Source: a bacterium
GTDB taxonomy: Bacteria > Patescibacteriota > Minisyncoccia > Phycocordibacterales > UBA2100
DNA: 64,000 nucleotides
Direction: 5' to 3'
Assembly: GCA_021781955.1 (NCBI GenBank)
Contig: JAJXVV010000004.1
Location: 1,739 to 65,738, forward strand
The notes under the pieces are model-generated. The model was not told the origin of the DNA. It saw only the letters and a program-made list of their open reading frames with translations, and searched no databases. The position numbers were made by a program, and so were the translations under genes. This document shows, one piece after another, positions 1 to 64,000 of this stretch (the first letter of the stretch is position 1; every line of letters begins with the position of its first letter).

Positions 1-1
1 G

Positions 2-547
2 CCCAGGCAAGCGCAGCGTTTCGTGCAATTCCTGCTGCGTTCGTCGCCTTCCGCTCGCCGCGAGCTGATCGACGCGATACAACACCTCGGCGGATCGGTC
101 CGGGAGTGCCCGGAGTGCCTGCGGCACCATGCGGGGAGCAAGAAAGTGTGTGCCCTCTGCAGCGATGCGGGGCGCGACGTTCACCTGCTCGCCGTGGTCG
201 CGAACGACGCCGACCTTTCCGCGCTCGAAAAGAGCGGCACGTATCACGGCCGCTACTTCGTGCTCGGCGGCACGCTCCACCTTGGTTCGGAACAGGCGAC
301 CGGTCTGCATCTCAGGGAGCTGCTCCGAAGCGTTCCCGCGCGGCTCGACGCCGGCCTTGAGGAACTTATTCTGGCATTTCCTGCCAACCCGGAAGGCGAT
401 GCGACTGCCGCGCGCTTGCACGCCGAGATTCAGCGGGGTTTCCCCGCCCTCAAAGTGACGATGCTTGGCCGCGGCCTCTCGACCGGATCGGAGCTTGAAT
501 ACGCCGATCATGAGACGCTCAAGAGCGCGTTCGAGAATCGCAGATGA
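2..547 (+). CDS. recR: Recombination protein RecR (5' partial; N-terminus lies upstream of the window)
   Basis: C4 zinc finger (CPECLRHHAGSKKVCALC) followed by a Toprim-like segment (HLLAVVANDADLSALEKSGTYHGRYFVLGG). This aligns to RecR from about residue 35 onward. Confidence 0.85.
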   Translation, partial: PRQAQRFVQFLLRSSPSARRELIDAIQHLGGSVRECPECLRHHAGSKKVCALCSDAGRDVHLLAVVANDADLSALEKSGTYHGRYFVLGGTLHLGSEQATGLHLRELLRSVPARLDAGLEELILAFPANPEGDATAARLHAEIQRGFPALKVTMLGRGLSTGSELEYADHETLKSAFENRR

Positions 548-556
548 AAAACCGCC

Positions 557-877
557 CTAGGAAAGGGCGGTGATCTTTACTTTGGAGAAAGGCTGACGGT
601 GTCCCTTTTTCTTTGCGTAGCGGCTCTTGGGACGATAGCGTAGGACGGTAACCTTCTTCGCGCGGCCATTCTCGATCAGCTCGGCGGAGACTTTGGCGCC
701 GCTCACGTAGGGAGCGCCCACCTGAGTCTTCGAGCCGTCGTCGGTCAGGAGCACTTTGTCGAACGTGATTTTCGCGCCTTTCTCGGTCGCGCCCGCGAGA
801 CTCTCAACGGTAACGACCGCGCCCTCGGAGACGACGTACTGCTTCCCGCCCGTTTCGATGACCGCTATATTTGCCAT
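557..877 (-). CDS. rplU: 50S ribosomal protein L21
   Basis: 106 aa. The N-terminus MANIAVIETGGKQYVV is the typical L21 start. Confidence 0.9.
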   Translation of the reverse strand: MANIAVIETGGKQYVVSEGAVVTVESLAGATEKGAKITFDKVLLTDDGSKTQVGAPYVSGAKVSAELIENGRAKKVTVLRYRPKSRYAKKKGHRQPFSKVKITALS

Positions 878-898
878 AGATGCCGAACTATAACCGAA

Positions 899-1945
899 CT
901 ACTCCTCGCTGGCAAGTGATGGTTTCTCCAATAGTTCCGGCTCGATGCCTACTTTGCTGTCAGCGATGCGGTACACATCTTTGTCGATCTTGCTCAGCTC
1001 CTTGTATCCGCTGTTGTAATGGGAGACGGTCGTGCCGAGCGCGACCCCGAGCTTGCGGTAGTACTGCTCGTAGGAACCGAGGTGCTTCCCGAGCTCCCCG
1101 ACCCGCTTTTGGATCTCTTCTGCCCGTTTCTCGATCTCGAGCGCACGCAAGCCCTGGAGCACCGTTTGCAGGTACGCCAGGAAGGACGTGGGCGAAACGA
1201 TGATCACCTTGTACTTGGAAGCGGCTCGCTGAATAAGATTCTCATCCTCCCCCGCGCCGACCTGATTGGTCAATAGATCGTAGTAAATGCCTTCGCTCGG
1301 GATGAACATGAACGCGAAGTCCATGGTTCCCTCCTCCGGCCGGATGTACTTCGCGGTCTCTTGGATGCGGAGTTTGAGGTCGTTGACAAATGCCTTCTCC
1401 AACGCCGCGCGCTCGGGAGAACCAAGCATCGCGCCTATCATGCGATTGTAATTCTCAAGCGAGAACTTGGAGTCTATCGGCACAAGCTTGTCATTGACGT
1501 ACACGGCCGCGTCCACGATCTCGCCGTTGCTGAACGGGTGCTGCATCTTGTACATGCCGGGCGGGAGCACATTCTTGAGCACGGTCTCAAGGTAGTATTC
1601 GCCCAGTATCCCGCGCTGCTTCGGGTTCTTCAGGATATCCTGGAGCGACTTGAGCTGCTCGGCGAACGATTGCGTCTGCCTGCCGATCTCCTTGACCGAG
1701 GTTATCTCCTGCGTGATCTCGCGGATGATGCGGGTCGATTCGCCGAGCTGGCTTCGCATCGTATCGTGCATCTGTTTACTCGATTCGTGCAGGCGCATGT
1801 TGAGCGAACGAGAGAGCTCCTGCATCTGGTTCTGCAGCAGCATGAGCCCTTGGCCATCGTCTTTCGATGCCGGCGGCTTACGCAAGAGCAGAAGCGCAAG
1901 TAACGCGACCGATACGACCAACAGTCCGACTATCAGCCATTCCAT
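899..1945 (-). CDS. rmuC: DNA recombination protein RmuC
   Basis: N-terminal TM helix, a long coiled-coil, and a C-terminal RmuC nuclease-like region (FMFIPSEGIYYDLL...VIIVSPTSFLAYL). Start chosen at MEWLIVGLL. The ORF's N-terminal extension would overlap the divergent yqeY gene. Confidence 0.75.
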   Translation of the reverse strand: MEWLIVGLLVVSVALLALLLLRKPPASKDDGQGLMLLQNQMQELSRSLNMRLHESSKQMHDTMRSQLGESTRIIREITQEITSVKEIGRQTQSFAEQLKSLQDILKNPKQRGILGEYYLETVLKNVLPPGMYKMQHPFSNGEIVDAAVYVNDKLVPIDSKFSLENYNRMIGAMLGSPERAALEKAFVNDLKLRIQETAKYIRPEEGTMDFAFMFIPSEGIYYDLLTNQVGAGEDENLIQRAASKYKVIIVSPTSFLAYLQTVLQGLRALEIEKRAEEIQKRVGELGKHLGSYEQYYRKLGVALGTTVSHYNSGYKELSKIDKDVYRIADSKVGIEPELLEKPSLASEE

Positions 1946-1977
1946 GCCCGCATGGTAGCACATGCTATACTGCCGCC

Positions 1978-2430
1978 ATGTTGACCACACAGATTCGTGC
2001 CGACATGGTCGCCGCCATGAAGGCCAAAGACCGTGTGGAAGTAAATACCTTGCGCGGCGCCATGACCGCTTTTACGAATGAATTGGTCGCCAAGGGCCGC
2101 AAGCCGACCGACGAACTCGCCGACTCGGAGGCGGTGGCCGTCCTCAAGCGGCTCGCCAAACAACGCAAGGAAGCAGCCGACGTGTATGCCAAAGGCGGCC
2201 GTGCCGAGCTCGCAGAGAAGGAGCTTGCGGAATTAAAGATCATCGAAGCATATCTGCCGCACATGGCAAGCGAGACCGATATCGAGAAGGTCGCACGCGC
2301 AAAAATGGCCGAGCTCGGCGTTGCCGACGTCTCGGGCATCGGCAAACTGACCGGCATCGTCATGAAAGAGTTCGGCGGCAACGCCGACGGCCAAGTGGTC
2401 AAAACCGTGCTCGCGCGCCTCTTGAACTAA
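1978..2430 (+). CDS. GatB/YqeY domain protein
   Basis: 150 aa. The sequence MLTTQIRADMVAAMKAKD...LKRLAKQRKEAADVYAKGGRAELAEKELAELKIIEAYLP matches the YqeY family. Start trimmed to the internal ATG at 1978. Confidence 0.7.
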   Translation: MLTTQIRADMVAAMKAKDRVEVNTLRGAMTAFTNELVAKGRKPTDELADSEAVAVLKRLAKQRKEAADVYAKGGRAELAEKELAELKIIEAYLPHMASETDIEKVARAKMAELGVADVSGIGKLTGIVMKEFGGNADGQVVKTVLARLLN

Positions 2431-3608
2431 CGAGCCTCGCTCCACGCGAGGGCCGCAGCGCTTACTGCGGCGAGGGAGAAGACGACCGCGATGGCGGCAG
2501 GCGTGGCGATGAGCAATGCGAGCGCTGCGCCGAGCGCGGCACACGCGAGCCTGCCTCCCTGGAGCGCTATCTCCTTGAGCGCGGTGTATTCATCGACGAG
2601 CGAACCGCCATCAGCGCTTTGTTCGAATGCGAGCGAATCAATGCCATGCCTGTTGGGCGCAGTCGCCCGCGAATAGGTGTCGATCAGCACCACGCTGAAC
2701 GCGCCCGAAGCCACGAACTTGAACACCCACGGCGATGCCGCCAAGAGCATGGCGAGGTAGCGGGAGTCTTTCGACGCGCTCCGCTCCAAAAACCGTCGCA
2801 GAGGCGCGCGCGATAAGAGCGAGACGAGGAAGGTGAGGGACAAGAGCGCGCCGACGACCGCGAACGATCGCCACACGAGCAAGAAAATGATCATCGGCCA
2901 GAAAAGCAGGAGCGCCGTGCCCGCAACGCCGTCCCAGAACGCGCGCGAGACCAGCGTGCGATTTTCGAGCAAAAAGAGCCTATCGAACGTCTCGCGGAAA
3001 TCCCACGAGAAATCTTCAGGCACATCGCGCACATAGATGAACGGTATGAACGAGAGCGCGGCGAGCGCTGCGGCGAAGAAAAACAGCCACGCCGCACCGA
3101 GCGGATAGGCGGCGATGATCCAACCGGCGAGCGCGGGCGCAAGCGCGATAAGAACTTCGCGCCGCGTTGAAAAGCCCGCGCGACCGGTCTCGGCCGCTTC
3201 CATCTGGTACGGCACCCAGTAGAGCGCGCGGTACATGCCGAGCGTGAGCGCGAAGCACACCACCCCGACGCGTATCGCGATGTCGGGCCAGACGCCGGAG
3301 AAGAGCGCACCGGCGGTGACGAGGCTCGTTACGACCGCGAGCAGCGCGTAAAGGAGCGGCCGCTGCGCGCCATGCCGCAGCTCCCGCGCCGCGAGCGGCG
3401 TCAGCAAAAGCGTCGTGAGCGATGAGAGTGCGTACAAAAACGCGGTCTGCGCGACCGCGAAATCAATGTTGCCGCGAGTATACAGAAAATACTGGAAGAA
3501 CATGAGCCACGCGAACGCACTCGTGAGCACGAGCGCGGAACGCAACATGACACGATGGACGGAAAGCGGCTGCATGCGCTTCAGTATAAACGAAAACAGC
3601 CCCGGCAT
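2427..3608 (-). CDS. Polytopic membrane protein, putative MFS-like transporter
   Basis: About 12 hydrophobic helices with Arg-rich cytoplasmic loops. No specific family motif was recognised with confidence. Confidence 0.45.
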   Translation of the reverse strand: MPGLFSFILKRMQPLSVHRVMLRSALVLTSAFAWLMFFQYFLYTRGNIDFAVAQTAFLYALSSLTTLLLTPLAARELRHGAQRPLLYALLAVVTSLVTAGALFSGVWPDIAIRVGVVCFALTLGMYRALYWVPYQMEAAETGRAGFSTRREVLIALAPALAGWIIAAYPLGAAWLFFFAAALAALSFIPFIYVRDVPEDFSWDFRETFDRLFLLENRTLVSRAFWDGVAGTALLLFWPMIIFLLVWRSFAVVGALLSLTFLVSLLSRAPLRRFLERSASKDSRYLAMLLAASPWVFKFVASGAFSVVLIDTYSRATAPNRHGIDSLAFEQSADGGSLVDEYTALKEIALQGGRLACAALGAALALLIATPAAIAVVFSLAAVSAAALAWSEAR

Positions 3609-3651
3609 ATGCCGGGGCTGTTCGTAATTCGGTCGGCAAAGCCGACTCGAA

Positions 3652-3948
3652 CTACCAGCGTCCGCCGCCGCCGTTGCCGCCGCGGAAATCGCGGCGAGGC
3701 TCCATCGGGCGAGCTTCGTTCACCGTGAGCGTGCGACCTCCGAAATCCTTGCCGTTCCACTGGTCGATCGCCGTCTGCGCCTCCTCGTCGGAGGACATCT
3801 CGACGAAACCAAAACCCTTGGAGCGGCCGGTCATCTTGTCCATAATGATCACCGCCGAAGTGACGGAACCACACTGGGCGAAGGCGTCCTTGAGCTCGGA
3901 GTCGGTCGTTGCGTAAGGCAAACCGCCGACGTATAGCTTCTTAGCCAT
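3652..3948 (-). CDS. RRM-type RNA-binding protein with glycine-rich tail
   Basis: RNP-2 (LYVGGL) and RNP-1 (KGFGFVEM) motifs, with a C-terminal RGGNGGGGRW tail. Confidence 0.8.
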   Translation of the reverse strand: MAKKLYVGGLPYATTDSELKDAFAQCGSVTSAVIIMDKMTGRSKGFGFVEMSSDEEAQTAIDQWNGKDFGGRTLTVNEARPMEPRRDFRGGNGGGGRW

Positions 3949-4081
3949 TGTCTTGTGTATTGTTTTTTCTAAACATGTAAACCGACCTTTCCCCTGCCCT
4001 GTCGGTTCGCGACCCAGCCGAGAAAACGTACATTCGATACTATCTTGCCGCCTTCATGGAATTTGTCAAGCGCACATCGGG

Positions 4082-4153
4082 TGGACCAGAGGGGAATCGG
4101 ACCCCTGACCTTCTCATTGCAAATGAGACGTTCTACCACTGAACTACTGGCCC
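4082..4153 (-). tRNA. tRNA-Ala (anticodon UGC)
   Basis: Cloverleaf folded by hand. Anticodon loop TTTGCAA. The G3:U70 alanine identity pair is present, with discriminator A. The T-loop reads TCCGATT (C at position 55), which is unusual. Confidence 0.75.
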
Positions 4154-4177
4154 GAGAGATTGAACTGTACCATTCCG

Positions 4178-5146
4178 CTAGACTCGCGCCAACTGAATGG
4201 AATGTTCGAGGAACTCGCGCACCGACGAACCCACCGACTCGAGCATTGGCGGCAAAGATGATCCTTGGTAGAGGCCGGGCGTCGTGTTGACCTCGAGCAA
4301 TACGGGACCGCGCGGCGTAAGGATGATGTCGGCACGCGAAAAGTGCGAAAGGCCGAGCGCGCGGTGCGCTTTGCGCGCCATTTCGGCGAGCGCGGCTTTT
4401 TCTGCATGAGAGAAGTTGCTCGGCACGACGTGCGAGAGCGTTCCCTCCTCATGCGCGCGCGGCGACATAAAAGAGAGGTCGGCCGGGAGCACCACGCGCG
4501 CAGGCGGCAACACGTAAAGCGGTTCGTTGCGGAAATCTTCGATGACGGCGACGCTCGCCTCTTGTCCGCGTACGAACTCCTCGACGAGCGCGGTGCCGAA
4601 GGCGTCGAGGATATCGCCGATCGCGTCCGGCAGCTCGAGCAGGGTCGCCGCTATGATGATTCCGGTGGCCGCGCCCTCCGATGATGGCTTGATCACGTAC
4701 GGCGGTCCGAACTGTTTGAAAACGAATCGCGCCATTTCGGCGGTCGTCATGCCGTCGCGCAGCGAAAGCGCAACGGCTCGCGGCATGCGGATACCCGCGC
4801 CCTCGAGTGTCTCGTGCGCGCGTATCTTATTGAGCGCTGCGGACGCTCCCGCCGCGCGCGAGCCGACGTATGGCACGCTCGCGCGATCGAGTATGCGTTG
4901 TACCGTGCCATCCTCGCCAGCCCCGCCATGGAGGGCGTTCAAAACGACATCGACTTGCGAGAGGGCGCGCGCCGGATCGACCGGCGTACCGCGCACATGC
5001 CAATAGCCTCGCTTATCGATGAAAATGTCGCGGGTGTCGTAGCGTTCCTCGGAGAGCGCCGAAATTATCGCGGCGCCCGTTCTGAGCGACAGGTTGTACT
5101 CGCTTGAAGCGCCGCCACGCAACACGCCGACCGCTGTCCGTGCCAT
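4178..5146 (-). CDS. ddl: D-alanine--D-alanine ligase
   Basis: MARTAVGVLRGGASSEYNLSL... matches the Ddl N-terminus, followed by an ATP-grasp body. Start set at the internal Met so that it abuts uvrC. Confidence 0.85.
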   Translation of the reverse strand: MARTAVGVLRGGASSEYNLSLRTGAAIISALSEERYDTRDIFIDKRGYWHVRGTPVDPARALSQVDVVLNALHGGAGEDGTVQRILDRASVPYVGSRAAGASAALNKIRAHETLEGAGIRMPRAVALSLRDGMTTAEMARFVFKQFGPPYVIKPSSEGAATGIIIAATLLELPDAIGDILDAFGTALVEEFVRGQEASVAVIEDFRNEPLYVLPPARVVLPADLSFMSPRAHEEGTLSHVVPSNFSHAEKAALAEMARKAHRALGLSHFSRADIILTPRGPVLLEVNTTPGLYQGSSLPPMLESVGSSVREFLEHSIQLARV

Positions 5147-5150
5147 CTGC

Positions 5151-6398
5151 TCAGTATACCATCGCCTTGCGACGCCTCGCGCGATGCCACGCGATCGCGA
5201 AGCGATGCGCCTCGTTGTTGGCGAGCAATATGGCGCGCTCATGCCCGGCAATGGCCGCTTGATCGCCAATGAGGCGTTCCGGTTTGTGCGCTCTGTTCTT
5301 TACGACGCCGACAATCGCCGCTTCGATGCCTGCCTCTCGCAACACGCGGCGCGCCGCGCTCATTTGTGCGTTTCCACCGTCCACGACGAAGACCTGCGGC
5401 AGCGGCCATTCGGGATGGCCGAGCCGCCGCGTAAGCGCCTCGGCGAGCGATGCGATATCATCGTTGGTTGCGCCGCGTACCTTGAACTTGCGGTATGCGG
5501 CGGGATGTTTTTCGCCGTCGAGGACGACCGTCATCACGGCGACCGTCTCGCTGCCGCCCGTGTGCGCGACATCGTACGCTTCGATGCGCACACGGTGGCG
5601 CGAAGGTCCGCCCGACGACATGCGACCCTCCCGTTTAATGAGCGAGACGTCGCGAATATGCTCAAGCGCGCCGATTTGTTTCCGCAGGCGCGCCGCTTCT
5701 TCGAAGCGTTCCGCGGATGCGGCGGCTCGCATCTGCGATGCGAGCCGCCGCTTGAGCCCATGGAAATTCGCGGAGAAGAGATCGCGGACGTTGCGGACGA
5801 CCCGCGCATACTCTGCCTTCGTTATCTCGCCCGTACATACGCCGGGACATAGCCCCAGTTGCCTGTTGAAACAGGGCTTGCAGGCTTTATCTTTCCCTTC
5901 GCCGCATGGCGTGCATTTCGAGTCGCGGAATGGGAATATCCGCCGGACTATCTTCATCGCTTCCTGCAACTGCATACCATGCGGGAACGGGCCGAACGTG
6001 CTCGCGATATCTCTCTTGTCCCACTTCGCGTGCAGCTCTCTCCCTCGCACCACCAAGACACGCGGGAACGCCTCTTTTGTGATGACGACGTAGTTGAAGC
6101 TCGTGTTGTCTTTCTCATCGACGTTGTACGGCGGCTGATGCCGCTTGATGAGCTCCGCTTCCAAGAGGAGCGCCTCAAGCACAGAGCCCGTCTCCTGCCA
6201 CGAGAGCGTATTCGCCTCTTCGATCATGCGCACGATGCGCGGCCCGCGCGCCTCGGCGAGATCGGCAGCGAAATAACTGCGCACCCGGCCGCGCAGCGAG
6301 GTCGCCTTACCGACGTAGAGAATGTGCCTGCCTTTCTTGAACAGGTACACGCCCGGATCATCGGGCAATGGGTACGCTTTGAGGTCCATCTTCCGCAT
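5151..6398 (-). CDS. uvrC: Excinuclease ABC subunit C, compact form without the C-terminal (HhH)2
   Basis: GIY-YIG N-terminus (YLFKKGRHILYVGKATSLRGRVRSYF). A Cys-rich segment, a UVR motif (FEEAARLRKQIGALEH) and an RNase H-like endonuclease domain follow. The protein ends right after that domain at 415 aa. Confidence 0.8.
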   Translation of the reverse strand: MRKMDLKAYPLPDDPGVYLFKKGRHILYVGKATSLRGRVRSYFAADLAEARGPRIVRMIEEANTLSWQETGSVLEALLLEAELIKRHQPPYNVDEKDNTSFNYVVITKEAFPRVLVVRGRELHAKWDKRDIASTFGPFPHGMQLQEAMKIVRRIFPFRDSKCTPCGEGKDKACKPCFNRQLGLCPGVCTGEITKAEYARVVRNVRDLFSANFHGLKRRLASQMRAAASAERFEEAARLRKQIGALEHIRDVSLIKREGRMSSGGPSRHRVRIEAYDVAHTGGSETVAVMTVVLDGEKHPAAYRKFKVRGATNDDIASLAEALTRRLGHPEWPLPQVFVVDGGNAQMSAARRVLREAGIEAAIVGVVKNRAHKPERLIGDQAAIAGHERAILLANNEAHRFAIAWHRARRRKAMVY

Positions 6399-6416
6399 GG
6401 CGTGAGTATACGCAGT

Positions 6417-6444
6417 TTGACAAAAAATCGAAGACCGCTAGACT
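6417..6444 (+). promoter_or_regulatory. Candidate sigma70-type promoter for carA (TTGACA - 16 nt - TAGACT)
   Basis: A consensus -35 hexamer and a good -10 hexamer with 16-nt spacing lie about 105 nt upstream of the carA ATG. Read directly from the sequence. Confidence 0.35.
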
Positions 6445-6518
6445 TAGGCTTTAATGTACTCTCGCAAGAAAAAGCACACGAGCACCCGCGAGGGTGTATT
6501 TTTCTACCTATTCGTTTC

Positions 6519-6541
6519 CTCCGCCACCTGCGGACTTTTTA
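6519..6541 (+). promoter_or_regulatory. Small hairpin plus U-tract in the carA leader (possible attenuator)
   Basis: tCCGCcacctGCGGa followed by cTTTTTATT, ending 8 nt before the carA ATG. The stem is short, so this is weak. Confidence 0.2.
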
Positions 6542-6548
6542 TTGCGGT

Positions 6549-7577
6549 ATGAAGCTCTTCCTCGAAGACGGCACTTTGACGGCTGGCGAGAGCTTCGGAG
6601 CGCCGATCGATGCCGCAGGCGAGGTCGTGTTCAACACGGGCATGACGGGCTACGTCGAGAGCTTTACCGATCCATCATACGCCGGACAGATCGTCGTGCT
6701 CACCTACCCGCTCATTGGCAACTACGGCGTCCCCGATCCCTCCGCCTGGGAATCGGCCAAAGTGCACATCGCGGGACTCATCGTAAGCGAGTACTCGGCG
6801 CAATATTCGCACTTCGACGCGCAACGCTCGCTTTCTGAATGGCTCAAGGCCGCCGGCGTGCCGGCGATAAGCGGCGTCGATACGCGCGCCCTCACCAAAA
6901 GACTCCGCGAGCACGGGATCATGCTCGGCCAGCTCTCGCATTCCGGAAAGAAAGGTGCGTTCGTCGACCCGAATGCCGACAACCTCGTCGCGAAAGTCAG
7001 CGTGAAGGCGCCTTCCCTACATGGCAGCGGACCGAAGAAGATCATCGCGATCGATTGCGGCATGAAGGAGAACATCATGCGCAGCCTCGTGCGGCCGGAG
7101 ACGACCGTTGTCCGCGTGCCCTGGGACCACGATTTCACCCGCGATGCGTACGACGCGCTCTTCATATCGAACGGTCCAGGCGATCCTACCCGATGCGTCG
7201 CGACGATCGAACATATTCGCCAGGCGATGACGGCCGGCAAGCCGATACTCGGCATCTGCCTCGGCAACCAACTCCTCTCGCTTGCTGCCGGCGGCAAAAC
7301 CTACAAGCTCAAGTACGGACATCGCGGACAAAATCAGCCTGCGCTCGAAAAGGGCACCGATCGTTGCTTTATCACCTCACAGAACCACGGCTTTGCGGTC
7401 GATCCCAAAAAGCTCTCGAAGGAGTGGGACGAATGGTTCGTCAATGGCAACGACGGCTCGAACGAAGGCGTGCGCCACAAGACGAAGCCGTGGCGCTCGG
7501 TCCAGTTCCATCCCGAAGCCTGCCCCGGCCCTACCGACACCGCCTGGATATTCGACGAATTCATCGAAACGATATGA
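6549..7577 (+). CDS. carA: Carbamoyl-phosphate synthase small (glutaminase) subunit
   Basis: MKLFLEDGTLTAGESFGAP..., a class-I glutamine amidotransferase triad region (GICLGNQLL), and HGFAV. The stop overlaps the carB start (ATGA). Confidence 0.9.
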   Translation: MKLFLEDGTLTAGESFGAPIDAAGEVVFNTGMTGYVESFTDPSYAGQIVVLTYPLIGNYGVPDPSAWESAKVHIAGLIVSEYSAQYSHFDAQRSLSEWLKAAGVPAISGVDTRALTKRLREHGIMLGQLSHSGKKGAFVDPNADNLVAKVSVKAPSLHGSGPKKIIAIDCGMKENIMRSLVRPETTVVRVPWDHDFTRDAYDALFISNGPGDPTRCVATIEHIRQAMTAGKPILGICLGNQLLSLAAGGKTYKLKYGHRGQNQPALEKGTDRCFITSQNHGFAVDPKKLSKEWDEWFVNGNDGSNEGVRHKTKPWRSVQFHPEACPGPTDTAWIFDEFIETI

Positions 7578-10500
7578 ATGATGTAAAAAAAGTCCTGCTT
7601 CTTGGATCGGGAGGGTTGCGTATCGGACAGGCGGGCGAATTCGATTATTCCGGCTCGCAAGCGATAAAAGCGCTCAAGGAGGAGGGCGTCGAGGTCGTGC
7701 TCATGAACCCCAACATCGCGACGGTGCAAACGGACCTGCCCGTCGATGCGCCCGCCAAAGCCGCGCCGAAGACTCGCCGCACACGTCCGGCACGCGCGCC
7801 GCAGCCGGACCAGAAATTCGCGGACACGGTCTATTTTCTTCCGCTCACCAAAGAGTTCGCGGCCGACGTCATCGCCAAGGAGAAGCCGGACGCCATCCTG
7901 CTCTCGTTCGGCGGCCAGACCGCGCTCAATCTCGGACTCGAACTCGAGGAGAGTGGCGTTTTGGCCGAACACGGCGTGCGCGTACTCGGCACGCCCGTCT
8001 CGACCATTCGCGATACGGAGGACCGCGACCTGTTCATCAAACGCTTGGACGAGATCGGCGTAAAGACCGCGCGTTCCGAAGCCGCGAACACGATCGAGGA
8101 AGCGCTCGAAGCGGCGCGCGAGCTCGGGTACCCGCTCATGATACGCGCGGGATTCGCGCTCGGCGGGCTTGGCTCGGGCGTCGTACAGGACGAGCCTGAG
8201 CTCACCCGGCGGCTCGAGGAGGTATTCCATTCCACGTCGCAGGTGCTCGTCGAGGAGAATTTGAGCGGCTGGAAAGAGGTGGAGTACGAGGTCGTACGCG
8301 ATCGGGCCGACAACTGCATCACGGTCTGCAACATGGAGAACCTCGATCCGATGGGCGTCCACACCGGCGAGAGCTTCGTGGTCGCGCCCTCGCAAACGCT
8401 TTCCAATGAGGAGTACCACCGCCTGCGCGAGATAGCCATCCGCACGATCCGCCACCTCGGCATCGTCGGCGAATGCAACATCCAGTACGCGCTCGATCCG
8501 CGCAGCGGCGATTACCGCGTCATAGAGGTCAACGCGCGCCTTTCGCGCTCCTCCGCGCTCGCCTCGAAGGCGACCGGCTATCCGCTCGCCTTCGTCGCGG
8601 CCAAGCTCGCGCTCGGGTACCGGCTTACCGACATCAAGAATTCCGTGACCGGCAAGACGACTGCCTGCTTCGAGCCCGCGCTCGACTACCTCGTCCTCAA
8701 AGCGCCGCGCTGGGACCTCGCCAAGTTCGATAATGCGGCTGCGCACATCGGCACGGAGATGAAGAGCGTCGGCGAGGTGATGGCGATCGGGCGCAGTTTC
8801 GAGGAGGTGCTGCAAAAAGCGCTCCGCATGCTTAACACCGGACTCGACGGCTTCGTTCTTGGCAAGCATTCCCCCTCCCTCGAACGCGCGCTCGATGAAA
8901 TCGAGCATCCGACGACGCGCCGCATCACGGCGCTTGCCGAAGCGCTCCACGCGGGCGAGAGCGTCGCGAGGCTGCACGAGCTTTCCAAGATCGACCCGTG
9001 GTTCCTCGAAAAGATGCGGAACATCGTCGCCTGCGAGGAACGCATCGCTCGGGAAGGCTTGGATCAGAGTAGTCTCACGCGCGCGAAGCGCCTCGGCTTC
9101 TCAGACAAGCAGCTCGCGAAACTCACCCGTTCGACGGAAGGTGCGGTGCGCACGTTGCGCAAGCGGCTGCGCGTGACGCCGGTCGTAAAGCAAATAGACA
9201 CGCTCGCGGGCGAATTTCCGGCACGGACGAACTACCTCTATCTCACCTACCACGGCAGCGAACACGATCTCAAACCCGGCCGCCGCTCGCAAATCGCCGT
9301 GTTGGGCGGCGGCCCGTACTGCATCGGGTCGTCGGTCGAGTTCGACTGGTCTTCGGTGCAAGCGTTGCGCACGCTCAAACGAGAGCGGCACGACACCATT
9401 ATGATCAACTCGAACCCCGAGACCGTCTCGACCGACTACGACATGTCGGACCGACTCTACTTCGAGGAGCTCTCGCTCGAGCGCGTGCTTGATATTCTCG
9501 ACTTCGAGAAGCCGCAGGGCGTCGTTATCTCGACCGGCGGCCAGATACCGAACAACCTCGCGCTCCCGCTCCACGAACACCGCGTGAACATCCTCGGCAC
9601 ATCTCCCGCCAACATCGATCGCGCCGAGAACCGGCACGTGTTCTCACAGATGCTCGACGAGCTCGGCATCGCACAAGCCGAGTGGGCCGAGCTCACGACG
9701 CCCGAGGAAGCGGCCCGCACAGCCGAGCGCATCGGCTATCCCGTCCTCGTCCGACCTTCATACGTCCTTTCGGGCGCTGCCATGAAAGTCGCGTACGATG
9801 CCGATTCTTTGATTGCCTTTCTACGGCGCGCGGTCGACGTTTCCTCCGACCATCCGGTCGTCATATCGAAATTCATCGAGAACGCGCGCGAGATCGAGAT
9901 CGACGGCGTGGCCGACAAAGGCGCGCTCGCCATCTACGCCATCACCGAACACGTCGAGAACGCGGGCACGCACTCGGGCGATGCGACCGTCGTGCTCCCG
10001 CCGCAGCGCACCTACCTCGAGACGATCCGCCGCGCCAAACTCATCACCAAGCGCCTCGTGCGCGCGCTCAACATCACCGGCCCCTTCAACATCCAGTTCA
10101 TCGCGAAGGACAACCACCTGCTCGTCATCGAATGCAACCTCCGCGCGTCGCGCAGCTTCCCGTTCGTCTCAAAGGTGACCGGCCACAACTTCATCGATAT
10201 GGCGGTGCGCGCGATGCTCGGCAAGGATATCAGCGGCCACTACCGCACCGTCGATCTCGACCTTGTCGCGGTCAAATCCCCGCAATTCTCCTACGGGCGC
10301 ATCAAAGGCGCCGACCCGCGCACCGGCGTCGAAATGGCATCGACCGGTGAGGTCGCCTGTTTTGGCGACTCTTTCAGCGAAGCGCTCCTGAAATCGATGC
10401 TCGCCTCCGGCATGCGACTGCCGAAAGGCAACGTGCTCGTCTCTGTAGGCGGCGAAGAAAGCAAGATAAAACTATTGCCGATCATGCGTCTCATGCACGA

Positions 10501-10834
10501 GATGAAGTTCTCGCTCACGGCGACCGAGCACACAGCCGACTTCTTACGCCAACATGGCGTGCCGTGCGAACGCGTCTACAAGCTGCGCGACAAGCGTGAG
10601 CCCAATGTCGGTGCGCTGCTCGAACGCGGCAGCCTCGACCTCATCATCAACATCCCGACCAGCGCCTTCGCCGGCGAAACGACCGACGGCTCGATCATCC
10701 GCCGCAAAGCGGTCGATCTCAACATCCCACTCATTACGAACAGGCAGCTTGCGGAAGCCTTCGTCAATGCGCTGCTCGAGCAGCGCGGGGACGGCCTCAA
10801 GACAAGGTCTTCGGCCGAATATTCGCGCGGCTAA
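7574..10834 (+). CDS. carB: Carbamoyl-phosphate synthase large subunit
   Basis: Two ATP-grasp halves, an oligomerisation domain and an MGS-like domain. The start [27 protein letters not shown] is canonical. It carries a low-complexity insert after VQTD. Confidence 0.9.
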   Translation: [1086 protein letters not shown]

Positions 10835-13443
10835 TCCCGCTTCTTTCTCAACACTCGTTTGAGGTAATGCCCCGTGTGCGAGCCATCGGTGCGGGAGACC
10901 TCTTCGGGAGTCCCCTGAGCCACGATCTGCCCGCCACCCGCGCCTCCTTCAGGGCCCATGTCGATGAGATAGTCGGCGCACTTGAGCATGTCGAGATTGT
11001 GCTCGATGACGACGACCGAGTTGCCGCGATCGACAAGCTTCTGCAGTATTTGTATGAGCTTCGCAACGTCGTCGTAATGCAAACCGACGGTCGGCTCGTC
11101 GAGCAAGTAGATGGTCTTGGTCGTAAGGGGACGATACAGTTCGGACGCGATCTTCACGCGCTGCGCTTCCCCACCGGAAAGCGTCGTCGCGCTCTGGCCG
11201 AGTTCGAGATAGCCGAGCCCCACGTCTATGAGCGTTTGCAGCCGATCGGCTATCGCCGGAATATCGTCGAAAAATCCGCGCGCCTCCTCGACCGTCATCG
11301 AGAGCACGTCGTGGATGTTCTTTTTCTTGTATTTCACCTCGAGCGTCTCTTTCATGAACCGCTTGCCATTGCACACGTCGCAGGTCACGTACACGGTCGG
11401 CAAAAAGTGCATCTCGACGGCGACGAGCCCATTGCCTTGGCAAGCCTCGCAGCGGCCGCCGCGCACGTTAAACGAGAAGCGGCTCGGCCCCCAGCCGCGC
11501 GCCTTCGCCTCATCGCTCATCGCGAACATATCGCGAATGTGCGTCCACGCGCCCGTGTAGGTGGCTGGATTGCTGCGCGGCGTGCGCCCGATGGGCGATT
11601 GATCGATGAGTATCGCGCGACCGAGATACTCGGTGCCAGAAAATTCCTTGGCGTTGTAAATTTTGGCCGTGCGGTAGCGCTTGTCGAAGCGCGCCCGCAA
11701 ATTGCGGTGCAGTATCTCGTAGAGGAAGGTCGACTTGCCGGAACCGGAAACGCCCGACACGACGACGAACTTCTGGAGCGGTATGTCCGCGTTGAGGTTC
11801 TTGATGTTGAATTTCTCTGCGCCGCGTATCTTCAGCTTGCCTCGATCGGCCGTACGGCGCTTCTCGGGAAGTTCGATGCGCTCCTCCTCGCGCAGGTACG
11901 CGAGCGTCCGCGAACCGCTCTTATTGGTCTTGGCGGTAAGCAAATCCTCAAGCCAGCCGGACACGACGATGGTGCCGCCGTGCGTCCCGGCGCCCGGACC
12001 GATGTCGACGAGGTAATCGGCAGCGAAGATCGTATCTTCATCGTGCTCGACCACGAGGACCGTGTTGCCGAGTTCGCGCAAGTGCTTCAGCGTCTCGATG
12101 AGCTTGTCGTTGTCGCGCTGATGCAGACCGATCGTCGGTTCGTCGAGCACGTAGAGCGCTCCGACCAATCCCGAGCCGAGCTGTGACGCGAGCCGTATGC
12201 GCTGCGCTTCGCCGCCCGAGAGCGTGTTTGCCTTGCGATCGAGCGTAAGGTATTCAATCCCGACATTGAGCATGAATTGCAGTCGCGACGTAATCTCCTT
12301 GATGATGACGCGCGAGATATCCTGTTCGGTTTTCGTGAGTTTCAGATCGCTGAAGAAGACGATCGCCTCTTCGATGGATAACGACGACAATTTGACGATA
12401 TCTGCGCCTTTCGCGGGCGCGTCGTGCGCTGCGGGTTCCTTTACATGCCCGAGGAACACGTTGAGCGCCTCGGATCGCAGGCGCGCGCCGTGGCACACGT
12501 CGCATGACTCGTCACCGAAGAGGTATTTCGTGCCGAGCCCCTTGCATTCTGGGCATGCGCCATACGGCGAATTGAACGAGAAGAGGCGCGGCTCGATCTC
12601 GGGGAACGAAAAGCCGTCGTACGCACACATGAACTTCGCCGACACGATGCGGCTTTCGCCTCCAACGTCGGTGATCTTCACGAGGCCGTCGGCCTCATGA
12701 AGCGCGCGCTCGATGGCCTCGAGCGCGCGCTCACGAGCGCCTTTCGGGTCGTCGCTGAACTCGCTCACGAAGATATCGTCGACGACGATATCGACATCGT
12801 GCTTGGAATTCTTCTTGAGCTCTATGCGGGAACGCAGCGATTTTTCTTCGCCGTCGACGACGGCCTTTTCGTACCCCTTGTTGAGCATGTCATACAAGAG
12901 CTGGTAATACTCCCCTTTTCGTCCGACCACGACGGGCGCGGCGATGCGGATCTTGTCGGTCGAGACGCCTTTCGTCAGCTTACCGCCGTTTGCGCCTTTC
13001 CGCACCGACTCAACGACCGCGAGGACCGACTCCAGTATCTCCTCATTGGAGAGCTTGCGCACCTCCCTGCCGCACTGCGGGCAGTGCGCGTGCCCTATCC
13101 GCGCGTAGAGGACGCGCAGATAGTCGTATATCTCGGTGATCGTCGCGACCGTCGAGCGCGGATTGTTCGAGCGACTCTTCTGATCGATGGATATCGCCGG
13201 CGAGAGCCCGGATATCTCGTCTACGTCGGGCTTTTGCATTTGCCTCAGGAACTGCCGCGCATAGGCTGAGAGCGATTCGACGTACTTGCGCTGACCCTCC
13301 GCAAAGATGGTGTCGAACGCGAGCGACGACTTCCCGCTCCCCGACAGCCCGGTGAACACGATCATCTTATTGCGCGGCATCTCGACGCTCACATTCTTGA
13401 GGTTATGCGTTCTCGCTCCCTTGATGATTATTTTATCTTCCAT
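10831..13443 (-). CDS. uvrA: Excinuclease ABC subunit A
   Basis: Two ABC ATPase modules ([12 protein letters not shown]; [10 protein letters not shown]), LSGGE signature motifs and zinc-finger Cys pairs. 870 aa. Confidence 0.9.
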
Positions 13444-13524
13444 AGACGCAAAAACCGCCCTCGTTCATTGCGAGGGGCAGGTAGGAGCAACTATATAGCA
13501 TGTTCGCCGCGATATCCACACTTG

Positions 13525-13549
13525 CATACATATTAGTGTATGCTAATAT
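13525..13549. promoter_or_regulatory. Nested palindromes in the uvrA/arsR divergent promoter region (candidate ArsR operator)
   Basis: GCATACA-TATTAG-TGTATGC overlaps ATATTAG-TGTATG-CTAATAT. Both are perfect inverted repeats. They end 6 nt before the arsR ATG, in an AT-rich stretch. Confidence 0.5.
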
Positions 13550-13555
13550 ATACCC

Positions 13556-13819
13556 ATGCATAAAAAGGCGGTACGGGCAGCGGTGAGCAACGAGACCCGC
13601 ACGCGCATCATCGCGTGCCTCGGCACCGGTCATAAGACCGTGAACGAGCTGCGCGCGGTATGCCGCCTTTCGCAATCAGCCGTCTCGCAGCACCTCATGC
13701 GGTTGCGCGCCGCCGGTGCGGTCGCGAGCGAGAAGCGCGGCCGCGAGCGCGTCTATCGCGCGACGCATCCGAGCATCGTGCGCGTATGCCGTTCGATTAT
13801 CAATCTTATCCGATCGTAA
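13556..13819 (+). CDS. ArsR/SmtB-family winged-helix transcriptional regulator; its C-terminus is chimeric with rhodanese-like sequence
   Basis: HTH region VNELRAVCRLSQSAVSQHLMRLRAAG plus the wing EKRGRERVYRA. The usual alpha5 helix is replaced by PSIVRVCRS, which matches the rhodanese active-site strand. Confidence 0.65.
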   Translation: MHKKAVRAAVSNETRTRIIACLGTGHKTVNELRAVCRLSQSAVSQHLMRLRAAGAVASEKRGRERVYRATHPSIVRVCRSIINLIRS

Positions 13820-13906
13820 TCTGCGCAGGGCTTCACGCACGTGACCAACCTCCAAGGCGGGATCGAGAACTGGGGAGCCGCCGGATATCCCACTACTACC
13901 AGCTAA
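13796..13906 (+). pseudogene. Remnant of a rhodanese (sulfurtransferase) C-terminal half, interrupted by the arsR TAA stop
   Basis: In the arsR frame the sequence reads HPSIVRVCRSIINLIRS-stop-SAQGFTHVTNLQGGIENWGAAGYPTTTS. The flanks match the rhodanese consensus (PIVvYCRSG ... GFxnVyNLxGGixaWxxAGYP). The loop between them is degenerate and contains the stop. Confidence 0.5.
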
Positions 13907-13927
13907 TTATCATTTAACAAAATCACT

Positions 13928-14554
13928 ATGGAACTATCTTATTTCCGCAAAAGCACCCGTTCGTTCAGCGAAACGCTGCAAGCGCTTAAGAAGGCTGTAC
14001 CAGCCTCCGGCCTGACCATTCTCGCCGAGAAAGAGCTCGAGAAGGACAAGAAAGCGATGGTGTTGGCTTGCAATCCCGACTGGGCAAGGCGGCTTATCGA
14101 CGCCGATCACCGCATCGCCGGCTTCCTCCCCTGCTCGTTCCTCGTGTTCGAGAAGGACGGCGCGGTCTACGTGGGGAGCGGCGAGGCGTCCATCATCCGC
14201 TCGCTCATCCAGGGCGGTCCGCTCGTCGAGCTCGCCATCGAAGCCGAATCTGCGAGCAGGGCCATCATCCACGAAGCAGCGGGCGTCGGCGAACTCAAGC
14301 CCATGGACGTCCTCGTGTATGCCACCATGACCTGCCCCTATTGCACGAAAGTGAAGGAATGGCTCACCGCGCACAAGATCGAGCACAAAGTCGTCCACGT
14401 CGATCTCGACCGCGAAGCGGGCCGCGCGATGGTGGAAAAGACAGGCCAAATGGGCGTGCCGGTCACGGAAATATCGTACGGCGAAGATGCGGAACCGGCG
14501 TTCGTGCTCGGCTTCGACGAAGCGCGCCTCATGGAGCTGCTCGCGACTCGCTAG
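13928..14554 (+). CDS. DUF302 domain fused to a glutaredoxin-like (CPYC) domain
   Basis: The N-terminal ~120 aa carry DUF302-type CNP and LPC motifs (MVLACNPDWARRL...GFLPCSFLVFE). The C-terminal ~80 aa carry the glutaredoxin active site YATMTCPYCTKVKEWL. Confidence 0.65.
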   Translation: MELSYFRKSTRSFSETLQALKKAVPASGLTILAEKELEKDKKAMVLACNPDWARRLIDADHRIAGFLPCSFLVFEKDGAVYVGSGEASIIRSLIQGGPLVELAIEAESASRAIIHEAAGVGELKPMDVLVYATMTCPYCTKVKEWLTAHKIEHKVVHVDLDREAGRAMVEKTGQMGVPVTEISYGEDAEPAFVLGFDEARLMELLATR

Positions 14555-15468
14555 AACAACGCGGCTTCCTCATGCAGTTCGATGTCGAACGTCGCGCGCA
14601 CGGCATCTTTCACCTTCGCAGCGAGCGCGCGCACGTCCGCCGCGCTCGCTGCGTTTTGGTTGACGAGGTAATTGGGGTGCTGGAGCGAGGCGATAGCGCC
14701 GCCGACGATCGCCCCTTTCATGCCGGCCTTTTCTATGAGCCAGCCGGCAGGCACTCGATGTTCGCGGGACCTTGCCCCCTTCTCCGCCTCGAACTGGGCG
14801 ACGATACCCGCAGGCGCCACGGGATTCATAAAATAGCTGCCCGCTGCTCGCACGTTTTGCAAATGCCTTCGTTCGCGCTCGGCGATGATTTCCTCAGCGA
14901 GCTTGGCGCTTTCCGTGGCATCAACTTGCTGTAGACGAAGGCGCACTCGCGTGATGACCCATTCCGGATGCTCCTTGAAAAAGCTGTGCCGGTACGAAAA
15001 ATCACACTCCGCATGCTGGAACGCTCGTATCTCCCCTGTCCCGGCGTTGAGTGCTCGCACCGAGATCACGAAGTCTTTTATCTCGCTACCAAAAGCTCCC
15101 GCATTGCCGCGCACCGCACCGCCTATCGAGCCGGGGATGCCCGCGAGCTTTTCCCAGCCGCCGCACTTGCCCATCGCGGCCGCTTCGATGAGTGTGAAGA
15201 GGTTCGAACCGGCCCACGTATCTATCTCGCAAGCGCCAAAGCTCCACAGGTTGCCGACGAAATGGACGACGAGCGCGTCGAGCCCTTCGTCGGGCACGAG
15301 CACATTGCTGCCGCCCCCCAAGATGATATGCCTAAGCTCGTTCTCCTTCGCCCACGCGAGGGCTTCCGTGACATCGCGCTCGCTGCGCACTTCGCATAGG
15401 TACCGTGCAGGACCGCCTATCTGAAAAGTCGTGAGCGGGGCGAGCGAGACGTTCTCGAGCCATTTCAT
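14551..15468 (-). CDS. murB: UDP-N-acetylenolpyruvoylglucosamine reductase
   Basis: FAD-binding domain (ILGGGSNVLV; GIPGSIGGAVRGNAGAFG) and a MurB C-terminal domain. Start set at MKWLENV, 5 nt downstream of the uvrB stop. Confidence 0.85.
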   Translation of the reverse strand: MKWLENVSLAPLTTFQIGGPARYLCEVRSERDVTEALAWAKENELRHIILGGGSNVLVPDEGLDALVVHFVGNLWSFGACEIDTWAGSNLFTLIEAAAMGKCGGWEKLAGIPGSIGGAVRGNAGAFGSEIKDFVISVRALNAGTGEIRAFQHAECDFSYRHSFFKEHPEWVITRVRLRLQQVDATESAKLAEEIIAERERRHLQNVRAAGSYFMNPVAPAGIVAQFEAEKGARSREHRVPAGWLIEKAGMKGAIVGGAIASLQHPNYLVNQNAASAADVRALAAKVKDAVRATFDIELHEEAALF

Positions 15469-15472
15469 GCAG

Positions 15473-17491
15473 CTATTTTCGCACATCTTTTTCCAGCGCT
15501 TGTATCTCGTCGCGGATGAGCGCGGCGGTCTCGAAGTCGAGCCGGTCGGCCGCCTCGTGCATCTCGCGGCGCTTCTCGCGGATGAGCTTCGCGAGGTCAG
15601 TGCCGGCGGCGCGCTCATCTATGCGTGCGAGCTCGGAGATGGCCCGCGCGCGCGAGCGTTGGATATCGCCGGTGATGTCCTTGATGCGCTTCTCGACTGT
15701 CTTTGGCGTAACGTGATGCTTCGCGTTGTGCGCGAGCTGGATCTCGCGGCGGCGATTCGTCTCTCCGACCGCTCTTTCGAGCGAGCCGGTCATGCGGTCG
15801 GCATACAGTAGTACGCGGCCGTTCACGTTGCGCGCCGCGCGGCCGATCGTTTGGATGAGCGAGGTCTCGCTTCGGAGAAAACCCTCCTTGTCCGCGTCGA
15901 GGATGCCGACCAATTCCACTTCCGGAAGATCTAATCCCTCGCGCAGCAGGTTCACGCCCACGAGCACGTCGAACGCGCCACGGCGGAAGTCGGTGAGGAT
16001 CTCAATGCGTTCGATGGTTTTCACATCGCTGTGGAGGTAGCGCGCTTTCACGCCGCGCTCGACGAGGAATTGCGCGAGGTCCTCGGCCATCTTTTTCGTG
16101 AGCACGGTCACCATGGAGCGAGCGCCGCGTTTCGTCGTTGCTTCCGCTTCGGCGATAAAATCCTTGACCTGCCCAGAGGACGGTCCTCTGCGGTTTTCTG
16201 CGGATACGTCGGCGGTAACGGGGCGAATGACGATCTCCGGATCGACGAGGCCGGTCGGACGGATGACTTGCTGTATCGGCGTACCGCTCAGCCCGAGTTC
16301 GTACGGCGCCGGCGTCGCGGATGTGTAGATGGTCTGTCCCGTGCGCTCGCGGAACTCGTCGAACGTGAGCGGGCGGTTGTCGACGGCGCTCGGCAAGCGG
16401 AAGCCGTGCTCGACGAGCGTATTTTTGCGCGAACGATCTCCCGCGTACATGCCGCCGATCTGCGAGATGGTCACGTGAGACTCATCGATGACAGTGAGAA
16501 AATCTTTTGGGAAATATGAGAGCAGCGTGTAGGGCGGCTCCCCCGGCTTGCGGCGGTCGAAATGCCGCGAGTAATTCTCGATGCCGTTGCAGTAGCCGAA
16601 CTCGCGGATCATGGTGATGTCCTGGCGCGTTCGGCGCTTCAAGCGCTCAGCTTCGAGCGGCTTGCCGGCGGCATCGAGCTCCTTGAGCCGCTGCTTGAGT
16701 TCCGCTTCGATGTCGGCGAGCGCCGCATCCTGCACATCCTTCGGCGTCACATACTGGCGCGCCGGGAAGATGAACAGCGCTTCATGCCGCGTGACGATGG
16801 CGCGCGTCATCGCATCTATCTCCTCTATCTTGGAGACGCGACCGCCCGCGAGATCGATCCGATAGACGACTCGCTCGCCCGCCGGCATGACCTCGACGTA
16901 CGCACCGAGCGCGCGGAACGTGCCGGGCGAAAGATCGCCGGTCGTACGCTCGAAGTAGATGGAGATGAGCTTGCGGGTGAGCGTTGCGCGCGTCATCTGC
17001 TCGCCCTGCATCAGCTTGAGATTGACCTTCTCGTACTCAATCGGCGAACCGAGGCCGTAGATGCACGAGACCGACGCGACGACGATGACATCCTTGCGCG
17101 TGAGGAGCGCCTGCGTCGCGGCATGCCGCAAGCGCTCGATGTCCTCGTTGATCTGCGCCTCTTTCTCGATGTAGGTGTCGGTGACGGGCACGTACGCTTC
17201 CGGCTGATAGTAGTCGTAGTAGGAAACGAAATAATGCACCGCGTTGTGCGGGAAGAACTCGCGGTACTCAGCGGCGAGCTGCGCGGCAAGAGTTTTGTTG
17301 TGCGCGATGACCAGGGTCGGGCGCTGCGCCTCGGCGATCATGTTGGCGACCGTAAAAGTCTTGCCCGAACCGGTCACGCCGAGGAGCGTCTGATCACGCT
17401 TTCTCTCTTGTAGGCCCTGCACGAGCGAACGAATGGCCTCCGGCTGATCGCCGGAGGGCTGGTATGACGATTCGAGCTTGAACCCGTTCAC
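15473..17491 (-). CDS. uvrB: Excinuclease ABC subunit B
   Basis: Helicase motifs (GVTGSGKTFT), beta-hairpin region and a C-terminal UVR domain (FETAALIRDEIQALEK). 672 aa. Confidence 0.9.
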   Translation of the reverse strand: MNGFKLESSYQPSGDQPEAIRSLVQGLQERKRDQTLLGVTGSGKTFTVANMIAEAQRPTLVIAHNKTLAAQLAAEYREFFPHNAVHYFVSYYDYYQPEAYVPVTDTYIEKEAQINEDIERLRHAATQALLTRKDVIVVASVSCIYGLGSPIEYEKVNLKLMQGEQMTRATLTRKLISIYFERTTGDLSPGTFRALGAYVEVMPAGERVVYRIDLAGGRVSKIEEIDAMTRAIVTRHEALFIFPARQYVTPKDVQDAALADIEAELKQRLKELDAAGKPLEAERLKRRTRQDITMIREFGYCNGIENYSRHFDRRKPGEPPYTLLSYFPKDFLTVIDESHVTISQIGGMYAGDRSRKNTLVEHGFRLPSAVDNRPLTFDEFRERTGQTIYTSATPAPYELGLSGTPIQQVIRPTGLVDPEIVIRPVTADVSAENRRGPSSGQVKDFIAEAEATTKRGARSMVTVLTKKMAEDLAQFLVERGVKARYLHSDVKTIERIEILTDFRRGAFDVLVGVNLLREGLDLPEVELVGILDADKEGFLRSETSLIQTIGRAARNVNGRVLLYADRMTGSLERAVGETNRRREIQLAHNAKHHVTPKTVEKRIKDITGDIQRSRARAISELARIDERAAGTDLAKLIREKRREMHEAADRLDFETAALIRDEIQALEKDVRK
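16173..16190. repeat. 18-bp perfect palindrome CCAGAGGACGGTCCTCTG (copy 1 of 3), inside the uvrB CDS
   Basis: Read directly. On the coding strand it translates in-frame to RRGPSSG within uvrB. Confidence 0.8.
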
Positions 17492-17503
17492 CAGAACACT
17501 CTA

Positions 17504-18748
17504 CTACGAAAGCAGCAGCGCGCACACTTGCTTCTTGCCGCGGCGAAGCATCGCGATGCCTTCGTGAAAGTCGGCAGCATCGAGGACGCGCTTTTCGTCC
17601 ACGACCTGGTCGTTGAGGGCTACGGCCCGGTCCGCAAGGAATTGCCGCGCCTCGCGCTTGGACGACGCGAGCGATGAGGCGATGAGCGCGTCGACGAGCG
17701 GCATGCCTGCCTGCACCTCGCAGTGCGGCGCGGCGCGGCGCAACGTCTCGCGCGCGTGTTCCGACAAAATGTCGAGCGACGCTTCGCCGAAAAGCACCTC
17801 AGTGACCGACTCCGCTTCCTCCGCTTGTTCCTGCCCGTGTACGAGCTTGGTCACCTCGCGCGCGAGCAAACGCTGCGCGCCGCGCGATTTCTTATTTCGC
17901 TTGTGCAGTTCGGCGGCAGCAGCTATCTCTTCGAGCGTCAGGAGCGTAAAGAGCTTCAAATAGTGCTCGACGCTCTCGTCGTTCACATTGAACCAGAATT
18001 GGTAGAACGCGTACGGCGTCGTCATCTCCGGATCGAGCCAGATGGCATTGCCCTCGCTCTTGCCAAATTTCTTCCCGCTCGCCTTGTCGGTGACGATGGG
18101 CAGCGTCAAGCCGTAGGCGGTCTTCTCTTCTTTGCGACGAATGAGATCAACGCCGGTCACGATATTGCCCCACTGATCGGAGCCGCCGACCTGCACGTCG
18201 CAGCCATGCTCCGTGAAGAGGTGCCAGAAATCGTACGCTTGCAAGAGCGGGTACGAGAATTCCGTGAACGATATTCCCTCTTCGCTCTTGAGTCGCGCGG
18301 CGATCGCGTCTTTTTTGACGAGGCCGTTGACCGTGAAATATTTGCCGATATCGCGAAGGAACGCGATGAGATCGAGCTTCGTGAGCCAATCGGCGTTGTT
18401 GACCGCCGTCAGCTCGATACCACCGAGAAGTTTCTGCGCCTGTGTTCTGAGCTTTTCGGCGCGCGCGGCGATGGTCGCCTCATCAAGGAGCGGGCGCTCG
18501 ACATCGGGTTTCGGATCGCCGATGAGTCCGGTGCCGCCACCCAAGAGCACGATGACCCTATGTCCAGCTTCAGCAAAGTGTCGTAAAAGCATGTAACCGG
18601 CGAGGTTGCCGATGTGGATGGATTCTGCGGTCGGATCGACGCCAAGGTAAACTGTGCGCTTGGGACCGTCGGTAATTTCCTCAAGCCTCTCCGACGAGAA
18701 TTGGTAGACAAACCCGCGCCGTTGCAGCGTCTCGGACAATTTCACCAT
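17504..18748 (-). CDS. tyrS: Tyrosine--tRNA ligase
   Basis: Class I HIGH motif (SIHIGNL) and KMSKS-like motif (KFGKSEGN), with a C-terminal S4-like domain. Start at MVKLSETLQRRGFV. Confidence 0.9.
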   Translation of the reverse strand: MVKLSETLQRRGFVYQFSSERLEEITDGPKRTVYLGVDPTAESIHIGNLAGYMLLRHFAEAGHRVIVLLGGGTGLIGDPKPDVERPLLDEATIAARAEKLRTQAQKLLGGIELTAVNNADWLTKLDLIAFLRDIGKYFTVNGLVKKDAIAARLKSEEGISFTEFSYPLLQAYDFWHLFTEHGCDVQVGGSDQWGNIVTGVDLIRRKEEKTAYGLTLPIVTDKASGKKFGKSEGNAIWLDPEMTTPYAFYQFWFNVNDESVEHYLKLFTLLTLEEIAAAAELHKRNKKSRGAQRLLAREVTKLVHGQEQAEEAESVTEVLFGEASLDILSEHARETLRRAAPHCEVQAGMPLVDALIASSLASSKREARQFLADRAVALNDQVVDEKRVLDAADFHEGIAMLRRGKKQVCALLLS

Positions 18749-18761
18749 CCGCGAAATATAG

Positions 18762-18806
18762 CATAAAAAGGGTCGCGCGGCGGGGAGAGCACCGCCGGCG
18801 CGACCC
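18762..18806 (-). terminator. Terminator-like hairpin plus U-tract in the tyrS 5' leader (candidate attenuator)
   Basis: The minus strand reads GGGTCGCGCCGGCGG-tgctctcc-CCGCCGCGCGACCC followed by TTTTTAT. It ends 14 nt upstream of the tyrS ATG. No minus-strand gene lies upstream that it could terminate. Confidence 0.45.
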
Positions 18807-18944
18807 GGCGAAGCGTCAAGATCGCCGCTTGCCGCGACGCCGTAGCCCATGCCACAAGCCGCTGCGACACGCACAGCGCGCCACGCCCAACAGAAATTTG
18901 GAATAAACGCGCCGAGAGGCTTGTACTATGAACGAAGCGCTTAT

Positions 18945-20732
18945 ATGCAACTCTCATCCTCCCTTACCAGCGTGCGCGCGTATGTGGTCGCGCACAAGAT
19001 CACGAGCACGCTCATCGCCATCGTTGTCGTGGGCGGCGGGTACTGGGGCTGGGTGGCGACCCACCCGGCGACCACGCAGACCTACTACATCATCGGCAAT
19101 GTCGCGACCGGAACGATCGTGGCGGCCGTGTCCGAGTCGGGCCAAGTATCGACGACCGACACAGTCGCCATTCAACCGCAAGTCTCGGGCCAGATCACCT
19201 GGGTAGGCGTGCAGCCGGGCGACAAGGTATATGCGGGCGAGAAGCTGGTGACGATTGATAACACGACGGCCCTCCAAAATCTTGCGGCAGCGAAACGCAC
19301 ACTTGCCTCCGATCAGCTCACGTATCAGCAGAGCCAGGCTCAGGCGCCCATTACCTACCAGAACGATCTCAACGCGCTTGCGACCGCCAATACAAACCTG
19401 CAGAACGACTACAACACGACCTACAACGACCTCGTCAACGCCTACCTCAACTTGCCGGGCGTCATCAACGGCGCGCAGGCGGCAATCTATGGCTACGATT
19501 TCGATCCGAAAAAGACCCAGTGGAACATGGACGTGCTCGCCAACGTCTTCACCGGCCAAGAGAACACGACCAACGTCCAAAACTTTAAGACCGCCTCGAT
19601 GAACGACTACCAAACCGCAGACACCGCGTACAACGCCGCGCTCGCCGCGTACCAGCAGACGCCGCGTACGGCCACGACAACCGCGATCGACGCGCTCCTT
19701 TCGCAATCCGTCCAGACCGAGACCGACGTCGCGCAGTCGCTCCAAAGCGAGCTGAATTTCTTCGGCGCGGTGTCCGATCTCGCGCAGGCGAACACCATCA
19801 CGCTTCCGGCAAAATTCCCGACCGTGCAGAGCAACACCACTTCATACCTCGCGACCGCCAACAGCGCGCTCACGACGCTCTTGAACGACCAAAAGACCTT
19901 GCAGAACGACGAGCAGGCCATCACCAACGCGCAGCAGACGATCACGCTTGCCCAAGTCGGCAATCCCCAGGGCGACAATCCTATCAGCTTGCAAGTGTCC
20001 TCGAGCAGCATCCTGCAAGAGCAGCAGAACATCGCGACGCAGGAGGCCAACCTTGCCGACTACGCGATCACCGCGCCTTTTGACGGCACGGTCTCTGCGG
20101 TCGGCGCGCAGGTGGGCAACAACGCGAGCGGCGACCTCGTGACGATCATCTCCAACTCGCAAATCGCCGACCTCTCCATCAACGAGGTCGATGCCGCGCA
20201 GATCAAACTCGGCGACAAGGTCACGCTCACCTTTGACGCGATCAACGGCCTGTCGCTCACGGGCAAAGTCGTCCAGATCGACTCCGTAGGCACGGTGAGC
20301 CAAGGCGTCGTGTCCTACACCATCGAAGTCTCGTTCGACACCCAGGACCCGCGCGTGAAATCCGGCATGACCGTCAATGCGGACATACAGACCGGGGTCG
20401 CGCGCGACGCGATGATCGTTCCCTCCTCCGCGATCAAGACGGCGTCGAACGGCCAGAGTTACGTGCTCGCGTTCCAGCCGGCACTACCAGCCGCGACGGT
20501 CGCCGCCGCCGGATCGGGCGGTATCACCTCGGCGACCCAGCCGGTGCAGATCCCGGTCGTGACCGGACTATCGGACACGACCGATACGCAGATCGTCTCG
20601 GGCCTCGCGTCGGGCCAGCAGATCGTCGTCTCGACCCGCACCGGCGGCCCCGTGACCGCGACCGCAGCGACCGCGGCGACGAGCCGGTTCGGCGGGGGCG
20701 GCGGAGCGGTCATTCGAGGTTTCGGCGGCTAA
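18945..20732 (+). CDS. Efflux pump periplasmic adaptor (membrane fusion protein, HlyD/MacA family) with an unusually long coiled-coil
   Basis: N-terminal TM anchor, a biotinyl-lipoyl-like region, a Q/N/T/A-rich coiled-coil of ~250 aa, then beta-barrel/MP domains. 595 aa from MQLSSSL. It precedes a MacB-type ATPase. Confidence 0.75.
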
Positions 20733-20756
20733 ATCCTCGTCTCGCCAACGCACGAC

Positions 20757-21491
20757 ATGATCGAGGTCAAGAACATAATCAAAACGTACGGATCCGGAGA
20801 CGCCGCGTTCCAAGCGCTCAAGGGCGTCACATTCACCATCCAAGACGGAGAGTTCGTCGCTATTATGGGCCCGTCGGGTTCCGGCAAATCGACGCTCATG
20901 CATATCCTCGGCTGCCTCGACACCGCGACCTCCGGCTCGTACGTCCTCGACGGCAAAGACGTCTCTCGGCTCTCGGACGACGATCTCGCGACCATCCGCG
21001 GGCAGCGCATCGGCTTCGTGTTCCAATCGTTCAACCTCCTTCCCCGCACGAGCGTGCTGCGCAACGTCATGCTTCCGCTCGTGTACGACGCGGCGATACC
21101 GCTCGAGGAGCGCCACGCGCGCTCGTCGGCGGCGCTGCGTGCTGCCGGCCTTTCCGATGAGTTCTTCGGACACTTGTCCAACCAGCTCTCCGGCGGACAA
21201 ATCCAGCGCGTCGCTATCGCGCGGGCGCTCGTCAACGATCCGACGATGATACTGGCCGACGAACCGACCGGTAACCTCGACACGATGACCGGCGAGATCG
21301 TGCTCGGCACCTTTCAACGGCTGAACGAGGAGCATAAACGCACGATCGTGCTCATTACGCACGAACCCGACGTCGCCGAGCACGCGGAACGCATCATCAC
21401 GGTGCGCGACGGGCTTATCACGTCAGATTCCAAGAATCACAAGCGCCGCCGCGCGCTCCTCGCCGAAGCGAGCGCGCGCCAACCCGTATGA
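20757..21491 (+). CDS. ABC transporter ATP-binding protein, MacB/LolD type
   Basis: Walker [10 protein letters not shown], signature LSGGQIQR and Walker [12 protein letters not shown]. Confidence 0.85.
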
Positions 21492-22738
21492 AAACGAAAG
21501 ACCTCCTCGAAGAGACTGTGACTGCGCTCTCGGCCAACAAGGCGCGTTCAAGCCTCACCGTTCTGGGCATCGTCATAGGCATCTCGTCCGTCATCGCGAT
21601 GATATCGGTCGGCCAAGGCGCTTCCTCCGGCATCCAGTCGTCCATCCAATCCCTCGGTTCCAACCTCATCATGGTGACGCCGGGCGCAGCGCGAGGACCT
21701 GGCGGCTTCGGCGTGAGCGCGGGCCGCGGATCGGCTTCGACGCTCGTCCAGGCCGACGCCACCGCTATCGCCTCTTCCGTTCAAAACGTCACCGCCCTCT
21801 CGAGCGAGGTCTCGAGCCGGCAGCAAGTGACCGCAAAAGGCACAAACACCAACGTCTCCGTCGACGGCGTCAACGCCGCATACGCGCAGGTCCGCAATGT
21901 GCAGATGGACCAGGGATCGTTCGTGACCGATCAGCAGAGCCAAAGCCTGCAGAAGGTCGCCGTGCTGGGACCCACCGTCGCGAGCGATCTTTTCGGCACC
22001 GACAGCACGACGGCCGACGGCCTGCCGGCCGGTATCGTCGGGCAGGCCATCCGGATCAAGAGCATGCAGTTCATCGTTATCGGCATCACCCAGTCGAAGG
22101 GCGGAAGCGGCCCTGGCAATCAGGACGACATGGTCTACATTCCGCTTGAAACGGCCCAACTCTTCCTCACGGGCAACAATTCGGTCACGACCATCGATAT
22201 CCAAGCTGCGAGCGCCAACGCGATGACGCAAGTGCAGAATGACATCACGACGCTGCTCCTGCAGCGCCACAACATTTCCGATCCGACGAAAGCCGACTTC
22301 AGCACGCTCAACCAGAACGACCTGCTCTCGACGGTTTCGAACGTTACGCAAACGCTCACCATCCTGCTCGCCTCGATCGCAGGCATCTCGCTTCTGGTCG
22401 GCGGCATCGGCATCATGAACATGATGCTCACCACCGTGACCGAACGCACCCGCGAGATCGGTCTGCGTAAGGCGATCGGAGCGAAACGCGGCGATATCAG
22501 TACGCAATTCCTCGCTGAGGCGGTCATGCTAACGCTCCTCGGCGGCGCGATCGGCGTTTTGCTCGGCGTCGGCATCTCCTACGTGGTCGGCGCGCTCGGC
22601 CTCATCGCCACGATGATATCGTGGAATTCGGTCGTGCTCGCCTTCGGCGTCTCGGCCGCGATCGGCATCGCCTTCGGTTACTACCCGGCGCGGCGTGCCG
22701 CTCACATGAACCCGATCGACGCGCTCCGCTACGAGTGA
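21488..22738 (+). CDS. ABC transporter permease, MacB/FtsX family
   Basis: N-terminal TM helix, a large periplasmic MacB-PCD-like domain and a C-terminal 3-TM FtsX domain. The overlapping stop/start suggests translational coupling with the ATPase. Confidence 0.8.
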   Translation: MKTKDLLEETVTALSANKARSSLTVLGIVIGISSVIAMISVGQGASSGIQSSIQSLGSNLIMVTPGAARGPGGFGVSAGRGSASTLVQADATAIASSVQNVTALSSEVSSRQQVTAKGTNTNVSVDGVNAAYAQVRNVQMDQGSFVTDQQSQSLQKVAVLGPTVASDLFGTDSTTADGLPAGIVGQAIRIKSMQFIVIGITQSKGGSGPGNQDDMVYIPLETAQLFLTGNNSVTTIDIQAASANAMTQVQNDITTLLLQRHNISDPTKADFSTLNQNDLLSTVSNVTQTLTILLASIAGISLLVGGIGIMNMMLTTVTERTREIGLRKAIGAKRGDISTQFLAEAVMLTLLGGAIGVLLGVGISYVVGALGLIATMISWNSVVLAFGVSAAIGIAFGYYPARRAAHMNPIDALRYE

Positions 22739-22781
22739 CCTCGGGTAATTATTATCCATTACGAATAGTTCATCTTTACGT

Positions 22782-23234
22782 ATGAGTAAACAGCTTGTTA
22801 TCGGGGCCATCGTCGGGATCATCGTCGGAGGCGGCATCGGCGCCTGGGGCGGTATGCAGTACCAGGCATCGCAAAACCCTGTTCGGAACGGCTTCGGCAA
22901 CGCCGGAGGCACCTTCTCCGGTCGCTCGGGAGGGGTCGGCGGCTCCCGCAGTGGCGCGGGAGCGATCTTCGGAACCATTATATCCGCAGATGCGTCATCA
23001 ATAACGGTACAGATCGGGGGTCCGAGCGCCTCAACGACTAACGGCGCCGCGAGCGGTACCAAGATCGCACTGCTCGACAATTCGACGCAGATCGAGAAAA
23101 TCATCGTCGGCAGCGTGAGCGATCTCACCGTCGGCCGGACCGTCATGGTGTCCGGAACCGCAAACAGCGACGGCTCCATCACCGCGCAATCCATTCAGAT
23201 CCGCCCTGCGGGCGCTCGTCCGGCGGGGCAATAG
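22782..23234 (+). CDS. Membrane-anchored Gly/Ser-rich small protein (possibly DUF5666-like)
   Basis: N-terminal TM anchor, Gly-rich linker, then a beta-rich segment (SITVQIGG...VGRTVMVSGTANSDGSITAQSIQI). The family assignment is from memory only. Confidence 0.45.
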   Translation: MSKQLVIGAIVGIIVGGGIGAWGGMQYQASQNPVRNGFGNAGGTFSGRSGGVGGSRSGAGAIFGTIISADASSITVQIGGPSASTTNGAASGTKIALLDNSTQIEKIIVGSVSDLTVGRTVMVSGTANSDGSITAQSIQIRPAGARPAGQ

Positions 23235-23255
23235 ATCACGAATCGGTGCCAGGGC

Positions 23256-23287
23256 AAAAGCCGCGATGCAAAGCGCTGCGGCTTTTG
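23256..23287. terminator. Bidirectional intrinsic terminator between convergent genes
   Basis: AAAAGCCGC-(13-nt loop)-GCGGCTTTT lies between the + strand gene ending at 23234 and the - strand PAP2 gene ending at 23299. Confidence 0.45.
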
Positions 23288-23298
23288 CGTATGCTCAG

Positions 23299-23946
23299 TC
23301 AAGCACTGTGAACGGTCTCCCTGCCGACCACCGTGCCAAGTATGAGACCGGCGACAACGTCGGAAAACCAATGGAATCCTACCGCCGCTCCTGCGGCGAC
23401 AAGAGCGACTTCAGTGAACAGAATGATCTTGATCGCGTAAGAGCGGTATGCGGAGACGAACGCAAGCGCGCCTGCCATGGCAGTCGCCGCATGCGAGGAT
23501 GGCCAACCCCAAAAGACGCCGTTGCGTAAAACGCCGAATTGAAACTCTTTACTGATGTCGCTGCCGCCGATCGTGCCCAAGAATTCCGGCTGAATACGGC
23601 CGGTAAAGACTTTGTAGAACATCGTCACGACGAGCGCGGCGAGCACGGCTCGCGCGACCGAAGCGCCGGCGCGTCGGAGCTTGTCGTTATGCAGAAAATC
23701 CCCGGCGACGTACGGTACGAGCGCAAGCAAGACCGGCACGAAAAAACCGCCGATGCCCGCGGCCCACACGAGCGGATAGAGCATCGTACTGCGGGTTGCT
23801 TCATAAAAATGCCAATCAGTATCGGTGAGCACGATGACTGCGGTCAGCGCGACGGCGATCGCATGCCACCGGAGGTTACGAGTTGAAAAAACGGAGCGCA
23901 GTGTCCGAGGAAAGCCCGTGAACACCTCCTCAAACATGCGCATCAC
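23299..23946 (-). CDS. PAP2-family lipid phosphatase
   Basis: PAP2 motifs PSSHAA and FHWFSDVVAG in a 6-TM protein. Confidence 0.7.
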   Translation of the reverse strand: MMRMFEEVFTGFPRTLRSVFSTRNLRWHAIAVALTAVIVLTDTDWHFYEATRSTMLYPLVWAAGIGGFFVPVLLALVPYVAGDFLHNDKLRRAGASVARAVLAALVVTMFYKVFTGRIQPEFLGTIGGSDISKEFQFGVLRNGVFWGWPSSHAATAMAGALAFVSAYRSYAIKIILFTEVALVAAGAAVGFHWFSDVVAGLILGTVVGRETVHSA

Positions 23947-25394
23947 CGTTCCGGGCGCAGGAGCGGGAAAAGCTGCGCCTCGTGGGCGGGGACGTTCTCG
24001 AGAAAGGCAAAAAGGCGTTCCGAGACACCGAAGCCGAAGGAAGGTGGCATGCCGTACTCCATCGCGCGCACGTATGCATCATCGAGGCGCTGCGCCTCGT
24101 CGTCGCCTTCGTCGCGCAGCCTCTGTTGCTCCTCGAAGCGCGTGCGCTGATCGAGCGGATCGTTGAGCTCGCTAAAGCCCTTGCCTACCTCGCTGCCCGC
24201 GAGAATGACCTGCAAGCGTTCGACCGTTTCCGGCTTTTCGACGAAGCGCTTCGCGAGCGGCTCCAGATAGACCGGCACGCCGACCAGAAACGCTGGTCCG
24301 GAAATGCCTTTGCGCAGTTTTTTCCAAAGATGGTCGACCGCGCGCGCTTTGTTGAGCGTCTCTCCCACCTCGATGTGCGCATCGCGCACCGCCCGTACCG
24401 CCTCCTCTTCGCTGCACGAGAGCGGATCGATGTCGTACTCTTTTTGTATCGCGTCGCAAAAATCGACGACCTTCCATTCCTCGGCGAGATCGATCGTGTG
24501 ACCATGCATTTCGAACGTGTACTTCCCGTAGACCTCCTTGGCGATCGAGCGGTAAAGCTCCTGCACGAACACGCCGCCTTTTTTAAGGTCGCTGTACGCT
24601 TCGTACGACTCGAGCTGTGTATAATCCTGCAAGTGCTCGCGCGACTGGCCTTCATTGCGGAAAATGCGGCCGATCTCGAAGACTTTCGGGAAACCCGCGA
24701 TCAAAAGCTCCTTTTGCCAGAGCTCGCCTGCGGCAATGCGTAGATACACTTCGATATCGAGCGCGTTGTGATGTGTAATGAACGGACGCGCATCGGCTCC
24801 GCCGGGCGTCGTCTCAAGAGCGGGCGTTTCCACCTCGAGGAAACCGCGCGCGCGATAAAAGTCACGTATCGCTTGCCAGAATCTCGCGCGCCGCTCGAAG
24901 CGTTGCCGGAGCTCGCCATTGAGCAATATATCGAGGTACCGTCGGCGCAATTTGAGCTCTTCGTCCTTGAGGCCGAACCAGCTGTCGGGCACGGGGAGGA
25001 GCGATTTTGAAAGCATGCGCCAGGAGCGCTGCCGGAGCGATGATTGTCCGCGCCTGGTTTTGAAAGCGGTTCCCGTAAACTCCACGAAATCGCCGACATC
25101 GACGGCCTGCGAGAACAGGTCGACCTGGCTCCCTTCGCCTTCTTGCACGACGACCTGTGCCTTACCCGTGCCATCGGACACATCGACGAACGTGATGCCG
25201 CCCTGCCCGCGCAGGGAAAGGACGCGGCCGGCCAACGTCGTTGGCCGGCCGCTCTCTTCCAATTCGCCGAATCCCGCGAGAAAATCCGCACACGACGCGT
25301 CGCGAGCAGTCGACGCTGGATATGCGGGCATCCCCGCTTCCCGCAGCAATTCGATTTTCTTGAGTCGCTCCGCTCGGATATCCGCTTCGCTCAT
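23943..25394 (-). CDS. lysS: Lysine--tRNA ligase (class II)
   Basis: OB-fold anticodon-binding N-terminus and class II motifs (FRNEG; GGGIGIDRL-like ...GFGFGVSERL). Start at MSEADIRAERLKK. Confidence 0.9.
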   Translation of the reverse strand: MSEADIRAERLKKIELLREAGMPAYPASTARDASCADFLAGFGELEESGRPTTLAGRVLSLRGQGGITFVDVSDGTGKAQVVVQEGEGSQVDLFSQAVDVGDFVEFTGTAFKTRRGQSSLRQRSWRMLSKSLLPVPDSWFGLKDEELKLRRRYLDILLNGELRQRFERRARFWQAIRDFYRARGFLEVETPALETTPGGADARPFITHHNALDIEVYLRIAAGELWQKELLIAGFPKVFEIGRIFRNEGQSREHLQDYTQLESYEAYSDLKKGGVFVQELYRSIAKEVYGKYTFEMHGHTIDLAEEWKVVDFCDAIQKEYDIDPLSCSEEEAVRAVRDAHIEVGETLNKARAVDHLWKKLRKGISGPAFLVGVPVYLEPLAKRFVEKPETVERLQVILAGSEVGKGFSELNDPLDQRTRFEEQQRLRDEGDDEAQRLDDAYVRAMEYGMPPSFGFGVSERLFAFLENVPAHEAQLFPLLRPER

Positions 25395-25414
25395 GGAGAA
25401 ATGATACCAGGGGA

Positions 25415-25906
25415 TCACTGATTTGTAACGCACGCGCGGTACGTCTGGACGTTCCCTTCCACAACGTACGCCGCGTTATCCTGGTCCATAAAAACGAAAC
25501 TGCCGTCGGGATTAGCGAACCGCGCGCCCGTATCGGAGAACGTCTGCGGCAAGTGCACGCGGCGGCCGTCGGAGAGCGTGAGGTCCACAGCGGAATTCAA
25601 GAAGCTCGCTTCTATGGTCTTGCTGTCCGCGCATTGATAGCGCGCCAACGTCTCCTGATCCCACACGCTCGGGATGTGTGCTTGGATCGTGTGAATGGCC
25701 CGGTCGTACGGGAGTACGCTACGCGTGGTCGCGAGCCCGATGCCGATGATCGGCAGCGATATCAATATAAGCGCGAATATCATCAAGCGGTTGGAGTGTT
25801 TCCTCGTCTCGAGCCAGGGGTCGGTCGTCTTCACGACCCACCCCTTTACCAAGCCATGATCCTCCGCAGGAGGTGCCTGATCGGTCATAACGCTAAAGCA
25901 TAGCAA
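25415..25906 (-). CDS. MliC-family (membrane-bound lysozyme inhibitor-like) protein with TM anchor
   Basis: YQCADSKTIEASF...LTLSDGRRVHLPQTFSDTGARFANP...YRAC fits the MliC/PliC pattern (YxC ... SxSGARY ... C). The start is uncertain. Confidence 0.5.
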   Translation of the reverse strand: MLCFSVMTDQAPPAEDHGLVKGWVVKTTDPWLETRKHSNRLMIFALILISLPIIGIGLATTRSVLPYDRAIHTIQAHIPSVWDQETLARYQCADSKTIEASFLNSAVDLTLSDGRRVHLPQTFSDTGARFANPDGSFVFMDQDNAAYVVEGNVQTYRACVTNQ

Positions 25907-25915
25907 ACCGTCGTC

Positions 25916-26353
25916 TCATTGGCCATCGCTGGAATGCACGGCCCGAACGCGCCGCAGGGCACGCGCGAGCGCCTCGAGCTCTCCGTGCGGCACGCGCGAA
26001 AAGACACGGCGCAGAGCCTCCGTGGAGCGGGCACAATGCTCCGAAAGGCGGCGCTTGCCGAGCGTCGTTAAAGAAAGCCGCTTGATGCGTTTGTCCGTCG
26101 CGCATACGGTCTGCCGCACGAATTTCCGCGCGACGAGATGATTGACGAGCGAGGTAGCGGACGGCGCCGTGATCCTGAGGTGTGCGGCGACTTCCCGCAT
26201 CGTCGGCGCTTCGGACGAAGCGATGAACTTCATCGTCTCGAAATGAAGCCAGGCATTCGGGTCGCTTTGCGCTTCCGGTAAATTCGCGCGCACGACTTGC
26301 CGCACCGAGAAGAAGAGCGTCGAGAGTTCTTCGAAAGACGCCTTGTCGCGCAT
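25916..26353 (-). CDS. MarR-family transcriptional regulator
   Basis: Winged HTH typical of MarR (MREVAAHLRITAPSATSLVNHLVARKFVRQ...DKRIKRLSLT). Confidence 0.8.
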   Translation of the reverse strand: MRDKASFEELSTLFFSVRQVVRANLPEAQSDPNAWLHFETMKFIASSEAPTMREVAAHLRITAPSATSLVNHLVARKFVRQTVCATDKRIKRLSLTTLGKRRLSEHCARSTEALRRVFSRVPHGELEALARALRRVRAVHSSDGQ

Positions 26354-26357
26354 ACAC

Positions 26358-27872
26358 TTATCCTGCCATGGCCTCGGCTCGCGCCTCCGCAGAAAGCTCC
26401 GCGCCGCTCCCCGAGCGACGCAGCAACACGAGCCCGAGCACGCCGCCGATGAACATCGCCCCGGCGGCGAACACGAAAACCTCCCCGTACGCGAGCAGGT
26501 CGGCCTTCAGGATGATGAGCTGCGTCCCTTGCGCGATCACCTGCGGGACGGTGCTCCGAATGACGGAGTGTTGCGCGACGGACAGGACGTTCGCGTTCGT
26601 CGCATTGGTGAGTACCGTACCGAACAGCGCGATACCGAACGCGCCCCCGATGTTGCGCGTGAGATTGAGGAGCCCCGAAGACATGCCGACCTCGTTCACG
26701 GGAACCGCGGTCGTGGCGGCGGTCGTCAGAGGCGCCATGCCGAGCCCCAGTCCTGCGCCGAAGAGCGCGAGCGGGACGATAAAGCTCGCGTAGGTCATCG
26801 TGGGATCGAGCGTGCGCAGCATGTAAAAGCTGAGCGCGGCAATCGCCATGCCTGCGGAGACCGTGTAGCGCGGATGGAAGGTGTGCGCGAGCCGTGCGCC
26901 TAAGGGCGCGAATATCGGTAATGCGAGTCCCATCGGAACAAAAATCAAGCCTGTCTGCACCGCGTCGTACCCGAGGAAGGTCTGCGTGAAAACCGGCAGC
27001 AAGAACATCGCGCCCATCATCCCGCCGAACGAGATGAACGACACCGCGAGCACCGAGACGATAGTCGGATTTTGGAAGAGTCTGAAATCAATGACGGGAT
27101 GCTCATGGCGAGTTTCCCACCAGTAGGTCAGGTAGCCGAATACGATGGTCGCCGCGTAGGAAGCAATGCTCGCTGCCGAGGTCCAGCCCCACGTTTGCCC
27201 CTGGTCGAGCACCATCACCATCGGCGTAATAGCGCCGGCGAGCAGGACAGAGCCGAACCAGTCGAATGCGCCGCGATCGGTCGGCCGGTCGTGCGGGAGG
27301 AAGAGAAGCGTCATCAAAAGTCCGGCGATGCCGATGGGCAGGTTGATGTAGAAGATCATGCGCCAAGAGAACGAGTCGATGAGGTAGCCGCCCAGCAAGG
27401 GGCCTATCACTGCAGAGACCGCAAAGGAAGACGACCAGATGCCGAGTGCCTGCGCTCGCGCTCTCGGCTCGACGAACGATTTGGCGATGAGCGACATCGC
27501 GGTCGGATAGATAGCTGCCCCGACGAGACCTTGAAGGGTCCGAAAGAATATGAGCGACGGAAAATCCCAGGCAAGTCCCGTGAGCACGGAGACGACAATG
27601 AAGCCGACGAAACTCCAGAGGTAGATGACGCGATTCCCGAAGAGATCGCCAAGCTTGCCGAAGACGGGCACGAAGACGGCGTTCGAGATGATGTAGGCGG
27701 TCGCGATCCACGCTGCGGTCGTCACGTCAATGCCGAAATCGTTGATCACTTTCGGCACCGCGAGATTGACCACGGTGCGGTCGAGGCCGATCAAGAGCGT
27801 CCCGAGCATGACCGTGGCCAGGACGAGCCAGGGATGCCCGGCAAGCGAGTGCGTGTCATTTTTCGTCGTCAT
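26358..27872 (-). CDS. MFS transporter, DHA2 (14-TMS drug:H+ antiporter, EmrB/QacA-like)
   Basis: 504 aa with ~14 TM helices. MFS motif A region GKLGDLFGNRV and DHA2-type motif C. Confidence 0.8.
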   Translation of the reverse strand: MTTKNDTHSLAGHPWLVLATVMLGTLLIGLDRTVVNLAVPKVINDFGIDVTTAAWIATAYIISNAVFVPVFGKLGDLFGNRVIYLWSFVGFIVVSVLTGLAWDFPSLIFFRTLQGLVGAAIYPTAMSLIAKSFVEPRARAQALGIWSSSFAVSAVIGPLLGGYLIDSFSWRMIFYINLPIGIAGLLMTLLFLPHDRPTDRGAFDWFGSVLLAGAITPMVMVLDQGQTWGWTSAASIASYAATIVFGYLTYWWETRHEHPVIDFRLFQNPTIVSVLAVSFISFGGMMGAMFLLPVFTQTFLGYDAVQTGLIFVPMGLALPIFAPLGARLAHTFHPRYTVSAGMAIAALSFYMLRTLDPTMTYASFIVPLALFGAGLGLGMAPLTTAATTAVPVNEVGMSSGLLNLTRNIGGAFGIALFGTVLTNATNANVLSVAQHSVIRSTVPQVIAQGTQLIILKADLLAYGEVFVFAAGAMFIGGVLGLVLLRRSGSGAELSAEARAEAMAG

Positions 27873-27899
27873 ATCCTTAAACAGCTACGGAACGAGACT

Positions 27900-28015
27900 G
27901 AAAGTCGCGAGGCGTGCGTGCCTTGCCGTCTCTCGCAGCTCGACGGCGCGAGAGGGAGTGCTGGCGCAGCAGCGCCAGACAGCGACGGCAAGGCATGCAT
28001 GTCGATGCGACTTTC
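27900..28015. repeat. Large nested inverted-repeat structure (~116 nt) between the hlyD-like and MFS genes
   Basis: Outer arms 27900-27930 and 27984-28015 are roughly 31 nt and imperfect. Two inner perfect hairpins sit between them: TCTCGC-n11-GCGAGA at 27931-27953 and CTGGCGC-agca-GCGCCAG at 27961-27978. Confidence 0.5.
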
Positions 28016-28655
28016 ATCGAGTGTAGATCCACATGCGCGCCGACATGCCGCTCTTGAGTTCGGGGTGTGCCGACGTATCGAAACGCGCCTTCACATCGAA
28101 CTGCTGCACCTGCCGCTGGTTGGAAATATTGAACACGACGCCTGCGGAGTTGGCGATCGGCGCTATCTCGTCCACCACGGCGGTGAACTGCTGCGAACCG
28201 AACGCGTCGACGGTAAAAGTGACGGGATCGCCGACCTTCACGCGATCGAGCCCCTTGTTCTCGTCAACTTCACCGACAACCCGCAGCTGCGTCGGGTCGA
28301 TCATCGCAACGACCGTTTGTCCCGGATTCATCTGCGCGCCGATGGTCTGCGGAACGGACACGATGAGTCCGGCCACCTTCGATTTGATGATCTCGTTGCC
28401 GACGCGCGCGACGGGCTGATCGGAATCGACCGTGTCCCCTTCGTTGACATAAACCGCGTTCAGAATGCCGGGCGATGAGGGCGAAAGGTCGATCTCCGGC
28501 GCCTGGATGGTCGAAAGGTCGACGTACACGTAGCGCGAGTTGGTGTACCAGTAGATGAATATCCCGGCTATCGCGCCGATGGCGACGACCAAGAGCCCGG
28601 TGCGTATCCAGATGGTGCGCTGCGAAGTCGAGGATGTATGTGAAGCGGTGGACAT
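28014..28655 (-). CDS. HlyD-family secretion protein (short EmrA-like adaptor lacking the coiled-coil)
   Basis: TM anchor plus biotinyl-lipoyl and beta-barrel segments. It lies immediately upstream of the DHA2 MFS gene. Confidence 0.7.
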   Translation of the reverse strand: MSTASHTSSTSQRTIWIRTGLLVVAIGAIAGIFIYWYTNSRYVYVDLSTIQAPEIDLSPSSPGILNAVYVNEGDTVDSDQPVARVGNEIIKSKVAGLIVSVPQTIGAQMNPGQTVVAMIDPTQLRVVGEVDENKGLDRVKVGDPVTFTVDAFGSQQFTAVVDEIAPIANSAGVVFNISNQRQVQQFDVKARFDTSAHPELKSGMSARMWIYTR

Positions 28656-28660
28656 AAAAG

Positions 28661-30238
28661 CTATTGAGATGAGCCGAACGCGCGGATAAGGTTGCTTGCG
28701 GTAATGCCAGAGAGCACCTGCGTGGTACCGGAAGCGCTCGAAATACCGATGGTTACCGGCGTCAGTACGTCATCACCCGTCCCTTTGACGAGCACGAACG
28801 TGCTCGTCCCCTTCGTGATGATGGCGCTCGACGGCACGGTCAGGACATCAGTGGCGCTACTGGTCGTAATGGAAACGTTGCCTGAAAGCCCCGCTTGCAC
28901 GCGCGGATCGCGCTGGTCGAACTCGAGCGTCACCTTGTACGACGAAATGCCGTTCTGCACCGTTGCGGCCGGATCGACCGCAACAACGCGCGCACTGAGC
29001 GGAGCGTCGTTCTTGTAGGCGTCCAGCGATACCTGCGCAGCATCCCCCATCGCGATTTTGGAAACATCGGTCTCCGGCACGTACGTTTCGAATTGGAACT
29101 GCGCGTCCGATATCATCGAAATGAGCGGCGCGCCGGGCGATGCGGTCGCGCCCAAATTCGCGTTGTTGTTCGTCACCGTGCCCGAGAACGGCGCGTAGAG
29201 CGAGGTTTGCGAAAGTGCTACCTGCGCAGCGTCGAGGTTGGCCTGTGCCGCAGCGACGGCGGCGACCTGCTGCGCGGTGTCCTGCGCCGTAGCGGGAGCC
29301 TGTGCGAGCGCGAGGCTCGATTGAGCGTTCGCGAGCGCTGCCTCTGAGGCAGTGAGCGCGGTCTGTGCGGTATTGAGCCCGGCGATCGCGGCGTTGAGGT
29401 TGGTGCGAGCCAACGCGACGGTCGACTGAAGTCCCGCGATAGCGGCCGCATTGTAGCTCGAGGACGGCACGGCAGTGGAGAGCCCGTTCGCGACCTCAGC
29501 GAGGTACGCGCTCACCTTCTGCAGGCCGCTCTGCGCCTGCGTCGCGGCGGCGGTCACGCTGTCAGCGGTCGAATCCGCGGAAAGCGCCGCCTGAACGCCC
29601 TGGAGCGATGAGAGCCACGCTCCGACGGCCACGCGGTCAGCCGGTATCGAGGCTTGCAGTTGCGAGTCGCTCAAGCTCACCACCAGGGTCGGCGAAGACG
29701 AGAGGGGGTTGTTGAGCGCCTGGTCGGCCTTGTTGTGCACGGAATCATACGTGGTTGCATATGCGCTCTGTATCGCCGAGATGACGTTCTGCTCGTTTTG
29801 CGCGACAGTCGATTGCGCACCGCTCACGGCGGTCTGCGCGACCGCAATGCTCTCCGGCCGCGTACCGGCCTGCAAAGCGGCAAGTTTCGCCTGTTGTACC
29901 GCGAGCGCGGCCTGCGCCTGCTCGAGCGCGGCCTGCGCGTCGCTCGGATCGATCGAAGCAAGGAGCGTACCGCGGGCCACGTGCGTGCCCGCGACCGGCC
30001 CGGCGTAGGTGATGCTGCCTGAGCGCTGGAACGAGAGGTCCGTGCTCTCGGCAGCCTTGACGTTGCCCGGCGCATCGACCTCTTGCGTGATGGGGCCCTG
30101 CACGGGGTGCACGTACGAACCCGAGAGGTTCGGATTGGTCGAGACGAACGCGTACGCGATCGAGACGATCGCCACAACGAGCGCCGCGCCGATAACAACG
30201 GGCGGCTGCAGCAAACGAGCGCGCAGTGCTGGACTCAT
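28661..30238 (-). CDS. Efflux adaptor (HlyD/MFP family) with a long A/Q/T-rich coiled-coil
   Basis: 525 aa with a TM anchor and lipoyl-like segments flanking a ~250-aa coiled-coil. Its architecture parallels the 18945-20732 protein. Confidence 0.7.
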   Translation of the reverse strand: MSPALRARLLQPPVVIGAALVVAIVSIAYAFVSTNPNLSGSYVHPVQGPITQEVDAPGNVKAAESTDLSFQRSGSITYAGPVAGTHVARGTLLASIDPSDAQAALEQAQAALAVQQAKLAALQAGTRPESIAVAQTAVSGAQSTVAQNEQNVISAIQSAYATTYDSVHNKADQALNNPLSSSPTLVVSLSDSQLQASIPADRVAVGAWLSSLQGVQAALSADSTADSVTAAATQAQSGLQKVSAYLAEVANGLSTAVPSSSYNAAAIAGLQSTVALARTNLNAAIAGLNTAQTALTASEAALANAQSSLALAQAPATAQDTAQQVAAVAAAQANLDAAQVALSQTSLYAPFSGTVTNNNANLGATASPGAPLISMISDAQFQFETYVPETDVSKIAMGDAAQVSLDAYKNDAPLSARVVAVDPAATVQNGISSYKVTLEFDQRDPRVQAGLSGNVSITTSSATDVLTVPSSAIITKGTSTFVLVKGTGDDVLTPVTIGISSASGTTQVLSGITASNLIRAFGSSQ

Positions 30239-30248
30239 AGCAAAATAG

Positions 30249-30269
30249 TTAGATGTTCTAAGTATCTAT
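30249..30269. promoter_or_regulatory. AT-rich inverted repeats upstream of the efflux operon (candidate MarR operator / promoter)
   Basis: TTAGA-tgt-TCTAA and TAGAT-n9-ATCTA overlap, 10-30 nt upstream of the adaptor gene start. Confidence 0.3.
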
Positions 30270-30329
30270 AGTCTACCTCACAGCGCCTCCACGTGCAAGT
30301 GGGTACGTCGGCGCGAATGCGTACCGCCG

Positions 30330-30932
30330 TTACCGGAACACCCTGGCCGAGAACCACGCCGCACAGAACGTGGCGATCATGAGCGCGAGCCACGCGATAC
30401 CGACGAAGGTCGCGAGCTGTGCTTCCCTGTTTTCCACCTCCCGCATGTTGCGGCCGGCAACGACGTACTGCTGCCTCTGCGGCACGTATACGACCACGAT
30501 CGCTTGCCGCACACCGGGTGCTGGCTGCCACGTCACGCGATTCTCGTCCTGCGGGATATCATTCGTGAAGTGATGGCCCACGACCGGCGGTAAGCCGTTT
30601 TTCGCAGCATCGAGGACATCCGCGGGCAGCGTAGGCGGCGCACCGTTCAAAGCGGCCGACGATTCGAGCAACGTGCCGGAGGCATCATAGATGGCGATCC
30701 AGGGCGCAAGACTGCGCGCAATGTCGATCGACGCGATGCCGCGCTGCACGAGCTGCGCCGGAACGCCGCCGCCAGCGAGCACTGCCGCGCCGTCCTCCGC
30801 CATTTGTATCTGCGGATCGTTCAGCGATTGGCGATATTGCTGCTGCACGGTCGCGTACGCGAGCAAGCACAGCCCGGTGATCGCGACCCCGAGCGGCAGC
30901 CATGCCGAAAATGCACGTACAAGGTATTGCAT
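30330..30932 (-). CDS. Hypothetical membrane protein (TM - extracytoplasmic domain - TM), sensor-like topology with no output domain
   Basis: Two predicted TM helices flank a ~150-aa hydrophilic domain. No catalytic motif was recognised. Confidence 0.45.
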   Translation of the reverse strand: MQYLVRAFSAWLPLGVAITGLCLLAYATVQQQYRQSLNDPQIQMAEDGAAVLAGGGVPAQLVQRGIASIDIARSLAPWIAIYDASGTLLESSAALNGAPPTLPADVLDAAKNGLPPVVGHHFTNDIPQDENRVTWQPAPGVRQAIVVVYVPQRQQYVVAGRNMREVENREAQLATFVGIAWLALMIATFCAAWFSARVFR

Positions 30933-30969
30933 GCCTACAACTATAGCGCCCCGAACGACGCGGGCAAGA

Positions 30970-31719
30970 TCACACCTCTATCTTTGAGAAGAAGTAGCTG
31001 CCGAGAGCGAGGAATACGGCGGTCACGAGCACGAGCACGCCGATGTCGAGCATGAGCCCGAACTGGGCGGCGCCGATAAGGAGGTAGCGCATCGCGTCGA
31101 CGCCGTAGCTGAGCGGGTCGAAGCGTGCTATCCAGAGCATCACTACGGGGACATTGTTGAGCGGGAAAAGCGCGCCGGAGAGGAAAAAGAGCGGCATGAC
31201 GAGAAAGTTCATGACCAGCTGAAAACCTTGGAAATCGCGCATGAGGGAGCCGACCATCACGCCGATCGCGGAAAAGAGCGTGCCGGTCATGAGCATCAAG
31301 AGATACACCGCCGGCAGCGCCAGCCACGAAACCGGGTGGAACCCAGCGAGCATGGTCGCGGCGAGCACGATCAGGCCTTGGAACGAGGCGACGGTGGCGC
31401 CGCCGAGCGTGCGGCCGAACATGATGGCGATGCGCGGCACGGGCGCGACGAGCGTTTCTTTGAGAAACCCGAACTGCCGGTCCCAAATCACCTGTACCCC
31501 GTTGAATATCGAGGTGAAGATGATGCTCATGCCGATGATGCCCGGCGCGAGGAAGTCGATATAGCTGCCTCTCCCTGCTGCCGCGTATACTGAGCCGAAA
31601 CCATAGCCGAACGCGAGCAAAAAGAGGAGCGGCTGTCCCAAGCTGCCGAGGATGCGCGACTTCGAACGTATGAACCGCTTAAGCTCCCGCAACCACATGA
31701 TGTAGATCGTTCGCCACAT
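30970..31719 (-). CDS. ABC-2 family transporter permease
   Basis: 6-TM ABC-2 permease pattern. It is adjacent to a DrrA-like ATPase. Confidence 0.8.
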   Translation of the reverse strand: MWRTIYIMWLRELKRFIRSKSRILGSLGQPLLFLLAFGYGFGSVYAAAGRGSYIDFLAPGIIGMSIIFTSIFNGVQVIWDRQFGFLKETLVAPVPRIAIMFGRTLGGATVASFQGLIVLAATMLAGFHPVSWLALPAVYLLMLMTGTLFSAIGVMVGSLMRDFQGFQLVMNFLVMPLFFLSGALFPLNNVPVVMLWIARFDPLSYGVDAMRYLLIGAAQFGLMLDIGVLVLVTAVFLALGSYFFSKIEV

Positions 31720-31726
31720 ACTCGTA

Positions 31727-32515
31727 TTATCGCCTGCCGCGTATCATGCGCATTCGCGCCGAAGGATCCGCGTTCTCCTGCCGTATCTCGCGACCGGTCA
31801 GCTGCAAGAAAGCGTCCTCGAGCGATGCGGCGCCCGTGCGTTCCTTGAGCTCGGTGCTCGTCCCTGCCGCGATGATCTCTCCGTGGTCGATAACGGCGAT
31901 GCGCTCGGCGTTGCGTTCCGCCTCTTCCATGTAGTGCGTCGTGAAGAAGACCGTGATGCCTTCGCTCGCGCGAAGCTTGTGCAAGTACTCCCACATGTGG
32001 TTGCGCGTTTGCGGATCGAGGCCGAGCGTCGGCTCGTCGAGGAAAATGATCTTCGGGTGATGGAGCAGGCCGCGCGCGATCTCAAGCCGGCGCTTCATGC
32101 CGCCGGAGAATTCCTTCACGAAACTATCGCGCCTGTCATGCAGCTCGACGAATTCGAGGAGCTCGGAGATGCGGGCGCGGCGTACCGGGCGCGGCACGCC
32201 ATAGAGCACGCCGTGGAACTCCATGTTCTCCCACGCGGTGAGGTCGTCGTCGAGCGAAGGGTCTTGGAACACGATGCCGCACGAGTGCCGCACCGCGCCG
32301 GGTTCGCGCACCGGATCGTGGCCATCTATCTCGATAGAACCGGAGGTCGGCTGGAGGAGGGTCGTGAGCATCTTGATGGTGGTCGATTTGCCCGCGCCGT
32401 TTGGGCCCAGGAAGGCGAACGTGGTGCCTTCGGCGACCGCGAAGGAGATCTGCTTGACCGCGTCGAACTCACCGAAGCGCTTGTGCAAGCCGTTGACCCG
32501 TATGATATCAGCCAT
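31727..32515 (-). CDS. ABC transporter ATP-binding protein (DrrA/daunorubicin-type)
   Basis: Walker A GPNGAGKST, signature FSGGMKRR and Walker B IIFLDEPTLGLD. Confidence 0.85.
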   Translation of the reverse strand: MADIIRVNGLHKRFGEFDAVKQISFAVAEGTTFAFLGPNGAGKSTTIKMLTTLLQPTSGSIEIDGHDPVREPGAVRHSCGIVFQDPSLDDDLTAWENMEFHGVLYGVPRPVRRARISELLEFVELHDRRDSFVKEFSGGMKRRLEIARGLLHHPKIIFLDEPTLGLDPQTRNHMWEYLHKLRASEGITVFFTTHYMEEAERNAERIAVIDHGEIIAAGTSTELKERTGAASLEDAFLQLTGREIRQENADPSARMRMIRGRR

Positions 32516-32547
32516 AAAGAAAGGGGTGCTATGATGGTACTACAAGT

Positions 32548-32919
32548 ATGAGAGGAGGGAAATTACGCGCGAAGGTGTCCCATATCCGGCCTTCGTTGCG
32601 TGCGATAGCCACGCTTTGGCGAGAGGAGTACAGCTTCCGCGTGCAGGTGGCGAGCGGTATCGTCGTCGTGTTCGTTGGTTGGATGCTCGGTATCTCACGG
32701 GCCGAGTGGATCGCCGTGGTGCTTGTCAGCGGGGCGGTCTTCGCGACGGAGGCGCTAAACACCGCTCTCGAAGAACTCTGCGACCACGTCACGCCGGACC
32801 AGCACCCGAAGATCGGTAAGATCAAAGATCTCGGCTCGGGCGCGTCACTGCTCATGGGCATAACGGCGATCATTATCGGGCTCATTATTTTTATTCCCGC
32901 GCTCGCGCGCATGCTATGA
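32548..32919 (+). CDS. dgkA: Diacylglycerol kinase / undecaprenol kinase family
   Basis: 123 aa, 3 TM. The conserved ATEALNTALEELCDH...KDLGSGASL segment aligns with DgkA. Confidence 0.8.
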   Translation: MRGGKLRAKVSHIRPSLRAIATLWREEYSFRVQVASGIVVVFVGWMLGISRAEWIAVVLVSGAVFATEALNTALEELCDHVTPDQHPKIGKIKDLGSGASLLMGITAIIIGLIIFIPALARML

Positions 32920-33473
32920 CCTTTCTCTTGCCTTTCGACTGGACGGTGCTTATCGCGCTTACCTCGCACCAGACCTACGGCTGGATCATCGCTGCGATCA
33001 TCGTGAGCGAGCTGGGCCGAGCGACGACGATCGCGCTGCTGACGCTCGCGCTCGCGCTCTACCTCGGACTTAAGAGACATTTCATCCTTATGCAAGGGCT
33101 TGTTCTCGCCGTCGCCACGAGCGGTATCATGACGTTCCTGCTCAAGGGCGCCGTCGCCCGCCCGCGGCCGCCCATGCAGTATTGGGCATACCACGAGATC
33201 TGGTGGTCCTTCCCGAGCGCGCACTCGGCGCTTTCGATGGCTTTTTACGGTTTCGTCGCTTATATCGCGCTCCGCACTACGCACTCGAAGAGCCTCCGCA
33301 TCCTTGCGCTCACCTTCGCCGCAGCGCTTATCCTCATCATCGGCTTCACGCGACTCTATCTCGGCGTGCACTACTTGAGCGACGTTCTGGGCGGCTACTT
33401 GCTCGGCGCCACGTGCGTGTGGCTAGGAATATGGGCCGCCCGCTCGCTAGAACGTGGTAGCATGTCCGCATGA
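32916..33473 (+). CDS. PAP2-family phosphatase (candidate undecaprenyl-diphosphate/lipid phosphatase)
   Basis: Motifs KGAVARPRP, SFPSAHS and TRLYLGVHYLSDVLGG. Start and stop overlap both neighbours. Confidence 0.75.
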   Translation: MTFLLPFDWTVLIALTSHQTYGWIIAAIIVSELGRATTIALLTLALALYLGLKRHFILMQGLVLAVATSGIMTFLLKGAVARPRPPMQYWAYHEIWWSFPSAHSALSMAFYGFVAYIALRTTHSKSLRILALTFAAALILIIGFTRLYLGVHYLSDVLGGYLLGATCVWLGIWAARSLERGSMSA

Positions 33474-34240
33474 CACCCATAGACGCCTTTATCCTCGGCA
33501 TCGTCGAGGGCATTACCGAGTTCCTCCCCGTCTCATCGACCGGCCACCTTATCCTCACGAGCAGCTTGCTCGGCATCGCGAGCTCGGATTTCGTCAAATC
33601 CTTCGAGATCATCATCCAACTCGGTGCTATTCTCGCGGTGGTCGTGCTCTACTTCAAGTCGTTTTTCGACTGGGAGGTGCTGAAGCGGCTCGTTGTCGCC
33701 TTCATTCCGACCGGCATCATCGGCCTTGCGCTCTATCACGTGGTCAAAACCTATTTGCTCGGCAATGACACTATCGTGCTGTGGTCGCTCGCGCTCGGCG
33801 GCTTAGCGCTCATCTGCTTCGAGATGATACATGTGGAATCGTCCGAGGCAGTCGCCGACGTACGCGCCATCACCTACAAGCAAGCGGCGAGCCTCGGCGT
33901 CTTTCAGGCGATTGCCATCATCCCGGGCGTGTCGCGCTCGGCCGCGACCATCGTCGGCGGCTTGCTGATGGGCATCAATCGTCAAACGATCGTCAAATTC
34001 TCGTTCTTGCTCGCGGTGCCGACGATGATCGCCGCGTCCGGCCTCGACCTCGTCAAAAGCGGCGCCGCATTCTCGGGCGCCGACTACACGATCCTCGCCA
34101 TCGGCTTCGTCGTCTCGTTCGCCGTCGCGCTCTTCGCAGTCAAGTGGCTGCTCTCCTACATTCGCGAGCACACGTTCACCATCTTCGGCTGGTATCGTGT
34201 CCTCGCCGCCCTCGCGTTCTACTTCTTCATCGTCCGCTGA
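33470..34240 (+). CDS. uppP: Undecaprenyl-diphosphatase
   Basis: BacA/UppP signature EGITEFLPVSSTGHL and the second conserved PGVSRSAATI segment. Confidence 0.9.
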   Translation: MTPIDAFILGIVEGITEFLPVSSTGHLILTSSLLGIASSDFVKSFEIIIQLGAILAVVVLYFKSFFDWEVLKRLVVAFIPTGIIGLALYHVVKTYLLGNDTIVLWSLALGGLALICFEMIHVESSEAVADVRAITYKQAASLGVFQAIAIIPGVSRSAATIVGGLLMGINRQTIVKFSFLLAVPTMIAASGLDLVKSGAAFSGADYTILAIGFVVSFAVALFAVKWLLSYIREHTFTIFGWYRVLAALAFYFFIVR

Positions 34241-34259
34241 TCAAGACGATGCGCGGCGT

Positions 34260-35171
34260 TTACGCGCTCTCACCAAGGATCGTCCGCAAAAGCGCCATGC
34301 GCACGATGAGACCGTAGCCGACTTGGCGGAAGTAGACGGCGTGCGGCGAGGTGTCGACGTCGTCGGTGATCTCGCCGATGCGCGGCAGCGGGTGGATGAT
34401 GATGGCGCCGTCTTTGAGCGAATCCGCAACGCTTCGGTCGATGATGTAGCGGCCGCGCTGCTTTTCGTACTCTTCGTCGTTCTTTATCCATTCCCTGGCG
34501 ATGCGGGTCTGGTAGACGACATCTACTTCTTTGAGGGCCTCGCGCATGTCAGCCGTCTCGCTCCACTGCACGTGGTGCCGATCGAGATACTCCTTCACGT
34601 CGTCGGCCATTGAGAGTTCCGGAGACGAGACGAACGTAAGGTGCATGTCTTTGTACTTGCCGACAATGTACGCAAGCGAACGAGCCGCGCGGTAGTAACG
34701 CAGATTGCCGACGATCGCGATCGATATGCCGTCCTGTCGTCCAATCTCACGCTGGATGGTGTAGAGGTCGAGCAACGCTTGCGTGGGGTGCTGGCCCATA
34801 TTGCCGTCCCCCGCGTTGATGACCGGCACGGACGACACGGCGGCCGCGCGCGCGGCGGCGCCCGTTTCGTGGTGGCGCATGACGATGGCGTCGGCGTACT
34901 GGCTGATGACCTTGATGGAATCATCGAGCGTCTCGCCCTTTGCCTGCGAGCTCGTGCCGCCGCTCTCCATGGTGATGATGGAGCCGCCGAGGCGCGCCAT
35001 CGCCGAGGAAAAGGAGAGGCGCGTGCGCGTGGAGGGTTCATAGAAAAGCGCGGCCATGATCTTGCCGCGCAGCGATTCGTCGCGTTTGCCCTCATACGAG
35101 GAGGCGAGTTCGAAGAGGCGCTGTATCGCTTCTCGGTCGAACTGCTGTATCTCGACGAGGTGCTGCATCAC
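34260..35171 (-). CDS. pyrB: Aspartate carbamoyltransferase catalytic subunit
   Basis: STRTR, HPTQ and HPLP motifs. HPLP rather than HCLP favours ATCase over OTCase. Confidence 0.85.
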   Translation of the reverse strand: MMQHLVEIQQFDREAIQRLFELASSYEGKRDESLRGKIMAALFYEPSTRTRLSFSSAMARLGGSIITMESGGTSSQAKGETLDDSIKVISQYADAIVMRHHETGAAARAAAVSSVPVINAGDGNMGQHPTQALLDLYTIQREIGRQDGISIAIVGNLRYYRAARSLAYIVGKYKDMHLTFVSSPELSMADDVKEYLDRHHVQWSETADMREALKEVDVVYQTRIAREWIKNDEEYEKQRGRYIIDRSVADSLKDGAIIIHPLPRIGEITDDVDTSPHAVYFRQVGYGLIVRMALLRTILGESA

Positions 35172-35177
35172 AGAGCA

Positions 35178-35882
35178 CTATACCCCCTCGGCCTGATGGC
35201 GCAACGGCGCGTGGTGCGCAACTTCGCCCAGATGCGCGTGGTCGTTGTACACGCGAATGTACCAGCGCGACTCCGGCGAATCGCCCGAGAACGCGCGCAT
35301 AGCGCCGTGCGCGAGAATGGTGATGCCGGTATTGGTAGTGCGGGTCGCTTTGATGAAATGTCTGAGCTCGTCGGGCCGAAGCCCATCACCAAAAATGACC
35401 CTCGCAAGAATGGTACGCAAAAAGAGGCCGTGCGTGACGATCAGAAGCGAGCGCTCCGGCCGCGTTTCGAGGAAGCGCAGCGCCTCTCCCGCGCGGCGCT
35501 TCAGGTCGTCGAAATTCTCGCCTTCGCCAACGCGCTTGTCGGGATCGAAAAGCGTGCCCACCCACGCCTCGTACGTGGCCTCTGCCTTCGGATCGTCGCG
35601 TCGCTTCCCGACCAACTCACGCGGCATGACACGCTCTGCCATAAGCGAGCATGTCTCAAAGACGTGGCCCGTGCGTTCGGCGATGAAATGGGCGGTTTCC
35701 TGCGCGCGATGTACCGGGCTCGCGATGAGCGCGTCGAATGATAGCGCGGCGGCACGTTCGGCGATGAAGCGAGCCTGCTGTTTCCCCTTTTCCGTAAGCA
35801 CGCTTTCATCGCCCAAGAAAAGCGGCGCGTCGACGTTGGCCTCGCTTTCACCATGGCGCACGAGATAGACCGTTTTCATCAA
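35178..35882 (-). CDS. Histidine phosphatase family protein (phosphoglycerate-mutase-like)
   Basis: An RHGESEAN catalytic motif at the N-terminus and a later conserved His (VTHG). Confidence 0.75.
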   Translation of the reverse strand: MMKTVYLVRHGESEANVDAPLFLGDESVLTEKGKQQARFIAERAAALSFDALIASPVHRAQETAHFIAERTGHVFETCSLMAERVMPRELVGKRRDDPKAEATYEAWVGTLFDPDKRVGEGENFDDLKRRAGEALRFLETRPERSLLIVTHGLFLRTILARVIFGDGLRPDELRHFIKATRTTNTGITILAHGAMRAFSGDSPESRWYIRVYNDHAHLGEVAHHAPLRHQAEGV

Positions 35883-35888
35883 CGTATC

Positions 35889-37127
35889 TTACAGCACGAA
35901 CTTGCCGTCCTTGTAGATGACCTTGGCCGAACCATCCTTCAGGTGCGCGGTCACCGTGCGGCGCGTGGTCGATATCATATCGGTGTGCACCGATGAGTCG
36001 TTGAATCCGAGGCGCTTCGCCTCCGCGTCGGTGAGTTTGGAGACGTCGCCCGCGTACGTGTCGCGATAGCTCATGCCGACTGCCAAGTGCGTGTTGCCGT
36101 ACGGGCCGCCCATGTTCTCGTCAAAGAGCGTTTCCGCCATGAACTTCGTGATACGCGAGTGGCGGCTGTCCGTGAGCGAGTATTCGCCTATTTTGTTGGC
36201 GCCCTCGGTCGCGATCATCTCCTTGAGCAGGTGTTCATTGGTCTTTGCCGACGCTTTCACGACGATGCCGTCCTTGAACTGGAGCTCGATGCCGGTGATT
36301 TTGTTGCTGTAGCGGTAAAGCGGCTGGTTGAAGCGTATCCAGCCATTGGTGCCACGCCAGTCCGGCGAGGTGAATATCTCGAAACTCGGGATGTTGCGCC
36401 CCGATCCGGCGTGCCACGAACGTTTCTCGCCGAGCGTGTACCACATGTCCATGTCGGGACCGACCGCATGCAGCTTGTCTATCATGGGCGAGAGCTTGTT
36501 GAGGCGGCTGCGGTATTTCTCGATGTCGCGGTAGACCTGTTTCCATTTCGCGATGGGATTCTTTTCGTCGAGGAAGCATGCCTTGATGATCTGGCCCCAA
36601 TACGCCTTTTCCGACAGGCCTGCCTCCTTGGCCATCGCGGGCGTACCGTAGAGCGCGATGGTCCAGGTGAATCTTCCCTGCCACTCTTTCTTGTTGAGCA
36701 TGTCCTTGAAGGGCTTCAGCGCTTTGCCGCGCAGCATGATTTTTCTTGGTTGCACGCCTTGCAGCGCGTGCGGATCGGCCTCAGCCAGAATGAAGATGGA
36801 GTGGTCGATCTGATCCGCCAAACCCGTGAGATATTTCTTCGGAAAAAAGTCCACCTGCTCGTCCGAAGCGTGCTCATAGAAATAACGAGAGACCGAGATG
36901 TTGCGGCGTTTGTCGCCGTGCTCGTCGTCGGGGCCGTAGTTGGATATGACGTGGCCGCCCGCATCGACGATCGCATTGCATACCGCGATGAAGAGTGGCT
37001 TCGCGCTCTCACTCGAAGACACTCGTACGACATCGCCCTTCTTGATCCCCTTCCCGCCGCCGAGCGCGAAATTGACGAGCACATCGGCGTATTTTTCTAA
37101 TAGCTGCTGGCTCGGTGTGTATGACAT
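35889..37127 (-). CDS. Aminopeptidase (M29 / AmpS-PepS-like)
   Basis: About 412 aa from MSYTPSQQLLEKYADVLVNFAL, which is a typical AmpS start. M29-like metal-binding His/Glu/Asp positions are present. The family call is from memory. Confidence 0.65.
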   Translation of the reverse strand: MSYTPSQQLLEKYADVLVNFALGGGKGIKKGDVVRVSSSESAKPLFIAVCNAIVDAGGHVISNYGPDDEHGDKRRNISVSRYFYEHASDEQVDFFPKKYLTGLADQIDHSIFILAEADPHALQGVQPRKIMLRGKALKPFKDMLNKKEWQGRFTWTIALYGTPAMAKEAGLSEKAYWGQIIKACFLDEKNPIAKWKQVYRDIEKYRSRLNKLSPMIDKLHAVGPDMDMWYTLGEKRSWHAGSGRNIPSFEIFTSPDWRGTNGWIRFNQPLYRYSNKITGIELQFKDGIVVKASAKTNEHLLKEMIATEGANKIGEYSLTDSRHSRITKFMAETLFDENMGGPYGNTHLAVGMSYRDTYAGDVSKLTDAEAKRLGFNDSSVHTDMISTTRRTVTAHLKDGSAKVIYKDGKFVL

Positions 37128-37164
37128 TTCGATAGAGTACTCGACAGAAAGGGAGTCGTCCAGC

Positions 37165-37192
37165 GAAAAACCCCGCCTCGTGGCGGGGTTTT
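37165..37192. terminator. Intrinsic terminator (AAAAACCCCGCC-tcgt-GGCGGGGTTTTT) after the secreted Ala-rich protein gene
   Basis: A perfect 8-bp GC stem flanked by an A-tract and a T-tract, so it could act in both directions. Read directly. Confidence 0.55.
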
Positions 37193-37212
37193 TGTGCGAT
37201 ACGACGGAATGA

Positions 37213-38025
37213 CTATTGCCGCCCCGGCGCGGTCGAGCTGGCGGAAGCGTTCGCACTCGCGTCGAAGGAGAGAAGTTCCTTCACGATGGCGTGGGCGTCC
37301 TGGCGGGCCGCCTGGACATCCTTCATCGCGGCCTGGAGCTTTGTGCGGGCGTCCTTGATGGCGGCGTTGTTGGCCTGCATCTTGGCCTGATCGCCATTGT
37401 CGGGTGTCAGGTTTGCGGCCTCATGTACCGCAGACGAGGTTTGCGTATTCGCGTCCGCGATCTTCGCGTTCATGTCAGTGAGCGACGCGGAGAGTGCCGT
37501 CGTGTTGTGGCCGGCGGTCTGCGCATCGGAGATGCGCGCCTGCAGCTTGCCCGCGAGCGTCGCGATCGAGGCCGCCGCAGTTTGTATCTTATCGGCAGCA
37601 ATCTCGATGCGCGCTTGCGGTATGACGAGAATGAAGACGCGGTACGAACTCACGATGGATTTACTATCGGTCCTGAGCGCCGTAAAACTGGTCTCGGCAT
37701 CGATCTTCGCCTTGAGCGATGCGAGATCGGAGACCTGTGTCGAGATGGCGGACGTAATGGCCGATACCTCTTGCGCGGAAAGCTTCGTCATCGCCTGCAC
37801 TTTCGTGCTCAAATCATTGAGCATGGTCGTGCGGCGATCGATCTCTTGGTCGGCTCGGTTCTTCGCGTTGGTAATGCGTGCGTCAGCATGCGCCGACACC
37901 GAGGTGCTCGCTCCGCTCGCGGAAGCGTTCAATGTCGCGCCCACGCCCTGCGCGAAAGCAGGAACGGCAGCGAAGAGCAGTACTGAGCCGCTCAGCGCGG
38001 CGATAAGTTTATTGGTGAGATTCAT
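37213..38025 (-). CDS. Secreted Ala/Ser/Thr-rich helical protein (signal peptide plus coiled-coil)
   Basis: N-terminal signal peptide (LFAAVPAFAQG) followed by low-complexity helical repeats. Confidence 0.55.
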   Translation of the reverse strand: MNLTNKLIAALSGSVLLFAAVPAFAQGVGATLNASASGASTSVSAHADARITNAKNRADQEIDRRTTMLNDLSTKVQAMTKLSAQEVSAITSAISTQVSDLASLKAKIDAETSFTALRTDSKSIVSSYRVFILVIPQARIEIAADKIQTAAASIATLAGKLQARISDAQTAGHNTTALSASLTDMNAKIADANTQTSSAVHEAANLTPDNGDQAKMQANNAAIKDARTKLQAAMKDVQAARQDAHAIVKELLSFDASANASASSTAPGRQ

Positions 38026-38037
38026 ATGCTATGCGGA

Positions 38038-38328
38038 TTACTGGACCTGCTGCACCGGCGTATCGCTGAAGCTCGAAGCGGACGCGTTCGCGTCGCTTGC
38101 GGCCTGCGTCTGCGAATCGACGGTGTTGAGGTCGGCTTGTAATTGAGCGTCCGAGGTGCCGGACGAAGCGCTCACGCCACCTTGCGACGTTCCCTGCGCG
38201 GCGGGCTGCGTCGCGGCCGGAGCCGTTGCGGGCACGGTCGCCGGAGCGGACGAGCCGGACATAAAATACCACCATGCGCCAGCGGCCACGACCAGCACGA
38301 GCACGACCCATGTAATGATTTTCCCCAT
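38038..38328 (-). CDS. Small membrane-anchored or secreted Pro/Ala/Thr/Gln-rich protein (96 aa)
   Basis: MGKIITWVVLVLVVAAGAWWYF anchor followed by a disordered tail. Only the last 96 codons of the 253-codon ORF are credible. Confidence 0.45.
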   Translation of the reverse strand: MGKIITWVVLVLVVAAGAWWYFMSGSSAPATVPATAPAATQPAAQGTSQGGVSASSGTSDAQLQADLNTVDSQTQAASDANASASSFSDTPVQQVQ

Positions 38329-38440
38329 ATGGTTATACGAGTACGATATACGTATGATTTGTAATGCCTTTGTGGGCAACCCCACGGAGTATGGTAGCCT
38401 CCCCGGGTCATTTTGCAACGACGGATGGTGGGTATCATTC

Positions 38441-39910
38441 TTACACCCGCCGCACCTCCTTCGCCCGCACGTCAATGTCGATCGGATACGCGCCCGTGAA
38501 GCATGACGTGCATAGCTCGTCTTCGCGAAGGCCAGTAGCGCGCAACATGCCTTCATATGAAAGGAAGTGCAGCGATGTCGCGCCGAGGTATGCCCGCATC
38601 TGCGGAACCGTTTTATTTGCAGCAATGAGGTCGGCTTGTTTCGGCGTGTCGATGCCGTAAAAATCGGGATATTTGACCGGCGGCGAAGCCACGAGGAAAT
38701 GCACCTCGGTCGCGCCCGCTTCATAGAGCATCTGCACGATCTGCCGCGACGTAGTGCCGCGCACGATGGAGTCGTCGAACACGGCCACGCGCTTGCCACG
38801 TACCATTTCCGGTATCGGCGTCAATTTCGCTCTCACACCCTGTTCGCGCACGTGTTGCTCCGGCGTAATGAAGGTACGATGGATGTAGCGGTTCTTCGTG
38901 AGCGCCATATGAAGCGGAATGTGCAACTGCTCGGCATACCCTATGGCCGCCGGTATGGCGGTCTCCGGCACCGGCACGACGACGTCGGCCTCGAGCGGAT
39001 ACTCCTTGGCGAGCTCGATGCCGAAGTTGCGGCGCACTTCGTAGACGGAACGGCCGAGCAAGTGGCTGTCGGGACGCGCGAAATAGATGAACTCGAAGAC
39101 GTCGAACTTGGGGTCCGGCTGCGCGAGCTGCTCGCTGCTGATGCCGCGTTCGTCGATGATGAGCATCTCGCCGGGCGCGATATCCCGCTCAAAAGCGGCG
39201 CCGATCGGCCCGAGCGCGCAAGTCTCCGAGGCAACGACATATCCTCCATCGAGCTTCCCGAGCGACAGCGGCCGTATCCCGCAGCGATCGCGTATCGCGA
39301 CAAGTTGATCGCGCGACATGATGAGGATGGAAAAAGCGCCCGTCATGAGCGGATAGATCGTCTTTACCGCATCGGTGAATCCCGCACCTTCGCGCATCTT
39401 CGCTGCGATCGCCTCGACTATCATCCGCGAGTCGGAAAATTCGGTCGTATCGATGCCCTGCTTCGAAAGGTATGCGGCCAGCGCGTCGGTCGTCGGGAGA
39501 TTGCCGTTGTGCGCGAGCGCGATCGCGCCGTCGTCCGGTCCGGAGCACAGCGATACGGAATCGTTGAGGCTCGGGTGCGGATCGTCATAGGAAACGTTCT
39601 GCACGGCCGTCGAGCCTGCGGCGAGCATGGGTTGCGCGTGCTTGAGCTTGGTGCCGCCGGTCGTCGAGTAGCGGTTGTGGCCTACCGCGATACCGCCTTT
39701 GAGCGCGCTCAAGAGCTCGTCATTGAACACTTGCGACACGAGCCCCATGCCTTTATGGACGGTGAGCACGTCACCGTTTGAGGCGGCAATGCCGGAGCTT
39801 TCCTGGCCGCGATGCTGGAGCGCGAAGAGTCCGAAAAAGGCGAGCCGCGCGACATCGAGGCCTTTTCCGTAGACCCCGAATACCGCGCATTTCTCGCCAA
39901 GACTGCGCAT
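38441..39910 (-). CDS. purF: Amidophosphoribosyltransferase with a short propeptide
   Basis: MRSLGEKCAVFGVYG (catalytic Cys follows a propeptide, as in B. subtilis PurF), a PRTase motif and Fe-S cluster Cys residues near the C-terminus. Confidence 0.9.
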   Translation of the reverse strand: MRSLGEKCAVFGVYGKGLDVARLAFFGLFALQHRGQESSGIAASNGDVLTVHKGMGLVSQVFNDELLSALKGGIAVGHNRYSTTGGTKLKHAQPMLAAGSTAVQNVSYDDPHPSLNDSVSLCSGPDDGAIALAHNGNLPTTDALAAYLSKQGIDTTEFSDSRMIVEAIAAKMREGAGFTDAVKTIYPLMTGAFSILIMSRDQLVAIRDRCGIRPLSLGKLDGGYVVASETCALGPIGAAFERDIAPGEMLIIDERGISSEQLAQPDPKFDVFEFIYFARPDSHLLGRSVYEVRRNFGIELAKEYPLEADVVVPVPETAIPAAIGYAEQLHIPLHMALTKNRYIHRTFITPEQHVREQGVRAKLTPIPEMVRGKRVAVFDDSIVRGTTSRQIVQMLYEAGATEVHFLVASPPVKYPDFYGIDTPKQADLIAANKTVPQMRAYLGATSLHFLSYEGMLRATGLREDELCTSCFTGAYPIDIDVRAKEVRRV

Positions 39911-39948
39911 ACTAGATGAGCATTGTAGCAGGGAAATCCCTCGATCAC

Positions 39949-39971
39949 AGGGGCTTGCCCCCAGAGGACCG
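39949..39971. repeat. Palindrome copy 2 of 3 (CCCCAGAGGACCGTCCTCTGGGG), intergenic
   Basis: The same 18-bp core with a C at the centre, extended by CC/GG to a 23-bp near-perfect palindrome. It lies 40-60 nt upstream of the purF start and just downstream of the gpmA stop. Confidence 0.8.
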
Positions 39972-40010
39972 TCCTCTGGGGAAAGTTGGGGATAAGGGCT
40001 TGCACTGATG

Positions 40011-40637
40011 CTAGACCTTCTTTGCGTTGACCGCGCGGACCTCTTTGCCATGCATCGAGCCGTCGGGATCGATAGAGTAGACGTGCGCCTCGCCCGTGCC
40101 GAGCTCGAGCTCGGCAACCCTGTCGTCGGGGACACGCTCAAGGTACTTCACGAGCGAACGCAATGAATTGCCGTGGGCGACGACGAGCACGTTGCGACCC
40201 GATTCAAGCACCGGCAGGATGTGCTCGGTGTAGTACGGCACGACGCGCTCATACACATTTTTGAGCGATTCACCTTCCGGTATCGGCACATCCCACCCGC
40301 GGCGCAGCTCCTGGAACTTCTCCTCGCCGAGCGTCTCTTTCATCTGCCATTTGTTCCTGCCGGCGTAGATGCCGTAGTCGCGTTCGTTGAGCGCAGCGCT
40401 CGCGATGGGTTCGAGGTCGTTGCGCCCTATCGCATCACGCATCGCGTCGAAGGTCTGCCGAGTGCGCTTGAGCGCGGAAACATACGCGACATCGACGTGA
40501 ATGTCTTTGATCGCTTTGCCGGCTTTGCGCGCCTCCTCGACACCTTCCGGCGCGAGGTCGACATCGGTGAGGCCCGTCCATTGCCCGAGCGCGTTCCACA
40601 CCGAAGTGCCGTGGCGGACCAACACGAGATACGCCAT
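40011..40637 (-). CDS. gpmA: 2,3-bisphosphoglycerate-dependent phosphoglycerate mutase
   Basis: LVRHGTSVWN with the catalytic His, and a later VVAHGNSLR motif. Confidence 0.85.
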   Translation of the reverse strand: MAYLVLVRHGTSVWNALGQWTGLTDVDLAPEGVEEARKAGKAIKDIHVDVAYVSALKRTRQTFDAMRDAIGRNDLEPIASAALNERDYGIYAGRNKWQMKETLGEEKFQELRRGWDVPIPEGESLKNVYERVVPYYTEHILPVLESGRNVLVVAHGNSLRSLVKYLERVPDDRVAELELGTGEAHVYSIDPDGSMHGKEVRAVNAKKV

Positions 40638-40640
40638 ACG

Positions 40641-41951
<1,311 letters not shown>

Positions 41952-41961
41952 CTATGGGCCA

Positions 41962-43269
41962 TCAGGCGCGCTCTTCCGGATCCTTCCAGAGGTACGGCGC
42001 AATGCGCAAGAATTCCGGGATGCGATTCAGGTACGGAATGTACGGAAATGCGATGAAAAGTAATAGTACGGCAGCGAACGTCTCCGCAGCGATACGGTCG
42101 CCGTTGGGATTGTCGGGAAGGTCGAAGGTCTGGTTGAGAATGCCGAGCGGCAAGAACCACCATGAGCCGGGCGGCAGCGTCAGTCCGCCGTTCTCGTCGC
42201 GCGCCATGCCCATCTGCGCGGTGCTGAAACCGAGCGTGCCCGCCTTGTCCTCAAGCACCCCCATGTCGTTGAGGAAACGGAGACTGTACGTATCGGGTGC
42301 GGGGTCTTCGGCATCGAGCGTCGCCTCGTAGGCGCCACTCTGGATCGAGGGCACGAGCGCGGCGATCATATCGGCCGAGGTCGTCGCCGGACCTCCAACG
42401 AGCGCGTAGTACGGCTTCAGCACGAATACCGAACGAGTATCGAACGTGTACGGATCGATGGAATCGAGGTAGGTCGCGGTGTCGGAGGTATGATCGTACT
42501 CCTGCTGCAAGGTGTCGGAGACGAGCGATGCGTTCTGTTGCATCTCGCCGGCGATGGTCGTTGCGGGCACGTAAGGCGAGTGGAAGAAGAACGCAAGGAT
42601 GAGCACGGCGACCGCGAGCACGCCGCCGCGTATGAACATGATGCGGTGATCGGCCGGGACCATGCGCACTTTGATGTCGTCGCGGTAGGGTTTCGAGATA
42701 CCGTACGTTTTGATGAGGATGAAGTGCAGGAGGAACAGCGCAAGAATGGCGAGCGGGATCATCACGATGTGGATGGCGAACTCTTGGAATCGGCTGAGCG
42801 GGTTGATGAGATAGCCCAAATACGCGCCGTTCCAAAAGTCGGCGCCCGAGACCGCGCGGAATTGCGAGGAGAAATCACCGCGCAAGCCGTAGCCAAATTC
42901 GGTCTGGAACATCGAGAGCGAGAGAATGAGCGCACCGAACACCCACACCATGCGTCGCGGCGGCTTGAACGCGCTCGTCGTAAAACCGACCAGCATGTGG
43001 ATGATGAGGAGCGCGATAAAGGCCTGCACGCTCCAGAGGTGCACGCTGCGCGCATAAACGCCGAGCGCGGTATGCAGCCACCACTGCTGCCCCATAAACG
43101 CGAGGATGGCGCCAGAGACGACGAGGAGCGAGAGTGCGGTCAGCGTGAGGAAACCGAGTCCGTAGAATATCCGATTGGCGTACGAGGGAAGCTTGTGGAT
43201 GTAGATCGCGTCACGCAGCGTCGCGAACGCATTCGTCTTCGGCCCGTACTCCTGCGGCGTATCGTCCAT
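41962..43269 (-). CDS. Cytochrome b6-like membrane protein with a ~200-aa C-terminal extension
   Basis: The N-terminal 230 aa align with PetB/cytochrome b6. They carry two His pairs spaced 14 and 15 residues apart in TM helices (RSVHLWSVQAFIALLIIH; AIHIVMIPLAILALFLLH). No Rieske, cytochrome c or subunit IV gene is adjacent. Confidence 0.65.
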   Translation of the reverse strand: MDDTPQEYGPKTNAFATLRDAIYIHKLPSYANRIFYGLGFLTLTALSLLVVSGAILAFMGQQWWLHTALGVYARSVHLWSVQAFIALLIIHMLVGFTTSAFKPPRRMVWVFGALILSLSMFQTEFGYGLRGDFSSQFRAVSGADFWNGAYLGYLINPLSRFQEFAIHIVMIPLAILALFLLHFILIKTYGISKPYRDDIKVRMVPADHRIMFIRGGVLAVAVLILAFFFHSPYVPATTIAGEMQQNASLVSDTLQQEYDHTSDTATYLDSIDPYTFDTRSVFVLKPYYALVGGPATTSADMIAALVPSIQSGAYEATLDAEDPAPDTYSLRFLNDMGVLEDKAGTLGFSTAQMGMARDENGGLTLPPGSWWFLPLGILNQTFDLPDNPNGDRIAAETFAAVLLLFIAFPYIPYLNRIPEFLRIAPYLWKDPEERA

Positions 43270-43319
43270 AACTCGTTCCCTATAGTGTACACCAGTATGA
43301 CGCGAGCGCCCGTGCGATG

Positions 43320-44036
43320 TTATCGACCGATCGCAGACGCCATGTCCTCCGCCAAGGGGGCACTGAAGGCATAGCGGCGTCCGTCGATCTCAAAAGCGAT
43401 CTCGAGCGCATGTAATGCGGGTCGCGTGATACCTGCCAGCGGTCCTTTGCCTTCCGCGTACAGATGATCGGCGACGATCGGATGGCCGATGGAGGCGAGA
43501 TGCACGCGCAGCTGATGCGTGCGGCCGGTCTTCGGTTCCAGCTCAAGGTACGACACCTGCTCTCCCTCGGGCGAGGTCAAGCGCGAGAGCAGCCGCCAGT
43601 GAGTAATCGCCGCGCGCTTGTCGTGCGCGCGCGATGGTTTCGCGCACCACCGCTTCGGCGCAACGCCGGTACGCGCGATCTCCGCAACGATGACGCCGTG
43701 ATCTTTTGGTACGTGTCCGTACACGAGCGCCCGGTACCGCTTCTCGACCCGCCGCTCTTTGAACGCCTGCTTGAGCATCGCGAACGCCGCATCGTGTTTC
43801 GCGGCCACGATGATGCCGCTCGTCGTGCGATCGAGCCGATGGACGAGCCCGCACACGCGCACGCGCTCGCCCTGCGGCGATATCCATGGCTCACCAACGG
43901 AGGTCATCGTCGGAAAATGCTCCGCTATCCATTCGGCGAGCGACGGCTCTTCGGTACGGCCATCGCGATGTGTGATGAGCCCGGCCGGCTTGTCGATCGC
44001 GAGCAAATCGGGCGTCTCTGCTACGACCCTAGGCAT
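43320..44036 (-). CDS. RluA-family pseudouridine synthase
   Basis: Catalytic motif HRLDRTTSG. An alternative start at 44078 would give a longer overlap with the nudix gene. Confidence 0.8.
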   Translation of the reverse strand: MPRVVAETPDLLAIDKPAGLITHRDGRTEEPSLAEWIAEHFPTMTSVGEPWISPQGERVRVCGLVHRLDRTTSGIIVAAKHDAAFAMLKQAFKERRVEKRYRALVYGHVPKDHGVIVAEIARTGVAPKRWCAKPSRAHDKRAAITHWRLLSRLTSPEGEQVSYLELEPKTGRTHQLRVHLASIGHPIVADHLYAEGKGPLAGITRPALHALEIAFEIDGRRYAFSAPLAEDMASAIGR

Positions 44037-44485
44037 GCCGAAAGCTTGTCCTTGTACAGCGTGTAAAAGGTCGGCCACTGCGAGTGCATCGGCGACGGCA
44101 GCGCATCGAGCTTGAACCAGCGCACGTCGTCGAGCTTGTGCGGCTCGCCGTTCTTGACCTTCGCGCGATCGACGAGCACCTTGAAATCGAGTGTGATCCA
44201 GTGCGTCAGATTGCCTGCGTGCTCGCGATGCACGTCGCGATAGCCGAGGAACTCAACATCGAGCACCTCGGTGCAGTACTCTTCGGCGATCTCCTTGCGC
44301 AGCGTCTCTTCGACCGTGTCGCCCAGCTCTATCCTGCCGCCGCCCGGATCCCACGTGCCGTGCTCGTCGCGCGAGTTGACCGAGCGTTTCGAGAATAAAA
44401 AATCGCCCGCACCATCGTGACAGGCGAAAACGACCGCATTGCCGATGAAGTCCTCACCTTCCCGCAGCGCGGCGCTCATGCGCAT
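44021..44485 (-). CDS. NUDIX hydrolase
   Basis: Nudix box GGGRIELGDTVEETLRKEIAEE. Confidence 0.8.
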   Translation of the reverse strand: MRMSAALREGEDFIGNAVVFACHDGAGDFLFSKRSVNSRDEHGTWDPGGGRIELGDTVEETLRKEIAEEYCTEVLDVEFLGYRDVHREHAGNLTHWITLDFKVLVDRAKVKNGEPHKLDDVRWFKLDALPSPMHSQWPTFYTLYKDKLSACLGS

Positions 44486-44605
44486 CTAATATCCTTTCTT
44501 TGCGTGGCGCGCGGCAAGCATCGTCGCCTTTGCGGCAAGCCGCTTCGCGGTCTTGCGCGAACGAGACTTTTTGCGGCGGATGTCCACGTATGGTCGTTTT
44601 GCCAT
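44486..44605 (-). CDS. Small highly basic protein (39 aa), possibly ribosomal-like
   Basis: The sequence is MAKRPYVDIRRKKSRSRKTAKRLAAKATMLAARHAKKGY. I could not place it in a specific ribosomal family from memory. Confidence 0.3.
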   Translation of the reverse strand: MAKRPYVDIRRKKSRSRKTAKRLAAKATMLAARHAKKGY

Positions 44606-44670
44606 GTCGCGAGTATACACTACTCTCGCGCCGCGCGCACGAGCCAAAAATCGGCGGGAAGAAGCACGCG

Positions 44671-44937
44671 TTACGCTTTGCCAGTCCGCGCGCGATGCGT
44701 GCAGCCCGCCCAGCAGCACGGGCGGCGCATGCCTGAAGTCATTTTTGAGATACCTACCTTGATACGGCGTTCCCGCGTCTCGTCTTTTTTTGCGTCCTCG
44801 ACCCAGCAGATCCACTCGTTGCGGGAGAGCGGCGTGAGGTCTTCCCACAGTGCGCGCACTTTTGGCTTGGAGAGAATAGCCGTCCGGAAGTCCGACGGCA
44901 TCTTATGCACGACCCCGCCTGGAATGGTCTTGGTCAT
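44671..44937 (-). CDS. YdeI/OmdA-like (DUF1801-type) small protein
   Basis: PSDFRTAILSKPKVRALWEDLTPLSRNEWICWVEDAKKDETRERRI resembles the YdeI/OmpD-associated family. Confidence 0.5.
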   Translation of the reverse strand: MTKTIPGGVVHKMPSDFRTAILSKPKVRALWEDLTPLSRNEWICWVEDAKKDETRERRIKVGISKMTSGMRRPCCWAGCTHRARTGKA

Positions 44938-44980
44938 GATCATACATGGTAGCAAAATGCACCCCGTTACGGTAGAGCGG

Positions 44981-45019
44981 CAAAAAATCAGTCCCCGGCA
45001 CCATCAAGCGTCGGGGACT
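44981..45019 (-). terminator. Intrinsic terminator after the obg-kinase-84aa operon
   Basis: The minus strand reads AGTCCCCG-(14-nt loop)-CGGGGACT followed by GATTTTTTG. It overlaps the stop of the 84-aa ORF. Confidence 0.5.
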
Positions 45020-45258
45020 TTCTCGCGAGGGTAGCGATTGAAGAAATGGTACGTCGTTCCACTGACTTCGAGAGAGTAGACGAACGTAAAGTAATACGTC
45101 TGTCCACCCTCGAAGAGACGGTCGCCCACCTCTTTGTCGACGGAGAACCAAAGTTCTCCCATGCCTTCAAATCGATACACCGCACCGGCTTTCGGCTGGA
45201 GTCTCTCCAGCAAAGAACGAAAGTTCTTCATGAAGGTTGGAGTTACTATCATGCTCAT
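45004..45258 (-). CDS. Hypothetical 84-aa protein, translationally coupled to the upstream kinase-like gene
   Basis: ATGA overlap with the kinase-like gene. No recognisable motif. Confidence 0.4.
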   Translation of the reverse strand: MSMIVTPTFMKNFRSLLERLQPKAGAVYRFEGMGELWFSVDKEVGDRLFEGGQTYYFTFVYSLEVSGTTYHFFNRYPREKVPDA

Positions 45259-46151
45259 ACTCCTTTCTTCGCGATGTTCGCGAATACGACCTTCAACATC
45301 TCGACTATAACATGATCATCGTTGTATGTAAACGTCATGCCGGCCCGCTCGGACTTGTACGGCTCGAAGTCGGCATGCGCCTCGATCGAGAGGCCGAAGT
45401 CGATGATGTACGCCTCCTTCGCCTCGGGGGTCGGACTTTGCGAGATCATGACGTTGCCAAGATGCATGTCGCGATGGAACAGGCGCTTCGAGTGAAGGAA
45501 TGACAGCGCGCTTCGAATATCTTCGATCAGTTTGCCAGTATCGATCCATTCCGGAATCCGCCCTCGCCCGCGCAGGATGTCGTCCACGCTCTTGGCGTTG
45601 AGCTTCTCCATCGCGATCATCTTGCGATTGCCGATCTCGATGGCGTAGAACGGTTCAGGTACGCCGATGGGGCCACTATGCTCCGTCATCGTTTCGTAGA
45701 AGCGATCTTGCAGCGACAATTCGGTAAAAGTCCCGTTGCGGCCGCGCGGGACGGTTTCGGTGAGGGCGAACTTGTAGCATACTTCCGGCGGCAGCGCGCG
45801 TATCTCGTTGATGTCGACGACCACGAAACCATCCCCTCCGCGACCAAGCTCATGAGCGTGAGCCAGAATGGAGTCCATCGACTGTTTGAGCCCGACAACG
45901 TCGAGATCCTTCATCGTAACGCCGTCGACGGCGCGCGAGCTCTCGACGCGCGAGGTTCTGTGCAGCCGCTCACCTATGAGACGCTGCGCGTACGCAAGCG
46001 CCTCTTGCGCAGACATGGCGTCCATGCGATCCGCGTGAACCGACTGACGCAAAAAATCATTCTCGGAATCCTCCAAGAGCTGGTCGAGTTCTGCTTCGGC
46101 AGAACGAGAGCCCGGTCCTTTCTTGAATCCCTCCAATTTGTTATCTAGCAT
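45255..46151 (-). CDS. Protein-kinase-like (Hanks-type fold) protein
   Basis: Gly-rich loop LGRGGDGFV, a candidate catalytic Lys (CYKFALTE), catalytic loop LFHRDMHLGNVMI and IIDFGLS (DFG). An atypical N-terminal ~100 aa precedes these. Confidence 0.6.
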   Translation of the reverse strand: MLDNKLEGFKKGPGSRSAEAELDQLLEDSENDFLRQSVHADRMDAMSAQEALAYAQRLIGERLHRTSRVESSRAVDGVTMKDLDVVGLKQSMDSILAHAHELGRGGDGFVVVDINEIRALPPEVCYKFALTETVPRGRNGTFTELSLQDRFYETMTEHSGPIGVPEPFYAIEIGNRKMIAMEKLNAKSVDDILRGRGRIPEWIDTGKLIEDIRSALSFLHSKRLFHRDMHLGNVMISQSPTPEAKEAYIIDFGLSIEAHADFEPYKSERAGMTFTYNDDHVIVEMLKVVFANIAKKGV

Positions 46152-47142
46152 AGCCGTGTATTGGGTTCGCCTCCGCCGCTCCCTTCAGAACGCCGATCTC
46201 GTTGAGGATCTTTTTCATCGAATCCATGCTCGCATCGTCGATGATAGATACGGGTATCGCCGTGATGCCCGTTTTGCGGAGCGCTGCCTGTTTGGCGACG
46301 ACCTCCTCGTGGCCGACTGCGTCGGATTTGGCGAGGAACACATACTCTTCTTTTCCGCCGAGCTTAGTTCCGTACTTCCTGAGCTCCTCTCGAATGACCT
46401 TGTAGTCGCGTACCGGATCATCTGATTCGCAGGAGATGAGATGAAAAAGCACGCGGGTACGCTCGATGTGCTTGAGGAACTTATACCCGAGCCCTTTGCC
46501 GAGATGCGCGCCTTCGATGAGACCGGGAATGTCGGCGATGATGACGCCATAGTATGCGCCGAGGTGCGGTTCGAGCGTGGTGAACGCGTAATTCCCCACG
46601 CGGCTCTTGGCGCCCGTAAGCGCGTTGAGAAGGCTCGATTTGCCTGCGCTCGGCAAGCCGATGAGCCCGACATCCGCAATAAGCCGCATCTCGATACGAT
46701 ATGTAGCGTTGTCGCCCGACGACCCTTCTTCGAATTCTTTTGGCGTCGTGTTGGTGGACGACCGGAATTTGAAATTCCCCCTGCCGCCGCGCCCTCCTCC
46801 GGCGACGAGCATGCGCTCTCCGACCGATTCGATCTCGCGCCCGAATCCGGTAGCGAGATTGGTGACGCGCGAGCCGATAGGCACCCGCACGATGAGATTG
46901 CTTCCTGCCGCGCCATCGAGGAATTGTCCTCGGCCATTCTTTCCGTGCCCCGCGCGCATGATCTTGTGCGAGGAAAGCGTATTGAGCACCGTGAGATCGG
47001 CAACGCCTTCGAGGTACACGCTGCCGCCGGCTCCGCCATCGCCTCCCGTGGGGCCCTGCGAGAGCCGTACCTTATTGAAGGCGACAGCTCCCCGGCCGCC
47101 GTCGCCAGCCACGAACTCAATGGTCACTTCATCGACGAACAT
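46141..47142 (-). CDS. obg: GTPase Obg/CgtA
   Basis: Obg fold with Gly-rich N-terminus (FVDEVTIEFVAGDGGRG) and a G domain (GLPSAGKSSL; DIPGLIEGA). Confidence 0.9.
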   Translation of the reverse strand: MFVDEVTIEFVAGDGGRGAVAFNKVRLSQGPTGGDGGAGGSVYLEGVADLTVLNTLSSHKIMRAGHGKNGRGQFLDGAAGSNLIVRVPIGSRVTNLATGFGREIESVGERMLVAGGGRGGRGNFKFRSSTNTTPKEFEEGSSGDNATYRIEMRLIADVGLIGLPSAGKSSLLNALTGAKSRVGNYAFTTLEPHLGAYYGVIIADIPGLIEGAHLGKGLGYKFLKHIERTRVLFHLISCESDDPVRDYKVIREELRKYGTKLGGKEEYVFLAKSDAVGHEEVVAKQAALRKTGITAIPVSIIDDASMDSMKKILNEIGVLKGAAEANPIHGYAR

Positions 47143-47156
47143 AGTGCCTCATGCTA

Positions 47157-48401
47157 TCACGCATGGCTCCCCGCGACATAGCCGGTCGTCCAGGCGAGCT
47201 GCAAAGAATACCCGCCCGAGGGGCGCGACACGTGCAAGCAATCGCCTACTATGTGCAGATTTGGATGCAGGCGCGAGCGCATGGTCCTCGTGTCGACATC
47301 GGTGAGCGAGAGTCCGCCATCGGCAACGACCGCGCGATCGAACCCCATGAGCCCGCTTATCCGCACCGAGAGCCCTTTCAGGAGCTCGGCGAGCGCGCGG
47401 CGCTCCGCTTTGGTAACGCTGTGCACTTTTTTCTCCGGATCGATATCGGGCATAAGCGCGAGTATCGCTGCGGCCGCTCCCGCCGGCGCGACGCTCCGGA
47501 ACACGTTCTTCAGCGCCTTGTTCTTGCTGGCGTCGAACACGCTCGTTATCTCCCGCTCGAATATGCCGAGATCGAGTTCTGGCCGTGTATCTATCCGCGC
47601 ACGCACCGCACCTGCCTGGAGCAGATCGGCGACCTCGCCGGCGGCGTTGAGTATGAGCGGCCCCGATAGGCCGAAATGCGTGATGAGCACGTCGCCTCGC
47701 AGCGAGAACGCGCGTTTCTCATCGGCGAAGAACGTTACCTTCGCGCCCTTGAGCGTCTTCCCGGCGAGCGGTTTGAGCCACGCATCGGGCGAGCGCAGCG
47801 GCACTATCCTCGGCGTTGGCGTGTGTATCGCGTACCCGAGCGACGTGAGCCATGCGAAGCCTTCACCGGTGGAACCAGTCTCCGGGTGCGAGACGCCGCC
47901 GGTGGCGAGGACGTATGACCTCGCGCTGAGCACTTCCTTGCCCACGACGACTCCCGCGATCCGCCCGTCTTGCACCGCAAAACCGAGCACCGCCGCACGC
48001 ACCCGCACATCCACGCCATGCACGGCGAGTGCGCGCGTGAGCGCGTACACCACATCTTGCGCGCGCTCGCTCTGCGGAAAAGCGCGCTTGCGCGCCTCCA
48101 CCTTGAGCGGCACATCATGCGCTTCGAACCACCCGTATGCGGCACGCATGCCGAATTGGGAGAAGGGAGAATATAAGAATTGCTCGGACATGCCGTAGTG
48201 CTTGAGGAGCGTGTGTTCGTCCTCTTCCGCATTCAATATATTGCAGCGCCCGCCGCCCGATATCGCGAGCTTCGCGCCGAGACGCGCATTTTTCTCCAGC
48301 AAAAGCACCCGCTTCCCCCGCTCGCCCGCGCGCGCAGCGGCCATCATGCCTGCGGCCCCGCCGCCGATTACGATAACGTCGTAGTTCGTTCGCATCGTCA
48401 T
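47157..48401 (-). CDS. NAD(P)/FAD-dependent oxidoreductase, HI0933/BaiN-like flavoprotein
   Basis: Rossmann motif DVIVIGGGAAGMMAA, GGGRCN and the C-terminal HI0933-like segment. Confidence 0.8.
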   Translation of the reverse strand: MTMRTNYDVIVIGGGAAGMMAAARAGERGKRVLLLEKNARLGAKLAISGGGRCNILNAEEDEHTLLKHYGMSEQFLYSPFSQFGMRAAYGWFEAHDVPLKVEARKRAFPQSERAQDVVYALTRALAVHGVDVRVRAAVLGFAVQDGRIAGVVVGKEVLSARSYVLATGGVSHPETGSTGEGFAWLTSLGYAIHTPTPRIVPLRSPDAWLKPLAGKTLKGAKVTFFADEKRAFSLRGDVLITHFGLSGPLILNAAGEVADLLQAGAVRARIDTRPELDLGIFEREITSVFDASKNKALKNVFRSVAPAGAAAAILALMPDIDPEKKVHSVTKAERRALAELLKGLSVRISGLMGFDRAVVADGGLSLTDVDTRTMRSRLHPNLHIVGDCLHVSRPSGGYSLQLAWTTGYVAGSHA

Positions 48402-48446
48402 ACGCTATGGCGCGCCGGCGCTCGTTCCTGCCGGCTTCGCTACGAA

Positions 48447-48839
48447 TTATTTAGAACGCTTCGCGGTCTTTGCTTTTGCGCGGGTCGCGACTTTCTTCGT
48501 TTTGACCGGCGGCGTCATGAGCGCGATAAGTCGTTCGAGCTTTTCGTTAATGCCATGGAGTTCCGCTTTTACCTCTTGCATCGAACGATCGTCGCGCGGA
48601 GGCTGCGAGAACGGGGGGCGCGCCGCGAATTCGCGGCGCGGCGCGCGATCGGACGGCTCGTGCTTGGCAAAGCACTCTTTGCAATAGACAGGCTTCTTGC
48701 CGTTGGGACGGAACGGGACCTCGCACGCTTTGCCGCACGAGCTGCATTCGGCTTTGAACAGGTGCTTGGGCGCACCACCAAATCCGCCCCTGTGCGGAAA
48801 CGGTTTGCGAGGAAAACGAGAGCTGCGATAGTCAGGCAT
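48447..48839 (-). CDS. Zinc-ribbon (CxxC-n17-CxxC) protein with a basic tail
   Basis: CSSCGKACEVPFRPNGKKPVYCKEC, followed by a Lys/Ala-rich C-terminus. Confidence 0.5.
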   Translation of the reverse strand: MPDYRSSRFPRKPFPHRGGFGGAPKHLFKAECSSCGKACEVPFRPNGKKPVYCKECFAKHEPSDRAPRREFAARPPFSQPPRDDRSMQEVKAELHGINEKLERLIALMTPPVKTKKVATRAKAKTAKRSK

Positions 48840-48865
48840 ATATTTTTATTAAGGATGATTATATC

Positions 48866-48896
48866 ATATCCCGTGATTGCATGCAAATCGGGATAT
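48866..48896. promoter_or_regulatory. 31-bp near-palindrome upstream of the zinc-ribbon gene (ATATCCCG-tga-TTGCATGCAA-a-TCGGGATAT)
   Basis: An 8-bp perfect inverted repeat encloses the 10-bp perfect palindrome TTGCATGCAA, within AT-rich DNA 27-57 nt upstream of the start codon. Confidence 0.4.
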
Positions 48897-48923
48897 TTGA
48901 CATACGACCCGATGCGTGTCGTA

Positions 48924-48994
48924 CTGGGGGACTTGGATTCGAACCAAGATAAACGCCTCCAAAGGGCGCTGTCCTACCATTAGACGATCCCCCA
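48924..48994 (-). tRNA. tRNA-Gln (anticodon UUG)
   Basis: Hand-folded cloverleaf with U1:A72 (typical of tRNA-Gln), anticodon loop CTTTGGA and T-loop TTCGAAT. CCA is not encoded. Confidence 0.8.
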
Positions 48995-49078
48995 CTGCTG
49001 CGTTGCCAGCACCCGTAGCATACGGTGCTTTGCGAGAAATTCAAACTGCTGCTTTCGCCCCGAGTATGCGAAGCTCGG

Positions 49079-49552
49079 TCAGATCGTTGAGACATCTACG
49101 ACGCGTCTCGACCGCATCCAAAAGCTCGCGAGGTACGCGAGAATGAAGAAGATGAGGCCGCGAAAACAGGGCGTGGTGAGCGGATTTGCATTGGGCGCGC
49201 ACACGAGCGGCACGCCGAAGCTGAAGATATGGAAGTAATCGGCGCATTCGTATCCCATGACGACCGCCGCGAAGATCATGCCGAAGAGGAGCAATCGCGA
49301 AAGCCAAACTTCACTGCGCGCGCTCGATCGCAGATGCAACGCAGACGCCCAGAAGAACGCGCCGAGAAATGCGAGCGAACCATAGAGACACGGCGTAAGG
49401 AACGGGTTCGTCACCGTACCCTCGCTCACGTGCAAAAAGGTGCCGAAGGTCGCATAGAAAGCGCGGAATTGCACGATGAGCGCCGACCACGAGGAAACAA
49501 CCCCCGCACCGAGAATGAGCAACCGCGCCCATGAGGCGACCCGCGCATTCAT
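49079..49552 (-). CDS. Hypothetical 4-TM membrane protein
   Basis: Hydrophobic helices only. Start chosen at MNARVASW. Confidence 0.4.
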   Translation of the reverse strand: MNARVASWARLLILGAGVVSSWSALIVQFRAFYATFGTFLHVSEGTVTNPFLTPCLYGSLAFLGAFFWASALHLRSSARSEVWLSRLLLFGMIFAAVVMGYECADYFHIFSFGVPLVCAPNANPLTTPCFRGLIFFILAYLASFWMRSRRVVDVSTI

Positions 49553-50619
49553 ACCCGCATTGTAGCAGGCGCGCAAAGATCCATGATCGCGAGCTCGAGC
49601 GGCAGGTGCGGCAGCACGGCGTAGGCCATCTGCGCGTGCGCTTCGAGGAGCGCGCGGAGCGCGTCGGAGTTGAGTCCGGCACTTTTGACAAGGCTTTTGG
49701 CGAGATCAAGGTCGGCATCGGCGAGATCTTTCGCGAGCGTGCCCGCGAGGTCGGGTGCGAAACGCAGGAGGAGTACGACGCGCATGCGTTGCATCAAGAG
49801 CTTGGCGAGGATGCGCGCATCCACATTCTCGACGACCGCCTCCTCGACCACCGCGAGCGCCCCGGCGGCGTTCTTTTCGGCGAGCGCTGAGAGAATACGG
49901 CGCACGAGTTCGCCTCGCGGCGCACCGGAAACCTCCTCCACGTCGGCGAGCGTCACCTTTTTACCGGACGCGACGGAAAGCACCTTTTGCAAAATGGAGA
50001 GCGCATCGCGGAACGATCCCTCGGCCAGAAGCGCGACGAGATCGCTGCCCGCGCGCTCAAGCTCAAAGCCCTCGCGTACCGCAACATCGACGACCGACTC
50101 CGAGAGCGTCTCGCGCGTCGGCTGTTTGAAAGTATAAATCTCGCAGCGCGACTGTATCGTATCCGGCACCTTGTCGCGCTCGGTTGTCGCCATCACGAAG
50201 ATAACGTGCGCGGGCGGCTCCTCGAGCGTCTTGAGGAACGCGTTCCATGCGCTCTTCGAAAGCATGTGCGCTTCGTCGATGATGTAGAAGCGGTACGGCG
50301 ATTCGAACGGCAGCACGTTGACTGCCTCACGCAACTGCCGGATGTTGTCGACGCCGGTGTTCGACGCAGCGTCTATCTCGTACAGGTCCTTGTCGGAAAC
50401 CCCGAGACTCTTCGCGAGAATGCGCGCGACGGTCGTTTTGCCCGTGCCGCGTGGCCCGGCGAAGAGGTATGCGTGCGCAGTCTTTTTATTCTTGATGGCT
50501 TTTTGCAGCACGTCGGTCACCTGCCCTTGCCCGCGCACGTCCGCGAACGTTTGCGGTCGGTAGGTGCGGTACAGCACTCCCCCTTTCGCCCCATTTTTAT
50601 TCATGGCGACAGTATACAA
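49549..50619 (-). CDS. dnaX: DNA polymerase III subunit gamma/tau, short form
   Basis: YRPQTFADVRGQ, Walker A GPRGTGKTT, IDEAHML and the SRC motif. It ends after domain III at 356 aa. Confidence 0.8.
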   Translation of the reverse strand: MYTVAMNKNGAKGGVLYRTYRPQTFADVRGQGQVTDVLQKAIKNKKTAHAYLFAGPRGTGKTTVARILAKSLGVSDKDLYEIDAASNTGVDNIRQLREAVNVLPFESPYRFYIIDEAHMLSKSAWNAFLKTLEEPPAHVIFVMATTERDKVPDTIQSRCEIYTFKQPTRETLSESVVDVAVREGFELERAGSDLVALLAEGSFRDALSILQKVLSVASGKKVTLADVEEVSGAPRGELVRRILSALAEKNAAGALAVVEEAVVENVDARILAKLLMQRMRVVLLLRFAPDLAGTLAKDLADADLDLAKSLVKSAGLNSDALRALLEAHAQMAYAVLPHLPLELAIMDLCAPATMRV

Positions 50620-50631
50620 GAAAAGCTCGGC

Positions 50632-51591
50632 TTATGCGGCTTTGTGCAAGAGCCGCTGCGCGTCCGCGACCGAGACGGTCTCCATGAGCCGCACGCGCAA
50701 CTCCTTGGCATCGTGCCAGCCAGAAACATAGGCTTTGAAATGCTTCTTCATGACGGCGAAATTGACGCTGTCGCCCAAGAGCTCGTCGAAGAGCTCGAGG
50801 TGCCGCGCGAGCGCCTCCAGCCGCTCGCGCGGCGAAGGTTCGTCTTTTCTATCCGCAAAAAGCCATGGATTCCCGAAAGCGGCGCGCCCGAGCATCACGC
50901 CGTCGCAACCGGTCTCCGCGACCTTCGCTCGCGCGTCAGCAAGACCCGTCACGTCGCCGTTGCCGATGATGACGGCATCGGACCCAAGTTCGTCGCGCAG
51001 CTCGACCGCGCGCTTCACCCGCTCCCACCGTGCGGGCACGAGCGACATCTCTTTGCGCGTGCGCGCGTGGAGCGCGATAGCCGACGGCTTCTCGACGAGC
51101 AGCTCCGGCAGCCACGATTCAAGTTCATCGGCGTTGTACCCGAGACGCGTCTTGACCGAGACCGGCAAACCGCCCTGTTTCGCCGCCCCTATCATCTCGC
51201 GCGCGAGCGCAGGCGTGCGTATCATCGCGGCGCCGCAGCCGCTCTTCTCGATCGCGCGGTCCGGGCATCCCATGTTGATGTCCACGCCATCGAAGCCGAG
51301 TTCGGCGACGAGCTTGGCCGCCCGCGCCATATGCTCCGGGACTGCGGTAAAAAGCTGCGCGACGATGGGGCGTTCCGCTCCGGAGAAAAGCAGCTTTTTC
51401 AGCAGCTTTGCTCTCCCCTTTTCGGGCGCGAGCAGCAAGCCGTCGGCCGAGGTGAACTCGGTGTAGAAGACGCGCGGCACGTGCGGTGCGGCGTGCGCCG
51501 CAATGAGCCGCCGGAACGCGGCGTCGGTGACGTCCTCCATCGGCGCGAGCGCGAAAAAAGGTCGTGGCAGCGTGTGCCAGAACGTATCCAT
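50632..51591 (-). CDS. dusB: tRNA-dihydrouridine synthase
   Basis: LAPMEDVTDAAFRRL N-terminus, TIM-barrel Dus motifs (VDINMGCP; catalytic Cys) and a C-terminal helical domain. Confidence 0.85.
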   Translation of the reverse strand: MDTFWHTLPRPFFALAPMEDVTDAAFRRLIAAHAAPHVPRVFYTEFTSADGLLLAPEKGRAKLLKKLLFSGAERPIVAQLFTAVPEHMARAAKLVAELGFDGVDINMGCPDRAIEKSGCGAAMIRTPALAREMIGAAKQGGLPVSVKTRLGYNADELESWLPELLVEKPSAIALHARTRKEMSLVPARWERVKRAVELRDELGSDAVIIGNGDVTGLADARAKVAETGCDGVMLGRAAFGNPWLFADRKDEPSPRERLEALARHLELFDELLGDSVNFAVMKKHFKAYVSGWHDAKELRVRLMETVSVADAQRLLHKAA

Positions 51592-51609
51592 GCGGGAACG
51601 ATAGCACGC

Positions 51610-52671
51610 CTAGTGCGCGATGCTCGTGGACGCGCTCCCGCCATAGAGCTTGTAGTACACGCGATTGCCAAACCGCAGATCGATGTACTGCAAGCCGCTC
51701 AGCTGCCCCTGGAGCGGGCCAGACGAGAGTACAAGTTGCAGGTTCTTCACGAGTGTACCGGCATCTTCCCCGAACGAGGCCTTGACCATGAAGCTCGAGG
51801 AAGCGGCCGTATCGGTGATCTCGACGGAGAAATCGGTGTCGTTCTCTACCGCGACGGTCGTGGGCGTAAAGCCAGCCTGTCCGAGCGTGGTCAAGAGCGA
51901 TACGAGCGATGGGAGATGCGTGAGCGCGAAGATCCTGCCGACGGGACTCCCTGGCGCGGTCGCCGCGACGTACGGACTCGTGCTCGTCGCGCCGGAGAGT
52001 CCTCCCTCAAAACGGTATTGGGTAGCGGGGATCGACAAACCGGTCGCGAGTGCGTAGAGAAACCCGCCCGCATCCATTTCGTAGCACGTGGCGGCTGGTA
52101 CGCTCGGCTGCGCTAACATGGCGCCTGGGAGAGTAGGTACGGTACTGCTCGCGGCGCCTGCCGTCTGCGGGGACTCGCACCAGAGCGCAAAGGGCGTGCG
52201 CTCGATTACCGTGACCGTGAGCTGCGTCGAGATCGCCGTATCGCGCGAAAGATGCGCAGACGCGATGCGCGGAAAGTACGAAACGATGTCGGATTCGATC
52301 GCCGCGCGCGGGTACAAAAAGATATTGCGGCGCGAAAAGAAATGGTACGTGCCGTCGTCGAGGATCGAACGCACGTAATCGGCAATGACTTGCGGTGGCA
52401 CGTGTTCGGCCCCGACGACCGTGACGCTCCGTATCGTGAACTTCGGCAGATACGAAGCGTAGTGCGCACCCCACGCGAGCGCGGCGACGAAAACGAGCGT
52501 GCCTATCGCGAAGATGAGGCGTACGCGGCGGCGGCGCGCCCGGAGCGGAAGCGGCCTCGTGCGTTCCTCACGCGGCGGACGGGGAGCGGCCGGCGCAGAA
52601 GTGAAAAGCGACCGCTGCCCCTGGAGCGGCTTACGGGAACGGGCATGCGGCCTCAGATCGATCACTCCCAT
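51610..52671 (-). CDS. ftsQ: Cell division protein FtsQ/DivIB-like (POTRA)
   Basis: Arg-rich cytoplasmic N-terminus, a single TM helix and a POTRA-like segment FTIRSVTVVGAEHVPPQVIADYV. Confidence 0.6.
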   Translation of the reverse strand: MGVIDLRPHARSRKPLQGQRSLFTSAPAAPRPPREERTRPLPLRARRRRVRLIFAIGTLVFVAALAWGAHYASYLPKFTIRSVTVVGAEHVPPQVIADYVRSILDDGTYHFFSRRNIFLYPRAAIESDIVSYFPRIASAHLSRDTAISTQLTVTVIERTPFALWCESPQTAGAASSTVPTLPGAMLAQPSVPAATCYEMDAGGFLYALATGLSIPATQYRFEGGLSGATSTSPYVAATAPGSPVGRIFALTHLPSLVSLLTTLGQAGFTPTTVAVENDTDFSVEITDTAASSSFMVKASFGEDAGTLVKNLQLVLSSGPLQGQLSGLQYIDLRFGNRVYYKLYGGSASTSIAH

Positions 52672-52722
52672 ACCTGTGTTATGAGCTAACGCAACGACTC
52701 GTCTCGGCGCGCGCGATCCGGC

Positions 52723-54012
52723 TCATTGCCGCGCGATCACCTCTTTACCCATGAAGCCCTGCAGGACCTCGGGAATGCGTATCGAGCCGTCCTTTTGCTG
52801 GTTGTTCTCGACGAGTTGACAGAGGATGCGCGGCATCGCGAGCGCGGTATTGTTGAGCGAATGCGCGTAGCGCAAGGTGCCACTTTCATCGCGATAACGA
52901 ATATTGAGGCGGCGCGTTTGGAAATCATGGAAGTATGAGGATGAGTGCGTCTCGCGGTACGTCTGCTCGCTCGGCATCCATGCCTCGATGTCGTACTTTT
53001 TCACCTGCCCCAAACCCAGATCGCCGCCACAGTTGACCACCACGCGGTACGGGAGCTTCAACTCCTGCAGAAGATTCTCTGAATTTGCGGTGAGTTCTTC
53101 GTGCCACTTGACCGACTCCTCATGCGAGGCTTCGCACAGCATGACCTGCTCGTACTTCACGAACTCGTGGATCCGGAAGATGCCCTTCGTGTCCTTGCCA
53201 TGACTGCCCGCCTCGCGGCGAAAGCACGGAGAGAACGAGAAGAATTTGATCGGCAACTGATTCTTATCGAGAATTTCGTCCATGTAGTAGCCCATCGTGG
53301 CGACCTCCGCGGTACCGGCGAGGTATTCGCCGTCCTGCGTTTTATAGAGATCTTCCTCGCTTTGAGGCAGGTAGCCGGTGCCGACAAAAGGCTCGCGGCG
53401 CACCATAGAGGGCACGATCATCGGCGTAAAATCCTTCTGCGCGAAACGCGTCTGCACGAACTGCTCGAGCGCCCACACGAGCCGCGCGCCGTCGCCCTTG
53501 AGGAAGTAGCCGCGGAAACCGGCGACTTTGGCGCCGCGTTCGTAGTCGGCCATGTCGTGCATGAGGAGGAGTTCGCTGTGCGGCTTGGGCTCGAAGTCGA
53601 ACTTGGGCGGCTGCCCTCCCACGCCGGAGGCGGGCGACCATTGGCGCACTTCTTTGTTGTCGGCATCGCTTTCGCCTTCGGGCACGGAGATGTCCGGGAC
53701 GTTGGGCACCTGCAGCATGAGCGCGCGCCACTCCTTCATGACCTCTTGCATCGACTCTTCCGCGAGCCTCAAGGTCTCCTTCACGACCTGCATGCGCGCG
53801 ATGACATCTTGCCGTTCCAGGTCGGTCTTTGCGGATGCGATCACGATCGACGCGTTGTTCTGTTCGGCACGCTTCTCATCGATCTGCGCCTGAAGCAGCC
53901 GACGCCGATCATCGAGCGTGATGAGTGTATCGATATCGAGCGCGATATGCTTTTTCTTCGCGCCCGCAGCAACAATGTCCTTGTTCTCCCGGATGAACTT
54001 AACGTCCAACAT
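52723..54012 (-). CDS. serS: Serine--tRNA ligase
   Basis: N-terminal coiled-coil arm and class II motifs (FRREAGSHGKDTKGIFRIHEF; GGDLGLGQ). Confidence 0.9.
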   Translation of the reverse strand: MLDVKFIRENKDIVAAGAKKKHIALDIDTLITLDDRRRLLQAQIDEKRAEQNNASIVIASAKTDLERQDVIARMQVVKETLRLAEESMQEVMKEWRALMLQVPNVPDISVPEGESDADNKEVRQWSPASGVGGQPPKFDFEPKPHSELLLMHDMADYERGAKVAGFRGYFLKGDGARLVWALEQFVQTRFAQKDFTPMIVPSMVRREPFVGTGYLPQSEEDLYKTQDGEYLAGTAEVATMGYYMDEILDKNQLPIKFFSFSPCFRREAGSHGKDTKGIFRIHEFVKYEQVMLCEASHEESVKWHEELTANSENLLQELKLPYRVVVNCGGDLGLGQVKKYDIEAWMPSEQTYRETHSSSYFHDFQTRRLNIRYRDESGTLRYAHSLNNTALAMPRILCQLVENNQQKDGSIRIPEVLQGFMGKEVIARQ

Positions 54013-54026
54013 GTTACGATACTACC

Positions 54027-54893
54027 ATGAAAGATGGGGTCATACAGCTCGCTCCCGCGGAATTTCCTCCGCTGTTGCGCGAGATTGCTGACGCCCCCAA
54101 GCAGCTGCACGTGCGCGGCACGATGCCGAGCCTTGAGAAAAAGTGGCTCACGGTCGTGGGCTCACGCGCGATGACCGCGTACGGCAAGCAGACGGTACGG
54201 TATCTCATCGACGGCCTGCGCGGCTACCCCATCGTCATCGTCTCCGGGCTCGCCTATGGCGTGGACGCTGCCGCGCATCGCGCCGCGCTCGATGCTGGCC
54301 TCGCGACCGTCGCCGTGCCCGGCTCTGGGCTCGACTGGGACGTTCTGTATCCGCGAGGGAATGTCGCCCTCGCGCGCGAGATACTCGCTGCAGGCGGCTG
54401 CCTCGTGTCGGAGGAAGAACCAGGCACTCGCGCCGCCGACTGGACCTTTCCGCGCCGCAACAGAATCATGGTCGGCCTCTCGCATGCAACCCTCATCATC
54501 GAGGCGAAGGAGAAGAGCGGCTCGCTCATCACGGCGAAGCTCTCGACCGAATACAACCGCGAGCTTCTCGTCGTGCCCGGTTCGATATTCAGCGAGGAGA
54601 GCAAGGGCACGCACCAATTCCTCAAGCTGGGCGCCTCGGCAGCGACATCCTCCGAAGACGTCCTGCAAGCCCTCGGCATCGCGAAGCGCGAAGGCGCCGC
54701 CAGGTTAAACGAGCTGCGCGACGACCTTTCCGAAGAGGAGCGGCGCGTGTTCGACATTCTGCACGCGCCGGTGCCACGCGACGCGCTTTTGGATGAACTC
54801 ACGTTGCCGATCACCGAGGCCAACGTGCTGTTGAGCACGATGGAAATTAAAGGCCTTATCGTCGAAGAACTGGGCGTCGTCCGCATCCGATGA
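54027..54893 (+). CDS. dprA: DNA processing protein DprA/Smf
   Basis: Rossmann-like DprA core (VVGSRAMTAYG; IVIVSGLAYGVDAAAH). Confidence 0.85.
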   Translation: MKDGVIQLAPAEFPPLLREIADAPKQLHVRGTMPSLEKKWLTVVGSRAMTAYGKQTVRYLIDGLRGYPIVIVSGLAYGVDAAAHRAALDAGLATVAVPGSGLDWDVLYPRGNVALAREILAAGGCLVSEEEPGTRAADWTFPRRNRIMVGLSHATLIIEAKEKSGSLITAKLSTEYNRELLVVPGSIFSEESKGTHQFLKLGASAATSSEDVLQALGIAKREGAARLNELRDDLSEEERRVFDILHAPVPRDALLDELTLPITEANVLLSTMEIKGLIVEELGVVRIR

Positions 54894-54947
54894 ACGCCGC
54901 ATTCGTTTGACATGTGTTAGTGTGATGAAGTATTACTGCGTTCCGAT

Positions 54948-57128
54948 ATGAAATTGGTAATCGTAGAATCACCCGCGAAAGCGAAGACCATCGAGAAGTA
55001 TCTTGGCTCGGGATACGCGGTGCGCGCTTCCGTGGGCCACATACGCGACCTTCCCAAGAGCAATAAAGACGCCGTCGACGTGGCGGGCGGATTCGTACCG
55101 CGCTACCAAATCGTGAAAGAAAAGCAGAAGGTCATCGGTGAACTGCACCGCGAGGCGGGTCGCTCCGACGAAGTGATACTCGCGACCGACCCCGACCGCG
55201 AGGGCGAGGCTATCGCGTGGCATCTCGCCGAGACGATCGGGCTCAAGAAGCCCAAGCGCATCGTCTTCCACGAGATCACCGAAAGCGCGGTACAGGATGC
55301 TCTCGCTCACCCTCGCGGCATCGATGAAGAACTCGTGCGCGCACAAGAAGCTCGCCGCGTGCTCGATCGCCTCTTCGGATACGACCTCTCCGGCCTCATC
55401 TGGAAAAAGGTACGTTACGGCCTTTCCGCAGGCCGGGTGCAATCCCCCGCGCTGCGCATCCTCATGGAGCGCGAGCGCGAGATACGCGCGTTCGTGCCGG
55501 TGCCGTTCTGGGTATTGACCGCGGACCTCAAAAAGAAAGGCGGCAAGACGTTCACCGCAACGTGCATGGAAGAGCCGACCGAGAAGAAAGAGGCAGAGCG
55601 TATTTTACAGGCGGCGCAGAGCGGCGCGTGGATCGTCAAGGCGATAGAGGAAAGCAGACAGGCGCGGAGCCCGCGCGCGCCGTTCACCACCTCGACGCTC
55701 CAGCAGACCGCCTCCACCCGGCTCGGCTTCTCCCCTTCGCGCACGATGCGGGTCGCGCAAAAACTGTACGAAGCGGGATACATCACCTACATGCGCACCG
55801 ACTCGACCAACCTGGCGAAAGAGGCGCAAGCCTCCATCATCAATGTCGTCCGCAAAACGTACGGAGACGAATACGTCGCGCCGCGCGTCTACAAAACCAA
55901 GAGCAAATCCGCGCAGGAGGCGCACGAGGCGATTCGCCCGACCAACACCGCGAAGCCGAGCGCTGGCACAGGCGATGAGCAGCGCAAGCTCTACGAGCTG
56001 ATACGCGCCCGCGCGCTCGCCTCCCAAATGGCCGATGCGTCGGTGATGCGCACGAAGATCATCGCCAACGTCGAGAAAGGCGGCATCCCTGATTTCGCCG
56101 CCAACGGCTCGCGCGTCATGTTCGACGGCTGGCTCAAAGCGGATCCCGCGGCTCGCGGCGAGGACGTCGAGCTCCCGGCGGTGAAAGCGGATGACGCGCT
56201 CGAACTCATCGAGGCGCGCTCCGAAAGCAAAGAGACCCAGCCGCCTCCTCGCTACTCCGAAGCGGGATTGGTGAAAGAGCTTGAAAAGCGCGGCATCGGC
56301 CGGCCTTCCACCTACGCCTCGATCATCAAGACGCTCGAAGATCGCGGCTACGTGGAAAAGCAAGGGCGCACCCTCGTGCCGACTTACACCGGCGATGTTG
56401 TTTCAACCTTCATCGAGCAGAATTTCGGCGACTACATTTCCGACACCTTTACCGCCGAAATGGAAGACGAGCTCGACCAGATTGCCGAAGGCAAGCGACA
56501 GTACGAGAAAACGCTCAAAGATTTTTACGGCCCTTTTACCAAAGCGGTGAAAGCGAAGGCCAAGATACCCAAGATCACCGGCATGGGCGACGCACCGGCC
56601 GAATTCCCCTGCCCCATCTGCGGCGGCCCGATGGAATACAAGCTCTCTCGCTCCGGCCGCTTCATGAGCTGCAAGAAGTTCCCCGATTGCCTCGGCGCGC
56701 GCAAAGAGGACGGCTCCGAGATCGCGCCGCCCAAGGAGATCGGCGAAGCATGCCCGCAATGCAAGGACGGGAAGCTTATCGAGCGCGAGGGACGCTACGG
56801 CCGCTTCATCGCCTGCTCGAATTATCCGAAATGCAAATTCGTGAAGAAGGATCCTGCCGAGGAAGAGCGCGCCAAGACCGGCGTCGCCTGCCCCATTTGC
56901 CAAAAAGAGGGGCGCAGCGGAGGCGAGATGATAGAGCGCCGCGGACGCTTCGGCCCATTCTTCTCCTGTTCCAACTATCCCGACTGCACATACATCATAA
57001 AATCCCGACCGACCGGCCGCACATGCGAGCTCTGCGGCTCGCTCATGATGGAAGGCACGAAGACGATCCCTGAGCGCTGTTCGAACAAAACGTGCCCCAA
57101 CCACAATCCGCACAAGCTCGCAAAATAA
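54948..57128 (+). CDS. topA: DNA topoisomerase I with four C-terminal C4 zinc ribbons
   Basis: Toprim (LVIVESPAKAKTI), active-site region and four CxxC...CxxC modules at the C-terminus. Confidence 0.9.
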   Translation: MKLVIVESPAKAKTIEKYLGSGYAVRASVGHIRDLPKSNKDAVDVAGGFVPRYQIVKEKQKVIGELHREAGRSDEVILATDPDREGEAIAWHLAETIGLKKPKRIVFHEITESAVQDALAHPRGIDEELVRAQEARRVLDRLFGYDLSGLIWKKVRYGLSAGRVQSPALRILMEREREIRAFVPVPFWVLTADLKKKGGKTFTATCMEEPTEKKEAERILQAAQSGAWIVKAIEESRQARSPRAPFTTSTLQQTASTRLGFSPSRTMRVAQKLYEAGYITYMRTDSTNLAKEAQASIINVVRKTYGDEYVAPRVYKTKSKSAQEAHEAIRPTNTAKPSAGTGDEQRKLYELIRARALASQMADASVMRTKIIANVEKGGIPDFAANGSRVMFDGWLKADPAARGEDVELPAVKADDALELIEARSESKETQPPPRYSEAGLVKELEKRGIGRPSTYASIIKTLEDRGYVEKQGRTLVPTYTGDVVSTFIEQNFGDYISDTFTAEMEDELDQIAEGKRQYEKTLKDFYGPFTKAVKAKAKIPKITGMGDAPAEFPCPICGGPMEYKLSRSGRFMSCKKFPDCLGARKEDGSEIAPPKEIGEACPQCKDGKLIEREGRYGRFIACSNYPKCKFVKKDPAEEERAKTGVACPICQKEGRSGGEMIERRGRFGPFFSCSNYPDCTYIIKSRPTGRTCELCGSLMMEGTKTIPERCSNKTCPNHNPHKLAK

Positions 57129-57129
57129 T

Positions 57130-58689
57130 ATGAGGCCCGCGACTATCAGACCGCTCAAGGAGATCCTCGCCGCCATGTCGAACAAAAGCGAGGCCGATGT
57201 CGCGCTCGTGACGAAAGCGTACGAGTTCGCGCAAGACGCGCACAAGGAACAGCGCCGGTACTCCGGCGACTCGTACTTCGTTCACCCGGCGGAGGTGGGC
57301 TACTTGCTCGCGGGCCTTGGCATGGACGCGCAGACGATCGCCGCCGGCCTCTTGCACGACACGATCGAGGACGCGGGCGTAAAACCGCAGACCATGACGG
57401 AACTTTTCGGCATCGACGTCCTCACGCTTGTCGAAGGCGTTACTAAATTGGGCGCGCTTCGCTACCGCGGACTTGAACGGCACACAGAGAGCTTGCGCAA
57501 ACTCTTTGCTGCGACTGCCAAAGACATCCGCGTGCTCATCATCAAGCTCATGGACCGCCTTCATAACGCTCGCACTCTCGCCTACGTACCCAATCCGGAG
57601 AAACGCGCACGCATCGCGCTCGAAACGCTCGAGATCTACGCGCCGATCGCTGATCGCCTCGGTATGTCAGTCGTGAAGCAAGAGCTCGAGGACGCGGCAT
57701 TCCCTCACGCCTATCCGAAAGAATACGAGAGAACGCACGAGCTTTTCGGCGAGCGCAAAGAAGAGGGCGAGGAACGCTTGCTGAAGGTCGAGAAGAACCT
57801 CAAGCGCGAGCTTGCTGGTGCTGGACTACGCACCTTCCGTACCGAAGCGCGTGTAAAAGGGCTCTACAGTCTGTTCCGCAAGCTCGAGCGCAAAGATTGG
57901 GACGCATCGAAGATACACGACATGCGAGCATTACGCGTCATCTTTCCGACGATAGCGGATTGCTATTCCGCCCTCGGGGTCATTCACGCGCACTGGCGTC
58001 CGGTACCGGGCAAGATAAAGGATTATATCGCCTTTCCCAAACCCAACGGCTACCAGAGCATCCACACGACCGTGTACACCGGCGACGGCGGCGCGATCGA
58101 GATCCAGCTGCGCACTGAGGCGCAGCATCGCGAGGCGCAGTACGGCATCGCGTCCCACCTCACGTACAAGGAGATCCAACAGGGTCGGTACGAGGGCAAG
58201 CGCGGCGGGCTCGAGTGGATACGGCAGTTCATCCCCACTCGCAGGCGAGCGGCTCAAGATGAGATGTTCGACGCCTCGAAGGCGATGCCCGAGTGGGTGC
58301 AGGAGCTCGCCGAGGTGCAGCGCGACCAGTCAGACGACGCGCACGACTCTTCAGAGGAGTACCTCGACACGCTCAAAACGGACTTTTTCAGCCACCGCGT
58401 GTTCGTCTTCACCCCGAACGGCGACGTCATCGACCTGCCTATCGCGGCGACCCCGATCGATTTCGCGTACGCAGTCCACTCCGATCTCGGCAACACCATG
58501 TCGGGAGCGAGGGTCAACGGCAAAATGGTCTCGCTCGACACCGAGCTCAAGAACGGCGACGTGGTCGAGGTCATTACGAAATCGACCGCGCACCCTTCGC
58601 GCAAGTGGTACGACATCGCGAAAACAAGCGTCGCGAAAAAACATATCCGTTCCGCTCTTGCGGCACAAGAGGCGAGACGAGGGATGTGA
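57130..58689 (+). CDS. Bifunctional (p)ppGpp synthetase/hydrolase RelA/SpoT, short form
   Basis: HD domain (HDTIED), RelA/SpoT synthetase domain and TGS domain. 519 aa with no ACT domain. Confidence 0.85.
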   Translation: MRPATIRPLKEILAAMSNKSEADVALVTKAYEFAQDAHKEQRRYSGDSYFVHPAEVGYLLAGLGMDAQTIAAGLLHDTIEDAGVKPQTMTELFGIDVLTLVEGVTKLGALRYRGLERHTESLRKLFAATAKDIRVLIIKLMDRLHNARTLAYVPNPEKRARIALETLEIYAPIADRLGMSVVKQELEDAAFPHAYPKEYERTHELFGERKEEGEERLLKVEKNLKRELAGAGLRTFRTEARVKGLYSLFRKLERKDWDASKIHDMRALRVIFPTIADCYSALGVIHAHWRPVPGKIKDYIAFPKPNGYQSIHTTVYTGDGGAIEIQLRTEAQHREAQYGIASHLTYKEIQQGRYEGKRGGLEWIRQFIPTRRRAAQDEMFDASKAMPEWVQELAEVQRDQSDDAHDSSEEYLDTLKTDFFSHRVFVFTPNGDVIDLPIAATPIDFAYAVHSDLGNTMSGARVNGKMVSLDTELKNGDVVEVITKSTAHPSRKWYDIAKTSVAKKHIRSALAAQEARRGM

Positions 58690-58697
58690 GTACGCTG

Positions 58698-59666
58698 CTA
58701 CACCGAAAAATTGCTGATCGAATAGAGGTCGTCCTCTTGCTTGGGTTCAGGCTGCTTGAGGGTCGCCGCTGGCTGAGATTCGCCGTCATCAGAGACGGGC
58801 GCGGCCGAGGTTTGCGACTCGTGCCGCGCATCGACGTGAGTCTCTCGTCCCCGCGAGAGAATGGTACGGATCTGCGCGAGATCATCGACAGAGAAGAAGT
58901 CGATGAGGACCTTGCCGCCCTGTTCTTTCTTCTCGATGCGCACTCGCGTACCGAGCTTCTCGGTGAGTTCCCGCTCAAGGAGCAGAAGTTCGGGCGTGAG
59001 GTCAGGCTTGCGCGTACGCTCGGTCGCGATACGGCGCGCCGCCTGTTCCGCATCACGCACCGTCATGCGGCGCGTGATGATCTCCTGGAAAAAGGTCTTC
59101 TGCTCCGCAGGGCGGTCGATGAGCATGAGGAGCGGCCGCGTATGGCCTTCCGATATCTCGCCCGTGCGAAGCGCCTGCTGCATCTCGTCGGACAACATGA
59201 GGATGCGCAGGGTGTTGGAAACGTATTCGCGGCTTTTGCCGACCCGCTTCCCGACCTCGATATGTTTCAAACCGAACTCCTTCACGAGGCGGTCGAACGC
59301 GAGCGCGCGGTCGACGACGTTGAGATCTTCGCGTTGGAGGTTCTCGATGATGGCGAGCTCGAGCTTCATGCGATCGGTGTCCCCCGCGCTGCGGATGACG
59401 ACCGGCACCTCGCGAATACCGGCGAGCTTGGCCGCTCGCAAGCGGCGTTCGCCCGCGATAAGTTCGTACTGTACCGAGATGCCCTCGCCCGGCCGTTCGG
59501 TCTCCTTACGCGTTACGGTAAGAGGCTGCAACACGCCATAGCTGCGGATAGATTCGGCGAGCGAGGCGAGCGCTGCTTCATCGAAGGTCTTGCGCGGTTG
59601 GAACGGATTTGGGTGGATGCGATCCACCTCGACCCAGAAAATGGAATCGCCTTGATAGGGGCTCAT
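58698..59666 (-). CDS. parB: ParB/Spo0J-family partition protein (no adjacent parA)
   Basis: ParB box LIAGERRLRAAKLAG and an HTH. Start at MSPYQGDSIFW. Confidence 0.8.
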   Translation of the reverse strand: MSPYQGDSIFWVEVDRIHPNPFQPRKTFDEAALASLAESIRSYGVLQPLTVTRKETERPGEGISVQYELIAGERRLRAAKLAGIREVPVVIRSAGDTDRMKLELAIIENLQREDLNVVDRALAFDRLVKEFGLKHIEVGKRVGKSREYVSNTLRILMLSDEMQQALRTGEISEGHTRPLLMLIDRPAEQKTFFQEIITRRMTVRDAEQAARRIATERTRKPDLTPELLLLERELTEKLGTRVRIEKKEQGGKVLIDFFSVDDLAQIRTILSRGRETHVDARHESQTSAAPVSDDGESQPAATLKQPEPKQEDDLYSISNFSV

Positions 59667-59761
59667 GCGGTGAGTATACCACGACGCGGTCGTTTGTTTT
59701 TTCCACAAAAAACCATACACTAAGGCTTCAGGTCCCCCTTCGCTCGAGTTTTGGGGACGAT

Positions 59762-59843
59762 GCCGGGGTGGCGGAATTGGTAGACGCGCACGACTCAAAA
59801 TCGTGTATCGCAAGGTGTGAGGGTTCGAGTCCCTCTCCCGGCA
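59762..59843 (+). tRNA. tRNA-Leu (anticodon CAA)
   Basis: Anticodon loop CTCAAAA, long variable arm (class II) and T-loop TTCGAGT. CCA is not encoded. Confidence 0.85.
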
Positions 59844-59861
59844 CTGCTATACTAGTGACGT

Positions 59862-60227
59862 ATGATTCCATTTTTCTACATGTTCTACCGGTTCGGGCGA
59901 AGCGTATGGGCGTCACTGAAAGACCCGGAGTTCGAGGCGCTCTTTACGCTCATGCTCATCGTGCTCAGCGTCGGTACGCTTTTTTATCACGAGGCCGAGG
60001 GCTGGGGTTGGCTCGATTCGCTCTTTTTCAGCGTGACAACGCTCACGACCGTTGGCTACGGCAACCTTGTACCACACACCGCGATCGGCAAAATATTCAC
60101 CATTGCATACCTCTTCGTCGGCATCGGCGTTCTGCTCGGATTCATCAACTTCGTCGCTGACCACGCCATCAAGGAGCATAAGGATTCGAGCATTTTTCCA
60201 TGGCGCAAAAACTCCTCGTCATCGTAG
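59862..60227 (+). CDS. Two-TM potassium channel pore protein (KcsA-like)
   Basis: K+ selectivity filter TVGYGN between two TM helices. The 3' end overlaps the miaA start by 28 nt. Confidence 0.7.
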   Translation: MIPFFYMFYRFGRSVWASLKDPEFEALFTLMLIVLSVGTLFYHEAEGWGWLDSLFFSVTTLTTVGYGNLVPHTAIGKIFTIAYLFVGIGVLLGFINFVADHAIKEHKDSSIFPWRKNSSSS

Positions 60228-61123
60228 GACCGACCTCTTCCGGCAAATCCGCGCTCGCTGTCGAGCTCGCAAGAAAGTTCAGCGGGGAGGTCATCTCGGC
60301 CGATTCGCGCCAGGTGTACCGCGGCCTTAATATCGGCACCGGAAAGATCACGGCGCGCGAGATGCGGGGCGTGCGGCATCACCTTCTCGACGTGGCGTCG
60401 CCAAAGCAGGTCTTCACCGCACACGATTTCATGATGAAAGCCCGCGGCGCGATATCTTCGATATCGCGCCGCGACCGCTTTCCCATCGTTGCCGGCGGTA
60501 CCGGCTTTTACATCGACGCATTGCTCGACCGCGTCATACTGCCTGACGTTCCCGCCGACCCTGCCTTCCGCCGCCTGCATGAGGACGCCTCGGCCGCAGA
60601 ACTATTCCGCATTTTGCGGAAGATCGACCATGATCGTGCGGGGACGATCGACCCGCACAACAAGCCCCGGCTCATCCGCGCGCTTGAGATAGCTCGCGCG
60701 CTTGGCAAGGCCCCCCGCACTCCAGAGGACGGTCCTCTGTATGAGGCGCTCTGGATAGGTCTCGACCTGCCGAAAGAAGAGCTTGATAAAAAGATCGATG
60801 CGCGTCTCAAGACCCGTATGAAGCAAGGCATGCTCGCCGAAGCGAGAAGGTTGCACGCAGGAGGATTGAGCTATGCGCGCATGGAAGCGCTCGGGCTCGA
60901 ATACCGCTCCATGGCTCGCCTCTTGCAAAAGAAAGTGACGCGCGAGCAAATGACGGACGAGCTGTCTCGCGCCATAAAACAATATGCGAAACGCCAGCGC
61001 ACCTATTGGCAACGCAATAAAGAAATCCGATGGTTCTCGCCTAACGATGCCGCGGCGGTCGAAGAGGTCGTACGCGCATGGGCAACGAACTCTCCGGACA
61101 TTCTCGGTGCTCGCACCCTTTAA
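60200..61123 (+). CDS. miaA: tRNA dimethylallyltransferase
   Basis: P-loop VIVGPTSSGKSALAVELA plus DSRQVYRGLNIGTGK. Confidence 0.9.
   Translation: MAQKLLVIVGPTSSGKSALAVELARKFSGEVISADSRQVYRGLNIGTGKITAREMRGVRHHLLDVASPKQVFTAHDFMMKARGAISSISRRDRFPIVAGGTGFYIDALLDRVILPDVPADPAFRRLHEDASAAELFRILRKIDHDRAGTIDPHNKPRLIRALEIARALGKAPRTPEDGPLYEALWIGLDLPKEELDKKIDARLKTRMKQGMLAEARRLHAGGLSYARMEALGLEYRSMARLLQKKVTREQMTDELSRAIKQYAKRQRTYWQRNKEIRWFSPNDAAAVEEVVRAWATNSPDILGARTL
60722..60739. repeat. Palindrome copy 3 of 3 (CCAGAGGACGGTCCTCTG), inside the miaA CDS
   Basis: It translates in-frame as PEDGPL within miaA. Confidence 0.8.
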
Positions 61124-62298
61124 AACGTCGCGAAGGTCGAATTCATCTTCTTTTGGAATGCCGCGCCGCGCTGCTTCTGAAAGTCCAAGAAATCCGCAAA
61201 CTCCTCGTCGAGGAGGCCTCGGCCTTCCGCGAACTGCATCAAAAAGAAGTCGGGATATTCGTTCATCTCGATGATCATCGGGCCATGCTCGGTGCATGCG
61301 ATATCCCAGCCGATGAGCGGCACGGAGCGCATGAGCCGGGCGCCGTCGAGCGCGACGGCACACATCTCTTGCCATTGCGGATGCTCCACACCGATCAGGC
61401 GTGTGCCCGTATCCGGATGCGCTTCGTGCTGTTTCGCATCGACACCGGAGCCCGACGTGACGCGCTTCACACGCCCATTCGAGGGATCGATCGATGCGAG
61501 CAAATTGCCCTCCCTCCAGTAGTTGTCCGCAACGTTCGCGCCAGCGGGTATCTTCCAAGCGGCACGGATCGTCTGAACGCCGCTACGCGATGCGATCGTC
61601 AGAAAGCGTACGCTCGCGATACGCCTCCCGCAGACGGTCGCCACCTCGGCATGCGGGGCAATGAGCTCTTGGAAGAGGTACCCGCTCTCGTAATTCTCTA
61701 TGATGTCCGCAGCGAGCTTCTCGATGGGCAGGCGCTCGCCATCCGTCTTTTCGACACGCGTTCCATCCGTCGCCACGAGCGCGATCGATCCGAGGCTGTT
61801 GGAACCTTCCGCTGGTTTACCGAAGAGCGGATACACATCCGCTCGCTTCAAAAACCCCTCGATATCGGCACGGTCCGATAGGAGCGTGCCGCTGCGACGC
61901 GATCCCGGCGCGTATATCGCTTTGATCGGGATCACGGGGAGACCGAACGCGTTCAGGTAGCTCTGCGAGAGTATCTTGTTCTGCAAAACTCCGAGCCAGT
62001 CGCGACGGTAATTGGCCTCGAAGCATATATCCCGATTCCGGCGCTTGCCCACGAACATGGCTCGATCGCCTTCTTTGCACCACTCGTCGTCGAAGAGGCG
62101 CAGCTCGATATAGTCCGAAGGAGAGATCTTGCCCGGACCCTTCGCGAGACGGCCGTATTCCATCATGATCTGCATCGGGCTTTTCTTCGCGGCCGCAGCG
62201 ACGCGCTGCATTTGCGCGGCCAACGCCATCATCGAATCATCTTCATGATCTCGCGTGATCGAGAACGATCTCGTGTGTGTATCGCTCATGCGAGCCAT
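61120..62298 (-). CDS. ATP-grasp domain protein (ATPgrasp_ST-like)
   Basis: C-terminal ATP-grasp signature LIGWDIACTEHGPMIIEMNEYPDF (E-x-N). The true start is probably internal (MMALAAQ or MQIMMEY), because the 5' end overlaps the recombinase remnant. Confidence 0.55.
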   Translation of the reverse strand: MARMSDTHTRSFSITRDHEDDSMMALAAQMQRVAAAAKKSPMQIMMEYGRLAKGPGKISPSDYIELRLFDDEWCKEGDRAMFVGKRRNRDICFEANYRRDWLGVLQNKILSQSYLNAFGLPVIPIKAIYAPGSRRSGTLLSDRADIEGFLKRADVYPLFGKPAEGSNSLGSIALVATDGTRVEKTDGERLPIEKLAADIIENYESGYLFQELIAPHAEVATVCGRRIASVRFLTIASRSGVQTIRAAWKIPAGANVADNYWREGNLLASIDPSNGRVKRVTSGSGVDAKQHEAHPDTGTRLIGVEHPQWQEMCAVALDGARLMRSVPLIGWDIACTEHGPMIIEMNEYPDFFLMQFAEGRGLLDEEFADFLDFQKQRGAAFQKKMNSTFATF

Positions 62299-62885
62299 GC
62301 TACCACAAAGATCCCGCCGGTGAGTTTATCCATGAGCGACAGCGCCCAGCCGAGGAGAAAATCAAACGCCACAAAAACGGAAACGTCCACGTATACGTTT
62401 ACTACCGCTGCACGAAGCGCATCGATGAGAAGTGCCCACAAAAGACGGTGGAACTCGCGGAACTTACCCGGCAGGCCGATCTCATCATCCGCGGCCTCAC
62501 GATCTCGGACGCATTCAGGAATTGGGCTATCAAGTACTTACATGAGGTGCGAAAGGTAGAAGCGAAATCGCACGAACAAATCGTGAGCAACAAACAAAAA
62601 CGTATCCTGGAAATCACCAAGCAAGTTGACGCTCTCTTGTTGCGCTATACGTCCCCAGCAAACGCCGCAGGAGACCTTATAAGCGACATGGAGTACAAGA
62701 ACGCGAGAAACACCCTGTTGGATGAGCGGCGCGTACTGGAGAGCGATTTACAGACCGAGGGCGCGGCAATTGAGAAGTGGTTGGAGTTGAGCGAGCGCAC
62801 CTTCAATTTCGCTCGCTACGCATCCGTGTGGTTCTTCAAAGGCGAAAACCGTTCCGACTGCTATTCGAGAACCTCGATGAGATAG
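62277..62885 (+). pseudogene. Fragment of a large serine recombinase: zinc beta-ribbon plus coiled-coil only, no catalytic domain
   Basis: SCEPC...HVYVYYRCTKRIDEKCPQKTVELAELTRQ matches the recombinase zinc-ribbon. The N-terminal resolvase and recombinase domains are absent. The C-terminal continuation is frameshifted (alternative-frame ORF 62777-63031). The region is locally lower in GC and lies next to the tRNA-Trp 3' end. Confidence 0.6.
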
Positions 62886-62971
62886 AAAAGGAAATGGTAT
62901 CGGTTAGAACTCCCGACAACGGCTCAACACAAGGACAAATGGTTTCATTTGTCGACGAAAATCTCTCTAGG

Positions 62972-63041
62972 CGGGCGCTGAGGGAATCGAACCCCCACTG
63001 GCGGTTTTGGAGACCGCTGTTCTACCACTAAACTAAGCGCC
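62972..63041 (-). tRNA. tRNA-Trp (anticodon CCA)
   Basis: Anticodon loop CTCCAAA, T-loop TTCGATT and discriminator G. CCA is not encoded. Confidence 0.85.
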
Positions 63042-63081
63042 CTGTGCGCCTGAGTATAGCCCGAGAGCGACTATAGCGCGA

Positions 63082-63240
63082 CTATTTCTTCACCTCCTTG
63101 TGAGGCGTGTGAGCGCGGCACCACTTGCAGTACTTCTTGAGCTCGATCTTGCGCTCGACGAGCTTCCGGTTCTTGCGCGACCAGTAGTTGATGCGGCCGC
63201 ACTTCGTGCACGCCAATTTGATGAGTTGATCCTGCGACAT
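63082..63240 (-). CDS. rpmG: 50S ribosomal protein L33
   Basis: MSQDQLIKLACTKCGRINYWSRKNRKLVERKIELKKYCKWCRAHTPHKEVKK is a zinc-ribbon L33 with CxxC...CxxC. The ORF's N-terminal extension was discarded. Confidence 0.85.
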   Translation of the reverse strand: MSQDQLIKLACTKCGRINYWSRKNRKLVERKIELKKYCKWCRAHTPHKEVKK

Positions 63241-63283
63241 AACGCCGAGCACTATACGGCAAATGAGGCGAGCGCGCAACCCG

Positions 63284-63670
63284 CTAGCAGAGGTTGCTCC
63301 AAGGCAGGAGCGACGTGCCCGTCAGCGAGCGTAAGACGATATCGATGACGAGCCAGGCGGCCACGATAATAACGAGCCCGATCACGACGTCGCCGAAAAG
63401 CGTTTTGGCCCTCGACACGCCGCTTGGATTGGTTGCATTGGTGAGATACATGAAACCCGCCCAGGCGAAGAGCACGGCCGAGAGCACGACCGCGAGGTAA
63501 ATGCCCGCATTAAGGATGTTCTGCGCGAGCTTCGCGAGGTCGCATACCGTGCAGGCGCTCTGCCCGGTGCCGCCGCACGTGACGATGGTGGGTATCCCGG
63601 CCGCGAGCGCGAGCGAAGGCGCGAACGCCACGACCATTGCCACGAGCCGCATTCCCCTCCCGAATCTCAT
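63284..63670 (-). CDS. Signal-peptide protein with two hydrophobic helices and paired Cys residues (TrbC/VirB2-like T4SS-pilin-like)
   Basis: Signal peptide (MRLVAMVVAFAPSLALAAG), then TCGGTGQSACTVCDLAKLAQNI, then two long hydrophobic helices. The resemblance to the T4SS pilin family is from memory. The ORF's N-terminal 38 codons are antisense to tRNA-Tyr and were rejected. Confidence 0.45.
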   Translation of the reverse strand: MRFGRGMRLVAMVVAFAPSLALAAGIPTIVTCGGTGQSACTVCDLAKLAQNILNAGIYLAVVLSAVLFAWAGFMYLTNATNPSGVSRAKTLFGDVVIGLVIIVAAWLVIDIVLRSLTGTSLLPWSNLC

Positions 63671-63706
63671 GGGGAGATTGTACCATGGCCAAAAATGCGG
63701 CATACT

Positions 63707-63792
63707 GGTGACGTGCGCGTCGGTGGTAGAGCGGTCAATTACACCGCGCTGTAGACGCGGCGGCTTCGGCCTACGGGGGTTCGAATCCCTCC
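63707..63792 (+). tRNA. tRNA-Tyr (anticodon GUA), CCA encoded
   Basis: Anticodon loop CTGTAGA, a long variable arm, T-loop TTCGAAT and a 3' CCA. Confidence 0.85.
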
Positions 63793-63801
63793 CGACGCAC
63801 C

Positions 63802-63830
63802 AAAACAAAAGCACCATCGTCCGATGGTGT
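63802..63830. terminator. Intrinsic terminator after tRNA-Tyr (CACCATCG-tc-CGATGGTG followed by TTTTTGTTTTT)
   Basis: Perfect 8-bp stem with an upstream A-rich tract and a downstream T-tract. Confidence 0.6.
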
Positions 63831-63862
63831 TTTTGTTTTTGATCATCTGCAACCTCATCTTC

Positions 63863-64000
63863 TCACTGGGTCGTTGACGAGGCTGTGCCGGAGATCATCG
63901 CATCGATCTCCGCCATTAGCACCTTGAGTTGAGCTTCCAGAGACTGAATAAGCGCGGTTCTTTGGGCATCAGTGAGAGTGCTTGATGTAGCCGTGGTCGT
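63863..64000 (-). CDS. 3' end of a minus-strand CDS whose start lies beyond the window (hypothetical)
   Basis: Open frame of 45 codons ending at TGA 63863-63865 (…LIQSLEAQLKVLMAEIDAMISGTASSTTQ). There is no support beyond the open frame. Confidence 0.25.
   Translation of the reverse strand, partial: TTTATSSTLTDAQRTALIQSLEAQLKVLMAEIDAMISGTASSTTQ

Follow-up and report, generated by a model that had tools for sequence, protein, structure and literature searches.

The stretch of DNA analysed here, referred to as the window (64 kb in full length), carries on its forward strand a small repressor gene of the arsR family that is followed, 108 nt downstream, by a gene encoding a DUF302-glutaredoxin fusion protein. 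The features of the locus are as follows:

13522-13555, forward strand: promoter/operator-like region, with a TTGCA element and the palindrome ATATTAG-n6-CTAATAT (13530-13549), which ends 6 nt before the arsR ATG
13556-13819, forward strand: arsR-family repressor gene, 87 aa, stop TAA at 13817-13819, assigned from Pfam HTH_5, orthologues and an AlphaFold model
13820-13828, forward strand: deletion junction (TCTGCGCAG), with both breakpoints inside, located by DNA alignment with the loci L001, L003 and L002 of related genomes
13829-13906, forward strand: remnant of a rhodanese gene, consisting of its last 25 codons (GFTHVTNLQGGIENWGAAGYPTTTS) and the original stop TAA
13907-13927, forward strand: A/T-rich spacer, aligning with the 13-19-nt A/T-rich spacers of L001, L003 and L013
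13928-14554, forward strand: DUF302-glutaredoxin fusion gene, 208 aa (Pfam DUF302, E 4e-10; Glutaredoxin, E 5.4e-13)

The arsR frame translates as ...HPSIVRVCRSIINLIRS*SAQGFTHVTNLQGGIENWGAAGYPTTTS*, exactly as the initial annotation had written it, such that SAQGFTHVTNLQGGIENWGAAGYPTTTS lies in the arsR frame after the arsR TAA and is ended by a second TAA at 13904-13906. From this arrangement the initial annotation had proposed that a deletion or fusion had destroyed a downstream rhodanese and truncated ArsR, leaving the wing of the repressor fused to a rhodanese strand. The two halves of that proposal have distinct fates.

As to the repressor, ArsR is neither truncated nor fused. The protein matches Pfam HTH_5 (34.9 bits, E 1.4e-8), and a search of a 5.8-billion-protein collection with ArsR concatenated with the tail returned seven proteins, namely one identical ArsR and six orthologues with 59-71% identity. 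None of these seven covers the tail or is an ArsR-rhodanese fusion, the class of protein with which alignment had been recommended. Five of the orthologues are 86-88 aa long, while the sixth is annotated as 72 aa owing to a later start; the arsR of L003 reads through from an upstream ATG. All six share the C-terminus C-R-[ST]-I-x-x-L-x-x-stop, including those that precede a separate, intact rhodanese, so that neither the truncation nor the fusion of the wing to a rhodanese strand is borne out. The AlphaFold model, built on the seven-sequence alignment (pLDDT 91.6, pTM 0.80), has helices at residues 3-10, 13-22, 29-36, 40-53 and 72-86 and strands at 56-61 and 64-69, which corresponds to the canonical alpha1-alpha5 layout with residues 72-86 as the helix after the beta wing. 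Using Foldseek, the model was placed on complete ArsR/SmtB repressors, including SqrR 6o8k, SmtB 8qkf, HlyU, CzrA, BigR and YgaV, over 79-85 of its 87 residues (TM 0.75-0.83), and sequence-profile matches to ArsR/SmtB proteins extend to profile position 79-82 of 87. The protein thus has the winged helix-turn-helix of the family (HTH_5, alpha1-alpha5 and beta wing) and is full-length relative to its orthologues, and the alpha5 helix reported as missing is predicted at residues 72-86, in a model that superposes on complete repressors over about 82 residues. Since the orthologues share this C-terminus and the modelled alpha5 superposes on full-length repressors, the supposed rhodanese active-site strand before the stop is ArsR's own alpha5. 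Indeed, the stretch 'SIVRVCRSI' has no rhodanese match with either Pfam or a rhodanese profile HMM, and the cysteine of 'VCRSI' is helical and out of register with the rhodanese catalytic cysteine.

The sequence after the stop, on the other hand, is a real remnant of a rhodanese gene, as the initial annotation had recognised. The post-stop peptide aligns with positions 82-101 of the 102 of Pfam PF00581 at 14.5 bits (E 0.05), below the cut-off of 22.2 bits, so that orthologues were needed to make the case. When three orthologous rhodaneses were compared with the whole 64-kb window by tblastn, the remnant was the only significant match, pairing with residues 116/117-140/141 of the queries at 76% identity over 25 aa (E 1e-8 to 3e-8); BLASTP of the same peptide against the syntenic rhodanese of L001 gave E 7e-12. 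A further tblastn match at 51856-52167 (E 6.4), inside a 353-aa ORF, was dismissed as noise. A rhodanese profile HMM constructed from 112 homologues was also run on the 1,636 six-frame stop-to-stop segments of the window. The segment 13820-13903 scored 25.9 bits (E 6.5e-7) at profile positions 115-140 of 141, the runner-up having E 7.5, and neither this search nor tblastn detected a second rhodanese in the window. In the coding register, GFTHVTNLQGGIENWGAAGYPTTTS (13829-13903) is the extreme C-terminus of a rhodanese, identical at 19 of 25 residues to the C-termini of both the L001 and the L003 proteins, with 79% and 73% nucleotide identity, respectively. It retains a strand, the GG turn and the C-terminal helix. 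Neither a start codon, nor a membrane anchor, nor the catalytic Cys loop is present, and no ATG or ribosome-binding site belonging to the stub was found. A working member of PF00581 has its catalytic cysteine in a CxxGxR[ST] loop and an alpha/beta domain that is complete, at about 100 residues, and has a start codon of its own; here, nothing 5' of the equivalent of G116 survives. With the catalytic Cys loop and most of the fold missing, the stub cannot work as an enzyme.

The origin of this fragment is revealed by the syntenic loci of relatives, the comparison that the initial annotation had suggested. In L001, L002, L003 and L013, only 1-5 nt separate arsR from a gene for a 140-147-aa rhodanese, behind which lies the DUF302-glutaredoxin gene; the L014 contig stops 132 aa into the same rhodanese, again behind arsR. 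A rhodanese gene is thus found intact after arsR in five loci, allowing for the contig end in L014, and the destruction of a downstream rhodanese by a deletion is confirmed. The intact orthologues are single-domain proteins of 132-151 aa with an N-terminal hydrophobic segment and with CHTGNRS, CRSGRRS or CRTGNRS as active-site loop. In L003 the order is uvrA (reverse), arsR, rhodanese, DUF302-glutaredoxin, murB (reverse) and uvrB (reverse), and the window has this same order minus the rhodanese. Aligned as DNA with L001, L003 and L002, the window matches up to the arsR stop, then shows a gap of about 350 nt, and resumes in register at GGCTTC (13829), from where the match continues through the rhodanese stop and the A/T-rich spacer into the DUF302-glutaredoxin gene. 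With the missing 350 nt or so went the start codon, along with the parts encoding the N-terminal anchor and the catalytic Cys loop. There is thus no degenerate loop between two rhodanese pieces, as had been described: about 115 codons are simply absent. Because the orthologues are only about 70% identical, the breakpoints are placed within the 9 nt of the junction and not to the nucleotide, and microhomology at the junction is not interpretable at this level of identity. The deletion is fixed across samples. Thirteen contigs carry an identical ArsR, and the nine that were fetched, coming from separate samples and assemblies (ENA, NCBI and Logan), match the window at 99.95-100% identity over stretches of up to 6.3 kb. 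The interval from arsR to DUF302-glutaredoxin is covered in eight of these, each with the same 108-nt gap, and the ninth, L012, ends just past the DUF302-glutaredoxin start.

The DUF302-glutaredoxin protein, 206-208 aa in length and with the invariant N-terminus MELSYFRKS, is the constant partner downstream of the small ArsR in every locus. Orthologues are found at the equivalent position in L001-L003, L013 and L015-L017, and the copies of the gene are exemplified by the following:

13928-14554 of the window
4371-4997 of L003
3001-3621 of L016
3001-3627 of L017

No Shine-Dalgarno-like sequence precedes it in any locus, where only the A/T-rich spacer or 3-9 nt are present. From its alignment with relatives, the spacer at 13907-13927 is retained from the intergenic region between rhodanese and DUF302-glutaredoxin, and it is unpaired in the predicted RNA fold. 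The DUF302-glutaredoxin gene and murB, on the reverse strand, are convergent and overlap at their 3' ends by 4 nt (14551-14554), an arrangement that is also present in the gene calls of L003 and L004. A sister clade, composed of L015, L016 and L017, encodes an 86-aa ArsR and a DUF302-glutaredoxin protein with about 60% identity, in a different genomic neighbourhood and with no uvrA upstream. In this clade the DUF302-glutaredoxin gene starts 3-9 nt after the arsR stop and there is no rhodanese:

59-607 of L015: arsR and DUF302-glutaredoxin without rhodanese
2737-3621 of L016: arsR and DUF302-glutaredoxin without rhodanese
2731-3627 of L017: arsR and DUF302-glutaredoxin without rhodanese

A profile search of genome contigs with the DUF302-glutaredoxin alignment yielded two loci, both belonging to the rhodanese-less clade. 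The condition of L015-L017 may go back to a clean loss of its own, or the two-gene state may be ancestral. In either case, as these loci are without rhodanese, arsR and DUF302-glutaredoxin form the constant unit and the rhodanese is optional.

The region upstream of arsR is conserved as well. The motif TTGCA-n3-ATATTAG-n6-CTAATAT is present with the same spacing to the ATG in nine of nine related loci, namely the window, L001-L003 and L013-L017, hence including the clade without rhodanese. The palindrome is probably an ArsR operator overlapping the promoter, and the spacing between motif and ATG suggests that the arsR mRNA would be leaderless or near-leaderless. Between the divergent arsR promoter region and the uvrA start (13443), a GC-rich hairpin followed by a T-run is present on the reverse strand (13458-13476), where the leader of uvrA would be; the scan would turn up roughly one site of this type by chance in the region. 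A distinct observation regards uvrA itself in L007 (GCA_027428535.1), a population contig that is identical in all other respects, where a G to T change at position 469, corresponding to window position 13169, converts codon 92 from TCG (Ser) to TAG, and uvrA is called as two fragments in that assembly. Either the variant is genuine and uvrA-null, or the MAG consensus is wrong at this site.

The in-frame position of the stub has led to the proposal that the arsR TAA is read through at a low level, resulting in an ArsR with a 29-residue C-terminal extension derived from the rhodanese tail. The stub indeed shares the arsR frame and stays open as far as its own TAA, yet one junction in three would fall in frame by chance alone, and none of the five intact loci has the two genes in a common frame, the rhodanese standing at +1, +1, +2, +2 and +2 relative to arsR. 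Because these offsets differ among orthologues, the in-frame stub is a one-in-three coincidence, a by-product of where the deletion ended, and neither the in-frame arrangement nor the extension is conserved in relatives. Moreover, the orthologues all place their stop where this TAA stands, neither a recoding signal nor an RNA structure follows it, and the tail is devoid of the catalytic Cys loop and of most of the fold, so that no rhodanese action would be possible. In bacteria, TAA with a T behind it ranks with the most efficient termination signals. Nothing, therefore, favours read-through, which is extremely improbable. Hardly more credible is an explanation based on an assembly or sequencing artefact, such as a collapsed contig or an erroneous stop, or on a chance similarity to rhodaneses. 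The sub-threshold Pfam score (14.5 vs 22.2 bits) would be in keeping with chance, but the match has no equal elsewhere in the window, its significance against the orthologues is high, and it occupies the place expected from synteny, with its stop codon in register with theirs. As to an artefact, all nine contigs, assembled independently from different runs, agree here at 100% identity, with the stop at its conserved position, which excludes the sequencing error at the TAA for which a check of raw reads had been advised.

A further explanation is that the stub has been kept for a function, be it as a 5' UTR or initiation context, as an internal promoter for DUF302-glutaredoxin, or as the source of a micro-peptide starting at GTG 13841. 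In support of this, the stub has a nucleotide identity to the orthologues (73-79%) that is not below that of the flanking genes, and the deletion spared the A/T-rich spacer found before DUF302-glutaredoxin in every rhodanese-bearing locus. Against it, the DUF302-glutaredoxin gene of L015-L017 lies 3-9 nt from the arsR stop without any rhodanese sequence, indicating that the stub is not needed for expression, and the in-frame GTG 13841 is not preceded by a Shine-Dalgarno-like sequence. The explanations based on RNA were rejected, as no Rfam family matches the stub, its predicted fold is unremarkable (z +0.66), and neither a promoter-like nor a terminator-like site lies in it. The changes specific to the window are also mostly non-synonymous, and a retained function is overall quite improbable. 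A related reading takes the rhodanese for an accessory of a conserved ArsR/DUF302-glutaredoxin sensing module that was discarded twice, leaving a stub here and cleanly in L015-L017, with the stub kept as an untranslated leader for arsR-independent translation of DUF302-glutaredoxin; this is likewise improbable, and the version of the retained-stub reading in which rare read-through produces an ArsR with an altered alpha5 end is still less likely.

The substitutions in the stub that are specific to the window are distributed 1/4/4 over codon positions 1/2/3 and result in four amino-acid changes, as compared to 1/1/4 for L001-specific and 1/1/9 for L003-specific substitutions in the same region, with two residue changes each. 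The pattern of the window goes in the direction expected under relaxed constraint, although it is not significant, the sites being too few. The flanking live genes have nucleotide identities to L001 and L003 of 69% and 73% for arsR and of 69% and 67.5% for DUF302-glutaredoxin, and the stub (73-79%) is no more diverged than these genes (67-73%). As the identity of the stub is not below that of its flanks, the deletion is probably young relative to the split from L001 and L003; a recent deletion would explain the low divergence, as would residual constraint. No closer relative (more than about 75% identity) with an intact rhodanese was present in the protein collections searched, and a chimeric query, made of the L001 N-terminus and the window tail, retrieved no protein with a window-like C-terminus, the best match being 19/25. 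For lack of a close intact relative, breakpoints and age are given at this resolution.

Collectively, these data make it very probable that the 87 nt are the outcome of ordinary deletional gene decay, that is, the dead 3' stub of a rhodanese gene behind an intact arsR. In the closest relatives a three-gene unit runs from arsR to rhodanese to DUF302-glutaredoxin. In the lineage of the window, a deletion of about 350 nt set in no more than a few bases from the arsR stop and extended to about 9 nt short of rhodanese codon G116, taking away the start codon, the anchor and the catalytic cysteine. The last 25 codons were spared together with the stop, as was the A/T-rich spacer before DUF302-glutaredoxin. 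We infer that arsR and DUF302-glutaredoxin are co-transcribed, in which case the stub would most likely just be transcribed as part of a 108-nt untranslated spacer between the two, and ArsR probably still represses the unit via the conserved palindrome over its promoter.

This scenario is in line with known deletional gene remnants, in which a truncated pseudogene persists in an operon: in both cases a 3' fragment of a gene that is intact in syntenic relatives is left with no start or catalytic residues, and with lineage-specific changes that are for the most part non-synonymous. The only oddity here is that the fragment stands in frame directly after the arsR stop, mimicking a fusion. Nothing else about the fragment departs from common gene decay, here in an uncultured bacterium. 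The intact relatives resemble the ygaVP operon of E. coli, made up of the ArsR-type sulfide-responsive repressor YgaV, which uses Cys31 and Cys98, and the membrane rhodanese YgaP (PMC9774250), as they likewise combine an ArsR/SmtB repressor with a downstream membrane-anchored single-domain rhodanese. The ArsR model superposes on YgaV (3cuo, TM 0.75-0.78), but its cysteines are not at the positions of Cys31 and Cys98. In addition, the anchor of YgaP is C-terminal while that of the intact relatives is N-terminal, DUF302-glutaredoxin is a constant third gene, and in the window the rhodanese has been deleted. The intact rhodaneses also share the N-terminal hydrophobic segment and the CxxGxRS loop of PspE-like rhodaneses; several of them are named 'phage shock protein E' by JGI, and their closest solved relatives are single-domain proteins, including PspE 2jtq (E 3e-9), whereas the window keeps only the last 25 residues. 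A literature search combining DUF302, rhodanese and ArsR returned nothing relevant.

As for the repressor, the best sequence and structure matches are found in the SqrR/BigR/HlyU clade of thiol- or persulfide-sensing repressors, with SqrR 6o8k (E 4.4e-11) as Foldseek rank 1 at 34% identity over 82 residues, although ArsR is shorter (87 aa vs 99-111 aa). Three cysteines are invariant in the seven ArsR orthologues, namely C21 in alpha2, C36 where alpha3 ends, immediately ahead of the recognition helix, and C78 in alpha5. The sensing pair of the SqrR/BigR/YgaV subgroup has one cysteine in alpha2 and the other at the C-terminal end of alpha5, and the cysteines of ArsR do not coincide with it. In the HMM alignment C21 is one residue off the alpha2 sensing cysteine of SqrR/HlyU, and C78 falls about 7 residues before the C-terminal cysteine of SqrR. 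Judged by their positions, the three cysteines may constitute a distinct thiol-sensing arrangement, and by analogy with these systems it is plausible that the arsR/DUF302-glutaredoxin module acts as a thiol-based sensor of sulfur or redox stress.

In annotation, a rhodanese pseudogene fragment should be marked at the 87 nt, leaving ArsR as a complete protein of 87 aa. As regards the biology of this uncultured lineage, the conserved core of the locus is the arsR/DUF302-glutaredoxin pair with its putative palindromic operator, while the membrane rhodanese is dispensable, thus providing a modest clue to what DUF302-glutaredoxin fusions and the three-cysteine subgroup of ArsR proteins may sense.

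Follow-up and report, generated by a model that had tools for sequence, protein, structure and literature searches.

A 17-nt palindrome at three sites of a Kaiserbacteria window

The 64-kb stretch of DNA analysed here (the window) comes from a host with a tiny genome, a member of Candidatus Kaiserbacteria (CPR/Patescibacteria). It contains three exact copies of the repeat CAGAGGAC-S-GTCCTCTG, which reads in full CAGAGGACSGTCCTCTG. One copy lies inside uvrB, one in the gap between a gpmA-like gene and purF, and one inside miaA, a gene context that had been proposed on first reading and that is supported by open reading frames (ORFs) and Pfam domains. The genes and features are, in order:

15473–17491, minus strand: uvrB, host gene of copy 1 (ORF; UvrB Pfam domains; homologs are excinuclease ABC subunit B)
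16174–16190, no strand: REP-like palindrome copy 1, CAGAGGACGGTCCTCTG on the plus strand, inside uvrB; the minus strand reads R-G-P-S-S (exact match)
16175–16213, minus strand: variable UvrB linker ADVSAENRRGPSS, aa 427–439, holding copy 1 (ortholog alignment)
38441–39910, minus strand: purF (amidophosphoribosyltransferase), downstream neighbour of copy 2 (Pfam GATase_6/7 and Pribosyltran; start MRSLGEKC)
39959–39981, no strand: REP-like palindrome copy 2 in its extended 23-nt form, CCCCAGAGGACCGTCCTCTGGGG, intergenic
40011–40637, minus strand: gpmA-like histidine phosphatase gene, upstream neighbour of copy 2 (Pfam His_Phos_1, E = 1.5e-40)
60200–61123, plus strand: miaA, host gene of copy 3 (ORF; Pfam IPPT; homologs are tRNA dimethylallyltransferase MiaA)
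60723–60739, no strand: REP-like palindrome copy 3, inside miaA; the plus strand reads (P)EDGPL, aa 175–180

Exact matching confirmed the three copies of an 18-mer described in the first-pass annotation and located them at 16173–16190, 39961–39978 and 60722–60739; the middle copy had been placed ten bases off, at 39951–39968. The 18-mer had also been called a perfect palindrome of 18 bp. The repeat is real, but the palindrome proper spans 17 nt (8+1+8; 16174–16190, 39962–39978 and 60723–60739), and the eighteenth base is a 5′ C common to all three copies. The centre bases are G, C and G in this order, as claimed, and the 17-mer is flanked by CCC, GCC and CTC in the window.

The suspicion that such a recurrence lies beyond chance was borne out by 100 dinucleotide-preserving shuffles, which yielded no match against the three copies found. 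With up to three mismatches allowed, no further site was detected in the window, and the 8-mer half-site is confined to the three copies. An Rfam search of the window returned five tRNAs only. All six reading frames of the palindrome read through, in line with the earlier statement that no frame has a stop codon (QRTVL, RGRSS, EDGPL, RGPSS, EDRPL), and translation likewise bears out that the two genic copies are read in different frames, giving RRGPSSG in UvrB and PEDGPL in MiaA. Codon usage that happens to coincide with conserved peptides has a negligible probability as an explanation. It probably accounts for a 17-mer site in another genome (L040), located within the Tgt motif LPEDRPLHLLGVG, which resembles what we take to be the conserved motif of this enzyme, LPEDKPRYLMGVG. 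For the window copies it is effectively refuted by the empty shuffles and by the fact that they are translated in different frames or not at all, with flanking peptides that are not conserved in orthologs.

As single-stranded DNA, the repeats fold at −7 to −14.6 kcal/mol (z = −2.4 to −7.7) into an element with a 7–8 bp stem and a 3-nt CSG loop. Copy 1 pairs over 7 bp around a loop of 3 nt (−7.0 kcal/mol), and copy 2 forms a hairpin of −11.4 kcal/mol (z = −4.1). The latter is found 32 nt past the gpmA stop codon and 51 nt ahead of the purF ATG, where a scan for terminators and promoters called no consensus of either type; it may provide an mRNA 3′ hairpin for gpmA.

Orthologous sites in uvrB and miaA

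The UvrB linker that holds copy 1 comprises 13 aa in the window. Among 120 Kaiserbacteria orthologs, 80 have a linker of 6 aa and the other 40 have linkers of 8–27 aa. The window protein is 7 aa longer than both the commonest form and its closest ortholog. The DNA at this site was read for four orthologs. The closest one (87% identity) has an empty site without a palindrome, while the other three contain genome-specific doublets of related palindromes with the cores GGACSGTCC or GGTCSGACC, and the site is 7–21 aa longer where palindromes are present. One of these doublets, in genome L053, has GGTC instead of GGAC in all four arms, and L053 has an intact doublet of the GGTC variant in uvrA as well. 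Genome L050 has a uvrB doublet of the GGAC type, and its GGTC-type uvrA doublet has decayed.

The expectation that copies coincide with indels therefore holds for uvrB (+7 aa) and fails for miaA, where the protein shows no length difference to 119 orthologs. The same core occurs at the MiaA site in three other Kaiserbacteria. At this position the ortholog P0179 contains GAGGACCGTCCTCTG, with the frame unchanged and the centre base flipped, and the ortholog P0173 contains a doublet. A copy in msrA of L050 also leaves protein length unchanged, and both the miaA and the msrA copy look like overwritten native codons rather than insertions.

Perfect palindromes of other sequence are present as well. 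Twelve loci of the window have perfect palindromes with a stem of at least 10, compared to about one expected; most are unique and intragenic. A perfect 31-nt palindrome occupies positions 60443–60473 of miaA, a site free of indels.

A process without any transposase could in principle create the palindromes or make them perfect where they stand, through gene conversion among sequences that resemble each other or through quasi-palindrome mutation templated by hairpins; genes for REP-associated tyrosine transposases (RAYTs) would then merely attract palindromes too. The length-neutral copies in miaA and msrA fit such an origin, as does the presence of native conserved codons in one arm (P-L-Y in MiaA, P-S-Y in MsrA), and the excess of long palindromes and the 31-nt example can be counted in its favour. 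It is nevertheless quite unlikely: the presence of the same 17 nt in distantly related CPR classes, and at sites unrelated to each other, would be left unexplained, as would the bracketing of Y1 transposase genes from both sides in five contigs (see below), and it conflicts with a uvrB site that is longer with palindromes and empty in the closest ortholog.

Palindromes and RAYT-like genes in other genomes

When one genome was scanned for each species, 53 sites of the 17-mer were found versus about 70 expected by our own estimate, which is roughly chance level. Multiple copies were seen in CPR metagenome-assembled genomes (MAGs) only, with eight in a Ca. Vogelbacteria MAG and five in a Saccharibacteria MAG. 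Pairs of the 17-mer, 650–780 nt apart, are present at five loci on independent contigs (L025, L030, L092, L099 and L108), and in all five the two copies enclose a gene for an IS200-like protein of 205–260 aa. Two further loci (L022 and L105) have a single copy adjoining such a gene. Altogether, 12 of the approximately 118 sites outside the window lie within 50 nt of an IS200-like gene; the yardstick for this count is a RAYT-like gene of less than 1 kb in a genome assumed to be about 1 Mb. The flanks of the 17-mer vary by lineage (ACCA, CATG, GGTA, CGTA, CATA, TACA), and other Kaiserbacteria have doublets at the orthologous sites in uvrB, uvrA and miaA, with further doublets in L055, L088 and L115. 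Use of the G/C centre base as an orientation marker was considered and rejected, since at L025, L030 and L099 the flanks are direct while the centre flips or stays. Carriage by phages found no support, with one match in 2.9 million viral contigs.

The IS200-like protein flanked by the 17-mer (about 220 aa) matches Pfam Y1_Tnp with 29.8 bits (cutoff 23) and NCBIfam REP_Tyr_transpos with E = 4.7e-11 and 42.8 bits, which is below the model cutoff of 80. Its HUH motif (N-H-F-H-L-L) and Y motif (Y-I-H-L-N-P) are invariant in 46 family members, including H79/H81 and Y139. In the PDB, an AlphaFold model of the protein (pLDDT 90) is most similar to 4ER8, a structure of the E. coli RAYT in complex with a REP hairpin (E = 7.8e-6), and the TnpA structures of IS608 and ISDra2 come next; sequence-profile searches of the PDB with 4 and with 46 RAYT sequences returned nothing significant. 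This RAYT-like HUH/Y1 nuclease family is widespread in Patescibacteria and comprises 1,291 clusters at 50% identity (E ≤ 1e-30).

Other members of the family (L122/L124, L123 and L045) are bracketed by palindromes of their own, and so are the Kaiserbacteria RAYT genes L127 and L128, the latter with an additional, dispersed third copy of its palindrome. These Kaiserbacteria genes were retrieved by a representative search and by cluster names; the top 120 homologs contain no high-GC (Kaiserbacteria-like) RAYT. The gene position dnaE-x-RAYT-pth is common to L122 and L124, suggesting vertical inheritance. The RAYTs that have the identical 17-mer on their flanks share just 24–48% of their residues with each other and have a hairpin tip of 9–11 nt in common, and one of them is closer to RAYTs with a different palindrome. 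Neither the window nor about 75 kb of other Kaiserbacteria DNA around uvrB and miaA contains a RAYT-like gene, so the link to an enzyme in the window genome is indirect.

The outer stems of the hairpins differ between lineages and yet remain complementary, with 37 double-change cells compared to 15 in shuffles, a level reached by none of 500 shuffles. This covariation points to a folded hairpin rather than to recognition of duplex DNA, and it bears on a reading of the palindrome as the operator of a dimeric transcription factor, for example a global regulator of DNA repair or nucleotide metabolism. An operator would account for the perfect dyad, for the copy upstream of purF and for a tandem pair just upstream of uvrA in L010. 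It would also fit three copies in the Vogelbacteria MAG that have a TGnTATAAT-like extended −10 element at a distance of exactly 15 nt downstream. One of these elements, however, is simply the 3′ coding end of a RAYT gene on the opposite strand, and the spacing at purF differs, with the palindrome centre about 68 nt from the ATG. Two of the three window copies are located deep in coding regions, and the copies are identical without any degenerate sites, which is not what regulons look like. Together with the covarying stems, these observations make an operator very unlikely. An SOS/LexA-type operator, considered because of uvrB and the 15-nt spacing to TATAAT, was rejected on account of the identical intragenic copies, the covarying stems and the −10 element that is a RAYT end.

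Uptake of DNA is presumed for CPR bacteria, and a DNA uptake signal, or a HIP1-like highly iterated palindrome for genome-wide DNA transactions, would likewise be short, exact, dispersed and tolerated within genes. However, uptake signals and HIP1 occur about once per kb, whereas the palindrome is far too sparse, with approximately one copy per 20 kb in the window and its eight copies in the entire Vogelbacteria MAG. In addition, its sequence differs among closely related genomes, while uptake signals are conserved within a lineage. This explanation is therefore extremely improbable.

Among the three candidates named in the first-pass annotation, the iterated palindrome or uptake signal and the global-regulator site are both disfavoured by low density, intragenic copies, covariation of the outer stems and the bracketed Y1 transposase genes. 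The miniature palindromic insertion element came closest, and the data narrow it down to a hairpin of the REP type with a RAYT-like HUH/Y1 enzyme as its partner. The view that it acts at the DNA level and is not a conserved peptide was upheld by the differing frames, by the occurrence in unrelated genes and intergenic DNA, and by the transposase-family genes that are flanked in related genomes.

Proposed mechanism and relation to known systems

We consider it probable (about 78%) that the palindrome belongs to a family of REP-type hairpins maintained by a RAYT-like HUH/Y1 enzyme, the gene for which lies outside of the window. The cognate RAYT of the window genome is presumably located elsewhere in that genome, where it would mobilise or homogenise the window copies. 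If it works like TnpA-REP of E. coli and the TnpA of IS200/IS605, the enzyme would bind single-stranded DNA that has folded into the hairpin, for instance at the replication fork, and would cut and rejoin beside the hairpin, such that single hairpins and inverted doublets (REPIN-like units) could be copied in trans to new places. In very compact genomes, many copies would land within genes. In-frame copies would survive because the palindrome is stop-free in all six frames and because they are sited in tolerant surface linkers such as those of UvrB and MiaA; the inserts are probably neutral for protein function, and the 7 extra residues of UvrB are predicted to form a loop on the surface, at the entrance of helicase domain 3.

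Beyond inserting hairpins, the Patescibacteria RAYT-hairpin system might rewrite short coding stretches in place and keep them homogenised. This proposal is based on the length-neutral codon replacement in miaA of the window and msrA of L050, on the uvrB doublet in which GGAC is changed to GGTC in all four arms, with its match in uvrA of L053 and its decayed counterpart in uvrA of L050, and on the single hairpin tip shared by such divergent enzymes. It appears rather unlikely. If correct, protein loops would be subject to gene conversion or templated replacement through a domesticated single-stranded DNA nuclease, possibly with a preferential link to nucleotide-excision-repair genes, and the RAYT-hairpin partnership would be ancient and vertically inherited across the CPR.

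A REP-type assignment would have several consequences. It would explain why some CPR proteins contain unusual short inserts, with the UvrB linker as a hot spot, and cautions annotators that peptides such as EDGPL, RGPSS and QRTVL are encoded by a repeat. Where intergenic space is scarce, hairpins would often be carried within essential genes. The hairpins would also be natural markers of strain divergence, and the compact hairpin-enzyme pair would be suited to biochemical testing.

REP/RAYT systems are best known from Proteobacteria, and the closest known counterpart of the element is the REP/REPIN-RAYT 'REPtron' of E. coli, Pseudomonas and Stenotrophomonas. Both consist of a short, dispersed hairpin palindrome that occurs as singlets and inverted doublets, with lineage-specific variants, and in related genomes copies flank an HUH/Y1 gene with a predicted fold closest to 4ER8 and a conserved chromosomal position (L122/L124). 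The differences concern the host phylum, the very short stem (7–8 bp core) with its 3-nt loop, the absence of the canonical 5′ GT[AG]G (or CGTC) foot of the hairpin, and a copy density below that of classical REP-rich genomes. The CPR protein forms a separate subfamily with a C-terminal extension of about 80 aa and scores below the NCBIfam RAYT cutoff. All window copies are singlets, and two of the three are in frame within genes, whereas REPs are usually extragenic. Atypical REPs without GTAG are known, however, from Quentin's subclass 2.6 and class 3, and in-frame REPs within tnpA-REP genes are documented (PMC6006769). A literature search for REP/RAYT in CPR/Patescibacteria found no paper describing them in the library covered.

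Among palindromic elements of the Rickettsia type, RPE-1 measures about 100–150 bp, and RPE-4 and RPE-6 are tagged by CGTC. The unit described here has 17–23 nt, is untagged, with CGTC solely at the centre of one orientation and never as an end tag, and is associated with a Y1 gene family, while CGTC elements have no dedicated transposase (PMC3733652). In-frame intragenic REPs are a documented minority in other phyla, for example in uvrB of R. conorii and uvrA of Thioalkalivibrio and O. terrae (PMC3733652). As in the survey of intragenic REPs and RPEs by Di Nocera et al. 2013 (PMC3733652), palindromic DNA is located in frame in linkers or loops of housekeeping genes, as singles or dimers, and stands out by its frequency in repair genes, uvrA/uvrB included. 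The resemblance to RPEs is one of function, namely in-frame tolerance, and not of membership, and the Kaiserbacteria sites add independent cases to the unexplained association of intragenic REPs with uvrABC noted in 2013.

IS200/IS605 elements such as IS608 and ISDra2 likewise encode an HUH/Y1 enzyme, have a subterminal hairpin at either side of its gene, and provide the second-best fold matches. In contrast to these elements, both flanking hairpins are identical in sequence here, solo hairpins are dispersed without a gene, and the gene is present once per locus and syntenic in L122 and L124; owing to the single gene per locus and this synteny, it behaves like a domesticated RAYT and not like a multicopy insertion sequence. 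The element represents a known phenomenon in a new case and is not itself of a new kind; intragenic REPs have already been described in other phyla. The finding would extend the range of REP/RAYT systems to the ultra-small, host-dependent Patescibacteria.

Copies of the palindrome in the window

An exact search finds the 18-mer CCAGAGGACSGTCCTCTG three times in the window, against no occurrence in 100 dinucleotide-preserving shuffles, a recurrence beyond chance, as the first-pass annotation proposed. That reading of an 18-bp perfect palindrome stands for the three exact 18-mers, but the symmetry covers 17 nt, CAGAGGAC-S-GTCCTCTG; of its coordinates, the outer two are correct and those of the middle copy, set 10 bases too low, become 39961-39978. 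No further site with up to three mismatches exists in the window, and the 8-mer arm is not found there outside the three copies.

Palindromes and tRNA genes in the window
16173-16190, copy 1, in the uvrB ORF (15473-17491, minus strand), reads RRGPSSG
39961-39978, copy 2, between the gpmA-like gene (40011-40637, minus strand) and purF (38441-39910, minus strand)
60722-60739, copy 3, in miaA (60200-61123, plus strand), reads PEDGPL
3595-3622, other palindrome
5719-5751, other palindrome
12701-12731, other palindrome, in uvrA
12772-12792, other palindrome
25224-25252, other palindrome
28787-28808, other palindrome
37166-37193, other palindrome
40097-40116, other palindrome
41551-41576, other palindrome
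48619-48640, other palindrome
60443-60473, other palindrome, in miaA
4082-4153, tRNA gene (Rfam)
48924-48994, tRNA gene (Rfam)
59762-59843, tRNA gene (Rfam)
62972-63042, tRNA gene (Rfam)
63717-63799, tRNA gene (Rfam)

ORFs and homologs agree with the earlier placement of two copies within uvrB and miaA and the third between gpmA and purF, and translation returns both proposed peptides. The 17-nt element is open in all six frames, again as first described. Those UvrB and MiaA homologs that bear names belong to Candidatus Kaiserbacteria and Paceibacterota, with a top non-self identity of 87% for UvrB; this places the window in a CPR/Patescibacteria genome with a G+C of about 61%.

Copy 2, located 32 nt past the gpmA stop and 51 nt ahead of the purF start, widens to the 23-nt palindrome CCCCAGAGGACCGTCCTCTGGGG (39959-39981). 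It has no T-tract and no promoter was called at it; it is possibly an mRNA 3' hairpin for gpmA. At 39922-39927 (minus strand), 11 nt ahead of the purF ATG, lies a TACAAT hexamer, suggesting that the transcript is leaderless or has a very short leader; a consensus scan called no promoter there.

Perfect palindromes with a stem of at least 10 bp and a loop of at most 6 occupy 12 window loci (copy 2 and 11 others), against about one expected under Markov models of order 1, 3 and 5. The 11 others are each unique and GC-rich, and most lie within long ORFs by position. Those in uvrA and eno match self-complementary codon runs (ERAL... and ARAAAAARA), and the 31-nt palindrome in miaA (RGAISSISRR) occupies a site without an indel relative to orthologs. 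Rfam matches in the window are limited to the five tRNA genes, none of which overlaps the palindromes.

A variable hairpin family at orthologous sites

Folded as single-stranded DNA, the copies form a 3-nt loop on a 7-bp stem, which lengthens where the flanks pair; energies are -7 to -14.6 kcal/mol. An alignment of 16 sites (13 adjoining RAYT genes, which encode REP-associated tyrosine transposases, and the three window copies) shows compensatory changes at the six outer stem positions. Double-change cells number 37 versus 15 in shuffles, a value that none of 500 shuffles attained, and sliding the pairing register makes the signal collapse.

The proposed coincidence of copies with indels is borne out in uvrB but not in miaA. 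The UvrB linker between RP(I/V)(V/T) and GQVKDF measures 6 aa in 80 of 120 Kaiserbacteria proteins and 8-27 aa in 40; it is 13 aa in the window, and the closest ortholog (87% identity) lacks the palindrome there. Linker DNA was read in four orthologs. Locus L050 carries a doublet, two palindromes paired across a spacer (CCGAGGACGGTCCTT-AAGGGAGCCC-AAGGACCGTCCTCGG); L053 shares this doublet and its spacer, with the core changed to GGTCSGACC in all arms, and L054 has a third doublet. The common spacer with different cores in L050 and L053 implies replacement or concerted change. L053 also holds a second GGTC-core doublet inside uvrA, and L050 a decayed one in uvrA together with an intact GGAC-core palindrome in msrA. 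Directly upstream of the window's uvrB palindrome (16191-16213, minus strand), the coding strand reads TCCGCAGAAAACCGCAGAGGAC, in which two direct copies of the 7-mer CCGCAGA lie 3 nt apart; this could be a footprint of the unit's acquisition, or chance.

For miaA copy 3 and the msrA copy of L050, protein length is unchanged and one arm overlaps native conserved codons, so that simple additive insertion is no explanation. Among orthologs at the same MiaA site, P0179 shows GAGGACCGTCCTCTG with a flipped centre base and an unchanged reading frame, P0173 contains TACCAAGGACSGTCCTTGGTA twice in tandem, and P0175 encodes QRTVL. These variants indicate that what is conserved is the 9-11-nt tip AGGACSGTCCT, the exact 17-mer being one form within a larger hairpin family. 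In other Kaiserbacteria (P0191, P0193, P0232, P0150, P0198 and P0126), peptides of the kind of GFVNP and GLRNP recur in the MiaA linker. Other palindromes, e.g. GGGTTCGTGAACCC, could encode them, which would suggest further hairpin families at this site.

Palindromes and RAYT-like genes in other genomes

A scan of one genome per species yields 53 sites of the 17-mer in 49 loci, which is around chance level for the whole collection (our own estimate is about 70). All multi-copy genomes are CPR MAGs: a Ca. Vogelbacteria MAG (8 copies), two Saccharibacteria MAGs (5 and 2) and one labelled only 'bacterium' (2). Metagenomes add 65 loci, many on low-GC contigs where lineage-specific complementary flanks lengthen the palindrome (cgTA...TAcg, ggTA...TAcc, caTA...TAtg, taCA...TGta). 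Other CPR contigs have in-frame copies in ksgA, eno, uvrC and further genes. A contig labelled as an Acidobacteria MAG (L010, JACQNR010000019.1) carries two direct copies 26 nt apart (37-79), directly upstream of the likely uvrA start (MGEVISIRGARVHNLKN) at the contig edge, a further palindrome-uvr link in a contig without a CPR label.

In Vogelbacteria locus L025, copies at 5182 and 5872 flank a 226-aa ORF that matches Pfam Y1_Tnp (IS200-like) and, best among NCBIfam models, 'REP-associated tyrosine transposase' (E = 4.7e-11, below that model's cutoff). Two copies also bracket such genes in Saccharibacteria L030 and metagenome contigs L092, L099 and L108, and one copy adjoins them in L022 (Nomurabacteria) and L105. 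Wherever two copies lie 650-780 nt from each other, a RAYT-like gene separates them. The family (1,291 clusters at 50% identity, E <= 1e-30) is exclusively patescibacterial among named members, with invariant HUH (NHFHLL) and Tyr (YIHLNP) motifs. Its fold as predicted by AlphaFold, with confidence (pLDDT 90), is closest to PDB 4ER8, the E. coli RAYT bound to its REP hairpin, followed by IS608 and ISDra2 TnpA.

In the same Vogelbacteria MAG, an extended -10-like box (TGnTATAAT) lies exactly 15 nt past the palindrome (L025 5199-5219 and 5889-5909; L043 275-295). The box at 5889-5909 precedes a RelA/SpoT-like gene, and that at 5199-5219 is formed by the RAYT's own 3' coding end on the opposite strand; an outward promoter may be part of the repeat unit. 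Within RAYT-like genes, palindromes also encode in-frame stretches ahead of the HUH motif: RRGRSFAE (L022 6034-6054), PQRTVLYGEDRPL (L030, about 4110-4150) and SRGRSLG (P0299), with a different internal palindrome, GTCTGTCAGCACCTGGTGCTGACAGAC, in L045 (about 2350-2378).

Family members chosen without regard to the 17-mer have palindromes of their own. The genes of L122 and L124 are bracketed by TACCCCATAGGTCTTGCCTATGGGGTA, that of L123 by a 40-nt perfect palindrome built on GAGGACCGCCCTC, and that of L045 by CTTGGCGGAGCTWAGCTCCGCCAAG. L122 and L124 share the gene order dnaE, small ORF, RAYT, pth (6100-11600), and their RAYTs are 75% identical; the shared position would fit a domesticated transposase that is inherited vertically. 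L124 has extra copies nearby, at 9373 and 11030. Kaiserbacteria also encode the family: in L128, CAGCGGTCAAGGTAAGACCTTGACCGCTG occurs upstream, again at the 3' end and a third time 2.5 kb away, and in L127 GAGGCGWCGCCTC stands on either side.

Interpretation and known REP/RAYT systems

The simplest account, to which we give a probability of about 0.78, is that the copies belong to a family of REP-type hairpins on which a RAYT-like HUH/Y1 nuclease acts. By analogy with E. coli TnpA-REP and IS608, the enzyme would bind and cleave the hairpin on single-stranded DNA, and copies would be kept in frame within tolerant linkers of a compact genome, persisting because no frame of the unit contains a stop codon. 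Fitting less neatly into the REP/RAYT account, RAYTs with this very 17-mer on their flanks share only 24-48% identity, and the L025 enzyme is nearer (56-60%) to enzymes using a different palindrome. No RAYT-like gene is found in the 64-kb window; we infer one elsewhere in the genome. The earlier suggestion of a DNA-level palindromic insertion element was essentially right in the form of this REP-type family with its nuclease, and the alternatives of an uptake signal or a global-regulator binding site are unsupported. Intragenic hairpins may be rewritten in place and switched in concert, and this possibility is the part worth following.

The palindrome-bracketed CPR genes follow the REPtron pattern, a RAYT gene with its flanking REP hairpins, reported for RAYTs (PMC6006769). 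RAYTs are typically single-copy, inherited vertically and flanked by over-represented 16-mers (PMC5581495). Canonical REPs have a 5' GT[AG]G foot, while hairpins are atypical in subclass 2.6 and class 3, and subclass 2.4 contains in-frame REPs within tnpA-REP genes (PMC6006769); intragenic REPs and RPEs were also known (PMC3733652). The searchable literature yielded no relevant paper on REP/RAYT in CPR. Relative to it, the kind of system is known, and the phylum (Patescibacteria) and the protein subfamily are new.

Follow-up and report, generated by a model that had tools for sequence, protein, structure and literature searches.

REP/REPIN-RAYT systems and the IS200/IS605 family are proposed to spread through a transposase acting on a single-stranded DNA hairpin. 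Rickettsia palindromic elements (RPEs), said to have been described by Ogata et al. in 2000, reportedly lie in-frame in housekeeping genes, in a genome that is small and densely packed with genes; RPE-1 measures about 100-150 bp and has its own consensus, and we know of no RAYT link established for it. In Proteobacteria and Verrucomicrobia, REPs form GTAG- and CGTC-tagged superfamilies, of which intragenic copies are a documented minority (PMC3733652). These translated copies occur singly or as dimers, contribute up to 20-30 residues and are concentrated in uvrA, uvrB, uvrD, polA and recBCD, with further cases in uvrC; the RAYT genes are flanked by the same repeat, and the uvrB gene of R. conorii contains two RPE-type inserts (Di Nocera et al. 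2013, PMC3733652). REP hairpins often occur as doublets with a short spacer (Bertels & Rainey 2011; Nunvar et al. 2010). The uvrB palindrome presented here is a new example of an intragenic repeat in a repair gene, a phenomenon already described in other bacteria.

The window, i.e., the whole 64-kb stretch of DNA that was analyzed, comes from Candidatus Kaiserbacteria, which belongs to the Candidate Phyla Radiation (CPR), and its relevant features are collected in Table 1. The uvrB product matched solved UvrB chains over its full length (phmmer, E = 6e-235), and its homologues at 78-100% identity carry the labels Ca. Kaiserbacteria or Paceibacterota. The palindrome within this gene, CAGAGGACGGTCCTCTG, is perfect (two 8-bp arms around a single central nucleotide) and represents, as CAGAGGAC-G-GTCCTCTG, a family of the form CAGAGGAC-S-GTCCTCTG (family 17-mer written out, CAGAGGACSGTCCTCTG). 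Its sequence on the coding (minus) strand, C AGA GGA CCG TCC TCT G, supplies the full codons of R435-G436-P437-S438-S439 and a single base of either neighbouring codon (R434 and G440), the predicted peptide across the insert being ...AENRRGPSSGQVK... As single-stranded DNA, this copy folds into a hairpin with a 7-bp stem and a 3-nt loop (MFE -7 kcal/mol, centroid -6.1 kcal/mol). Like RPEs, which are palindromic repeats in-frame in housekeeping genes whose proteins are apparently functional, it leaves the reading frame intact; compared by size and description only, the two differ in that the unit found here spans 17 nt versus about 100-150 bp for RPE-1.

Table 1. Coordinates of the palindrome copies, their surroundings in the window and the transposase genes of other CPR loci
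Sequence	Feature	Position	Strand	Description
Window	uvrB	15473-17491	minus	intact 672-aa ORF (ORF list)
Window	palindrome copy 1, probably REP-type	16174-16190		in-frame in uvrB, encodes RRGPSSG
Window	extended variable loop of UvrB, A427-S439 (ADVSAENRRGPSS)	16175-16213	minus	between strand 419-423 and helix 441-454
Window	7-nt direct repeat, TCTGCGG-ttt-TCTGCGG	16187-16203		read from the sequence
Window	palindrome copy 2, probably REP-type	39962-39978		intergenic, between gpmA and purF
Window	palindrome copy 3, probably REP-type	60723-60739		in-frame in miaA (60200-61123, plus), encodes P-E-D-G-P-L
L025	transposase gene	5176-5856		17-mers at 5182 and 5872
L030	transposase gene	3987-4634		17-mers at 3990 and 4642, in-frame doublet inside
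L022	transposase gene	5871-6572		17-mer at 6544, variant inside at 6039, three tandem variants upstream

A preliminary description of this locus had reported a UvrB segment ~13 residues longer than in reference proteins and had assigned the extra residues to the palindrome and its flanks. Alignment with the solved chains 9gy7_E and 3uwx_B (phmmer) places a single 13-residue gap exactly at the palindrome ('rpvTADVSAENRRGPSsgqvkdf' versus 'kPV-------------kGQIDDL'), which agrees with both the size of the difference and its location there rather than elsewhere in the protein. The assignment of the residues was accurate only in part: the gap does lie at the palindrome, but only about 7 of the 13 residues are encoded by it, the Kaiserbacteria loop being already 6 aa long. 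This shorter, 'SSADYA'-type loop is present in 80 of 120 Kaiserbacteria homologues, while in the other 40 the loop has 8-27 aa (2-21 extra residues) and in Bacillus 1-2 residues. Relative to its nearest relative, P0002 (87% identity, loop 'AKDDYI'), the protein has gained 7 residues (+21 nt), and the lineage-specific gain, as judged from the alignments, is about 7 residues rather than 13. The native loop sequence was replaced, not merely interrupted, a conserved Tyr being among the residues lost; because of this replacement, and because the relatives are at most 87% identical, the limits of the apparent insertion cannot be drawn exactly from the available relatives.

The proposed location in a loop also agrees with the AlphaFold model, which, having a mean pLDDT of 66.7, was used for secondary structure and local confidence only: residues 429-438 are predicted as coil with pLDDT below 50, between a strand and a helix, in a segment that differs in length among orthologues (6-27 residues). 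It had been suggested that relatives with an empty site be sought, and that relatives with a segment of the same length but no palindrome would speak against an insertion. Short, palindrome-free sites were found in P0002/L130 and in L050 and L051, the latter two being the useful UvrB relatives among the metagenome matches listed, the others of which are mostly distant loci. One relative, P0014 (81% identity), has an equally long loop without the 17-mer; since its loop shows no sequence relationship and contains no palindrome other than one of its own (12 nt), this case is no refutation of the insertion.

The direct repeat that the preliminary description had placed next to the palindrome (CCGCAGA-aaa-CCGCAGA on the coding strand) is indeed present, with TCTGCGG units on the plus strand at 16187-16193 and 16197-16203, the first overlapping the last 4 bases of the palindrome. 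As its two units are found to one side of the palindrome, and do not flank it, we rejected it as a target-site duplication. A 7-mer repeat so near a given site would be expected by chance with a frequency of ~4% (a rough, uncomputed estimate), so that its significance is marginal; judging from the doublets of relatives described below, it may be the vestige of a second, truncated REP unit.

Extended loops at this site, found in a third of Kaiserbacteria UvrB proteins, are themselves rich in palindromes. Eight of the nine examined at the DNA level contain clear inverted repeats of several unrelated families, at least five of which occupy the same UvrB position. REP doublets of ~36-45 nt were found in relatives L131, L133, L140 and L138, at sites that include uvrB, uvrA and miaA, and some doublets are direct, not inverted (L141). 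Those in the UvrB loops of L131 (16-bp arms) and L133 (13-bp arms) belong to the same core family, and the L133 doublet recurs in uvrA of that genome. The L138 loop holds a perfect 42-nt palindrome, of which no second copy was found in its 22-kb locus, a result of little weight at ~1 copy per 20 kb. For the palindrome in the L136 loop, an exact-pattern search gave no further copy in the L136 locus, while a hairpin scan revealed a related variant in L136 uvrC (21236) and in L133 carA. Palindromes are found in relatives' uvrA and uvrC, and also in msrA, carA, carB and miaA.

In the window, the exact 17-mer occurs three times, versus none in 100 dinucleotide-preserving shuffles. With 17 nt and folding energies of -7 to -11.2 kcal/mol, the copies resemble the short stem-loop palindromes (about 14-40 nt) typical of REPs; their placement differs from the predominantly extragenic one, just downstream of ORFs, as two of the three are intragenic (uvrB and miaA). 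The only intergenic copy has arms extending to 11 bp (39959-39981) and the most stable hairpin (-11.2 kcal/mol, z = -5), and is situated 33 nt past the gpmA-like stop (40011), with the likely start of purF following after ~50 nt. In an alignment of 120 MiaA sequences, the miaA copy corresponds to no extra residues compared with the 119 homologues. The same MiaA loop holds REP-type palindromes in three other Kaiserbacteria miaA genes, and the L139 copy has the same codon register and likewise leaves the length unchanged. All three window copies are singlets, in which they differ from REPIN doublets. Their flanks are unrelated, with neither a GTAG nor a CGTC tag at the palindrome ends, and none is flanked by a target-site duplication, which sets them apart from MITEs. 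Rfam, searched at gathering thresholds, returned only five tRNAs in the window and nothing at the three palindrome sites.

Other long perfect palindromes were also noticed in coding sequence of the window: one in lysS (25224-25252) has 14-bp arms and no indel relative to PDB LysRS, and two more, in miaA (60443-60473) and in a putative uvrC (5719-5751), lie in genes of native length. Self-complementary codon strings account for some native palindromes (ERAL = GAGCGCGCGCTC; DIVVDDI). Since such strings create palindromes by themselves, comparison of hairpin counts with mononucleotide shuffles overstates enrichment, and we rejected it as evidence for REPs.

A scan of genome contigs revealed multiple copies of the 17-mer only in CPR MAGs, namely nine in Vogelbacteria JACPIA01, five in Saccharibacteria CAZGAF01 and two in others. 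Most single matches elsewhere were discounted as chance occurrences in terminator stems or native codons (e.g., Tgt 'LPEDRPL' in L040), and viral contigs gave one match, which was uninformative. In Vogelbacteria, Saccharibacteria and Nomurabacteria genomes, the identical 17-mer brackets or lies inside genes for Y1/HUH transposases (L025, L030 and L022; cf. Table 1), an arrangement characteristic of REP/RAYT systems. These proteins score above the Pfam cut-off for Y1_Tnp (PF01797) and conserve the HUH motif and the YxxxN tyrosine. Their sole NCBIfam match is NF047646, REP-associated tyrosine transposase (E = 5e-11 to 5e-15), at 40-56 bits versus an equivalog cut-off of 80. They have more than 7000 relatives, the labelled ones being Patescibacteria, and the gene is present once per examined locus. 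Peptides encoded by the 17-mer are found in only 2 of 120 RAYT-family proteins, and therefore the link holds for particular clades and not for the whole family. Furthermore, variants of the 17-mer have changed in both arms and so remain self-complementary: pairing holds in 89.7% of cells for the 33 distinct variants, covariation is seen in the outer pairs (pair 5/17: GC 15, AU 13), and the pairing score was reached by none of 500 shuffles.

Compared with the closest described systems, the elements share with intragenic REPs (PMC3733652) their short palindromic nature, with three exact copies in the window, their in-frame position in ORFs including repair genes and the RAYT genes flanked by the repeat. 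They differ from them in (i) having no end tag, CGTC being present only at the palindrome centre and on one strand, (ii) a unit of only 17 nt, (iii) the CPR host and (iv) a divergent transposase clade below the NCBIfam RAYT cut-off. The likeness to REPIN/RAYT systems consists in the single HUH/Y1 gene bracketed by its cognate REP and in the doublets in relatives' uvrB, uvrA and miaA, whereas the uvrB copy is a singlet, the doublets have about 36-45 nt versus about 100 nt and are partly direct, and copies are often intragenic. With IS200/IS605 they have in common the transposase fold family (Pfam Y1_Tnp), a hairpin recognition element and the lack of target-site duplication; unlike these, the palindrome element does not consist of left and right ends enclosing a transposase and lacks a conserved target tetranucleotide, and the gene was seen once per examined locus, not as a multi-copy IS.

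Taken together, these data make it probable that the uvrB 17-mer is a REP-type element, with the core GGAC-S-GTCC, which circulates in CPR/Patescibacteria genomes and is copied or moved in trans by a RAYT-like transposase. We read the palindrome as REP-type because the identical 17-mer flanks or lies inside CPR Y1/HUH genes whose sole NCBIfam match is RAYT. The preliminary description had proposed a small palindromic element in-frame in a UvrB loop, and its repetition in the window and the RAYT-like association in other CPR genomes support that view. In this scenario, a Y1/HUH transposase would act in trans on a single-stranded DNA hairpin, so that copies are made or moved. The uvrB copy would persist because it is in-frame and because the coil that receives it, where the second helicase domain begins, is structurally permissive; translated as RRGPSSG, it would be a passenger, neutral or nearly so, rather than an adaptation. 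In compact genomes with little intergenic space, tolerant protein loops may be among the few places where elements persist, and such scarcity would explain why different palindrome families repeatedly take the same loop. Several observations fit the REP-type explanation less well, however. A search with tblastn and profiles found no RAYT-like gene in the 64-kb window, so the cognate enzyme in this organism is putative, and the CPR proteins score below the equivalog cut-off. The palindromes have neither a conserved tag nor a target-site duplication, the peptides of the 17-mer are rare in the RAYT family, native uvrB loop residues were replaced, and the miaA copy, which adds no length, is not accounted for by simple insertion.

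There is also a different view of how the elements arrive, which we regard as unlikely. The UvrB loop between RP(I/V)(V/T) and GQVKDF, together with one MiaA loop, would be a targeting hot spot in Kaiserbacteria, at which hairpin elements overwrite loop codons by replacement (conversion or template switch) and are not simply inserted. It is based on the at least five unrelated families at the UvrB position and on the miaA copies, which alter the sequence and not its length.

It is quite improbable that the 17-mer is a selected recognition motif, of the DNA-uptake type or a binding site of a dimeric protein, spread by point mutation and biased uptake or recombination (molecular drive) and accumulating in weakly constrained gene parts without length change. 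Genome-maintenance genes are a preferred location of uptake sequences in Neisseria and Pasteurellaceae, CPR bacteria presumably depend on taking up DNA, distant CPR classes have the exact 17-mer in common, and the miaA copies of the window and of L139, in the same codon register, leave length unchanged. However, the density of three copies per 64 kb is far from the ~1 per kb of a fixed DUS/USS motif, and compensatory substitutions between the arms of different lineages would be disallowed for a fixed receptor motif. The clustering of 17-mers at transposase genes of three genomes, both next to these genes and within them, the common doublet architecture and the added length coinciding with the palindrome in uvrB also contradict it.

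Formation of the palindrome at the site itself, through template switching during replication (quasi-palindrome correction or fold-back copying), as a by-product of host replication or repair and not by import, appears less probable still. The long perfect palindromes in native-length lysS, miaA and putative uvrC, and the L138 palindrome found once in its locus, are what such a process would leave. It predicts, however, a unique, locally derived sequence, while the identical 17-mer stands at three unrelated sites of the window and beside a transposase gene in other phylum-level CPR lineages; common descent of all copies, with identity independent of the flanks, is already largely established, and some of the window palindromes are explained by codon strings such as ERAL.

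Even lower in our ranking is the idea that the insertion is adaptive and kept by selection as it alters UvrB activity, e.g., helicase-domain coupling or partner binding, an idea that goes back to speculation on REP-decorated repair proteins as tuners of the mutation rate. The insert is at exactly this loop in a third of Kaiserbacteria UvrB, relatives' uvrA and uvrC also carry palindromes, and excision-repair (NER) genes are hit repeatedly in unrelated phyla (PMC3733652). Yet the inserts are unrelated in sequence, length and reading frame, with no common peptide kept, and the closest relatives do without one altogether. The NER enrichment is, moreover, biased by sampling, because the loci examined centre on the uvrB-uvrA-carBA-uvrC cluster, and msrA, carA, carB and miaA carry palindromes as well. 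Finally, a chance palindrome or an assembly artefact has a negligible probability: single 17-mers in unrelated genomes are mostly terminator stems or native codons, and isolated matches can thus be fortuitous, but the reading is effectively refuted by the copy number in the window compared with shuffles and by independent assemblies, the identical UvrB protein being on 5 contigs (NCBI, ENA) and related palindromes occupying the same site in independently assembled relatives, one of whose UvrB proteins (P0038) is on 22 contigs.

With these findings, REP/RAYT-type repeats lying in-frame in excision-repair genes are now extended to the Candidate Phyla Radiation; in the literature searched, we found no paper linking RAYTs with CPR bacteria. 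Inserts of this kind make proteins look more divergent than they are and can lead the alignment and annotation of CPR core genes astray. If the loops are indeed hot spots at which codons are overwritten, this would represent an undescribed mode of REP spread, and the long-noted, unexplained association of REPs with excision-repair genes would become testable in a natural allele series. Kaiserbacteria UvrB offers many natural alleles at a single loop (empty, singlet, doublet, decayed and unrelated families), a series usable for studying how hairpin elements enter essential genes and decay there, and it could show if the repeated association of these elements with NER genes is due to targeting, to tolerance or to a function.

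The preliminary description had placed the palindrome at an extra-length segment of UvrB, and this was borne out by phmmer alignments with solved UvrB chains (9gy7_E and 3uwx_B), in which the single gap, of 13 residues, falls precisely at the palindrome. On the coding strand, the latter reads C|AGA GGA CCG TCC TCT G, which gives R-G-P-S-S plus one base of each adjacent codon. UvrB homologues at 78-87% identity carry the labels Candidatus Kaiserbacteria or Paceibacterota. In an alignment of 120 cluster representatives, the loop bounded by RP(I/V)(V/T) and GQVKDF comprised 6 residues (typically SSADYA) in 80 and 8-27 residues in 40 of them. A search for empty sites among relatives yielded a short, palindrome-free loop in the nearest one, P0002 (locus L130, 87% identity; GCG AAG GAT GAC TAC ATC GGG CAG, AKDDYI-GQ), and the uvrB sites of L050 and L051 are likewise empty. 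Set against these loops, the 13 extra residues comprise about 5 lineage-typical and about 7 genome-specific ones (+21 nt); the proposed gain of about 13 residues thus stands as a gap relative to solved UvrB, not as a gain within the lineage. Furthermore, native loop residues, the conserved Tyr among them, are replaced in the window, not just separated. A relative with an equally long loop lacking the 17-mer was also found (P0014, 81% identity), yet its loop sequence is unrelated, with GCTGGC|GCCAGC as the only palindrome, and makes no case against insertion. With these corrections of size and of replaced residues, in-frame insertion of a small palindromic element into the UvrB loop is supported. 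AlphaFold modelling from 50 homologues gave a structure of modest quality (mean pLDDT 66.7), in which residues 424-440 form a coil between a strand (419-423) and a helix (441-454), and residues 429-438 have pLDDT below 50. The reported direct repeat CCGCAGA-aaa-CCGCAGA is present (TCTGCGG on the plus strand) and of marginal significance by a rough estimate; since both units lie on one side of the palindrome, it was ruled out as a target-site duplication.

The 17-mer occurs three times in the window and in none of 100 dinucleotide-preserving shuffles. The flanks of the three copies share no sequence beyond the 17 bases, an Rfam search of the three sites matched no family, and each copy forms a single-stranded DNA hairpin (stem of 7-10 bp, loop of 3 nt, MFE of -7 to -11 kcal/mol). 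When genomes were scanned at one per species, multiple copies were found only in other MAGs of the Candidate Phyla Radiation (CPR): nine in Ca. Vogelbacteria JACPIA01, extended to TTACCA-17mer-TGGTAA, five in Ca. Saccharibacteria CAZGAF01, and two each in CAYHEP01 and 'bacterium E14', while single matches in other genomes were mostly terminator stems or native codons. Between two copies in the Vogelbacteria locus L025 lies a 226-aa ORF with an HUH motif, which scores above the cut-off for Pfam Y1_Tnp (IS200-like) and has as its sole NCBIfam match NF047646, 'REP-associated tyrosine transposase' (RAYT), below that model's equivalog cut-off. As revealed by tblastn, its homologues adjoin the 17-mer in two more genomes: in L030 (Saccharibacteria), it stands at either end of the transposase gene, which also contains an in-frame doublet of its own REP (repetitive extragenic palindrome), and in L022 (Nomurabacteria), it makes up the gene's 3' end, with a further in-frame variant inside and three tandem variants (34-nt period) upstream. 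The HUH motif and a YxxxN tyrosine are common to these CPR proteins, whose family counts >7000 relatives, the labelled members being Patescibacteria; tblastn and profile searches found no RAYT-like gene within the 64-kb window. REP/RAYT systems are defined by a transposase gene that lies between copies of its own palindrome; since the 17-mer brackets such a gene, we take it to be a REP-type element belonging to a single RAYT-like clade.

'Bacterium E14' (JAUSHA01) has two copies of the palindrome in a version extended to 25-29 nt: one in a ksgA/rsmA-like (16S rRNA dimethyltransferase-like) ORF, with no length change obvious by eye against the E. coli KsgA sequence, and the other with a RAYT-like gene 1.5 kb away. 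L028, from a MAG labelled Oscillospiraceae (not CPR), has two REP copies that share the same 11 nt on their 3' side, with a RAYT-like gene at a distance of about 1.5 kb; either a broader range of hosts or erroneous binning could account for this.

All GGWC-N-GWCC cores in the CPR loci were gathered, which yielded 33 distinct 21-mers, whose arms vary by lineage (CAGA/TCTG, CCAA/TTGG, CGAA/TTCG, GCAAA/TTTGC); the Kaiserbacteria loci L133 and L137 have GGTC-S-GACC cores. Complementary cells made up 89.7%, and the observed score was reached by 0 of 500 shuffles. The outer pairs covary, which the selection of variants does not impose (at pair 5/17, 15 variants have GC and 13 have AT); covariation of pair 9/13 is a product of the core filter and is to be disregarded. 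Judged from these variants, the conserved feature is self-complementarity, not a fixed sequence, consistent with recognition of a single-stranded DNA hairpin or with a symmetric dimer site.

Features in the window and in loci of other genomes
Feature	Locus	Position	Strand	Description
uvrB	window	15473-17491	minus	intact, 672 aa; end-to-end match to solved UvrB chains, E = 6e-235
17-mer copy 1	window	16174-16190		UvrB loop; perfect, CAGAGGAC-G-GTCCTCTG
TCTGCGG repeat	window	16187-16193, 16197-16203	plus	
17-mer copy 2	window	39962-39978		intergenic, arms reach 11 bp; 33 nt past gpmA-like stop, about 50 nt before likely purF start
17-mer copy 3	window	60723-60739		in frame in miaA, read P-E-D-G-P-L; frame differs from uvrB copy
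lysS palindrome	window	25224-25252	minus	lysyl-tRNA synthetase; perfect, 29 nt, GCGGCCGGCCAACG-T-CGTTGGCCGGCCGC
second miaA and putative uvrC palindromes	window	60443-60473; 5719-5751		perfect, 14- and 15-bp arms, apparently native length
uvrA palindromes	window	12701-12731, 12772-12792		
terminator-like repeat	window	37166-37193		AAAAACCCCGCC-tcgt-GGCGGGGTTTTT
UvrB loop, P0038	L131			ACCGAGGACGGTCCTT-10 nt-AAGGACCGTCCTCGGT
UvrB loop, P0022	L133			AAGGTCGGACCTT-10 nt-AAGGTCCGACCTT
UvrB loop, P0006	L137			P0022 type, decayed
UvrB loop, P0108	L136			tandem ATGAACGACTT-acg-AAGTCGTTCAT
UvrB loop, P0046	L138			42-nt palindrome, perfect
UvrB loop, P0011	L142			25-nt palindrome, near-perfect
UvrB loop, P0041	L143			22-nt arms, 32 nt apart
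uvrA; carA palindromes	L133	11821-11857; 18133-18157		
uvrC palindrome	L136	21236-21260		
msrA; carB; uvrC palindromes	L131	7878-7896; 18394-18428; 21720-21765		
MiaA loop	L139	7950-7970		same codon register as window miaA copy
MiaA loop	L140	1070-1115		inverted doublet, +3 residues
MiaA loop	L141	1730-1775		direct doublet
transposase ORF	L025	5176-5856		
doublet in transposase gene	L030	4126-4165		QRTVLYGEDRPL
variant in transposase gene	L022	6039		read RRGRSF
extended palindrome	L015	3400-3416		in ksgA/rsmA-like ORF, 2736-3857
extended palindrome	L045	334		
REP copies	L028	3434, 3701		
29-nt palindromes	L051	599-627, 1110-1138, 8006-8032		AATTATCTAGAGCT-S-AGCTCTAGATAATT

Clear inverted repeats were present in eight of the nine extended-loop UvrB genes for which DNA was obtained. 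The occupants in the window, P0038, P0022 and P0006 have a GGWC-S-GWCC core in common, and those of P0108, P0046, P0011 and P0041 belong to unrelated families. The L133 loop doublet recurs in uvrA of that locus, the L136 loop family recurs in L136 uvrC and L133 carA, and in L131, msrA and carB contain related palindromes and uvrC a further one. Relatives thus have palindromes of several families within housekeeping genes other than uvrB. Because the fetched loci were centred on the uvrB-uvrA-carBA-uvrC cluster, no repair-gene enrichment can be claimed from these data. That the UvrB loop is a genuine hot spot for targeting or replacement is a reading we consider improbable. Comparison of UvrA from seven Kaiserbacteria showed differences at about five sites of variable insertion. 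The Kaiserbacteria-like contig L051 has an empty uvrB site, yet it carries three copies of a separate 29-nt palindrome family within 9.5 kb.

Compared with 119 homologues, MiaA is no longer for having its copy, so simple insertion fails there. Three further Kaiserbacteria have REP-type palindromes in the same MiaA loop, which are read in two frames, a pattern that looks like replacement of loop codons rather than plain insertion; the possibilities are insertion offset by a later deletion, conversion by another copy and template switching. Long perfect palindromes were also found in window coding sequence of native length. The lysS site shows no indel against solved LysRS structures (PDB), and its arms code for the conserved LAGR motif and for a variable segment, respectively, and neither the second miaA palindrome nor the putative uvrC one, which may be quasi-palindromes 'perfected' by template switching, is repeated elsewhere within the window. 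These three have no obvious codon-string explanation, which lends some weight to the minority hypothesis that certain palindromes originated in place; it does not fit the 17-mer, which must have a shared origin, since unrelated sites and other CPR classes have identical copies of it. The uvrA palindromes are due to peptide and codon symmetry (GAG CGC GCG CTC; DIVVDDI) and show that high-GC codon usage alone makes long palindromes and inflates hairpin counts. The repeat at 37166-37193 has no relation to the REP family and looks like a common intrinsic terminator that works in both directions.

The classic precedent for such insertions is provided by the palindromic elements of Rickettsia, which lie in frame. 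A literature search did not find RAYTs together with CPR names, although this amounts to no more than absence of evidence. REPs that lie within genes and are translated, either singly or as dimers, have been described in several phyla, along with GTAG- and CGTC-tagged REPs, and effects of the intragenic ones on mutation rate have been speculated upon (Di Nocera et al. 2013, PMC3733652). The 17-mer behaves like both those REPs and the Rickettsia elements, but differs from known REPs in its CPR host, its 17-nt unit, the absence of a terminal tag and its divergent transposase clade. Taken together, we find it likely that the 17-mer is a REP-type hairpin element that a RAYT-like Y1 transposase would mobilise in trans; its uvrB copy, translated and probably a neutral passenger, would persist in a UvrB loop that tolerates it.
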